Assembly (NCBI RefSeq): GCF_003704095.1
Contig: NW_020843834.1
Coordinates: forward strand, 806,001 to 870,000
Length of the DNA: 64,000 nucleotides
Source: Pocillopora damicornis
Taxonomy: Eukaryota
Reading direction: 5' to 3'
In this document: in pieces, positions 1 to 64,000 of the stretch
How the letters are laid out: each line of letters opens with the position of its first letter
Numbering within the stretch: position 1 is the stretch's first letter
Translations under genes and position numbers: made by a program
The notes under the pieces: model-generated
The model's database searches: none
Seen by the model: the letters and a program-made list of their open reading frames with translations, nothing else
Told to the model about the DNA's origin: nothing

Positions 1-1774
1 CGGCCTAGCTTTTTTATACCTTGTTGGGACAAAATCAGCAGCTCCCATTTGGTTCTTAGAAGGACGAAATTGAGAGAAATTTTCAAAAGATTGAGAATTA
101 TCGGGGCTAATTCAGAGGTTGAAGGGGTCTAAATGGTACTCTTTGGACCTGTTTTGGTTGAACGGGCAAAATTAGCCCTCGAGACATTAGGGCTAATTTG
201 CCCTTTGGGCTCAATTTGCCTCTTTTTATTTTAAAGTGTAGGAGTCGACCATTTTGGATTCCCGGAGCGTACACTATTAACAAAGAAGGCATCCATCCTT
301 CTTTGATTTAAGTTAGTTTTGCAGCCGCTGATAGGTCCACTGTTATCTCTTTATGAATTCATCGCACTTTGTTACTAAGTAATAATCTTAACAGCGAAAT
401 ATTTTTTCAGTGTAGACCTAAAAAAATTTTGCAAATTAAAGTGAGTAAACTAATTACATTTCATTTCAGGGTTGGATCATTTGTCAGGAGCGAAATTTGT
501 ATCCAGCATCGAGTGTTTAACATCTCTCCTCACAGGATATTTTTGAAAATACAACTCAAAGACTTTCTGGGCGATTACAAAGGTACGAGTCATAAGAATT
601 ATTTGCGTCAACATGCTACTAAGCCTTTGGATGAATTCATAATTATTTTGTAGGTTGATTTTTATTTAATATTATGACATCGAAACGTGTATCACTTGAG
701 ACGCAACACAGTTTTAAGCAAAAATGACAAATTATCTACTTCTCACCTTATTTTCATCTTAGTTTTTCTGAATCGTTATCACTTATTAAAAATAAATTGA
801 TCAAAGTGGTTCTCTACACTCCTCAAAGACCAACATCCCAAACAGTATGTAGCGATGAATGACACCAGTAAAAGACCATTTAAATTTTCTACTCTAATCT
901 TAATAAGGAAATAGCCTGACCTCTTATAAAATATATTCTTTAGAGGAATAAAAACATAAATTGAAACAATCAAATTCTCCTTTGTCACTGTCTCAATAGC
1001 CAGTCAAGTTGAGGAGGCGATCGAAAAGTCCATCTGCCATTTATTATTCTACAAATTGTTTACTAAAAAAAAAGGAAATTTTCCCTTTTACCATTCAGTA
1101 CTACCAAATCTTTTATACGTATATTTTTACATTTATAAAACGTTGAGAAAATTTTCCTATCGGCTGACCGAACTATTTACTTCTATTGGTTTCCCGGCGT
1201 AATAACTTACGCGGGATGTTGGGAGAACACGAGAAAGGTTTGCGTGTTCTTCCAGCACCGCGCGTGGGCTATTTCGAGGTTTGTTACTTTTATAAAATAG
1301 GCTTAAAAAAATACAGGAAAATGTTTCAATCCTTTATGGGTTTACCGGCGCAATAAACGATCGGTTTTTGACCAATCAGGGCGCGTGCAGCATCTCAGTT
1401 ATTTCATAACTTCAAATTGTTTACTCATGTCGATCATGGAAAATGGATACTTAGAGATCATCTTATAATGGGTGCCGACGACGGTGTTTACAGATCGTAA
1501 ACGGCAAGGTCCGAGGATTTGTTAAGTTTTACTGTCTACTGCTGACAAATTGTGTTGCCAATCAGGGATAACTCTCGCATAGGGAAAATATCCATATTCA
1601 CTTACTAGTCGGTGCGTTTTGCTTTAATGTTCAGCGTATTAGCGAAATAAAATTGTACTGAAAGTTGTAAAAGCCGCCTAAAGAAAAACCCGAGAATTCG
1701 ATCGCAGCAGTATTTAATATATTTAACATTTGTTTGGGTTATGATTGATTTTGTCCTTTTCTTGGCAGTGCAGG

Positions 1775-2748
1775 ATGATTATGGTCCAGATATGTTTCCT
1801 CGTGGTTCTCGTATTATTTAACCTTACAAGCTCCAGTTCTCAAGAAAATATCACTGATAGTGAACGATTCAGCAAAGCAAATGCAACCGCTTGCGAGGAA
1901 GGAAGGTACGTGTTGAACAAATGCGAAGAACGCTGTGAATGCCGGGATGGCAAGCTTATGAACTGTTATCGCGTTAGGAAGGAATTCACTAAAATGGACA
2001 TTAACTCAAGACGCCGCTTTCTTCGCACATACAAAATGGCTTCTAATCATGCTCTCTTCCGACGTAGCTTTGAAAAAGTCGTCGCTTATCATACAAATAC
2101 CTCCCACCAACTTCTTCACCAAACTCCATTCATCTTCCTTCCGTGGCATAGATGGTGGCTGGTCACATTTGAAAACCTTCTCCGTAGAATAAATTGCCGG
2201 GTGACTATTCCCTACTGGGACTGGAGCCAAGTTGCTTGTCACTGGTGGAGAGAGTCTGGTGACGAAGACATCTGGAACCCAGGGGATCATGGACTGGGTG
2301 GAGATGGGAACCCATTCGCTAACTTCTGCGTTGAAACTGGGCCTTTTAGTAAGGATAGATGGCAACTGCTGAGATCCGTAGGGGGAGGGTGTTTGAAAAG
2401 AGTTTTCTCCTACCAATGCTTGACCGGTAGCACGCATCACGTGAAGAGAACTTTAGCTCAGCCAGTAGAAGAGTTCTTCAAATTTGAGGAAACAATACGC
2501 TATGTTTATCATTATGAAATTCACGAGTTCATCGGTGGAACGATGCTCGAGTAGACGACATCTGCCAACGCCCCTGAAGTAGTTTTACATCATTCGTTTC
2601 TGGACAAGCTCTGGCTTCAATGGCAGAAGAAAGGCAAAGACTATAAATATGTTTACTTCTCGAAAAGTCGCCGCAAACTTCCTCAATCAGAGTATTACGC
2701 CTGGCAGTGGTTGGACTCCAAGTCAAAGTTCTGTACGAAGATTGGTGA
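1775..2748 (+). pseudogene. Secreted tyrosinase (type-3 copper protein), disrupted by an in-frame stop and a probable frameshift
   Basis: ATG 1775 begins a signal peptide (MIMVQICFLVVLVLFNLTSSSS). A Cys-rich segment precedes RVRKE, then CuA His residues (AYH..LLH..FLPWHR), IPYWDW, and CuB HYEIH..GGTM. TAG at 2552-2554 is followed in the same frame by TTSANAPEVVLHHSFLDKLWLQWQ, the rest of CuB. A plausible end, VKVLYEDW-TGA (2722-2748), is in the -1 frame. The coding region is a single exon, with an acceptor-like ttgtccttttcttggcag ending at 1768. Confidence 0.88.
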
Positions 2749-2793
2749 CACGGCACAGAGTGCTCCAGCATTCTCCTACATGCTCGAAAAGCA

Positions 2794-3110
2794 TAAGTAC
2801 TTATTGACCGAGAGGGTCGGACGGAAAAATATGCGGCTCGAGGTCGTAACCTACGGACCGAAATCCGTGCGTCATGACCGAGAGCCAAATATTTTCCCGT
2901 CTCGCCCGATCAATCTGAGTCAATAAGCATTTTATCATATGACCATTATGTGCTGAAAATTTCTTAACTTTATTTCAACCCAAAGCAGGGCTTTTCTTTT
3001 TTTTTTCTTCGAGTCAGACCGGCTCACGTCTACCCACCCGACCCCACACAAGTTACCATTCATTATGGTTTCCATGGCATTGCGCGTGCGGGCCATACGG
3101 TCATATGATA
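2794..3110. mobile_element. Non-autonomous palindromic repeat element (hairpin plus 12-bp inverted repeats)
   Basis: Imperfect hairpin cttattgac..gtcaataag across 2794-2933, then an exact inverted pair tatcatatgacc (2933-2944) and ggtcatatgata (3099-3110). Confidence 0.5.
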
Positions 3111-3253
3111 GGAACTTTCATCTGACAGGTAATGAAATGAAGGCAAAAAAATGGTTACAAAGATACCAAGCAGAAGTACAATTTACATTAAAAAGACGGA
3201 TTTTTCTACGGCCGCATTCGCTAGCGGGTCACCATTGCGGATCTATTTTCCTT

Positions 3254-3465
3254 TTAAATCTTTACATTCTTAAATTAGCCTGCACATTCTCCAAACCATT
3301 CTCCATATATTTCATATAAAACTGATAAGGAGAATATATTTAGCAATCAAGAGCTTCATAAGTCTGCAATCGTATTCTCTATTATTTTGACCTTAATGTT
3401 TGATTCAGTTGTGATACTGTAGGGAGAAATTAGCTGCTAATCACTAACAAGGGTTAAAGGGTTGA
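3254..3465. mobile_element. Degenerate piggyBac-like MITE (TTAA/CCCTTT-type ends)
   Basis: Ends ttaa-atcttt and aaaggg-ttga. The interior (ctgataaggagaat, ccttaat-tttgattcag, gaaattagctgct) is homologous to the copy at 22952-23158. Confidence 0.55.
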
Positions 3466-4070
3466 CATATGATGGGGGGATAGGTCTCTTCCTTGAATTG
3501 AAGTAAGTAAAGGTTACCGACAGATTCTTTGTAACTCAGGGGTTGACTATCGGACTGGAAAAATATGAAGATCTAAGGTTCGATTCGTAAGAGATGTCTC
3601 AAGTTCGAGACAAGTCACAAACTTGTTTCTGCATCGGATAGCGAGGCTCAAAACTTGCCATCTCTATTAATCCATTCTAATTTACTTGGATTGGCAAAGG
3701 TGTATCGTTATCAAGTATCTGACTGGTTCCACTACCGAGTGACTGACTGACCGACAGACCANNNNNNNNNNNNNNNNNNNNNNNNNNNNNNNNNNNNNNN
3801 NNNNNNNNNNNNNNNNNNNNNNNNNNNNNNNNNCCCCCCCCCTCCCCCCATCTTCCCCCTTCTAAATCGTCCAACTCTAACCTACCCACTCTTCTACCTT
3901 TGATATCCTCCCTTTCTTTCCTACAAACTCGGTCTGTTTATCCACTGCAATTTACATTTACCTTAAGATGAAAAATCCACCAAACAAACATAGCACAAAA
4001 ATGTATCATCTTTTTAGCGACAATGGTGATATCCTTTTACTCCTCATTCGTAAAAACAAAACAAATGTCT

Positions 4071-4076
4071 TTTATT
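4071..4076 (-). promoter_or_regulatory. Candidate polyadenylation signal AATAAA of the giant Ig gene
   Basis: tttatt on the plus strand, about 240 nt downstream of the TGA at 4321-4319. Confidence 0.5.
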
Positions 4077-4318
4077 AACTTCACAATTAATTCCTCTTAC
4101 GGTATTCATGTGCGCGCAAGATATTTTCAAGTTGATCGGTAAGGAGTAAACAACTAAAATAAACATTATGAAATGGAGTATTTCATCGTTTAGTGCTTCT
4201 AGTAATCTTTCAAACGGATATCAGTAGAACCTTGAAAATCACAGCAGATAACCGTTTCCCAGAGAATATCAACTGATATTTTCTTGCTGTTTCTTGTGGT
4301 TCAATTTCAATCAATGTT

Positions 4319-4461
4319 TCAACGTCCCCATGGGTACACTTTACCATGTACAACGTTACCAGGATGACGGTTTCCATGAATATTTGGCCAAACATTATCA
4401 TTGCCAAAATCCCCAGCAGGACTACCACCACCACACAAACCGCAGCTCTTAGGGCAGTTCT
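4319..4461 (-). CDS. Terminal exon: end of ShKT-3 and C-terminal tail
   Basis: Acceptor tttatccttcag. Reads (Q)NCPKSCGLCGGGSPAGDFGNDNVWPNIHGNRHPGNVVHGKVYPWGR-stop and completes the six-Cys ShKT pattern. Not in the ORF track in this frame. Confidence 0.88.
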
Positions 4462-7400
4462 CTGAAGGATAAAGATTGTTTGGGGCGATTATCAATCGAG
4501 ATAAATTTGTTTTAGCTCTACCACCCTTGCATTTTAAACCACATTCTGAGGCAAAATTTAAGGTTTCTTTTCTATTTCCACATTTAAAAAGATAACCCGA
4601 GCATACTTTGAGTTCTGGGAATTCTTCTCCATTGATCGTACCACCTAAAGGTCAAAGCTGAAACTCTAGCTCACGAGCGGTAGAAAAAGGCTCGATAGCC
4701 ACTGAAGGAAAAACGTAGACGCTATGCAGCGAGTGAAGTTAGCCGCGCAGTCGTAGTTACAAGACTCTAGCTGCTATATTTGCTGTAAAGCCTGCCGCTC
4801 TAAGATCAGCCTGTTCGGTCTTAGCTGGCTCTACAAGTCAACCGCAGACCGACTAACCGCAGAAGTTCGAGAGGCGGCAAGAGAGTCAACCAGAGATAGT
4901 AAGCTTTAATCTTAACTGATTGAGAAAATTTTTAATAACTGTCGGTTTATGCCCCCCTATTCAAGTAATAATTTCCTGTCGTGGATCCTCTTCTATGATC
5001 ATGGTCCACAAATTTACTCGCCTTTTCTTTTTTTATCTAAATACCTACGTTTTACTCGGCGATGGCGACATCCTCTCAAACGAACAAAAGAGTAGCATCT
5101 GGGAAATGCATCCTTGCAATCTCCTGTGGCTGGACACTGACGACAGCTCCTCTGGCACATCTCTGGATAAGAGTGTATTTAGAATTACCTTAGAGCGCTT
5201 TTGATTGAGTGTCAAAAACGCAGAACTAAATTACATTTAATTGCGACGGTTGATGAGAAGGAAGATACCTTTAAGAGCTAATGAGAAATGAGAGTTAAAA
5301 CGACTAAACTGCCTTGGTTCTATTTTTGCATCTGATTGATTAAGAGAGTGGCGTAAGAACTAATCACAAAGCGAAGTAAAGCAAAACCGATACAATCTCG
5401 GGTCACTTTCGACATATAAATATTGCTCTAGTAACGGGGTTGGTGGGCGTCAAATTACACTGGAGTAAACCGCCCTCATTTACTGACTGAGCTCTTGGAA
5501 AATTCTGGCCCATTAGGCTAATATTAGGCTGATTTTAGGCTAACATGCAGCTTACAGCCTACATAAGGTCGATAATCGTCAGGAGATGCGTATTATAAGG
5601 GAATCTCTGTGACATTACACGTATGAGCGGACAGATCACGTGAAGGTGAGTTGAGAGATGTCTTTGGCAGAGCGGCCCAAGATAGATACAGATAAAGAAT
5701 CATTTCACGGCATATCCTGGGGTGAGGAATCACGAGATTCCAGCTCCCTGGAGACACCAGTAGATCATGGATTGCTTAAATCAAGCAAGAGTTGATTGAG
5801 CGTGGCAGAAAAATACCTACACTAACCTTTTAGTGTTGCTATTCGGCCTCCTGATGGGAAAATGAACCTGCATTTCCTTTTGTTTTCTCTCGCTTGTGAC
5901 CACCAAGGACAAACATAAGGATCGCTATCTTGACATGGATCCACTAGAGAGAAAAAGGGAAAAACTGATTACCTTTTTCAGAACAACCTCTCATTTTAAC
6001 GTTACGCCCTACAACGAGCAAATTTTCTAAATGAAAACAAGAGCGCTATAGCCAGTAACGCGAGAAAAAGAAAAAATATAAGTTCTTCTGGATGAAAAAT
6101 TAAATAGTTAGCGTCATTATCCTAAACTTGGAAGGCTTAGAAAATAAATGAGTCTCTAGTTAGGCTGATAATTTTGTATCAGAACTCTGTTCATTGTCTT
6201 TAGAAGATTTTTGTGAGTTTTTATTTTATCATCTCCTGTAAGGCCGCTCCGACTTTAGAAACCATAAACAAATTGTGCAACCGGAAGGTAGTATAAAGTA
6301 TTTCTTCTCAGAAAGTACCGCTGGCTGTTACTTCTAATTGTCCAGCCAGCACAAAAAATGCAGACTTTTGAAAGTAAGACAGCCATACAAATCCAAACAT
6401 TTTGTATCAGTTAAACGCAATTTGCTCACCATGACATCGTCGACAGCTCTTAGGGCAGATGTCCCACAGAGGAAACCTCTTACCCACGTAAAACGTATCC
6501 GACGGTTGAGCTGTTTTCCAACAGTCTCCTGAGGCAGCCCTAATTGGACAATTTTCCTCCTTATCCTCGCACAGTTCTTTAAAAGTAGGCGATGAAAAAA
6601 GTAAAAAAAAAAACCACACACACACACACAAAGTAGTTAGTATTAAGAAAACAGAGAAAGAGACTGACTTTAAGTAACTTTCAAACGATAAACCAATGGT
6701 ACATACTTTGTCCTGGACAGAGCTTGTCATTGCAGTGTTTCTTTTGTTTCCTCAAATTAAGACTGTTTTCCGGACAAGTCCTTGTGCGAACTTGGAATCC
6801 GCCACCACAAGTCTTACTACAGGCTCCGTAGGATCCCCATTCACCGCAATCACCTATGATGAACTAAGTCTATAAGCTACCAGGACTAGAGCTCTTAAAA
6901 CTATAAGGAGTTGTCGTGGAGATCTAAGAAATCACACCACTGATGAGCAGTTTTGAAGGGTCTGTCCGACGAGTTGTGAGCAGTACTGATATGAACAAAT
7001 CAAGTTTATCACTTTGTGTTCTTGCCAAGTTTTGAGGCAGAAGAGAAACTAGGCGGTTGAAGATCATCACACTATGTCCTGATCCATGGCAGAACATTTA
7101 CAGCCAATTCGAGTTTGACGATTGCTACGTGTAGGATTGGAAGTTTAAGGAAAGATCACCTTAATAGACTAGGACCTTCAAACCCCTCAACCCCCTGAGC
7201 CCCGCATTATCTTGTTTTTTTTTTTTGTTAAAACGCATTAATTACACCTTTTTCTATGTTTTCTTTTCTCAAAGTCAGCGTCTGCCAAACTTACCAATAT
7301 CTTGCTCGTCGCAAGCCAGATTTATCACATTCTCTAGTTTGGAGAACATCTCGTTGACTCCAAAAACTTTTAGAACATAGCTAGAATTGCTGGCGATTTT

Positions 7401-10400
7401 TCCAAGTTCGTGCTCACGGAATCCATATCCAGCTCCAACGGCAATCCTTCTCACTTTGGCCTCCTGCGTTATACAGATATACATTTTACAAACGACAGTG
7501 ATGACTTTTACAACCAAGTTTGCTTATTACAAATAGAATTGCATATTGCTTTTGCTTTGCTGCGTTCTGTGACTGCTCTTGAAAACTTGCATGATTTTCC
7601 CAACCGATCACATGCAAAACTAAAGCCAATGGAGACCTGGTCACCCGTGCTTCCCCTTGCTTGACTTTTTATCGAATTGCACAAGCGCAATTTAACACAA
7701 CCAAGATAACAATTAGAACATGACATTTACTCACATCTAAAGGAGGAACTACCCGAGCGAGAGGCTTGTTTCCTTCGTATGTAGTTCCATGTGTAAGCAC
7801 AATCAATACATTTGGTTTATCTGGTCTGTCGCCACTATCTTCCCAGCCAAAAAGATCTTGCGCTGCTAGTTCCAGGGCTCTATCTGTTCTTGAACCTCCT
7901 CGACTGTGCGGCAGGCTGTTAGCTTTAGACTTCACCGCAGAAATTGTTTGGTTATCACTAAATCTGGAAATATGAGAGAACCCTTTCACTCGCAACACGT
8001 ATCTTTACTCCAGGAGTAAGATAGCCACAAACTATAGAGTAAATATCTTTGAGAAAGAGCCTCCACAGACCTGTGCCAGGTGTGTGCCTCCCAGCTGTAA
8101 GGGAGGATCGCCATATGCGTTCCTGCTCCAGAGATCTGAAGTCTATCAGCCAGTCGAATTAAATATTGCCGCACTAAATCGTAACCTGCAGGACTTATTC
8201 TATCCGAGGAGTCAATTATGACGGCGACATCGAGATGTTCTTTACAAGGTTTCGGCGGAGAAGTTGCAGGAGCTATGAGATTTATAAGCAAAAGATCGAG
8301 AACAAGATTATAAGTTGCAAGATTAGTGCATAGAGTGGTGAATTGTTGTCATTTGATTTAACGATATGAGTTTTGGTGTGATGACATAGAAAGTGATGTG
8401 ATGTTGTATAACGTGGCGTGTTGTTATGTTGGTTAGATGTGATCTGATTTGTTTGACGTAACGTGAATCGACGCGATGTGATACTTACACCTTATTCGAT
8501 AGTTTAACATATAATACGTGCGGATATTTTGCGACATGCGCAGTATTATTACGAGCCCCGTACGGGTTAGGAATAGTATGAGCAATGGACAGAATTTCCG
8601 CTCGTTTACATGGGTGTCATTAATGAACCTTTAAAAAAAAGTTTTGTGACACAATTTGTAGTTCATGTCTGGTATAATGGTAAAGTACTTACACTGGACA
8701 TCAAGATTAGCGCTAGCATTTACAGAAGGCTTCACTCCATTCTCTGCCGAACACCAGTATTTTCCAGATTGAGTTCTGTTTGTTCTAAAACTCAGTGTGT
8801 CTCCTTCAGCCACGGTTTTCCCATCTTTAGTCCACGTCATCTTTGGAGTTGGGTTCCCAGTGGCAGCGCACTGGAAGGTTAGCATGTCTCCTTCAGCAAC
8901 AATCTTGTCCGGTGGCTTGAGGATTATACTCGGGGGGTCTAAAAATGTGAAAATAGAAATCTAAAACAATACTTCTTTGCAATCTTTTCTAATCGTTATG
9001 ACCTTGTCCAGCGTTGTTTGGTTTTGAAGTTATACTTGATTCCTTGATTTTTGTTAATTAAAGAAGGGATAATGAAAAAAATAATCAAGGANNNNNNNNN
9101 NNNNNNNNNNNNNNNNNNNNNNNNNNNNNNNNNNNNNNNNNNNNNNNNNNNNNNNNNNNNNNNNNNNNNNNNNNNNNNNNNNNNNNNNNNNTAAGATTGT
9201 TACCGAGGGAAAATTGCTAACCTTCCAGTGTGCTGCCGCTGGAAACCCAACTCCAAAGATAACGTGGACTAAAAATGGAATAACTATGACTGAAGGAGAC
9301 ACACTGAGTTTTAGACCCAATAGAACTCAATCTGGAAAGTACTGGTGTTCTGCAGAGAATGGGGTGAAATCTGCTGTCAATGCCAGCGCCAATCTTGATG
9401 TCCAGTGTAAGTACAATAACGTTATAGCAATTGTTATTTGTGGTCCAATACTTGACCTCTTTTTACTAACTGCTTTGTTATTCACTTTTTCATGCTGTGT
9501 GTATTATATCTCAGTTCCACCAAGCTTTGATTCAAGACCAACAAATCAAACTGTTATTGAGGGAACGAATACAACTTTTCATTGCACTGCCACTGGGAAC
9601 CCAACACCAACTATAACGTGGATGAAAGATACAAAATCTGTGGCAGAAGGACAAACTCTCAGCTTTGAAACCAGCAGGAATGATTCTGGAAAATATTGGT
9701 GTTTGGCCACGAATGGACTTGGTGAATCTATCAATACAACTGTCAATCTTGATGTACAATGTAAGTTGGTAAAGAATCTAAGGAAAGTGTTTCCTCAAAG
9801 AAATATCATAACAGTACTAATGAGATTTGTAGAAAAAATTACGATTGGTGCAACCTAACTGTCTTTCCTGATGTGCAAAGAAAGTCATCTGCCTTTGTAA
9901 CAGATAGAACAGCAATATGCAGATCTCATCTTTATATAACTCAGGTGAAGAAGTTTATTCAAGTAAGATTTAGAGCTTTATGCAAGCCAGTGTGCTGTTC
10001 CTTGATTATTTTTTCATTAACCCTTCTTTAATTAACAAACATAAAGGAATCAAGTATAACTTCAAAACCAAACAACGCTGGACAAGGTCGTGACGATCAG
10101 AAAAGATTGCTAAGGAGTATTGTTTTAGATTTCTCTTTTCACATTTTTAGACCCCCCGAGTATCATTCTCAAGCCATCGGACAAGATTGTTGCAGAAGGA
10201 GACATGGTAACCTTCCAGTGCGCTGCCACTGGGAACCCAACTCCAAAGATGACGTGGACTAAAGATGGGAAAACCGTGGCTGAAGGAGACACACTGAGTT
10301 TTAGAACAAACAGAACTCAATCTGGAAAATACTGGTGTTCGGCAGAGAATGGATTGAAGCCTTCTGTAAATGCCAGCGCTAATCTTGATGTCCAGTGTAA

Positions 10401-13400
10401 GTATTTTAGCATTATACCAGGAAAATAGCTATGAGCTATTTCAATTTACAGACAAATATAAATTTTATGCGTGCTTTCTCTTCTGTTACAGTTCCACCAA
10501 GTTTTACTTCGAGGCCGAGCAACCAAACTGTTATTGAAGAGACGAATGTAAGTTTCCTTTGCACTGCCACCGGGAACCCAGCTCCAACTGTAACGTGGAT
10601 GAAAGATGGGAGTTCTGTGGCTGAAGGACATACCCTCAGCATTGAAACCAGTAGAAACGATTCTGGAAAATATTGGTGTTTGGCTGAGAATGGACTGGGT
10701 GAAGCTATCAATACGACGGTCTATCTTAATGTACAATGTAAGTTTGATATAGAAACTGGCAAAATAATATGCTCTGTGAAGAGCATTTACGACAATCCTA
10801 TCGAGACGCTTAAAAAAACAGATCGGTTTGTTCACTGCAGTTGTTGTATGCTAGCTTTGGAAAATGGAATGCAAAGCAAATCTGCAAACCTTCGTTGGAG
10901 ATCGTGGCCGTGGAAATTTCCCTCTAACGGATGACGATGCCTTTTCTAAGTCTGTATTTAAGGTTAATTTATGTTATTTATTTATTTTTGTGTTTTCTAT
11001 GTACTTGTCATTACTTCAGTAGTCTTTGTAGATGGACACTTTTGTTACCTTTTTTTTCCCTTCACCTTTAAGTTTCACCGAGTATTATCATCAAGCCAAC
11101 AAACAAGACTGTAGCTGAAGGAGACATGGTAGCCTTCCATTGTGCTGCCACTGGGAACCCAACTCCAAAGATGATATGGATTAACAATGGGAAGACTGTG
11201 GGTGAAGGAGACACACTGAGCTTTGAAACAAACAGAACTCAAACTGGAAAATATTGGTGTTTAGCAGAGAATGGACTAGCGTCCGCTGTCAATGCTAGCG
11301 CAAATCTTGATGTTCAGTGTAAGTACCATACATTTGACCCCGTAGAATAATCAGTAACCCGTTGATTGCAATCTGTGTTAATTCTTCCACATCCGCAATA
11401 GTCTTTGGTTCCTCCCTGACAAACTATCACTAGTCTTCTCCGTCTCAATAACAACTCAATGTTTATGTTTCATGTGCGTAACATAGCTGCTACAAAGAAA
11501 ATACTTCACGGATTTTGCATAAAGAATTTAAATCCTACAGATTTGAATACTGTGTATGATTTTTTTATTTTATTCCAGTTCCACCAAACTTTACTTCGAG
11601 ACCAAGCAACCAAACTGTTATCGAAGGAACAAAAATAATATTTAACTGTTCAGCAACTGGGAACCCTCATCCTGACATGTCATGGCTTAAGGATGGAAAG
11701 ACTGTGGCAGAAGGCGACACTTTGAGCCTTGAAACCAGCAGAAATGATTCTGGGATATATTGGTGTTTGGCTAAGAATGGAGTGGGTGAAGTTATCAATG
11801 CAACTGCCTATCTCGATGTACAGTGTAAGTTTGGAAACCAAACTCGTAAAATTGTTTTCTTTCAAGTGATATCATATCAATGCTATCGGTGAAAGTTGAC
11901 CACAATACTCTTACTTTTTCAAATTGTACACTTTTTTTAATATCTGAGTTATTAACCCCTTTCAGTCTCACCAAGTATTATCACCAAGCAAACAAACAAG
12001 ACTGCTATTGAAGGAGATATGGTAAGTTTCCGTTGTAAAGCCACCGGGAACCCAACTCCCATGATATCATGGATCAAAGATGGAAAGACTGTGGCCGAAG
12101 GAGATACTCTGAGCTTTAAAACCAACAAAACTCAATCTGGGGAATACTGGTGTTCAGCAGCGAATGGTATGAAGGCTACTGTGAATTCCATTGCCAATCT
12201 TGATGTCCAGTGTAAGTACAATACATCTGTACCAGTTGATCCGACTACAAAGACTTAGTAAGTTACTGAAAGAAGCTCAACTCAACTGCGTTCAAAGTAA
12301 TGCGGGGGTACGTTGTTTCTGCTTCCTTCGTTGTGTGATTCGTCTCGAAAATTCCCGCCACCCCCTCCCCCTCCCTCAAAATAATCAGTTGCGAAATAAA
12401 GGCTCGCCTTACTTGCTTTTCTAATAGGCTCCTTGCCCTCCTTTGTTCTGATCGGTCATTCTGGTTTGAAAGTTTTTTGTTTTTGTTTTACAACATGCAG
12501 TAGAAATCCGCTCTGTGAAATGCAATTAGATCTCATTTGTTTCAGTTCCACCAAGCTTTACTTCAAGACCAACTAACCAAACTGTTATCGAAGGAACGAA
12601 CACAACCTTTCACTGTGCTGCCACTGGAAACCCAACTCCTAAGATGTCGTGGCTGAAAGATGGGGAAACTGTGGCTAAAGGGGACACATTGAGTCTTCAA
12701 ACCAACAGAAGTGATTCTGGAAAATATTGGTGTTTTGCGGACAATGGACTGGGTGATGCTATCGAAACGACTGCTCATCTTGACGTACAGTGTAAGTATG
12801 GCGAAGAAAGACTGTCAAAAGTTGGTTTTTTTCGATAAACTGTCCAAAGGATAAAAAGCGTGAAGTGCGGTCGTTTGTGTCTGTTTACAAATTTGACATC
12901 TCCATATTAAAGGGAATTCTTCAAGCTGGTTGAAGATCAGAGAAAATCATACTAAAAATTACTCCATGTTCATTCATAACATTGATATAATTTTAATATT
13001 ATGTTTCCGTAACTAGAGCGAAAATAAGGGATAGGGGTTACAAGACTTAAGACCTCTATCCTACATTTATCCTCCCTCCCAATGACTAGTCCCTTTGTAG
13101 TTCTTGGTATCTCTGTGCTGTGCTCTGTTTCCAATGTATTGATATATCACGAGCGCTTGTTTTCTGCCACAGTCCCACCAGCTCTGACTGTTACTCCTAC
13201 AAACTTAACTATGGCCGAGGGTCACAATGCAACTCTCCGCTGCTCAGCTGCGGGGAATCCCACTCCAACGATAACATGGATGAAGGATGGTCAGACTGTA
13301 GCTACAGGAAGATCACTTACTTTAGAAGTTAAGAAGGAAGATTCTGGAATATACTGGTGTATTGCGGATAACGGTTTGAGAGTCACGGCCAATGCTAGTG

Positions 13401-16400
13401 CTTTTCTCAACGTTCAGTGTGAGTAAATGCTTTAGTATATATCTCACATAGCCGAAGGTGTGCTTTATGAGCCACTTTTTTTGTTCTTACCACATTTTGA
13501 CGTCATCTGTGATCAATTATTGGACAGACCCGCGGCCAATTAGGATCTATTTGTCTATAGTACAGTACTGCTCGTATGTATAGAGTCAGAGGCGCGTCGT
13601 ACATGGGAATTACTTCACTTATTTTGTGTAATTTACTTGCATTTTACACTTACATGCGTGCATTTTTGATAAACAAGTAGCTTCTGATGTGATGTGAAGT
13701 GTGCGTGCTTCGCGCGCGCAGTGCGTGGGAATACCACGCGTGTAACGCATGTGTAATGTTGCGGTATACCCGAGCAGTATTGTACATTCAGTCTAAAGAC
13801 CGCAGTGTTATCTGCGTTTAAATTTTTGCTCAGTGTATTCCGTTTTACCATTTTAGTCTCATCTGGTTTCACTACGCTACCATCTGACCAGACTGTCATG
13901 GAAGGCGAAGAAGTGATATTCCATTGCGCTGCTAAAGGAAACCCAATGCCTAGAATAACTTGGACAAAGGATGGAAATATACTGGCTTCAGGAAACACTT
14001 TTAAGTTTAGAGCCCGTAAGAATGATTCCGGAGAATACTTTTGCTTGGCTGAGAATGGAGTAGAACTAGCCATCAATGCAAGCGCCCATCTTGATGTACA
14101 GTGTAAGTTTTACCTTATAGTTTTCACCGATGGTCGTCTTCAACCTTAGCAATTTTTGTTATCTTTTTTTCCCAGGTGTCTTCTGTCTGACCGAAAAACA
14201 AAACAATCTTTGGTCTCTTTTAAACCGAAGGTCAATTCAGCGGGGTAGAACAAAATTGTGTTCCGGCATGATTTCAAATCGCCTAAGTGATTACCGATTA
14301 AGTTATTCATCTTGAAATACAGTTCACGATACAGCAAGGCTCAGACCCTCTCCTTCCCAAGGGTAAACACGAATTTGTCCACTATCAATACAATTTCAGG
14401 CAAACGAATTCTCAGAACTGAAATTATAAGAAACGTTTGATTGGCACAATGCGGAAAATTTATGTGAAGATGTAAAGAGTGAAGCGTTTGATAGTGTATG
14501 CTAAGTTTTCTTTGTTTGTATTGTGTCACAGATGCACCAAGCTTCGTGGTCAAACCAACGAACAAAACCATTACTGAAGGTAGCTCGGTGGTATTCACTT
14601 GCGATGCCACTGGAAACCCAATTCCAGAGATTACATGGTTTAAGGATGGGGAGACTGTTGCTAAAGGAAAGAAACTGATGTTTGTTACCAATAGGAATCA
14701 ATCTGGAGAGTACTGGTGTTTAGCTGCCAATGGGTTAAATGTGACTGTCAATGCTAGTGCTTCTCTTGATGTTCAGTGTAAGTATAGCTTAGTGTAAACT
14801 TAAACTCATACCAGGGTCGGTACAACAAAATAAAAAAAATCGCAGTGGAGGAAAACGAACAATAATTCAGTCTGTGTCAATCAGTACTTACGACTATGGG
14901 GAAAAGGAAAGGGGACGGGGGAATTCATAAGGTATTCATCTCGATCGGTGAGTTTTAGTGATCCTTGTAACCGTAATGACAAAGCAAAAACTTGACAGCA
15001 AAGCGCTCCTGATTAAGTGCGCATCGGCAAACTGTTAGAGGGTTCCCTGAAGTTGATTAGCATCGTGGGCGAAAAAATTAGAAAGAATCCATCAAGACGT
15101 TAGCCACGTTAGCTGGAATTTCCATTATGTTGATAATGTTGTTCCGGATAACCGAACTCCGCCGAACTTACTTTACGTAATTTGCAGTTCCACCAAGTTT
15201 TACAGCAACACCAAGCGATCTGACTGTTCGAGAAGATAGTGAAGCAAGATTCCATTGTTCTGCCTCTGGTAATCCAACCCCTGAGATAACATGGATGAAA
15301 GATGGGAAGACTGTGGCTCAAGGAGGTGTGCTGAGGTTTTCTGCCAAACGAAATCAGTCTGGGGAATATCAATGTTCAGCAGATAATGGACTAGGTGTGA
15401 ATATCACCGCTAGTGCCTCTCTTGATGTACAATGTAAGTTGACGTAACACGTTTGTCAATTTTGGNNNNNNNNNNNNNNNNNNNNNNNNNNNNNNNNNNN
15501 NNNNNNNNNNNNNNNNNNNNNNNNNNNNNNNNNNNNNNNNNNNNNNNNNNNNNNNNNNNNNNNNNAAATCTAAAACAAGTCGTACATTTGGTAACTAAGT
15601 CGCTATATGTTTACCTTCTACAAATCAGCACAAAATAATCAATTCTTTATTTCGACCTTAGCCAACGCTGTTTGGTTTTGACTTTACACTTGATTCCTTG
15701 ATGTTTAGTAATTAGAGAAGGGATAATGAACAAAAAATAAGCAAGGGAACACCACACTGCCTTGTATAAAGCTTGTGTTGCCTCGGTATAATTTTGATAT
15801 TTTAAGATACCAATCTTATTTAAATAAACGTCTTCACCGGAGTTACATAAATATGTGAAACTTCATATTGCTTTTCTATCTGTTACTAAAATAGATGAGA
15901 TTTTAGCATATCCGGAAAGACAGTTAGGTTGAACCAAGATATTTATTTGTGCTGTTATGATGTTTCTTTTAGGAAACACTTTTCCGTAGTTTCTTTACCA
16001 AACTTACATTGTACATCAAGATTGACAGTTGTATTGATAGATTCACCAAGTCGATTCGTGGCCAAACACCAATATTTTCCAGAATCATTCCTGCTGGTTT
16101 CAAAGCTGAGAGTGTGTCCTTCTGCCACAGATTTTCCATCTTTCATCCACGTTATAGTTGGAGTTGGGTTCCCAGTGGCAGTGCAATGGAAAGTTGCATT
16201 CGTTCCCTCAATAACAGTTTGATTTGTTGGTCTTGAATCAAAGCTCGGTGGAACTGAAATATAATACACACAGCATGAAAAAGTAAATAACAAAGCAGTT
16301 AGCAAAAAGAGGTCAAGTATTGGACCACAAGTGAAAACTGGTATAATGTTAATTGTACTTACATTGGACGTCAAGATTAGCGCTGGCATTGACAACAGCT

Positions 16401-19400
16401 TTTACTCCGTTCTCTGCCGAACACCAGTATTCCCCAGATTGAGTTCTGTTGGTTTCAAAACTCAGTGTGTCTCCTTCACCCACAGTCTTCCCATCTTTAG
16501 TCCATGTTATCTTTGGAGTTGGGTTACCAGTGGCAACACAATGGAAGGTTACAAAATTACCCTCGGTAATAATTTTGTCCGTTGGCTTAATGATGATACT
16601 TGATGGGTCTAAAAAAAAGTGATTTAGAGAAATATAAAGCAAATTGAACATTTTGGAGCAAAGTCAAGATTTGTGTATTTTCAAAAATTGAGCGTAAATG
16701 AACTTTTCATTTCCACTATTTTCTAACCTTTCCGACCTAAGCTATCCTTGTTTGCTTTGGGCTTAATACTCGACTCCTTGATGTTTGTTGCTTTAAAACG
16801 CGATAATGAAAAAAAATAACACTAAGGGAACCGAAAACTGCCAAGTATAGAGCTCGTGAAACTTTAGTATCAGATAGGACACCATTCTCACTTAAATAAA
16901 GTTCTACACCGGGGTTACATAAAGATGTGATCTGCATGAGGGTTTCTTTCTTTACTAAATTTGTTGAGATTTTGGCAAATCAGGAAAAACAGTTTGGTTG
17001 GTACAAAAGTAAATTATTTTCTACATATTCTATTATCATTGTTATGATCTTTCTTTTAAGAAACAGTTATCCTTTTGTTTCTCTACCAAACTTACATTGC
17101 ACATCAAGATAAACTGTCGTATTGATAGCGTCACCCAGCCCATTCTTAGCCAAACACCAATACTTTCCAGAATCATTCCTGCTGGTTTCAAAGGCGAGAG
17201 TGTCTTCATCAGACACGGAAGTGCCATTCTTCATCCATTTTATGGTTGGAGTTGGGTTCCCAGTGGCAGTGCAAAGGAAAGTTACATTCGTTCCTTCGAT
17301 AACAGTTTGGTTGCTTGGTCTCGAAGTAAAACTTGGTTGATCTGGAAAAAGAGAAAACAAACAAACCAGTAAATTATAAGCCAGCAAGTACAAATATGCT
17401 TAATAATAGACTACCATCAAAGATTTTCTGTTCTTCTCCTGGTAGGGCGCTATCGTACTTACACAAAACATCAAGATTGGCACTAGCATTATCGGTAAAC
17501 TTCAATCCATTGTCTGCTAAACACAAGTATTTTCCAGATTGAGTTCTGTTAGCTTCAAAGCTCAGTGTATCTCCTTCCTCTACAGTCTTGCCATCTTTAA
17601 TCCACGTTATTGTTGGAGTTGGGTTCCCAGTGGCAGTACAGTGGAAGGCTACCTCATTTCCTTCTGCGACAGTCTTGTTCGTTGGGTTGACGACAATACT
17701 TGGGGAAACTAAGAAGAAAGGACGATTAAGAAGAAAAGTAATCGTGTTCATCTTCAACAACACAACGAAAAAGTAATCAGGTGTCGCTTTGTTCGTCCTA
17801 GGCCAGTCCTGATCTGTCTTCGTTTGTTTTGAAATGTGTGCTAGAAGCAGATCTAGAAATTCGTAATAAGGGAAGGACGACCGGACCTAAATACACTTAT
17901 TTTCAGTTTTTCAGCCTCGATAAGCTAAGTACTATTCAAAAACAAGTAAATTTAAATACTTCATACTAAGTAGTAGTATGTAAAACTGTCTTTGCAACAA
18001 TTTTAGGGTTAGACGTTCGACAAGTAAAAATACCCGAAGGTCTAATAAGGGGGGGGGGAAGTGTTTTCGGACACCAACCCTCCCCGAACTTCCCCCTGGA
18101 TCTACCACTGGTTTCGACACGATTGTCTTAAAACTTTTAACACAGCGCATTACTTCGTCAGTTTCTTTATCAGACTTACATTGTACATCAAGATAGGCAG
18201 TGGTGTTGATAGTTTCACCCACTCCATTCTTAGCCAAACACCAATAATTTCCAGAATTGTTTCTGTTGGTTTCAAGGCTGAGAGAGTTTCCCTCGGCCAA
18301 AGCATTCCCATCTTTCATCCACGAAATCTTTGGAGTTGGGTTCCCAGAGGCATTACAATGGAATGCAGTTTTTGTTCCTTCCATAACAGTCTGGTTGGCT
18401 GGTTTCCACTTAAAGTTTGGCGGAACTAATAAATGGTGAATCATTCATGAAGTTTAGAACAGCAGGAGATGGGAAAACATTAGCTCGGTAAGTGAAAAAA
18501 ACATAAAAAGAGAGAAAATAACTCAAGAAGTCACAAGAATAAAAAATATTGAAATACAATTGACGACTTCTTTTTTCTATTTTCCTGGTACAATGCTAAA
18601 GTACTTACACTGGACATCAAGATTGGCGCTGGTATTTACAGGAGACTTCAATCTGTTATCTGCCAAACACCAGTATTTTCCAGATTGAGTTCTGTTGGGT
18701 TTGAAGCTAAGTGTGTCTCCTTCAGCCACAGTCTTCCCATCTTTCATCCACGTTATATTAGGAGCTGGGTTGCCAGTGGCAGTACACTGGAAGGTTGCCA
18801 TATCTCCCTCAATAACAGTCTTATCCGTTGGTTGGCTGATAATACTCGGGGAAACTTAGTGATGAATAAAAGGATATAAGTTTTCAATTACGCAGCCGAG
18901 TTACGACTTGTTCATCTTCAACAATAAATTAAAAACTAATCAAGTTTCCATTTACAATCTATTCCAATCCCCTCTCTGAGTTAGCCATTCCTATTTGCTT
19001 TCGGTCTTATTCCTAACACATTAGTGTTTCTCGATAGAGACAGGATGTTAAAGTGTGGGAATCGGAAATTGTCGCATTAAAAAAAGCTCAGGTTACCTTT
19101 AATTTTAACATCAAGAAAGGATATCACTATCGGCTACAGGAAGATCTTCAAAGGAGGTTCGCAGATATGATATTCATATCGCTTCTCTCGCCTTTTTCAT
19201 GTTTCTAGTGTTTTGGAACATACACAAATTCAGCCAAGTTACACGGCACGAATTGAATTTTTTTTTTCCACTTCGTTGGCATTGTCATAATATTTTTTGT
19301 GAAAATACTTTTCTTGTTTCTTTTTAAACTTACATTGTACATCAAGATAGACAGTTGTATTGATAGCTTCACCCAGTCCATTCTTAGCCAAACACCAATA

Positions 19401-22400
19401 TTTTCCAGAATAATTCCTGCTGGTTTCAAAGCCGAGAGTCTCTCCTTCAGCCACAGAACTCCCATCTTTCATCCACGTTACAGTCGGAGTTGGGTTCCCA
19501 GTAGCAGTGCAAAGGAAAGTTACATTCGTTCCTTCGACAACAGTTTGGTTGCTTGGTCTCGTAGTAAAGCTTGGTGGAACTGAAACAATGGATAAAAGCA
19601 AAACAGAGTGAGCAATAAACCATTTTTTTCCTAGCGGTTTTAAACACTAGATTGGTGATCGTTCACGAAAAGGAAAATGAGGCAAAAAAATAAAGGTCCT
19701 ATAACCACTTTTGGGCAAGAAGTGTCATGAATCGGACCCTGCGATGACCAGATTGTTACAACTGTAGACTGACTCAAAAAGATTGATCATCTCTGTGTGC
19801 CTGTAACAAGCATAATTTCGGACCCCTGATATTCATCATATTCTCGTGGTATAATTATATTGTACCAAGGTTTTCTTTAAGGTTTTAAGTAGCCGGAGCT
19901 TTTTTAAAGGTAAACGGTTGTGGGTCTCGAAATCCAATATGGCGGACAAAACGTCATATCGTTCGTACTTTCCTGCCACCGCAGCAAGATTTGTCAAAAA
20001 GATAGTCCCCATCAGAACGTTTTTAAACTAACCTTGAGTCAGAAGTATTTTTATGTTTTCAGAAAAGATAGGCAGTGCAAATTTATATTTTTACTGAGCC
20101 CAAGTTTAGACCTGATAAACATCATCTCTGTACGGGCTCTAGAATTAAGCAATGAAAGTAGCCGGCGAAACCTTGCAGAGAAGCCGGCGTACTTCGCCGG
20201 CTGCCGGCGCTTATCTACAACCCTGTGTACTTACACTGAACATCAAGATTGGCGCTAGCATTAACTGCAGACTTCACTCCATTCTGTGCTGAACACCAGT
20301 ACTTTCCAGATTGGGTTCTGTTTGTTTTAAGGCTTAGTGTGTCACCCTCAGCCAAAGTCTTCCCATCTTTGATCCATTTTATCTCTGGAATTGGATTCCC
20401 ACTGGCCGTGCAGCGGAAGGCTACCATATCACCTTCAGTAATAGTCTTGTCAGTTGGCTTAATGGTAATACTCGGTGAAACTGAAAAAGTAAAAATTGAA
20501 AAGATATAGATTACGTTCATACAATTGTTATTCTGTAGAGAGCCACCTAACTTTAAATTTTTTGAGTTTGCCATTTTCAATGCTTGCATTTGCAACTCTA
20601 GCCATCCTTGTATACGTTTAATTTATTCTTGCCACTAAGTTGTTGGACTTCTGTCGTTTTACTGTTCCATTAACCCAATATCTATCACGAACTTACATTG
20701 CACATCAAGATTGGCACTAGCGTTGACAGTTGGATTCAATCCGTTATCTGCTAAACACCAGTATCTTCCAGAGTGATTCCTGTTGGCATCAATACTCAGT
20801 GTGTTTCCCTGAGTCACAGTCTTCCCATTGTTAATCCAGGTTATATTTGGGACTGGGTTTCCAATGGCACTGCAGTTGAACGTAGCTAGGCCACCCTCTT
20901 CAACGGTCTGATTAGTCGGTCGGACTGTAATGCTTGGTGCAACTGTAAATCGAATAAATAACCATTGGATAATAATAAAATGCTGAAGACGTCTCACGCA
21001 CGAAGTCCGGAGACAATAATAATATGGAAATAACGGAAATAACACCGTACCTCTCGGTTTGGGGAGAGGAATATTCTCAAATTATTTGAAAAGGTCAAAT
21101 TGACCAGTTATGCTGCGTACTGAAGCCATTTTGAAGTGATATTTGTAGAAATCCGGGACTCAACAAATTTTGCTTCACTGTGTTCATTCATGGTTTTGAA
21201 AAACTTTCCAATACTCCGCACCGATCAAAGACGTAAAACTCAAAAGTGATTGTGACTTGATAATCAACGTTTTACTGCGCATAAGTCACTTTTCTCGCTT
21301 CTGTTATATTTTCCTTTGTTGTAAATGGCCGTCGAGATAACTTTGGTTTTCGTTTACAACATGCAACCGGAATTTACACTATCAAGTAAGTACTTAAAAC
21401 AACCATTTGATACTTACACAGCACATTCAGATAGGCACTAGCATTGACAATAGTTTGAAATCCATTTTCTGCCACACACCAGTAATTTCCGGACTGATTC
21501 CTGTTGACTACTAAGCTGAGGTGATCTCCTTTACCCACAGTAATCCCATCCTTGATCCAAGATATGTTTGGTGTTGGGTTACCAGAGGCTGCACAATCCA
21601 ATGTGGCTGTTTCTCCTTCGAGGACAGTTTGATTTACTGGTGTAGTTGTTAGGTTTGCTGGAACTACAATGGATCAGAGAAGATCATTGTTTTGCAACTA
21701 GTGCGTGCGTTTATCCGCTGCTAAATCAGAGAATTGCAATCGTAAGATAACATACTCGTGTCATGTTTTTACTCACATTGTACATCAAGATAGGCACTTG
21801 TGTTGATAGCAGGACCCAGTCCATTCTCCGCAGAACACCAGTACTCTCCAGATTCACCCTTATTCGGCGTCAAACTCAAAGTTTCCCCATGAGACACAGT
21901 CGTACCATCCTTGATCCACACTATCTTTGGGGTTGGGTTACCGGTTGCATTACAGGTAAACGTTACGTCATTAGCCTCTACGACAGTTTTGTCAGAAGGT
22001 TTTATGGAGAAGCTTGGAGGATCTATAAAAGAAGGGGTTAAGTTTGCAGCTAGCTTATGACAATTTAATCCATGAAATTTAACAAGATATTATGTAAATT
22101 AAGTTGCGCTAATCAGAAGATTTCTCAATCTAGAGTAGATTTGTGATAACATAACTAAAGCATTTTCTTACTCATCCAGTTACTGCTCTGTCACAACACT
22201 TTTAAATCGAGTGTCGAAATAAAAACCGGAATGTATCGGTTTTTCTTCACCTCTCTCTCAAACAGTCTTGTTAGGTAGCAGTCATTACGTATTGCTTGGG
22301 GAGGGTTGAGGGATTTGGGAGGGGAATCACATGGTTTTCTGGGAGGAGGAGGGAGGTATGGTTGTCAAAAGAAAGCATTAAGGGGGTACTATGAAAAATT

Positions 22401-25400
22401 GACTGCAAATGAGGGGAGGTCGGATCAATATCAGTATCTGAGCAACTGCCCACCCACCCCTCCCCTAACTCAACAACAGTCAATTGATAACAAGTAAGGG
22501 TTAATGTTGGGTTAAGGGAGGGGTAGGTGGGCAGTTGCCCAGATACTGATATTGATCCAGGAGGTAAATAGAATACATCAGAGCCCTATGGGGGAACAGG
22601 CGAATTTTGCTCAAATTCATTTGCAGAAGGAAAAAAACTTGGTTGAGAATTCCAACTCTTTAACTGTCAAATAAATACTCACATTGTACATTAAGGCGAG
22701 TTCTCGCTTTGACAGTGACATTCAACCCGTTATCTGCCAAACACAGGTATATTCCGGAATCATTCCTCAGAGCTGTGAAGCGTAGTGTATCGCCATAAGC
22801 CACAGGTTTTCCATCCTTCATCCACGTTATCTTTGGTGCAGGGTTACCAATTGCATCGCAATGGAGAGTCACTTCATCAGATTCATTGACGGTCTTGTTA
22901 ACCTTTTCACCCGTGAGACTTGGTGCGACTGAAAGTGAAGAATATTCGATGTTGACCGTTTACACCCTAACATCAGTATATATATTCTCCATACTGTTCT
23001 CTATACATTTCCAAAAGTGCTGATAAGGAGAATTTCTTTAACAATCAATAGATTCTTTAGTTGGTGATCATTTCCTTTATTCTCGTGCCTTAATCTTTGA
23101 TTCAGGTGTGTTATTGTAAGGAGGAATTAGCTGCTTGTCAATAAAGTCAAAGGGGTAAGTCAAAGGGCTACAGTACTACCCTTTAACAGCTTAGACATAA
23201 CTGCAGTGCTCCAAGCTGCAACCCTTTTGGTCATTGGCGAGTGATAAAATAATTGAGCAACTTCTTCTGAACCAAATTGCCCATTCAACGGCTTGTGTTC
23301 AGTAGTCAAGTGGCATGTTGTGGCTTTACCATGGTTAAAAGGGGGGTGGGAAGGAAGTGTGACATTTAATTGACATATTATGTACCATTGCAAAAAAGAT
23401 GCCTCTTTCATTTGCCCCCCTTCCTTTCTGGTTACCAAATTTTTGTTTCAGGAGACCATGTTAAGAATAGCATCTCTGAAACAAGATGAGCTTGAAGCCC
23501 TGAACTGCATTGTTAATAAAATCAATGAATTTTGCCAAATTACTTACAATGCACATCAAGATAAGCACTAGCATTGACAGTGGCTTTGAATCCATTCTCA
23601 GCTGAACACCAGTATTTCCCAGATTGGTTCCTGCTTGCTGAGAATCTTAGAATCTCTCCAGAACCCACAGTCATCCCATCTTTAGTCCACGTTATCTTTG
23701 GGGTTGGGTTACCAGTGGCAATGCATTGGAAAGTTGCTTCATCCGACTCAAGAACTGTTTGGTTACTGGGTGCAGTGGTTAGGCTTGGTGCAACTGCAAC
23801 AAAGAAAATCAGTTGTGATACATTGAAAGGATAGTCACAGGCATGATTGACAGAGGCTTCCTTAGAAAATCTAAGGTCTTGTAAAAACTTTTTACTTGAT
23901 CTCAAAATCTCTTTAAAAGATGTCCAAAAGTCTTATTCATAGGTAATTTTACTTTGTTCTTGGAGTCTCGCATTTCTTTACAAGTTGTCGGGTTCTGAGA
24001 TTTTTATTTCTTACCCAGGCTCTTGCTCAAAATGTCGATAGATAAGCTTAGATTTATTGTTGTGAATGGAGAAAATTTGGTTATGATGGTTGTGATTTAA
24101 AAGCATTATACTGTGGAAGTTGATACATAGTTACAAACAAACATAAAAGAGGATATCACAGCTCTGTACAACGTCAGAAATATTGAGTCTCACTTTCTGT
24201 CTTAGATTCCCAAATTTATGATCAAAACTGTGGTGCTGCATTGATAGCAGGCATTATAAGATAATTTGGTACATCAACTGAGTCAAAAATGTAAAGTGAC
24301 CACCATACGAAGTTTCCAAAACTGAGCTTCAAATGTTAGCCCTTTGTCAGAGTGAATGATCAAAGTATCCCACAAGTCTGGGATTTTACCATTGATTCCT
24401 CACATAATACTGCAGATGCATTTTTAAACACAAGTTGATCTTCAAGTGTTAAGTGAAGTCGAACTACAATAGCCGCGGAATGTAGACTACCTTTGACAGT
24501 ATTGATATTTGTATTACAAAATAGAAATAACACTAAACAAATTGTGCTTATTCCACTCAATCAAACACATTCTCAATCACACCTACAGAAATAATATGCT
24601 CAAATGATCATGCATTTCTACTTACAAAGCACGTCAAGATATGCACTGGTGTTCATCACTGTCTTTAAGCCATTCTCTGCCATGCACCAGTAATTTCCAG
24701 AATTATTCCTGTTGCTTTCAAATCTTAGTGTCTCTCCATGTGCCACAGTCTTTCCATCCTTGTACCAAGTTACATTTGGCAACGGGTTTCCAGTGGCATT
24801 GCAATGAAACATTACCATGTCAGTCTCTTTTACTGTTTGGTTAACAGGCTTGTTCACAAAATTTGGCAAATCTGTAAGAGAGGTTCAAGAGAAAGGCCTG
24901 GTGACTACTATTCCTTGATATAAGACTATGATTCCTTCTTGGCAAAACCCCCAGCCTACACATGCTCTAGTGCTGAGTCTGCTGGGTGTTTCAGGCCTCA
25001 ATAAGTACTTGTAAAATCAAGCTGATAACAAGAACTTGGACTTGACTTTTGCACAGGGATGGTAAATCTAAAATGCGATGGCAGTGTGGAGTGCCAGAGG
25101 TCACCAAAGTAGATCAGCCACACCCTATGACTTGAGGTAGCTGCCAATTGACGCAATACTAGGAAAGATGTTTTATGAGTGATAACACTGCAGTTAAGTC
25201 AGGTACTTAGAAAGATTTATGCATGGGAACTGGAGGGGGAGAAATAAGGATTCAATGACAAAACATAATCCTGAAAAGCTCTGCTCCTTCTCAACTGATC
25301 AGCCTCTACTCTTCAAAAGTACACAAACTGGAGATAATGTAAAACTAAAGTATCACACTTGTAACTGTTGTGCATTGGTGATGGAGATAAAAATTGGATC

Positions 25401-28400
25401 AGTAATGAGCTTGGCTAAATTTCATTTCCTTTGGGGAACAGGAAACTTTGGCATTCAAGAACACTGGTCCACCTGTAGACATCCCTGCAGCCTCACAGTC
25501 CCTAGAAATTCTCAATAAGATATAGCATTCTCACTTACACTGAACATCAAGAGTGGCACTAGCATTAACAGTAGAATTCAGTCCATTTTCCACAGAACAC
25601 CAATATTTCCCAGATTGATTCCTCATAGCTTCAAAGATAAGCAATCCTTGAGTAGCCACAGTCTTGCCATCTTTCATCCACTTTATCTCAGGCACAGGGT
25701 TCCCATCTGCAGCACAGTGGAAGGTAGTTTCTGTGCCTTCAAGGACAACCCGATTAACTGGTTTTGTGGTCAAACTTGGTGGGTCTAGACAAGACATTCA
25801 TTCATTAACATATGTCCTCATTTCATCTTCTAAATTAATCCTCAAAAGGGCCAAAGGCTAACCATTGAAGACTTTCATGCCATCATAGAAATTGTAGGGA
25901 GAAATTCCTTTTTGATCACTCCTGGAAGTGAAAGGGCAAATATGTTATACATCACTTACATTGCACATTAAGGTGGGCACTGGCGTTCACTGTGATACCC
26001 AGACCATTTTCTACTGAACACCAGTATTTTCCTGATTGATTTCTGTTGACTTCAAAGCTCAAAGTTTCTCCTTTAGCCACAGTCTCTCCACCTTTCAGCC
26101 ACGATACCTTTGGAGTTGGGTTCCCAGTGGCAGTACAGTGGAAGGTTATCCTTTTGTTTTCAATGATCTTTTGATCTGATGGCCTGGTTATTATGCTTGG
26201 TGGAACTAAAACAATTTGATTATAGTCACTAATGATAAAATAAAACAGGCTGTGTAAAGTTTGAGAGTAATAATTTCCCTTTCACTGGGGAAAAATCATT
26301 TCATCAGTCAATAGAGATATATCTTTAAAAAAATAACTGAAAAATAGCTACCAGTTAACTGTTTCTCAAAGACTTGCACTGGAAGTTCTTGATTGACATA
26401 GCTCAAAAAAAAACTTACAAATACTACATAGCTTCATTAATCAAAAGCAGCACTTTGTTGCCTAAATCCATTTTTTTTACTCCCAAATGTGATTAACATG
26501 TACATGTTACATCTCCACATAATATCCATATATCATCCAGCAAACTAGTAACAAAAATATTTAAACTTATCAGGCAGATGTTGTTATCTTGATTACCACT
26601 AAATTCTTCTCACTGATTTACAAGGAAATGTGTACCAGCTAGAGGGGGGAATTCACAAGCCAATAGGACATCTTGGAAGTTAAAGAATTATTCCATGTCT
26701 ACCCAAATATCTACGTAAATGCAAAATTTTCACTTACATTGTACATCAAGAATAGCACTGGCATTCACAATCACACTCAATCCATTCTCAGCTGTGCACC
26801 AATATTTTCCAGATTTATTCCTGTTCACTTCAAAGCTCAGTGTTTCTCCATGACCCATAGTAGTCCCATCTTTTAGCCAAGTTATCTTTGGGGTTGGGTT
26901 CCCAGTGGCAGAGCAGTTGAATGTTACAGTTTGGGACTCGATTACTGTCTGGTTTGTTGGTTTTGTGATTAAACTTGGTGCAACTGCCAAATTACAGAAT
27001 ATTGAATTGATATTTGTGAAACACAGTAAATTTGTGTAAATTCCATGCAATCCCTTCCAAAAAAAATCCCCTTAGCCTTTTCCAATCTCTGGAAGTGATT
27101 TTTAGCACAAAATCAACAATTGGCAAAGAGTAAATCTCCTAGGCAAAAAAAAAAATTATTCCTGACTTGTATGTCTTAATGGCATTCATGACAAAATGAC
27201 AATATATTTATCTGTGGCCGTTTGTTCTGGCTTTGTACTCAATGAGTCTGTTCATTTCTCTAAAATGAAATTGCAATACTCACATTGTACATCAAGATGA
27301 GCACTTGCGTTGACAGCAACACCCAAGCCATTACTCACTGAACACCAGTACTTTCCAGCCTTACTTCTGATCGCTCCAAAGGAAAGACTCTCTCCTTGTG
27401 ATACTATCTTTCCATCTTTCATCCAGGTTATTTTTGGAACAGGGTTACCAATGGCAGCACAGTAAAATGCCACCACCTTATTTTCAACAACGGTCTCGTT
27501 GGAAGGCTTGGTGGTAAAACTGGGTGGAACTGGGAGCACAACAAATTTATGAATAAGCTGTTGAATCTTAAAAATTTGTATTCAGGTTTATAGTTTTGTT
27601 CCTTTAATGAAGTCAAACAGAAGCAGTTAAACTGATCCATCATAAAGTACTTAAGCAAGGGTTTCAAGAATTGTGACTGTGGAGGATGTAATATGCAGCT
27701 TTACCAGGAAAACAACCTGAACACAAGGACCTGTTTGCAGACTAAACAGACAGCAGCAAGAAGTCTTTTAGGCGACCACAGATCACCAGTGCACACTTTT
27801 CTTGAAACCCCCTGCTAAGGTCAGATGAGTTTCTAATACATAAAAGTAAAATATAGCTCTAATTACAGTTCATTGTTTGGGTTTTTTTCATAATCAAGAA
27901 GTTAAAAAAAGATGCAATATAGATAATTCATGTAAGATTTATAATCATGTTTAACCAACTTACATTGGACATCTAGAGTGGCACTTGCATTAACAGTGGA
28001 ATTAAGTCCATTCTCTGCTAAACACCAGTACTTTCCAGATTGATTCCTGTTGGTTTCAAAGCTCAGTGTTTTTCCTTCAGCCACAGTCTTCCCATCTTTC
28101 ATCCATGATATCTTTGGAGTTGGATTCCCGATGGCATTGCAGTGGAATGTTACATTTTCCGATTCAGTAACAGTTTGGTCAACTGGTTCCGTAATTAAAC
28201 CAGGTGCAACTAAACAAAAAAATGGAAACACAATGTGAGCTTAAAATTTCTCAAGAAATGAAATTCAGCAAGCTTTTTAATAACAAGTTTTGAATAATTA
28301 CTTGTTTAACATTCTGGATCAATATCAGTATCTGGGCTACTGCCCACCTACCCCTCCCCTAACCCAACGGCAGTCAATTAATGACAAATTAGGGTTAATG

Positions 28401-31400
28401 TTGGTTTAGGGGAGGGGTAGGTGGGTAGTTGCCCAGATACTGATATTGATCCAACATTCTGTCAAAATTTTAAGTTTCTTCAAATGATATAAATTCTCAA
28501 CTCACTGTATTAGTATGTAGAATTAGAGGCAGTGTAGCTTAGTTGTTTGGGCGCTGAGCTTGTAACCTGTTAGGTTGTTCCTTAGTTTTTTGTTTTGTTT
28601 TTTGTTTTTGTTTTTTGTTTTTGTTTTTGTTTTTGGTTTTGGACTGAAAGTTTTAACACTGGAATTGCTCTGGTTTTGCTGCCCAAAACTTAGTGATTGA
28701 CCAACCTTTAGGCAAAACTAAAACCAAGGTTGAGAGTTGAGAGGCGAACAGTCCGCCATCGTCGCCTCGCTAGGCAGGGAAACCCCAGAATATGAAAGGA
28801 CCTCTTGTTACAGCATTTAGATCACCCCTGATGAAGGCACTAGACAGGAGTGTCGAAACGTTGGGTCTATGAATTGTAACTTCTTCGGTTACATTCGTTA
28901 AATCTGTAAACCAAAGTAGCATCAAACCATGTCCCAAACCCCAGAATATTTCTGGCAATTCTAATCAAATTATCGCCCAGAGGAAACGTCAAACAATAGG
29001 CAGTCAAATCGAGTCGAAATTTATATAAATGCACCAATGGAACCTGCAGTAAATAATACGTTGCAATAAAGTAATTAAGTGTCGAGGTCTGATCGCTATG
29101 GATAGTACTCAAATTAACTCGACCATAGCTATTAACTTAAGTTAAATTTATTACGTCTTATCCCCAAACCTTAGTTTTGAAATGCGAAACGAGCTATTTT
29201 CCCCATGAGATCCCCGTCTTTTCCACGGTGGGGTTCGAAAAACTTTCGCTGCTGCATTCCCTTTTGAGATACACCCAGCGTAAACTACAGATCGCCTACA
29301 CACACCGTTTACGTGCCTAAGTACTGTCACACTCGACAGTACCGCCATCTTCATTTTTTTTCCAATTAGAGCTTAGCAGCCACACCTTTGAGTAACATTG
29401 TGTTCTTCGTGATCTTTACACAACGTAAACACGAAAGAGGTAAACATCGCGCTTGAAATACGAGAAGGCTACAAACGTGGGCTCGAAAATACAGTCAAAC
29501 ACCACTAAAATCGAGAACTTGCTTGGACAGCTTCGCTTAGTAAGTAGAATGTTAGCTCAGAAAGAATTTACTAGAGAAGCAACATCGATTTGGCCGTATT
29601 CAGGGTTCTCAATAACTCAGGGAGTAGATTTCTAGCTTCATGAAGGTATAGGTAAACACGAGCCGTGAAGAGTGCTCAACCAGCATGAAAATGTAAAAGC
29701 ATATATGAATGCGTGTCTTTGTAGAATACAAAACTGGCCTTTAAGGCAGTTGTCTGTTTACGAAATCTTTGGTAGCTTTTCTATAGGTAACTAAGGTATG
29801 CCATGTATGCATATGTTGACTTCTGTACCTATTACAGTGAAAACCATACTTAGTCAATAAGTATCAGATTATTTCTAGACATTCATATTTCCCCTGTTTC
29901 CTTTTTGGTCTGTTTGTATAGGAAAAGTGTAGTGTACAGCTCTAAATCTACTTCAAAACAGTCATCCACTTACATTGGACGTCCAGGTAAGCACTAGCAT
30001 TGATAGAGATATCCAGACCATTTCCAGCTTTACACCAGTATTCTCCCGAATGACTTCTGTTAGCTTTGAAACTCAGTTTGTCTCCTTGAGCCACAGTCTT
30101 CCCATCTTTGATCCATGTTATCTCAGGGATTGGGTTTCCAGTGGCCATGCAATGTAAAGTAACCTCTTCATTTTCAACTATTGTTTGATTGGATGGTTCA
30201 GTTGTGAAACTTGGTTGAACTGTAAAAAAATTAAGTTCAACTCTTAGAATATAGACAACTGGCATATTGTGCAATACAGCTTTTTAATATGATGCAGAAA
30301 CTGGTTCATGAGTGGTGTAATACACCAATCAATTGAAAGCTTCAACATCCCAGCCCCTGGGGCATTTGAACTTTCAAAGATTGGTTTATGGGAGGGGGGG
30401 GGGGGGGGGGGGGTGTGGTAATTGAAGCTTCGAATTGATCAGCACATAAGTAGCCAAACTTTAGTTGATCTACAGCAAATGGATGTTTGAGTAATACTCA
30501 ACCTTAAGATCATCTGTGGTAAACTGATACAAAAATAAATATTCAGCCCAAATCTCAATTTATCAACAATAAGCTGACATTCCATCTTGTACTCAGGCAG
30601 ATTATTGGTCATTGACCTTAAGGCAACTGCTGAAAAACTGTCAGTAGAATACATATACTGTATGCACTAAGTATTCCCTGACTGTCAATCAATATATAAT
30701 ATCTCTCTGTTAGAATGTGCACTATGATTGGTCAACTTAGAGGATGGAATATCTTTGTATGGCCAGCTAAATAAATCAAATACCACTCCAAAGAAAACTC
30801 AGAGATTAGCAAGAAATATGGCCTAAAAACTCTTTGTGATAACAATATGAAAATTATAAAATTCTTGCAAAGTACTTACACAGAACATCAAGACTAGCGC
30901 TAGCATTGACAGTAGAATTCAACCCATTCTCTGCTGAACACCAATATTTTCCAGACTGAGTTCTGTTTGTTTTAAAGGTCAGTGTTTCTCCATGAGCCAC
31001 AGTCTTCCCATCTTTTATCCAAGATATCTTTGGGGCTGGGTTTCCAGTGGCATTGCAGTAAAAGGTTGCTGTTTCACTTTCAAGTACTGTCTGGTCAGCT
31101 GGTGTACTAATTAAGCTTGGTGCAACTGAAGAAGATCATACAAGAATGTATACCAAACTGAATGACTACAGTGAATTAATGATCTAAAAATTTCTAATAC
31201 ATTGTGATGGCTATGCTATTGTTCTTGTTTGGGACATCAAATTGAGTTCAACCTTCTTGTTGTTGTGTACAAAAACAGACTTCCTCTCACAAGGCTTTCT
31301 ATGCACAACTTTTTGAGAAGTTATGTATCCCACTGCTACAACCAAGATCCTCCCTCTCTGTCCCCTCAAATTTATAATAGCGCATAATTGCCATTACTAA

Positions 31401-34400
31401 GATTACTGGAAGTCTGGGGCATTTATATATCGATATTGCTTACAATTAAGTTACAAACACCTTTCAGCCATACTTACATTGTACATTAAGGTAGGCACTA
31501 CTATTGGTTGTTTTATCCAATCCATTTGTTGCAGAACACCAGTATTTTCCAGAATGATTTCTTTTAGCTATAAAGCTCCAAGAATCACCCTGAGCCACAG
31601 TCTTCCCATTTTCAATCCATGTTATAGTTGGAGGTGGGTTGCCAGTGGCAGTACAGTGGAAAGTCACTTCCTTATTTTCCACAATTGACTGATCCTGTGG
31701 TTTGATTTTGAGACTAGGAGGAACTGTAGAGTAAATGATACAAATTATTTTGCAGAAGTTGTTTCTTATTAGTGTACATTAGATACATAACATACATATT
31801 TAAACATTCAATTTCAAAACTATAACTTATTACAATGTTATCTTATACACTCACATGACGTCTGCCTGGTTATAAATTTTATCCATGATAGATAGGAAAG
31901 ATGGCTGAACTTTGCATGACAATTGTTTTTCGTGTTGAAAATTTAATAGTTAATAAAATATATTTAGAAAATATTAAGTTTTTGATCAAAACTAACATTG
32001 AACGTCAAGATTAGCACTGGCATTCACAGTTGAGTTAAGTCCATTCTCTGCTGAACACCAGTATTCTCCAGACTGATTCCTGTTGGTCTCAAGACTCAGA
32101 ATGTTTCCATCAGCAATAGTCTTCCCATCTCTAATCCATGTTATCCTTGGGGTTGGGTTGCCAGTGGCATTGCAATAGAATGTTACAGTTTCAGATTCCA
32201 TGACTGTGTGATCTTCTGGGGTTGTGATTAAACTTGGTGTAACTGAAAAAAAAAGGTACACATATATCTTGATGTATTTATCCAGTTATTACTTAAATAT
32301 GGTAATTGCATGCAGGGCAAATTGGGGCATCAAATAGATAATAAAATAAGGGGTTGAACCTAAAGTTCATCCAGCTGACCATTGCATTATGCTGGGCAAC
32401 TATTTAATGATAAACATATTAAGTAGAACCCCACTAACTTGAATTCCATTGAGTCAAACCCCCTGGTAACTCAAACAAGATCGAATTTCCCTTGACCCTA
32501 TTTTCTTGGTCATTTAAAACCAGCTAACTCGAATTCCTGCCACGTGAAGCTCCAACCATTTTCGTTTCCGTTAGGAGTTTGGGTTATCAGGGTTCTACTG
32601 TACATTCAGTCAGCCCCCTCAAAGACTAACTCCTTTTTGTTCAATGCCAAGTGTCTGTGTTACTGAGGATCTTTGATCAGAATAGTTTAGATATTAAATG
32701 TGAGCAAAGAATTTGAATGGAAGAAACTCTGCCATTTTATTCAGTGTTCTACAGAGAAAGAGCTGACTGCGTACTGATGTGTACTTACACTGCACATCCA
32801 AGGAAGCACTTGTGTTAACTGTTATATCTAAATTATTGTCTGCTAAACACCAGTATTTTCCAGAGTGGGTTCTGTTGGCTGTGAGACTCAGCGTTTCTCC
32901 CTCGGCCAAACGGTTTCCGTCTTTTAGCCATGTTATCGTTGGGGTTGGGTTTCCAGTGGCTGTACAGTGGAAAGTGACTTGTTCACTTTCCATGGCAGTC
33001 TTATCAGATGGTTTGGTAGAGAACCTTGGAGGAACTAGGAATAAAATGCGAGAAATTATGAAGGGATCTACAACTATACTTCAATGTAGAAATTTTTTTC
33101 AAAATTGTCAACAGATACATACATTGAACATCAAGATTAGCAGTGGAATTCACTGTTGAGTTAAGTCCATTTTCTGCTGAACACAGGTATTTTCCAGACT
33201 GATTCCTGCTGGTTTCAAAACTGAGTGTGTCTCCCTGACCTACAATCTCTCCATCTTTCATCCATGTTATCTTTGGGATTGGATTTCCTGTGGCGTTGCA
33301 GAAGAATATTGCTTCGGCTCCCTCCATAACTGTTTGGTCAGTTGGTGTTGTGATCAAACTTGGTGCAACTAAAACAAAAAATACAAGTTCTTCATTCAGA
33401 CTCCCTGCTTTTGGAATGACAGAAGTATTGATACTTTTGAGTATGCATAACGCTTTACGCAAGATCCCCAATCTCATATGTGGGTCTTTGATGACGATCA
33501 ACGTTCAAAGCTAGACCATTTTTTTTCTCATGGCCAATGCAAGCCATCATGCAAGCTTCATATTTAACTAGCAGTGGAAAGTGGAAGGCCTCGAGTGGAT
33601 AGACTGACGATGCCTTTACTAGATATAGGCCTCCTTAATCAGCCCGTGTCTGAAACGGAATAGGGTGAGGCTGTAATAAGAAAGTAGCTCCTTCCACTTT
33701 CCGACTCAGATAAGAACACGGTAGAGAGGAGTAATTTTTAAGTTTTTTTGAATCACATGGATCCTTTACTCTACAGATACATGTATATGCAAGTTGAATT
33801 TATTTACATTGAACGTCAAGATTTGCACTGGCACTTGCAGTAGAATTCAATCCATTTTCTGCGATGCACAAGTATTTTCCAGAGTGATTCTTGTTAGTTC
33901 CGAAGCTCAGACTTTCTCCTTCAGCAACAACCTCCCCATCTTTTTTCCATGTTATTTGTGGGGTTGGGTTTCCTGTGGCATTGCAGTGGAATGTTGCTTT
34001 GGCTCCTTCAATAACTCTCTGGTCAAGTGGTGTTGTGATTAGACTTGGTGGAACTGAAATAAATTAATACCTTTATGTCATTAATGTTCAATTTTGATAC
34101 ACTTTTTTCACGGAGAGCCATCTGTTAGTTCGGGAAATGTGTGAAGTGTACTGTTACCAGAAGATAGGAACAACTGGCTATCTCTTACCGCAGGCTCATG
34201 TGTTTAGGTTTTAGGTAAGCTGAATTTCAAAGTTGCTGTTCCCCTTCATTTCGTTGTTTTTATACTCACACTGTACATCCAGATAAGCACTGGCATTAAC
34301 ACTGTCCTCTAAGCCGTTTTGTGCCAAACACCAGTATCTTCCACTTTGACTCCTAAGTGCCTTGAAGCTGAGTTTATTTCCTGTGTCTACTTCCTCCCCG

Positions 34401-37400
34401 TCTTTGATCCACGTTATTTTTGGAGTTGGGTTCCCAATGGCACTACATTGGAGATTAACGTCTTGGTTTTCCATGACTACTGTGTCCGATGGTTTGGTGA
34501 TTAAACTAGTTGTGTCTGAAATAGAAATAAAGATATCATGACCTCGTGAATCACAGAGTAATTTATCGAAATGGCTCAGGAATTAAATCAAATACTTACA
34601 TTGAACGTTGAGATGTGCGCTTGCACTAACGGTAGAATTCAAGCCATTCTCTGCTGAACAAACATATTCGCCAGATTGAGTTCTGTTTGTTTCGAAGCTC
34701 AGTGTGTCTCCGTGAGTCAAAGTCTTCCCATCTTTCTTCCATGTTATCGTTGGGGTTGGATTTCCATCAGCCACACAGAGGAATGTCGCTAGGGTACCCT
34801 CAAGAGCGGTGTGGTTTGTCGGAGTGGTGGTCAAACTTGGTCTATCTGAACCGAAAAGGCAAAATTAAAGGTGAGTTCTATGTAGCAAATATGTATGTGG
34901 CCTTCTTTACCATGTGCCTTAAACAATTCTTAATCGAAACTCGAACGTCATTATGGATTTCATTAGTTTTCCCTTACTTTACTTTAAGATTGAACCAGGG
35001 AACACGGACCCTGCTCTGAACCAATCAAATGCAGAGCTTAAACAACCTTGTCTTTCTTGCAATTCAGGCAATTTTTTTGTTTTTAGAAGAAGGCTCTTGG
35101 GCCACCCGTGAAATTTTTCCTTGACTGTTCTGATTATCCGTTACCATTCATTTTGTTTTACAATACGGTATGTGAACGCGCTTTGTCGTCATCTTAGTAA
35201 AGAGCTGTACAGCTTTTATTTNNNNNNNNNNNNNNNNNNNNNNNNNNNNNNNNNNNNNNNNNNNNNNNNNNNNNNNNNNNNNNNNNNNNNNNNNNNNNNN
35301 NNNNNNNNNNNNNNNNNNNNNAGTTAGCCGTGGGCAAAAAGCTTTCAAATCAAACCAGCTACTTACATTGAACATCTAGATGTGCGCTGGCGCTCGCAGT
35401 AGAATTTAAACCATTCTCTGCCAAACAAAAATATTCGCCAGATTGAGTTCTGTTTGTTTCAAAGTTCAGTGTGTCTCCTTGGGACACAGTCTTCCCATCT
35501 TTCTTCCATGTTATTTGTGGGATTGGATTTCCATCAGCCACACAGCGGAATGTCGCTGAGGTACCCTCCAGGACGGTCTGGTTTGTCGGATTAGTGATCA
35601 AACTTGGTTTATCTGGACCGAAAAAGGTATAATTAAAGGTAAGTACTATGTAGCCAACGTGTAATTGGCCTTCTTTACCATGAGCCTAAAACAATGCTTG
35701 ATTGAAACTCAAAGGTTATCCTGGATTGTACTGGTTTTACATTACTTTGCTTTGCGATTGGACCAGGAAACACGCAGCACCTTCTGAACCAATCAGATGC
35801 AAGCGTCCATGTCTTTCTCGGGCAGTTTTTCTGTTCTTACCAAAAGTCTCAGGAGCTTTATTTTCGTGATTTTCTTCATAGTTTAACAATTCACTTACAC
35901 AAAACATCCAGATCAGCACTGGCGTTGACAACATCTAATCCATTCTCCACTGAGCACCAGTATTTCCCAGTTTGATTCCTATTAGTTTCAAAGCTCAGCG
36001 TATCTCCGGATCCAACCTTCATCCCATCTACTGTCCATGTTATCTCTGGAGCTGGGTTGCCGGTGGCGGTGCAGTAAAATGTTGCCGAGGCGCCCTCCAT
36101 GACAGTCTGGTTGATTGGAGTGGTTTTTAAACTTGGCGGAACTACAAGAAAAGCAAATTGTCAATTTTCGTAGGTCTGCCTGGTGTACTGTGGTCTGCAT
36201 GGTGTACTGTGGAAATCATTGTCACAGTTAAATCAATCCCCGGATCGCTAGCAAGCCGCTAAGTCGAGGTGATCTTTTAGTCTCTATTTGGGATTTTTTT
36301 CCTATCCTTTCTCCTTTTTTTGAGTGAGCGGGGATCGGCTTGACCAATTTTTTCTTAGTGTGTATGGTTCTTTTTATCTCACTTTGGACTATTCAAGAAA
36401 ACTTGTTGAGCTCTAAGCCAAAAAGATGAAACCAATTTCGAGTACGTCACTTGTACTTTCGCCGCGACTGAAGCCAATTACGTGTTTTAATTTTGGGTTT
36501 TAATTTCTTCTTGTGATATTTTGCAGACATTTTATTGGTCGTTACAACTACTTTGGATTTGGATTTTTGGCGGTCGCTCGAATATTGGACGACGATCGTG
36601 GTTACAAGACTTAAATCTTACCTGTTGGTATGAGGCCTGAATGATGTGTGTAGAGACTATAGAACCCGTTAATTAACTCTCTTATTCTGACTTTCATTAA
36701 AAATATTAAGAGTCATTTCTTACATTGAACATCAAGCATAGCACTAGCATTAACAGTGGAATTTAATCCGTTCTCTGCTAGACACCAGTACTTTCCAGAA
36801 TCATTTCTGTGGGTTTCAATATTTAATGTTTGTTCTTGAGACACAGTTTTCCCATCTTTCATCCATGTTATCTTAGGGGCTGGATTTCCAGCGGCTGCAC
36901 AGTGGAATGTTGCCGTGTTACCCTCTAAGACAGTTCGATCCGAAGGAAGGGTAGTCAAGCTTGGTTTGTCTGAAATAGATTAAGTTGAAATAAATTTCTC
37001 AGCAATTTTCCATTGCCTACTGTTACAGTTTCTGTATAATTAAGCGACCTGGTAGTGTATTGTTATCCTTTTGGGTGAGTTAATGAATTAGTCATAAGCA
37101 GGTTTGATGAGAAAAATATTTTGCATGCCTATTGTGACGATTAAGCGGACTTGGAGTACTGCTAATCGCTCCTGATAACATTCTAGCCCCTTCCCCCAAG
37201 AAGGGGGAAGGGGCTAGAATGGGCTATTACCTCGTCGAATTTCCTTTGCAGTTTGTTGTTAGTAATAATTGATATACCCTGAGATGAGTAAAACGTAAAC
37301 TCCAGCTGTTTCTACCTATGGGGCCGTGGATAGGAAACTAAACTCAACTACGGTATAGTGATACTTCACGAACAGAGTGCTTTAATGGTAAATTTCGCGG

Positions 37401-40400
37401 TCAACACGCACGTATCTCAAACTGAGATACGACGTTTATAACAGTCTAGTCTTTCACTGTACGCATGGTACTCACAAAGAACATCCAGGACAGCACTGGC
37501 ATTAGCGTTAAAATTCAACCCATTTTCTGCTGTGCAAACGTATTCTCCAGACTGATTCCTGCTGGTTTCGAGGCTCAATACTTCTCCAGACTCCACATCT
37601 TCGCCATCTTTTGTCCATGTTATCGTTGGAGCCGGGTTCCCGGTGGCAGTGCAATGAAATGTTACTGTTTTGCCCTCCATGATGGTCTGGTTTACTGGAA
37701 CAGTTGTTAAACTTGGTGGAACTGCGAACGAAGCGGACAGGAATTGTTTTGTTGGTTTTTAGAGCTCTTTGTTTATGAACTCGCTGTCGGTTTCTTTGCA
37801 AATTTTAATAGTTCACAGGTTGAACAACCCCTAGAACCCTGAAAAGAACACTTAACATAGAGGTTGCATAACTTGAAGGTGTAGACGAGGTTGTAAACAT
37901 CATTTTTCATCCTACATCTACAGCGTACTGCTTTAACCCCATACTTAGAAAAACGACAAAAAGTCATCGCTTACATTGAACATCAAGCATAGCACTAGCA
38001 TTAACAGTGGAATTTAATCCGTTNNNNNNNNNNNNNNNNNNNNNNNNNNNNNNNNNNNNNNNNNNNNNNNNNNNNNNNNNNNNNNNNNNNNNNNNNNNNN
38101 NNNNNNNNNNNNNNNNNNNNNNNAAAGTCTTTCTCAGAACAAACGATCAAACGCAGAAGTATGGATGACATCCGTTCAAATTGATTTCCTTTCGTGATAA
38201 AATAGCTGTAGAAATTTGTTACTGATTTGTAAAACTGACATTGCTTACCAAGAATAATTGGCACTGTGGTTATAGAGTCTTCGCCCATAAGGTTGCTTGC
38301 CTTGCAAGTGTAGTTGACCCCATCTTGATCCTTATCGACTTCTTTTATAACCAGTGTTCCGTCCATATCCAACTTGTAGCGACTGTTCTCTTCGTAAGTA
38401 ATAAGCTCGCCATCTTTAAACCAGCGATATGATGGTTGCGGCGCTCCTGTGCTAGGCTTACAAGGTAACCTAGCCTCTTTCTCATTGAGCAGATGAAAAG
38501 GACCAAACTGCACGTTTTCAAAAGATGGCTTCCAAGCTGTCGCGAGAATGATATGAAGTGATTTTGTGAGTTTGTTATGAGAGTTATACCGAGCAATATG
38601 GCTAACCATTTTCATCAGAAACCTCTCGATTCTAAGTCGATGGCCACTATGAGTTCGAGATTCTTCAATGGCGAAACAGTGGTTGTATGCCGACATTAGT
38701 TATTTTGGCGGATAAAAGGCATTAGCCGAGTCTTGGTGGTGGTGTCAAATTCAAGGTATCGACCTGTCAACAGTTTTACAGTTTTTCGATTACGAAAGGG
38801 TGTAATTACGTCTCATAATGGAGACTGTATTGCTCGTTCAGTATGCAGGAAAGCTATATTTTGCATTAACTTGCATTCAGATCTCTATTGGTAATGTTGT
38901 AATGTAGGAAGGCAACATTACTAAGCTTATTCTAGTTTCTCTACTGAATAATCCTCACAAATGGGATAGGAGTCCTTGGCTGGTAAGTCACCAGCAAGTT
39001 GGTCAGATTGCCGGAAGGTTGCTTGTAATTCAAGAGTTAAGTTTTTGGAGGAGACTGCTACCCGATAACCAGCCAGGGATAAAACCTGGACATCTCAATC
39101 CGCAGTATTACACGCTAACCACCAGGCCCCGGTTGTTCGAATGGTAGATAATAACCGGGTAAATATATATCCACTGAATAGTGTAATACGCTTTGTTAAC
39201 ACTTATCCACTTTATGGCGGTCTATCTGTTGGATAGATTTATCCGCCCTTTTTACAACTGGCCTCAGTCATCTAAAAGTCTTCCGAGTGCACTCTTAATT
39301 TTTGCTTGCGATTAGGTACCTGAAACGTAGACCCAAGTTGAAGATATGATCGTGCCATGAGCATTGGTGGCCTCGCATTGATAGACGCCTGTATCGTCAA
39401 GATTCACATCTGTTAGATGTAACTTGTTGTCAGCTAAGACAAGACGCCTAAATTTTCCAAAAGGAAAACATATAATCAGTAGATTCGGGAGCTAATTACA
39501 AAGTTTAAAACGCATGAACGCGAATACTTTTTGTGTTTTTCGAGATGCTCTGGGCGTTTCCATCATTCAAAGGGCTGTAGGCCCTCAAGGCAAATTGTGT
39601 TAAATTTTCCTCAAAATATTTAGAAATGAATCGATATATAACATTTTGACCTATTTAAGATGTTTCATTTACAGGTAGAATAATACATAACTCATTTTGA
39701 GGGAGAGTAACACATAAAACTCCTTTTTTCCTTATTCGTCATTGAACAATCAGTAGCGAAATATTTTGTATTTGATGAGCAGAGTGGTTCAGTGATCTCA
39801 TATCTTCGACATTCATCCAAAATAATTCGGGATACGTGAATGTCACTGCAAATGGCACTTGATTCTGAAACTTTTTTGCGCTAGTCAAGCTAAATAGCTC
39901 TTCCCAGTTTTCTCATTTTGCTCGTCTCTTTAACCGCGCGCTAACTCACCTCATTTCACGTCAAGAGTTTACATTCAAAGGCAATAACTCTTGTTTGGGT
40001 TTATTTTTAGCTTTTGTGGTTTCATTTTACACGAAGTATAGGATGCAACGCTATCAAGTTTACCTCCCTGTGTTTTAAGAAATATTATTATGCAAACTTA
40101 CCCTGAAGGCTGAAGTACTTCTCCATTTTTATACCATGTCGTTATTGCAGCAGGGTTTGCTGTTACTTGACATTCCAACGTGCCGTTTTTTTCAATGACG
40201 ATGGTGATGTCATTTGGTGGAGGATTCGCTGCCCATTTTGGTGGAACTGCGAAGTGGAATAGGATCGCAAGGGTGTTAGAGCATAATGTTATTGTTTTTT
40301 GTTTGTTTGTTTGTTTGGTTTTGTTCTTCATTCCTTTTTTTTCCTGTGTGTTTCCTGGTTTGTTTGTGTTCTTAATAATCAGAATTACCTTCAATCTCAA

Positions 40401-48302: not shown

Positions 48303-51300
48303 CTCGCGGGGCAAGCGTAGGGTGCTAATCGGTTATTATCGATTAGCGACGTGTTAATACAGTACACGACAGCCACGCACGGAAGGCATGTTTTAATTTC
48401 ATTGTTTTACAAAGTCTATTATTTCTTGCACGCGAGGTCTCCAACGTCGCTCCATTACGTTGGACGTAGCGTGTGATCAACAGTCGATTTTCCAATAAGT
48501 AATGAGATAAATACTGTTAATAATAATTTAGTCAGCTAACTGATGAAGGACAAGAGCCACTTTTCCTAGAAATTCTAGTAATGCATGGTTAAAAGTTGAT
48601 ATCCAGGATATGTTTTTGGAGCTCAAGTGATTGACCCATATTAATGATGTTTATTTGTGTAAGATCCTTTCTTTCTCAGATGAGCCACACTCGATTTCTA
48701 CACTAGTGCTATCTATTCTCACTATAAAGCGGTCTCTCTTTTACGCCTACCCATCTGTTTTCCCTATTATTTTCTTAAAATGTTTTTCTCTATTTTCTAG
48801 CAAGTTGTCTGGTTACGTTTCAAAGGCAAAGCTTTAAGATCTATTTATTAACACAGTTGTAATTAAAAAAACCTAGCGGCCATTGTCTCAAAGATCACAC
48901 ATGAAGAACTTTTAAAAATAACTTTGACGAACAAGTTGAAAAATTAAGAATTCTCCACAACTATAAATAAAAAACAATGCTTGCTTTTTTGGTAGATCTA
49001 TATGGTTTGTTAGCGGACACTAAAACCCCTTGTGCTACAATAATCTAGCAAAATCATTTCCTGTCTGGAGAATATTTATGCTTAAATCCACAGTTGAAGG
49101 ATAATCGTAGTTAAATTCATAAAAAATTGAAGAAAATCAGCAAAATGGGTTTACTTGGTAGTCTGAGCTCAAACATAACAGCTTTTATTCAAGATATAAC
49201 AGGGTTACCCAGAGAACAGTGGAACTGCTTGGAAACAAACTGTCACATGAAGTTGACCTGATTAGTCAGCGTATGTTATGGCAAATGGAATCCCGATCCA
49301 GTTCGAGATAAATTATTTATAATTACTTTATAACCGTGAACGCAATGCCGGATCAGCTTTAGATTATTTTGTCCAATCTAGCCCTAACTGAGGCGAACAA
49401 ACTAGAGACTATGCTGCTTTTTTTCTTTTTTTTGCTTTTTTTCTGCGGTTGCATGTTCAAGGCCCAGTATTCTGCTAAGTCACTCACTTAGATAAAAGGA
49501 AACATCATCAGTCTTTTAATCCGCTTAGAAAATCCACTGGTTTGACCGGCACTTGTGCGTAAAAGAACCTTGAACCTTCGCGTTGATAAATAAATATTGT
49601 CCTGTGACTCTTGCCGAGTCATAGATTTTTCCAAAATCGTCGGTTTTACTTAGTTAAACTAGAGTTTGGTCACATAGAGAAAGCACGATTTTAAAAAGTT
49701 GCAAGAATTCTTGCACCTTAAAATTGTAAAGTTCAAATTAGACGCCAATTAGACCAACGTGTTTTAAACAATATCAGGATGATTTTTTTAAACTAGGATC
49801 ATTTTACTTTAAAGAAAAAGTCTGAAGCTCTCTTAGACAAGCTTAGTAACAGGAAATTGACTCATATGATAAGTAATGTTTCGTCTTTCTAAGCTTAATT
49901 TCTGAAAATATTTCTTACTCGAGAAGTTTGATTCAATTGATTAGAACGAGATCTCTTTTAAAGATTGTTTGAGATAAGTGTCCAACCACTGAAAGAAATT
50001 CGAAAAACCTCTGTTGGTATCTGCATAAAATCCTAACGAGAGAAAACTATTTGCCTTACCTAGGGCCAAAGTTCAGAAAGTCTCATGTTACCTAACAGAC
50101 TAAAGCCAAGCAGTGCTAGAATGCCTTTTATTGAAGGACTCCGTGGAATTCTGTTCCTAGCTGAAAGTGCAGTTTAGTTTGTTTACCTCAAGAGCGATAA
50201 AACCAACAAAAAAACACTTCTGTTTCAAAACATAGGTGACAAATCACTCCTACACCCTTCGCAGTGAGCTATGATACTATCCAAAAGACTCAACGCTTGC
50301 TCAAAATGTTTAATACTTATGCGAGGCCTTCATAGCCTTGAATCAAGATTTAAGACACAGCAAAACACACTCAAAACACATTGGAAATGTGGCGAAGAAC
50401 TTTCATCATTGTTCCTCAAGTATGAGAAGTGTTTAAAACTTTCGAGTAGATTCAGTAGAGTACTTAACGACATAAGAGTTGATGAATTAGATTAGAGCAA
50501 ATATTTTCTAGCGGTTTGGTAATGAGGCATCTGATCCTATGTCTCAGCTTTGCCTAGCAATTCAACATGTCTTCCCAACTTGTAGGTGTGCCAAATTCTC
50601 AGTCCTGCTCGGCCTAGTCTTTACAATCTTAGTTCATGTTGCAATCCCTATTTTTATCATCCTAAGGAAGCGGAAATTGGAAAGGAGTGCAAGCTAACAC
50701 ATGCTGCATTGAAGAGAAGATGCATTATTTAGCACGCGAAAACAGTGTCTTGAAGTATATTAAATTACGTAACCATCAACGGCTTTTCAGCAACCCGTTC
50801 TTGGTTGTGAAGGTTAGATTTTAAAGGACCACGTAGGTTGTTCTCTTATCTGGTATTCCGCACCCAGCCGGCCCAAAAGATGCAAGACAAAGTCGCTAGA
50901 GGTATCATAAGAAAAGACTGCAGTATTTAGGAATGACATTTTCTATTCTTTGGTCGTATACTTGCAACTATCAAAATTTTGCGTTGATCCTCCCAGAGAC
51001 GTTAACTTGCTTGTTGCACGCAAAATTTCCTTCAAGCAAAATGTTCACAATTCTTTCTTTAGTTAGTGTTCTAAACTTTGCCAAAGTGGAGCTCTAGTCT
51101 AACTAGTGGCCTTATGATCATTTTGCCTGTAAGTATCTTTTTTTGCTCAATAACATACTGCTAAACTAAGAGCAAAGACTGATTTCGCGAATTGTAGTAA
51201 AATCCTCCCGTATCTCAGGAGGTCCAGTAACTTCGTAAGTTAATTAAGGTGACGTAACAAACACTGCCTAACCTGGATATCCTTTCCTCAGCATTTTATC

Positions 51301-54300
51301 TTTAGTTTGTGCTATCAGAATATGGAAGCCCATTCGAAGCACTTTAGTGAACTGTTAGGGTTTGTAGGGAGACACCTGCACACGTTCAATTTTTAGTATC
51401 GATAATTGAAACACACAGGCAATTCCCCCTTTTATTGCCAAGCCTATCACGTGTCCAGGTCTCGGTTTAAGCCTGCCATATATGGTATTTGTCACGTGTT
51501 GTTTCACAGCACGGTTTGCATTCAGCCTCTCATGGCATAGATTTCATTCGCTAATGTACGCATTATGAGACTTTCGCTATTCGATCAAATAAATCATCAA
51601 AGTTGATTGGCGTGTTATGAACTTGATAGAAACCGAGACTGCGTGAATCAGACACAACACTTTTCTATTCAGGAAGGAGTATTTTTGATCTATAGCCTCA
51701 AAAGGGATAAGGAAAGAGTTAGATTGATGAATTTACTGAAACAAAACGAGTTCTGGCTGTTCAGTCATTTACGTTGCAAAGTGCGTTCGCTGACAAACGT
51801 GAAGAACAGTTTTCAGAAACTTTTCAGTGATATTAAGTTGTACACTTTGCGAATCGTACCAGCACAAACGCCTTATGAGGCATCCTATAAAAAAATTTCG
51901 TCCTGCAAGTCGTCTTTATTAACAACTTCATTGAATTTCCACATAAATACTTAGTAAAGGGGTTTTACGATAATGTAAGAGGAAACCACACGGGAACCTT
52001 AGCGAGCTGGTGGGCAAACCAAGAGCGTTTCACCTTAGTTCTTTACGAGCGCACTTGACACGAGCTTAGCACCATCAGCACCATAATGCCTTCAAATTTA
52101 CAGGAGTTAATTTGCAGTGTGTCCATTGTAATAATACCTATCCTTTAGAAATCCTTCTAAATTTTCTCCATCCGTTACTATCCTAGTTTTTTCTAAGGTT
52201 AATTCTTCATTCTCTGGTGTTTTACCGCTCTAGTAAAGTTTGTTTTTAGGGATTCCTTCCAGTTTAACGACGATTTTCAAAACTCAAGAAATAGCTGAAA
52301 TATCTTCACCAATTTTAAAAAAAACACACGGATGATATAATACAGATATTAAGTTAACTCTATGATAGGCTTTTTTTCTTGGCTTAGAGAAACCAGTGTA
52401 TGTAAGAGCACATTGAGACTCGGAGAATGACGCTATTGCAGCGAGTCACGTTTGCGTGACAAATGCATATAACGTGTTAAGTTCAAAGTTTACTGAAGCT
52501 CCAATCACTTGCCGGTGAATCCCAAAATACTAGCATATCAGGATTTGGTCTCCACTTTTTGTTGAATTTTAAGTCTAGATTTAAATGAGATGGAAAAGGG
52601 ATCGATGTAATTTATACCAATGGTGCACCGTTCTTTTCACATAGTCGAATATTTTGCATACCATACTTGAATGGTTATTTTAAGGTTACCAATCGTCTGG
52701 TAATTGACATTTAAGCTAGAGGATCAGTCTAGTCGCTAATGTGTGGCCTCCGAGATTTCTAGAAGACCTTCTGTCGATTTGGTTTAAACTGTTTTTTCAT
52801 GATATATGAAAGGATTTCCGGTTGAGCGATAAAAAAGGCTCTTGTGTGTCAAATCTATTAGAGCTCCAGTCTTACTCTCTCTGTGGTATTCCTCTTAAGT
52901 ACTTAGGGGATCTGTGGTCGAATTGTTTTAAGACTGTTTTCCTAGGGTATAAAAAAGAATTTCCGGTTCAGCCGAAAAAAGCATCTTATATGGCCAAAAT
53001 TGGTGAGCAAGAAATTAGGTCAAGTTAAGCTGGTCAAGTTCAACCTCGAATTCTCCCAGTATTTACCATGAAAGACATCGTGAACCATCTCACGAGTCAT
53101 ATTTCAATTCTTTCATTTCCAAAATCTAGATGTTAACTCTCCTATGTGTTGGTCACATATGTCTTTGTTAGCTATTTCTAATAGTTTGTTGTTGTATTAA
53201 AACGAGATTGTCTTGGTGAAAATTTACTCAACTCTCATTATCTGTCTGCTATATAGTTTACAAGCTTATAATGATAATTTTTTGAAAACATCGGTTTGGG
53301 AGTCAAAAGGTTAGCAACAACCTTAAATCTTGCAGTTCCCAAGAATTTGATTAAAGGATATTTGCTGGATATTGATTAAAAAAAAACTGTTTCTCTGTGA
53401 CGAAGGATTTCCGGTGGAACAAAGGTTACACACTCAGTCGAGAAACGATGACTATGGCGTAAAGGACGCTTAAAATCCTTTAGGCCGTGGTGTTTTCAAA
53501 GCAAGCTGAGATAGGTATTACTTTCCACAAATTATAGGCCTGAGGTCGGGTTTTTCGAACTCGAATGTAGCATATGTATGTAAGCAGCGACAAAAAGATT
53601 TACGTTTCGACAAACCATTTTTTTTTTCGTGACATATGCGATTACCAGTTGCCGGCTTCCACTTCCTGATATAAAGAGTTCTTATCTCACGTTGATTTGA
53701 AGATAATGGCTGTGCTATGTAGGATTATATAAATTACGTCTTATTTTTTCCAGAGTTTTTTTTTAGCGTGACTGGTGCAAACAAGATTTCTTTGATAATT
53801 TTCCCTAGTTTTCAACAACAAGGTCCCACCTTTTTGTTAGGGTACCTTATAGCTTATATTGCTTAATAACGTATTCTTGTGGTTTAAATTTGGTAACACA
53901 AAACCATCATTTGGCAAACGCTACCTGAAATTCCCTTCGATTCTTGCTCGTTCGTGCTTTACTAATGTCTCCCGCCTTTTCTGTAGCGTCCTCACGTGAG
54001 CGATGCCTCGCTGGACATTTGTTTTATGTTGAATTTGGGGTGTGACATGGATGCATCTACTGCTAACTTGTCAACACCTTAAGGTGGAATGACTGCTAAT
54101 CACCAAAAAATGACAAATGACAAAACACATGCTAGTTCTGTGTGCATCAAAATAAAATTCTTTAAAAATGGAGTCATACCTAATTTTCAGCGGCTGCATT
54201 CTTTCATGAGCTTGTTGTATTCAGTTTTTCTCAGCCATGCTACTGTAGCTGTTATCCACATACATGGCCTTAGTGTATTACGCCTTCATTCTATCTGAAT

Positions 54301-56729
54301 TAAATAAAATCTTCGTTTATAGAATAAAGATGATCTAGAAGACTTTAGGTGGCAATATTTCCACGCTTAGCTTTCTTTCTTAAGAATATTTTCTTCTTAT
54401 TTGGCCAGATTCAATTAGTGTAAAAAAAATATTGAACGTGGAAGGAAAATTCTGCAATGCTTAACATTTTTGGAGTGATTGAATTCTCTTTTCTGCTATT
54501 AATTAGTAGACACGCAATAATTTTCAAAGGTAATGTGAACTGTCTGCAAAAATGAAGGAATTTTGACGCTCGTCTCGTCTACCAGTCCTCGTATTGGACA
54601 CAGTAACTTATGAATTGAATTGTTGTCTCCTTTGGTTGACTTAACAAAGGATCGTATTTAATTGTGTGACAAAGATGTCTCTCTCTTCAAAGGACATGCA
54701 AGTGAAAACCATCAACTGAAGAATTCCCGTTGATCACAACTGACGAGTTGTTTTAAATATATAAGAAACGGCTTAAGACCTAGCAAATTCATTGTTTTGC
54801 GCGCATTAGCATTTATAATTCAGCATGGGACAGGATTAAATTAAAGGCACAATGTAAACACAAATTGATATATTTAGATGCAAATACAAGGAGTTGTTTA
54901 ACTGTATTCTTGCACTTTCGGTATAATCGTATGGAAAAGACTTTAGAGTGGAGTAAATATCACCGGTAGGAAACTCCATTTACAGATAATATGCTGAGGA
55001 AGAGCGTTTGAAATCGAACCCATTGAAGGAAAACAGACACTTGTGTTTCCCAGTGCTGACCCCGAGCCGTCCATCCGCCGGCTGACCTTAGATGTGTTGC
55101 CTTAGCAAAAATTTCCAACCCTGTTAACGAAGCATACGAAAAGAAGTAGCTTACGATAGCTTACTGAAATTTTTTTTTGGAAAATTTTCTTTTGAAATGA
55201 AGGATTCTTAGTCGTTTTTTCCAGCTCTTAATACCTCGGTAACCTTGCATCACGAAAGCTATTTAAAAATCTTGTTTACAGCTTTATCTTTTCGATCTCT
55301 AGGGTTCATTCAAATCCATGTGCTTTCAGTTTCAAAGCTTTTGTACCTAAACATGTACACATTTTTTTAACAATGAACATCTAAGCTTATTTGTAGCCCG
55401 TGATGTGCGATCGATTTTCATTAGGATATAATTTTGCGCCTCTACAGATTTGCTCGGTTCAGATTTAAGATGTTACATGGATTTTTGGGAGGGGCTGGAA
55501 GAAAATATAACATATAAACCCTCTCAATGAGATTTTAACTAAATTAAGAAACATATTAACTATATAACTGTGTTAGATAGTTATGTAGAAATATTTATGA
55601 GACCCTTGTATTTTAAATTGGAAAATCAAGGATTCCTAATTTGAAAGAGAAGGATTCCTCTGACAAGACGGTCGAGCTACCGTATAATATTGAAAAGAAA
55701 ACAGCGTGGTAACTGCGCTTTCTGGTTCCAAACGAGTAGAGGAAGATTGAACCTCTTCATATTATGTCGGGAAAACAACATCTGCAGTGATTTCATCAAA
55801 AAAGCTCTTAGAGTCAACGGCCGATGCGCTTCCCCGCTTGTGCGAGCGAAACATGCACAGTATGATAAGTTTCGTATTTCCAAGTCGTGGAAACAAGGCA
55901 GATATATTGGGATCTTGCCAATGGGGTCAATCCGGCTCAGACATCACGCAGGTCAGATATGATAATTAAAAGTTTGTAAATGAGTAAAATATGATTGTCT
56001 ATTGATATTTCTTGACTATCCTTCTTCCGATGGAAGTAGCATGCATTCATTATCACGAAGAACCTTCAGGAAACAGCGTTTTCATGGCATTTTTTATACA
56101 TAATCATGCGTACTTCACGTCCAGTTGCGTCCAAGTCTGCACGTGATTGACCCTTGGTAATACAAATCGGCCTCCTGTGAGTTTGTTTATACAACTCCCT
56201 TGAGTACAGTTTTTATTGGACTCTGCGCGGGCCAGACTATCAACTCAATTAAGCTTTTATTTTATATCCCTCGATGAATGATAGGACTTGATGAACAGTG
56301 TTTATTCCTTGAAACTACGGGTGGAATCCTTGAAACCCTTTCCAAAGCATTGATCTCTTTAGGGTTCTCTTTTTGATAATAACAGTTTTATCATAAAGAA
56401 GAAGTTGTTATATGTGGCAGAGTGATTTTTTAAGGGTGCACACGAAAGAACATCATGAGACCCGGCATAGCGTGACTCAAGTCCTGAAGAAAGGTTGGTA
56501 AACCAGGCATGGTTATCGTGTTATCAAACAAATTTCTGTGACAAAGGTTAGGAAAACACTTGAATTATTTGAAGAAGAATTGTAATAAATATATACCTGA
56601 TAAAGTAGCTTCACAGGTTTAGCAGTACAGAAAAGGGGTTTCTAAACGTCATTAACATTCTGCCGCTTTTTTAAATAAAGTAGTTCTGCGGTTGATTCTT
56701 TTTAAGTATTAATTAAAAAAGATTCTTAC

Positions 56730-56891
56730 CTACAGCCTGGTCGGGGCAACGTAGTTGATTTAGATGTTGAAAATCTTAAGCTTGAAGTCCTCGATTGATT
56801 CCTTACTTCTGTAATCTCTGTCTTTATTTTATATACTTCCCTTACACTTCCAAATAGACTTCATTTACCCGCCGTCTCGCGCGCATTTATA
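56730..56891 (-). promoter_or_regulatory. Second candidate TATA plus non-coding first exon
   Basis: TATAAAT at 56891-56885 followed by a GC-rich spacer, and a strong donor TAG|GTAAGA after 56730. Confidence 0.3.
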
Positions 56892-59800
56892 ACAAAATGT
56901 GGTCAGCGGTGTAGGCATTTTTAGCCACGGCGCGACACTCGAGCTCCATTTTTGGTTGGTAATTTGCCAAAGTCATGGACAACGCGTGGTGAAAGCATTC
57001 TTTGAATGAGAAAATGCTTTTCGCTTTGGGCCTTCTTATATGAATAAGTTGGTATAAAATTGCAATGAAACGTAGCAAATTTTTCATTGCAGCCAGAAAA
57101 AGAGGAAAATAACTGTTTACTGAATCATTTTGTTCCCCCTCCTCCTCCACGCTACTATAAAATATCCTGTAAAACGTAGGACCTAAACGCGACCCTATCG
57201 ATGTCACTAAAAATTTGTCGGCAAATCTCAGTATAATTAACGGGAACTTGCAAAAGCTGTTTGTTCCGGAGTGCTGACCGAGTCCGATAGGCCGACAAAG
57301 GTGTATGTCGGATGAAACGAAATATTTCTGAACAGACAAATGTTTTTGACCTTCGAAAGCCAAAGGCATGATTTAGAACTTCACGCATATCGCATATCAT
57401 GTCTTCGATTTTGATCTCGGTAATTCTTTTTTTCCGATAGCTAGCTTATCAAATTTTGTTAGTAACTGTTTTTTTTTCTCAGTTAAAGAAGTTACAGGTC
57501 ACAGTCGATGGCAGAACATAAAACCCAATTTTACACCTGTTTTTTACTATATCAATTTTCTCCCCTCTTTCCTCGCTACTGACCAATTGAGTAGACTTGT
57601 GACGTGGACTGAAGGGGCCAGATAAAACGTAGTGGACTTTTCAAAAATCACTGCTTCCTTCTATGAGTGCAATGACGCGAATGTGAAATCTGTCTCTTGA
57701 AAAAAAAAAGTACTGGAGCTTTTCGCGTACTTCTTAAAAGCAGATTCGATTCACTATTTAGCCATGAAAAGATGAAATAAAGAGAGCATCAAAGAAACTG
57801 AATCTACAAACGAAATGAAGATTTTGAGTCCCGATAACTGCAGTCTAAACTACCAACCTTCTAAATGTTCCATAACCTTCTAAATTATTCTCTCATCCAG
57901 AATACATCATACTTGTAAAGCTGGATTTCCACCTTCAAGAGATAAAGCAAACCTTTGGAAAATTGGTCAAAAACTAAGTTTTCCTCAAGAGGTATCCACT
58001 CTCAACTGGAGGATTTTGATTACAATCTCGCAGAAACGAAGATCATTTTGGAGCCTGTCACGTGTATATGACGTAGCGATTACCATATAAGGTACTTTCA
58101 TCCCAGCTTAGCTTTGTTTTGCTTTTTGCTCGAGGCATCAAGATCCCGACTTTGTATCAAAGGTCCACAGAGAAAGGATTCCATCATAGTTGCGACGTTT
58201 CATAAAAGTTTTGATGGGAAATTCTCATCGCGTATAACCTCATCGGAATGTATTTTCAGTGCGAGTGGTTCTTTGAACCTCATAATTATTTTAATTGCTT
58301 CAAAAATTTCTGTAGGTAACTCCCTATCGTGAAATGCCAGATACAGAACGATTGATGTTGAAATAAAAGCTGCGCAGTACACGCTATGAATTGATCAATC
58401 GAGTTTTGGACCACGTTCTGTCAAAAGACCTACACTGAAACACTGACGTCGGATGTCTGAACGGACTTCTAACTCTTACGGTTTTGTGCGAGATCTACAA
58501 TTGTATAAGGAACGTTCTTTCTTACTCCATCCTTTCCCTCGTTTTTTAGAAATTTCTCATAAATTTTCTTGAACTAAATTTTTAGTCACAGAGAACATTA
58601 AAGGTTTGCTAGATGTCATTACCCTACTCAACTCGAAACCAAGAATATCGAACGAACGATAAACGTCTAAAGCGTCGGAAATTAACTTAATTGCATATGA
58701 AACGAACGCCTTGAAGCAAATGGCCTTTCTTTGTACATCAGAAGAAAGCACGTTTAACTTCAATTCTGGTGTTGCGTAACTGGTACTCTGCCTTCAAGTA
58801 TTGAATAGCTTATTCTCACAAAGCCTACTTCAAAATCGAGTTTGGGCTCTATGAGTGTGGACACAAGATTTGTTCTCATAAACATCCACAGTAGCTCACT
58901 CAAATCTAGCTATTATTGACTCTGATCTCGATCTCTATAGTGTCAATTGGATGATCGCATGCATTCGTCCAGCAGAAAACCGGAACAACGCACATGCGTG
59001 ATTTCTAAAGCATGAATATCGTCACACGAAACTCTTTGTCACGTAAAAATGAGTCTGCAAATTCTAAGTATGGTTTAGATTAGCGACATATGCTACGTGT
59101 TGGCAAGTTCCTGCAAGGTTTGGTAGCAGAACAATTTGCGGTTTGCTCCCAAAACATAACGATTTTGGCACACTTTTATGACCTCCGGAAACAAGAGACA
59201 AGACTTGGAACCGGATATCACGCATCAAGCTATAGATTTTTATTTGCGTATTTTTTTCCTGATAGCTATAGATAATCAAATTTAATTCATATTTGTGATT
59301 TTTTTTTATTTTTGTTGTTGTTGTTGTTTTATTTAGGATTCAAAAATTTAAAAGTCTTGGTACAAGCCTGTTTGTGCTTAAAACAATATACCGACTGTCC
59401 GTTGAACTGAAACGATACTTTTATCTAAATTATGCTTAGAGTACTGACAAGACGCTGTTAGTTCACCAATGCAATTGTCTTAAAGAAATATACCCAGCTT
59501 AGAAAAAAAGAAAAATCCTTGATCAGTGTATAGAAATAAACTATCATAATATCATCTTTTTATGCTTGCCCAGCTTGTTAATACAGATAAGTGCTCAGTT
59601 TCACGTGGTGTCCCCAATGATGTCGATGTGTAACTGTAGTACAGTACACAAAAACTCTTTGGTTATTAAGTGAGATAATCTACAGTGTCGACCATGATAA
59701 ACTTGAAAGTAAACCCTCTTTACTAATGGGGTATCTTGAGTTTATCCCTAAAATTATTGCCTCTGGTTAGAATTCGCGTTTAGTTAAGCAAGAGTCAAGG

Positions 59801-60835
59801 CACCCTGTGCTCTCTATTTCGTAAATTCCATGTCAGGTTAGGGGACATCACATCATCTAAGGATAACTATTTAAAGGTTAATGGTAGGAAAATGTCTATC
59901 GGCAGCAAGAAGTTTAGAGAACACAAATCCTGACTATCGTTGCTGTACGTGGTATTTGTAGGCAAACGTGCAATAGGATCGTGCAAAGTTCAATATGGTT
60001 TAGATTTAACAATCATATAGACACAAACTGAGATCACCAAACAAGACAATTTGACTTTGCCTTCCTCAGTTTGGAACTAATTCTCCGACAACCCAGAAAA
60101 TAAGACAAAATGCTCGATTTTATTGGTCAGTGATAAGGTTCTAATTTATTTGACCAAATTAAAGCACGAGCATCGAAATTGTCTAATTATAACTCTACAA
60201 GACCTGCCCGGTTTTGATTCTTTCCCATAACAGAAACGTCAGGCCTGTTAAAATCCTAAGACCTGTATAGAAACATGAATTACACCTTAAAATCTGTTGC
60301 CAATTTTTTTCGCTCCTGTTTCCCTTGGATAACTTTCTCGCTTTCGTTAATCAGATATGACAAACATTTTACAGCACTGTCATCGTGATATCCTGTGTCA
60401 ATTGATCAATCGCGTGCATTTCGCAGAGTGAAATTACGGGAAACAATGCACATGCATGATACTCTGGATGTCACGAAGCTTAAAAAAATCCAAAGGTCCA
60501 CTTCACGTTTGCCGTATGCTTAAGTGTCGACGGCTGGGCTCCAAATTAATCATTTTCTACTTTATTTGTACATTGTTTTCCAAATCGTTGATCCTAACTG
60601 TAAGGAGGACTTTTGTCACTTATGAACCGAGTAGTAATGGCGTAACTCATCGTAGTCCGGCTCTGTCCCACGCTCGAAACAAAGAGAAAAAAACTTATTT
60701 CTTTATTTCATTAAGGCGCCTAAAAATTCACCATCTCTCCTTTTTTTTTTTTATAACTCACAAGACCATTTCTGCATGTAAAACTATTGTCCAATATAAA
60801 CCTCGGATACAGGGAAGCTCGTAAATGAGACTCTT

Positions 60836-60990
60836 TCTGGCTCAGCGTGATAGCATCAGATTGCTACATCTAAAGGTCTAAGGGTCGATTCGTCCACGAA
60901 GGGGGACTTTTTTTTCTTCTTTTCTCATGGCCCTGCTCCAATTAATAACATTGGTATTTTCTTCATAGAGTTACCCAAATTGATCATTAT
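60836..60990 (+). mobile_element. Decayed tRNA-derived SINE
   Basis: A-box-like tggctcagcgtga and B-box-like gggtcgattcg. Related sequence near 3540-3670 (ggttcgattcg) and 60625-60740. Confidence 0.4.
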
Positions 60991-63900
60991 TGGGTAAAAT
61001 GACCCCTGATGAAATTAAAGAAAATGCTCTCCCATGATCTGATTATTCACAGCAATTATTAAAGACAGAATTTAATTCCACTCGTTAATGTTATCGCATT
61101 AGGAAATTTTGATTATCCATCGATGAATGATATGCGACAATAACTTGCGGTCATTGCTCCTCACGAATAACTATATCCGGACTGCGTTTTTATCAAAATG
61201 GATCTCTCTAAGATAAATTCTTGATCGGTAGAGTGTATTTTAGTTGCTTGGTGCCTTCGGGTCAGGGTGTGTAACATGAAGGACAAACACAACTCCAACT
61301 CCAACCCCAAGGCAATCTTTTTGGAGGATGCAAGGTTGCATCGCTTTAGGAAAATTTCTACAACGTTATCGAAACACCTATCAAAAGATTGACCAAAGAA
61401 TTTCCTCTAACTCGAACAATGTTGAGTCAACAGGGACATCTCTCTATTTTGAAATCACAACTAAAATTCGACATATCATGAATACTGTTGAGTAAATGAA
61501 CGTTCACAGCAGCGAACTCACCATTTTAAAATAAAGTGATGACTTATCTAACCTCGTATTTAGATCTTACTTACTTTAACAGGTCAACTTTTCTTTGAAG
61601 CTATGGAATTGGAAAACTTCCCAGTCTACTGTCTTCTGTTTTACGCTCCGCTTCCAGAACGAGTTCCTCACCGGTGCTTCTCGCTGGACCTTTTCATAAA
61701 AGTGGTCAGCGGTGTAGAAAGTTTTTTTTTATTCAGCGCGGCAACCGTGAACCAGTTTGACGAGTTCCATCGGTTGGAGAGTTGCCACCGAAATTCTGGA
61801 GAAAATCTGACCTTTTTTTTTTGCTATTTTTCACTATTTGATTTAAAACACATCAGATGAATCTTAGTTTTGCTCCTGTCTCTTAACTCAGAGAAACCAA
61901 ATGTGCAAAGCCACTTAATATCTTTAGAAGAAGAACTAACAGAGTTAGTAGAGCAACTTCTGATAACTTGCCTGAATATAAAAGGTTTAATGGCAGCTGA
62001 AATCATGCTATTATTTTTGCTTATGTAAGGGTTTCACTATCGTCTTTACAGAAGATCTGTGAACCAAAGTTCATATTATCATTTAAAACGAAAAGCTTTT
62101 TGTTTTCTATGAATAGCTCGTCGACTTTGATCTATTCCAAAGAAACCAAAAAATTGGAAGCTTATCAATTTGAATGTTGTAAGATTTATAATACTAAAAC
62201 ACCATCAAATGAACGTTGAAAGGAAACGAAACATATCTCTGTGAAGCTTCTAAACTACCAACCTACTAACCTAATGAAACTTCTCTGGCTCGCCAAAAAG
62301 TGTATTTCTTCCATCCCATACCTAAAGAAGCCACAATCTCGAGTACCGAGGGACAGCAAAGACTTGTTGTTAACACCAGAGGCTTATTAAGAACATATCT
62401 CTGATTAAATACAACTTGAATACTTTGGTTGCAAGCTTACAACGTTTTTTATTTTGTTTGAAAACCTATCACGTTCGAATGACGTCATACTTGCCTTATA
62501 AGGCATCGTTACTATCGAGCGCCGAAGGAAATGTGTTATTGATCAAAGAAGGGCTCAGATTTCATATTAAGAGTGGGAAAACAAAGGGTATTATTACCCA
62601 TATTCGAAGCAAAAGCAAATGAGGTGTATTTTGTGAAATATGAGTCAAGCTGAAAAGATTGCTACCAGATGTGCAGTTTAGTATTTATAACTCTGTAAGG
62701 GGCTGGCAAACGTTTTTACAGGAAATTCCACAGCAGGTTTTACCTAAATTGCTTCAGTTAAAGCCAACCATTTCTTTCTCTTTGTACAAAGCATGAGTTC
62801 CAACTGTGTCTGTTCATTATGAAATTCAATTTTTTTTCTCCAAATATGAATTTTTACGCTATGATTGCTTTCCAATTAATTCGTTTAGACAGGAAAGTTT
62901 TGCTAATTAGATATTACAGGTAGTTTACAAAACAGTCATTGTGATATCTTGTGACAATTTATGAATCGCGTGTGTCTGCCTCGAGCGAAATAGTGGGGAA
63001 ACAATAAACATGCATAATACTATGGATGTCACGAAGCGTAAATAAATCAAAAGTGCAGTTCAAGTTAGTATGACCTCCATTTCTATTGTAGGCTTCTTCA
63101 GGGTGTTAAGTTTCAAGACAATATTATTTCATGGATAGTGCTGATGTGACCTTCGAAAGCAAGAGGTACTGGTCTATCAGTATCAAATATCGTTGCAAAC
63201 CCTGAGCCGAAGCGGTTTTGTGTTTGTATGTATGTTTCTTTTGTTTTTTTGCATTGCTGCCTCAAAGATTTTTGTCGATGAGAACAGTATCAAGCCTGAA
63301 GTGTAGTTTTGTGAGCGAAGAATGCAAATAATGCACGTGTTTTACTACTGAAATACTGTCAGCTTGCCGGACTAAATCCGATACTTTCTCTGGGATTGTC
63401 AACAAATGGAGCACTTCAGCAAATTTTCAATTCAAATTGTCTCTGAGTCGCTCAAGAGAGGATTTCCGGCTCAGGAAAGAAACGGATATCCACACTTCTC
63501 ACGTAATTTGAAATTTGAATGATAACATTATTGTTTATGCTTGCCAAGTGTTTTATTATAGCTATTGAAAAGATACTTTCTTGTTGTGTGTTTGTGGAAT
63601 CTATGTGAGTGTTTTAAGGGTTGATACATTCATGGACCTCAAGAGGGAATGAAAGACAGAATCTTTTAATTACTCAACGTGTTTTATGGTGTACTTTCGA
63701 GTCACACTTCTCATATTTCTTTGTAACGGAGGGCGGTGTTATCACGAAATTGATATCTTCGAAATTCATTTTTAGTATCCAGAAATCGTGCACTTTTTTT
63801 TCTACACATTTAGGTTCATTTATGTTTTACTCTATATCTTGTTGGATCTGTTTTGGATTGTCCAGTCTAAGAGACACCGATTAATTGATAATTGGGATCA

Positions 63901-64000
63901 GTGTTTTTTATCCGCTGGCACCACATAGCGGAAAATAATTACTTGAATTACTTCTGCTCTGACTGGTTTAGGGTTCTCGACCACAAAATCCTCGCAACAA

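What the first reader, a model, noticed from the sequence alone, without database searches (positions are those of the whole stretch)
8693..38023. Array of at least 46 freely interchangeable one-domain Ig exons: candidate diversity-generating cassette in an anthozoan-like genome
Seen: 44 complete and 2 gap-truncated exons, 43 of exactly 246 nt, all phase 1-1, none with a stop or frameshift that I could find. Every exon ends in T and begins TT/TC/AC/AT, so any exon joined to any other rebuilds an in-frame Phe or Tyr junction codon (xVx-F/Y-xx). The array is flanked by unique constant exons on both sides, the same constant-variable-constant layout as Dscam clusters. Inference: skipping, mutually exclusive use or unequal crossing-over would all yield intact proteins differing in length or surface, a possible route to immune, allorecognition or symbiont-binding diversity. 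Caveat: introns are long enough (84 nt or more) for constitutive splicing, I saw no docking/selector elements, and the dimeric periodicity fits a constitutive stalk equally well.
Basis: partly seen in the sequence, partly recalled or inferred. Interest (0 to 1): 0.85.

Follow-up and report, generated by a model that had tools for sequence, protein, structure and literature searches.

The report
Giant L1-type adhesion gene's Ig stalk
The 46 near-identical-sized exons are real, but they are the middle of one huge coral cell-adhesion gene of the L1/neurofascin family. In every RNA junction I could test they are spliced one after another, so this looks like a very long fixed stalk, not a diversity generator.

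Summary
The exon observation holds: 44 complete exons (43 of 246 nt, one of 243 nt) and 2 gap-truncated ones. All are phase 1-1, AG/GT-bounded, end in T and start TT/TC/AC/AT. Each encodes one I-set Ig domain.

Three corrections.
1. The 12 exons at 9192-15433 lie on the + strand. They sit on a 6.3-kb contig between two 100-N joins that was flipped in place. Gap-free Tara Pacific scaffolds, and RNA that runs from a + strand exon into a - strand exon, show this.
2. The array continues outside the window, giving at least 59 exons.
3. The gene is an L1-family IgCAM: Ig head, array, Ig, FN3, transmembrane helix, Bravo_FIGEY tail. The VWA-TSP1-ShK exons beside the array belong to another unit.

RNA contigs from three studies join only adjacent exons at all 10 junctions examined, and some run through four exons. 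This rules out Dscam-type one-of-many use as the dominant mode there. No docking or selector complementarity was found. Exons are old (dS about 1.2), individually conserved against a relative (dN/dS 0.22), and identical in order across the Tara scaffolds covering M20-P11.

Exon number does change between genera, by amplification of 2-, 4- and 5-exon units. Best reading: a constitutive, glycosylated Ig rod roughly 240 nm long. Rare exon skipping is not excluded.

The parts
43505..43858 (-). Open frame holding a unique N-terminal Ig domain of the gene's head. ORF bounds are given; splice sites were not fixed.
   Evidence: Pfam Ig_3 4e-10 and I-set 6e-9.
42420..42845 (-). Open frame of a second head exon. 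It looks Ig-like by eye only.
   Evidence: ORF. No Pfam hit, so the assignment is weak.
41284..41528 (-). Head Ig exon, cut by gap 41066-41283.
   Evidence: Pfam Ig_3 9e-9.
40101..40418 (-). Open frame holding the first half of a further head Ig domain.
   Evidence: Pfam Ig_3 and I-set, partial match.
38249..38536 (-). Last unique exon before the array. It is the Ig5-equivalent of the contactin/neurofascin head and ends in phase 1.
   Evidence: Best PDB stretches fall on Ig5 of contactin-2 (411-476) and neurofascin (436-498). The relative has an 87% aa orthologue just upstream of its array.
37975..38023 (-). Array exon M00: the 3' 49 nt only. The rest is in gap 38024-38123.
   Evidence: Sequence read. 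It ends ...LDVQ + T followed by GTAAGC.
16008..37721 (-). Array exons M01-M32: 31 of 246 nt and one of 243 nt. Gap 35222-35321 lies in the M04/M05 intron.
   Evidence: Exon table. RNA joins 18609-exon>18180-exon>17463>17096>16363>16008. Tara scaffolds show the same order.
9192..9406 (+). Array exon P00. Its 5' end is lost in gap 9092-9191. It lies on the flipped contig.
   Evidence: In gap-free Tara scaffolds it follows M32 after a ~460-nt intron on the same strand.
9515..15433 (+). Array exons P01-P11 (11 x 246 nt), on a 6,274-nt contig mis-oriented in the scaffold.
   Evidence: RNA joins 12791>13173, 13418>13857, 14102>14532 and 14777>15188 with GT..AG on the + strand, then leaves 15433 for a - strand exon outside the window.
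8693..8938 (-). Exon Z01, a 97% copy of P02 together with 153 nt of its upstream intron (95.5%). It sits 345 nt upstream of a VWA exon and is probably not part of the main transcript.
   Evidence: Linkage to VWA is confirmed by Tara scaffold L014. No place for Z01 exists in the gap-free M32>P00...P11>S01 order.
4322..8348 (-). VWA (7278-8348), TSP1 (6684-6863) and two Cys-rich ShK-like frames (6410-6751, 4322-4651).
   Evidence: Pfam VWA and TSP_1; the ShK-like call is by eye only. In another relative the VWA is preceded by TSP1 repeats, not Ig.

Best explanation
The array is the constitutively spliced middle of one very large gene for an L1-family (L1CAM/neurofascin/neuroglian-type) transmembrane adhesion molecule, read on the - strand.

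Gene layout:
- Unique Ig head exons, window about 43.9k down to 38.25k.
- At least 59 one-domain I-set exons: M00-M32, P00-P11, a truncated copy, and S01-S13.
- Two to three unique Ig exons, four to five FN3 domains, a transmembrane helix, and a Bravo_FIGEY cytoplasmic tail at C469:764.7-773.9k, which is 32-41 kb below the window start.

Every array exon is bounded by phase-1 introns with strong splice sites and is joined to its neighbour. The product would therefore carry a rod of about 60 tightly linked Ig domains with about 3 N-glycosylation sequons each. At about 4 nm per domain that is roughly 240 nm, set between the adhesive head and the membrane-proximal Ig-FN3 stalk. The rod length is an inference.

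Over evolutionary time the array grows and shrinks by tandem duplication of 2-, 4- and 5-exon units.

Shown: exon structure, adjacent splicing at 10 junctions, gene family of the tail, exon order across the gaps, unit amplification.
Inferred: a single transcript from head to tail, the rod geometry, and the spacer function.
For: - **Splicing.** RNA contigs of three studies join only neighbouring exons, exactly at the predicted sites. Contigs of 1014-1016 nt run through four exons.
- **Continuation outside the window.** RNA continues from P11 into 29 letters that match C469:784798-784826 (-) exactly. That is the first exon of 13 more array exons.
- **Tail.** Downstream of those exons lie Ig, fn3 x4, a hydrophobic helix and Bravo_FIGEY (40.4 bits against a cutoff of 23.8).
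- **Relative.** A relative's gap-free 964-kb contig has the Ig5 exon, then at least 58 array exons, then Ig6, FN3, TM and FIGEY, all on one strand over about 100 kb.
- **Order across the gaps.** Tara Pacific scaffolds at 97-100% exon identity give M20..M32>P00..P11>S01-like on one strand. The M32>P00 and P11>S01-like joins lie in N-free sequence. Exon order and number are the same wherever the scaffolds overlap.
- **Locus.** Array-type exons occur almost only at this locus in the genome.
- **Selection.** Paralogue dS is 1.2 with dN/dS 0.26. Orthologue identity exceeds best-paralogue identity, with dN/dS 0.22.
- **Splice sites.** 34 of 44 donors are GTAAGT.
- **No selector system.** No docking or selector signal was found.
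Against: - Only 10 of about 58 junctions were examined. They were seen in assembled RNA contigs, which drop rare variants, so low-level skipping cannot be excluded.
- No read or contig shows head, array and tail in one molecule.
- The zone after P11 holds near-identical (P11'-S01') repeats whose number is unresolved here and may vary.
- One Tara copy of such an exon carries a stop.
- The tail motif reads FVGEF, not FIGQY, so ankyrin coupling may differ.
- The function of the rod is untested.
Confidence: 0.8

Rival explanations
1. Titin-like differential splicing. The array is mostly included, but blocks of symmetrical exons are skipped in some cells or stages. This would give receptors of different length.
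For: All exons are phase 1-1 with a rebuilt Phe/Tyr codon, so any skip stays in frame. Contigs cannot show rare isoforms (note). One Tara copy of a repeat exon has a stop, which would be tolerable only if that exon is skipped or is an assembly error.
Against: No non-adjacent joint was seen in three RNA studies over 10 junctions. The two 'goes back' joints are edge artefacts: the letters between them are the end of the next exon, 18609-18854. Donors are consensus. Every exon is under purifying selection.
Confidence: 0.12
2. Dscam-type cassette. One or a few of the exons are chosen per mRNA by competing RNA pairing. This would yield many receptor isoforms for immune or allorecognition use.
For: The layout is unique exons, then many similar exons, then unique exons.
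Against: RNA contigs carry four consecutive array exons, and all neighbours are joined. No 11-mer of the flanking introns has a complement (1 mismatch or fewer) in more than 2-4 of 53 introns, the same as shuffles. No shared intron motif exists. Introns are not conserved in the relative. Each exon is a whole domain, with position-specific orthologues.
Confidence: 0.01
3. Germline length polymorphism. Unequal crossing-over keeps exon number variable among colonies, and this variation is used for self/non-self or symbiont recognition.
For: Different multi-exon units are amplified in different genera, with copies at 97-100% identity. The near-identical (P11'-S01') repeats after P11 are unresolved here and appear twice in the longest Tara scaffold.
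Against: From M20 to P11 every Tara scaffold covering part of the span, and the reference, share the same exons in the same order, with intron lengths within a few nt apart from one ~60-nt indel. A DNA run shows no unit-sized joint over 12500-18450. Short-read scaffolds cannot count near-identical repeats.
Confidence: 0.07
4. The gene model implied by the window is right. The array ends in Z01-VWA-TSP1-ShK, giving a secreted hemicentin-like protein, either as the main product or as an alternative 3' end.
For: Z01 lies 345 nt upstream of the VWA exon in this assembly and in an independent Tara scaffold. The closest full-length proteins by array-domain similarity are hemicentins (37-38% identity).
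Against: RNA from P11 goes to the S01-type exon. Gap-free scaffolds put only a ~490-nt intron between P11 and S01-like, with no VWA unit there. The relative's array region holds no VWA, TSP1 or tyrosinase in the 63 kb sampled. In another relative the VWA is preceded by TSP1 repeats. Z01 is a recent copy of P02 (dS 0.08).
Confidence: 0.07

Closest known systems
L1 family IgCAMs (L1CAM, neurofascin, NrCAM, CHL1; Drosophila neuroglian; C. elegans SAX-7)
   Same: The order is Ig head, then FN3 repeats, a single transmembrane helix, and a cytoplasmic Bravo_FIGEY domain. The exon before the array aligns best to Ig5 of contactin and neurofascin. L1s are reported in Cnidaria (PMC10084454).
   Different: L1s have six Ig domains. 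Here about 60 extra one-exon Ig domains sit between the Ig5-equivalent exon and the last Ig domains. The ankyrin motif reads FVGEF, with no Tyr. I found no paper describing such a giant L1.
Hemicentin (fibulin-6)
   Same: It has a long run of 40-50 tandem I-set Ig domains. Hemicentin-like proteins are the best full-length hits to an array domain: 51 or 42 matched stretches at 37-38% identity.
   Different: Hemicentin is secreted, with an N-terminal VWA and C-terminal TSP1, G2F, EGF and fibulin modules. This gene ends in FN3, TM and a FIGEY tail. The nearby VWA-TSP1-ShK unit is not joined to the array by the RNA seen.
Titin / obscurin tandem-Ig regions
   Same: Many single-domain Ig exons of uniform size, symmetrical phase, super-repeat units amplified in tandem, and a rod or spacer function. 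In titin these exons are differentially skipped (established knowledge).
   Different: Those proteins are intracellular and unglycosylated. Here the rod is extracellular, with about 3 N-glycosylation sequons per domain, and no skipping was seen.
Arthropod Dscam1 alternative exon clusters
   Same: An IgSF receptor gene with arrays of similar exons between constant exons. Array domains also hit Dscam Ig domains in the PDB.
   Different: Dscam clusters encode half or one Ig domain, used one per mRNA, with docking and selector RNA pairing. Here neighbours are spliced together and no such elements were found.

Membership tests
L1 family IgCAM | Conserved cytoplasmic domain (Pfam Bravo_FIGEY, ankyrin-binding FIGQY region) | tested here: met
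   PF13882, 40.4 bits against a cutoff of 23.8, E 6.8e-10, on C469:764710-765000 (-). The motif variant FVGEF/FVGEI is conserved in relatives. The Tyr itself is absent.
L1 family IgCAM | Single transmembrane helix between the FN3 repeats and the tail | tested here: met
   A 22-residue hydrophobic run followed by basic residues in the frame at C469:765826-766011 (-). Judged by inspection only. An orthologous piece is present in the relative.
L1 family IgCAM | Three to five FN3 domains after the Ig domains | tested here: met
   Pfam fn3 on four exon frames at C469:768.4-771.9k. Same order in the relative.
L1 family IgCAM | Six N-terminal Ig domains, the first four forming a horseshoe | tested here: inconclusive
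   Four to five unique Ig exon frames lie upstream of the array, and the last aligns to Ig5 of contactin/neurofascin. One frame has no Pfam hit and one is cut by a gap. The total Ig number is about 65, not 6. The horseshoe was not modelled.
L1 family IgCAM | Head, array and tail are one transcript | tested here: inconclusive
   One strand and one contig in the relative, and no terminal or initial exons inside the array. RNA links were shown only for P07-P11>S01 and for the 18609-exon down to 16008.
Dscam-type mutually exclusive exon cluster | Only one exon of the cluster in each mRNA | tested here: not met
   RNA contigs hold four consecutive array exons. All ten joins are neighbour to neighbour.
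Dscam-type mutually exclusive exon cluster | Docking site complementary to a selector upstream of each variable exon | tested here: not met
   The best complementary 11-mers hit 2-4 of 53 introns, and shuffles give 3-7. The most widespread exact 11-mer is in 3 of 53 introns. Part of the first intron lies in a gap.
Hemicentin | N-terminal VWA, then Ig array, then TSP1, G2F, EGF and fibulin C-terminal module; secreted | tested here: not met
   The array is preceded by Ig head exons and followed by FN3, TM and FIGEY. No G2F or EGF was seen. The hemicentin-like hits are only 37-38% identical per domain.
Titin-like differentially spliced tandem Ig | Blocks of symmetrical Ig exons skipped in some isoforms | tested here: inconclusive
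   No skipping joint was seen in contigs of three RNA studies, but contigs drop rare forms and only 10 junctions were seen.

The most novel reading that the evidence does not exclude
The L1-type receptor is made in many lengths. Uniform phase 1-1 exons with a rebuilt Phe/Tyr codon would let cells skip blocks of the ~60 Ig exons. The near-identical repeat units after P11 would also vary in number among colonies. Colonies or cells would then display different receptors, usable for self/non-self or symbiont recognition.
Probability: 0.1. Interest if true: 0.8.

Novelty: new variant of a known kind. Interest (0 to 1): 0.4.

Why it matters
L1-family adhesion molecules keep six Ig domains from cnidarians to vertebrates. 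A member with about 65 Ig domains, giving an ectodomain roughly 0.25 micrometre long if extended, would be an extreme departure. It raises the question of which coral-specific cell contact or surface layer needs such a long, glycosylated tether.

The locus is also a clean example of exon-unit amplification in progress: different 2-, 4- and 5-exon units have been amplified in different genera.

It also shows how a flipped small contig, and a foreign unit placed inside a repeat array, can suggest a wrong gene model. For the scan, the case shows that in-frame interchangeability of Ig exons is not evidence of combinatorial use.

Tried and rejected
- **Tandem Repeats Finder** sees nothing, because the period exceeds 500 nt and copies are only ~67% alike.
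- **My first exon regex** missed the array through a spacing that was too narrow. It was fixed.
- **The all-protein HMMER search** with one exon gave only hemicentin-like and other IgSF giants at 41% identity or less. No full-length model of this gene is in that library.
- **Word-based protein searches** return single-exon ORFs without names, because of the length window. They were useful only as handles to contigs.
- **A PDB sequence search with the tail** found nothing.
- **Mis-orientation by overlap.** The - strand contigs on either side of the + block do not overlap each other (85% over 93 nt only).
- **Gap-riddled zone.** The tiny contigs at C469:785061-789562 do not match the Tara array sequence.
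- **The two 'goes back' joints** were rejected as artefacts of the stretch edge.
- **Depth** was not used to rank exons, as the tool warns.
- **Spliced exons were never joined for any search tool.** Every search was exon by exon, by reference, and the joined-model step was left out.
- Read laying was given 5,951 letters.
- **Gaps were not filled.** Scripts and look-ups on other assemblies incidentally printed the start of the exon cut by gap 9092-9191 as it stands there. Those letters are not used or reported.
- **Organism.** No tool confirmed this.


Full report
**1. Observation**

The window is 64 kb with 38.9% GC and six N runs.
- There are 44 complete exons: 43 of 246 nt and one of 243 nt (35899-36141).
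- All end in T. They begin TT (28), AC (6), AT (6) or TC (4).
- Donors are GTAAGT in 34 of 44, and acceptor tracts are 80% pyrimidine.
- Two more exons are cut by gaps: 37975-38023 and 9192-9406.
- Each exon is one Ig_3/I-set domain.

So the counts and the junction rule are right.

**2. Gaps and strands, tested first**

Exon 8693-8938 and the 32 exons at 16008-37721 are on the - strand. The 12 exons at 9192-15433 are on the + strand, and they fill exactly the 6,274-nt contig between the 100-N runs 9092-9191 and 15466-15565. At both gaps like faces like: two donors face gap 15466-15565, and two acceptor sides face gap 9092-9191. That is what a flipped contig gives.

RNA contigs confirm it. They splice the + block exons with GT..AG on the + strand and the neighbouring exons with CT..AC. 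After + exon 15188-15433 they continue into 29 letters that are absent from the window. Those letters are present, exactly, at C469:784798-784826 on the - strand. One RNA cannot change strand, so the contig is mis-oriented.

Independent, largely gap-free Tara Pacific metagenome scaffolds settle the order. Their exons are 97-100% identical to the window's, and three of them hold one 100-N run elsewhere. The order is M20...M32 > P00 > P01...P11 > an S01-type exon (intron ~490 nt) > further repeats, all on one strand. The + block is therefore flipped in place.

About 30 kb of the scaffold lies between that block and exon S01. It holds Z01, VWA-TSP1-ShK, a tyrosinase gene and many tiny contigs. 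In those genomes none of it lies between P11 and S01.

Gap 35222-35321 sits in an intron between two complete exons that are 86% alike, so it may hide copies. I did not fill any gap.

**3. Extent**

The window is C469:806001-870000. Below it, on the - strand, lie 13 more array exons (S01-S13) at C469:774579-784826. They are 243-249 nt long and follow the same junction rule. A further exon end, cut by a gap, lies 99 nt upstream of S01.

Array-type exons occur in this 234-Mb genome almost only at C469:774-844k. At least 59 exons are visible, and more are hidden in gaps.

**4. What gene it is**

Downstream of S13 on the same strand come, in order:
- two to three unique Ig exons;
- four frames with Pfam fn3;
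- a hydrophobic helix followed by basic residues;
- a Bravo_FIGEY domain (PF13882, 40.4 bits, cutoff 23.8).

Upstream of the array are unique Ig exons. The last of them, 38249-38536, aligns best to Ig5 of contactin-2 and neurofascin.

A relative's 964,515-nt contig shows the same gene on one strand over about 100 kb. It was sampled in six loci, none of which contains any N, but two stretches of 9-10 kb were not fetched. The Ig5 exon (87% aa) is followed by at least 58 array exons, and then by orthologues of Ig6, FN3, TM and the FIGEY tail.

This is an L1-family IgCAM with about 60 extra Ig domains. L1s are known in Cnidaria (PMC10084454). I found no description of a giant one. A third genome has the same kind of array, with 19 exons in 20 kb.

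**5. The neighbouring unit**

Z01 (8693-8938) is a 97% copy of P02, together with 153 nt of upstream intron at 95.5%. Its dS against P02 is 0.08.

It lies 345 nt upstream of a VWA exon, which is followed by TSP1 and two Cys-rich ShK-like frames. The Z01-VWA linkage is real, since a Tara scaffold begins inside Z01. In another relative, however, the VWA is preceded by TSP1 repeats, and the gap-free array order has no place for Z01.

I read this as a separate gene that recently acquired an array-exon copy. An alternative 3' end is not excluded.

**6. How the exons are used**

I laid three RNA runs from three studies and one DNA-like run on 12500-18450. Every joint is between neighbours, at the predicted bases:
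- 12791>13173, 13418>13857 and 14102>14532;
- 14777>15188, seen as loose ends;
- 16363>16253, 17096>16608, 17463>17341 and 18180>17708.

Two 'goes back' joints also appear at 18425. Their intervening letters are the end of the next exon, 18609-18854, which lay just outside the stretch. They are therefore also neighbour joins.

Contigs of 1014-1016 nt cross four exons. This excludes one-of-many use as the dominant mode. The limit of the test is that contigs drop rare forms and only 10 junctions were seen.

**7. Other tests**

- *Docking or selector pairing.* No 11-mer of the flanking introns has a complement (1 mismatch or fewer) in more than 2-4 of 53 introns, which is no better than shuffles. 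No exact 11-mer is shared by more than 3 introns.
- *Intron conservation.* Introns are not conserved with the relative: one short HSP in 53.
- *Age and selection.* Exons are old and distinct. Mean pairwise nt identity is about 0.65-0.70, median dS is 1.2 and dN/dS is 0.26.
- *Orthology.* At least 17 exons have collinear reciprocal-best orthologues in the relative. Their identity (0.65-0.83 aa) exceeds that of the best paralogue, with dN/dS 0.22.
- *Pattern of variation.* Variable columns alternate with core columns along the strands, with no hypervariable patch.
- *Glycosylation.* There are 2.96 N-glycosylation sequons per exon.

**8. Change in exon number**

- The relative carries a 5-exon unit (M20-M24-like) about 4.5 times, and a 4-exon unit three times, at 97-100% identity. 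One of its array introns holds a retrotransposon.
- This genome amplified an A/B exon pair about eight times (M25-M32, P00-P07; 80-97% identity).
- Among the Tara samples, the span M20-P11 is invariant. The (P11'-S01') repeats after P11 are unresolved.

**9. Verdict**

The exons are real. The diversity-cassette reading is not supported. The best reading is the constitutive rod of a giant L1-type adhesion receptor.

Noticed in passing
window 1745-2923 (+): A tyrosinase-domain gene (Pfam Tyrosinase, E 1e-17), convergent with the VWA-TSP1-ShK unit. The same linkage appears in Tara scaffold L014.
   Followed up: partly
window 8669-9091 (-) versus 9999-10420 (+): Z01 and 153 nt of its upstream intron are a recent copy (95.5-97%) of exon P02 and its intron, now 345 nt upstream of a VWA exon. 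In another relative TSP1 repeats stand there instead. This may be a fresh case of exon capture.
   Followed up: partly
G000:C469:801505-802839 (+), about 3.2-4.5 kb below the window start: A small contig between 100-N joins holds VWA-like pieces in unnatural order, plus degenerate copies of exons M31 (with a TAG stop) and M32/P01. It is a pseudo-copy or a mis-assembly.
   Followed up: partly
window 13296-13693 (intron P08/P09): Summed contig depth jumps to over 1000 in the DNA-like run and to several hundred in the RNA runs, with many loose ends. This looks like a high-copy repeat inside the intron.
   Followed up: no
G000:C469:784926-784960 (-): A third gap-truncated array exon end lies 99 nt upstream of S01. 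It is similar to, but not identical with, the end of P11, so at least one more exon pair is hidden in the gap-riddled zone 784961-789662.
   Followed up: yes
L027:7990-8235 (Tara scaffold): One sample's copy of the P11'-type repeat exon carries an in-frame stop, while the same exon is open in four other samples. It is either a pseudo-exon or a short-read assembly error.
   Followed up: no
L010:10751-16054 and L013:16507-16716 (-) (relative's contig): A Pao/BEL-type retrotransposon sits in an array intron of the relative. A second Bravo_FIGEY exon lies tail-to-tail just beyond the gene, suggesting a neighbouring L1-type paralogue.
   Followed up: no
window 18426-18608 (intron M27/M28): This intron is 183 nt here but 123-126 nt in the Tara scaffolds. 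It is the only sizeable intron-length difference seen between M20 and P11.
   Followed up: no
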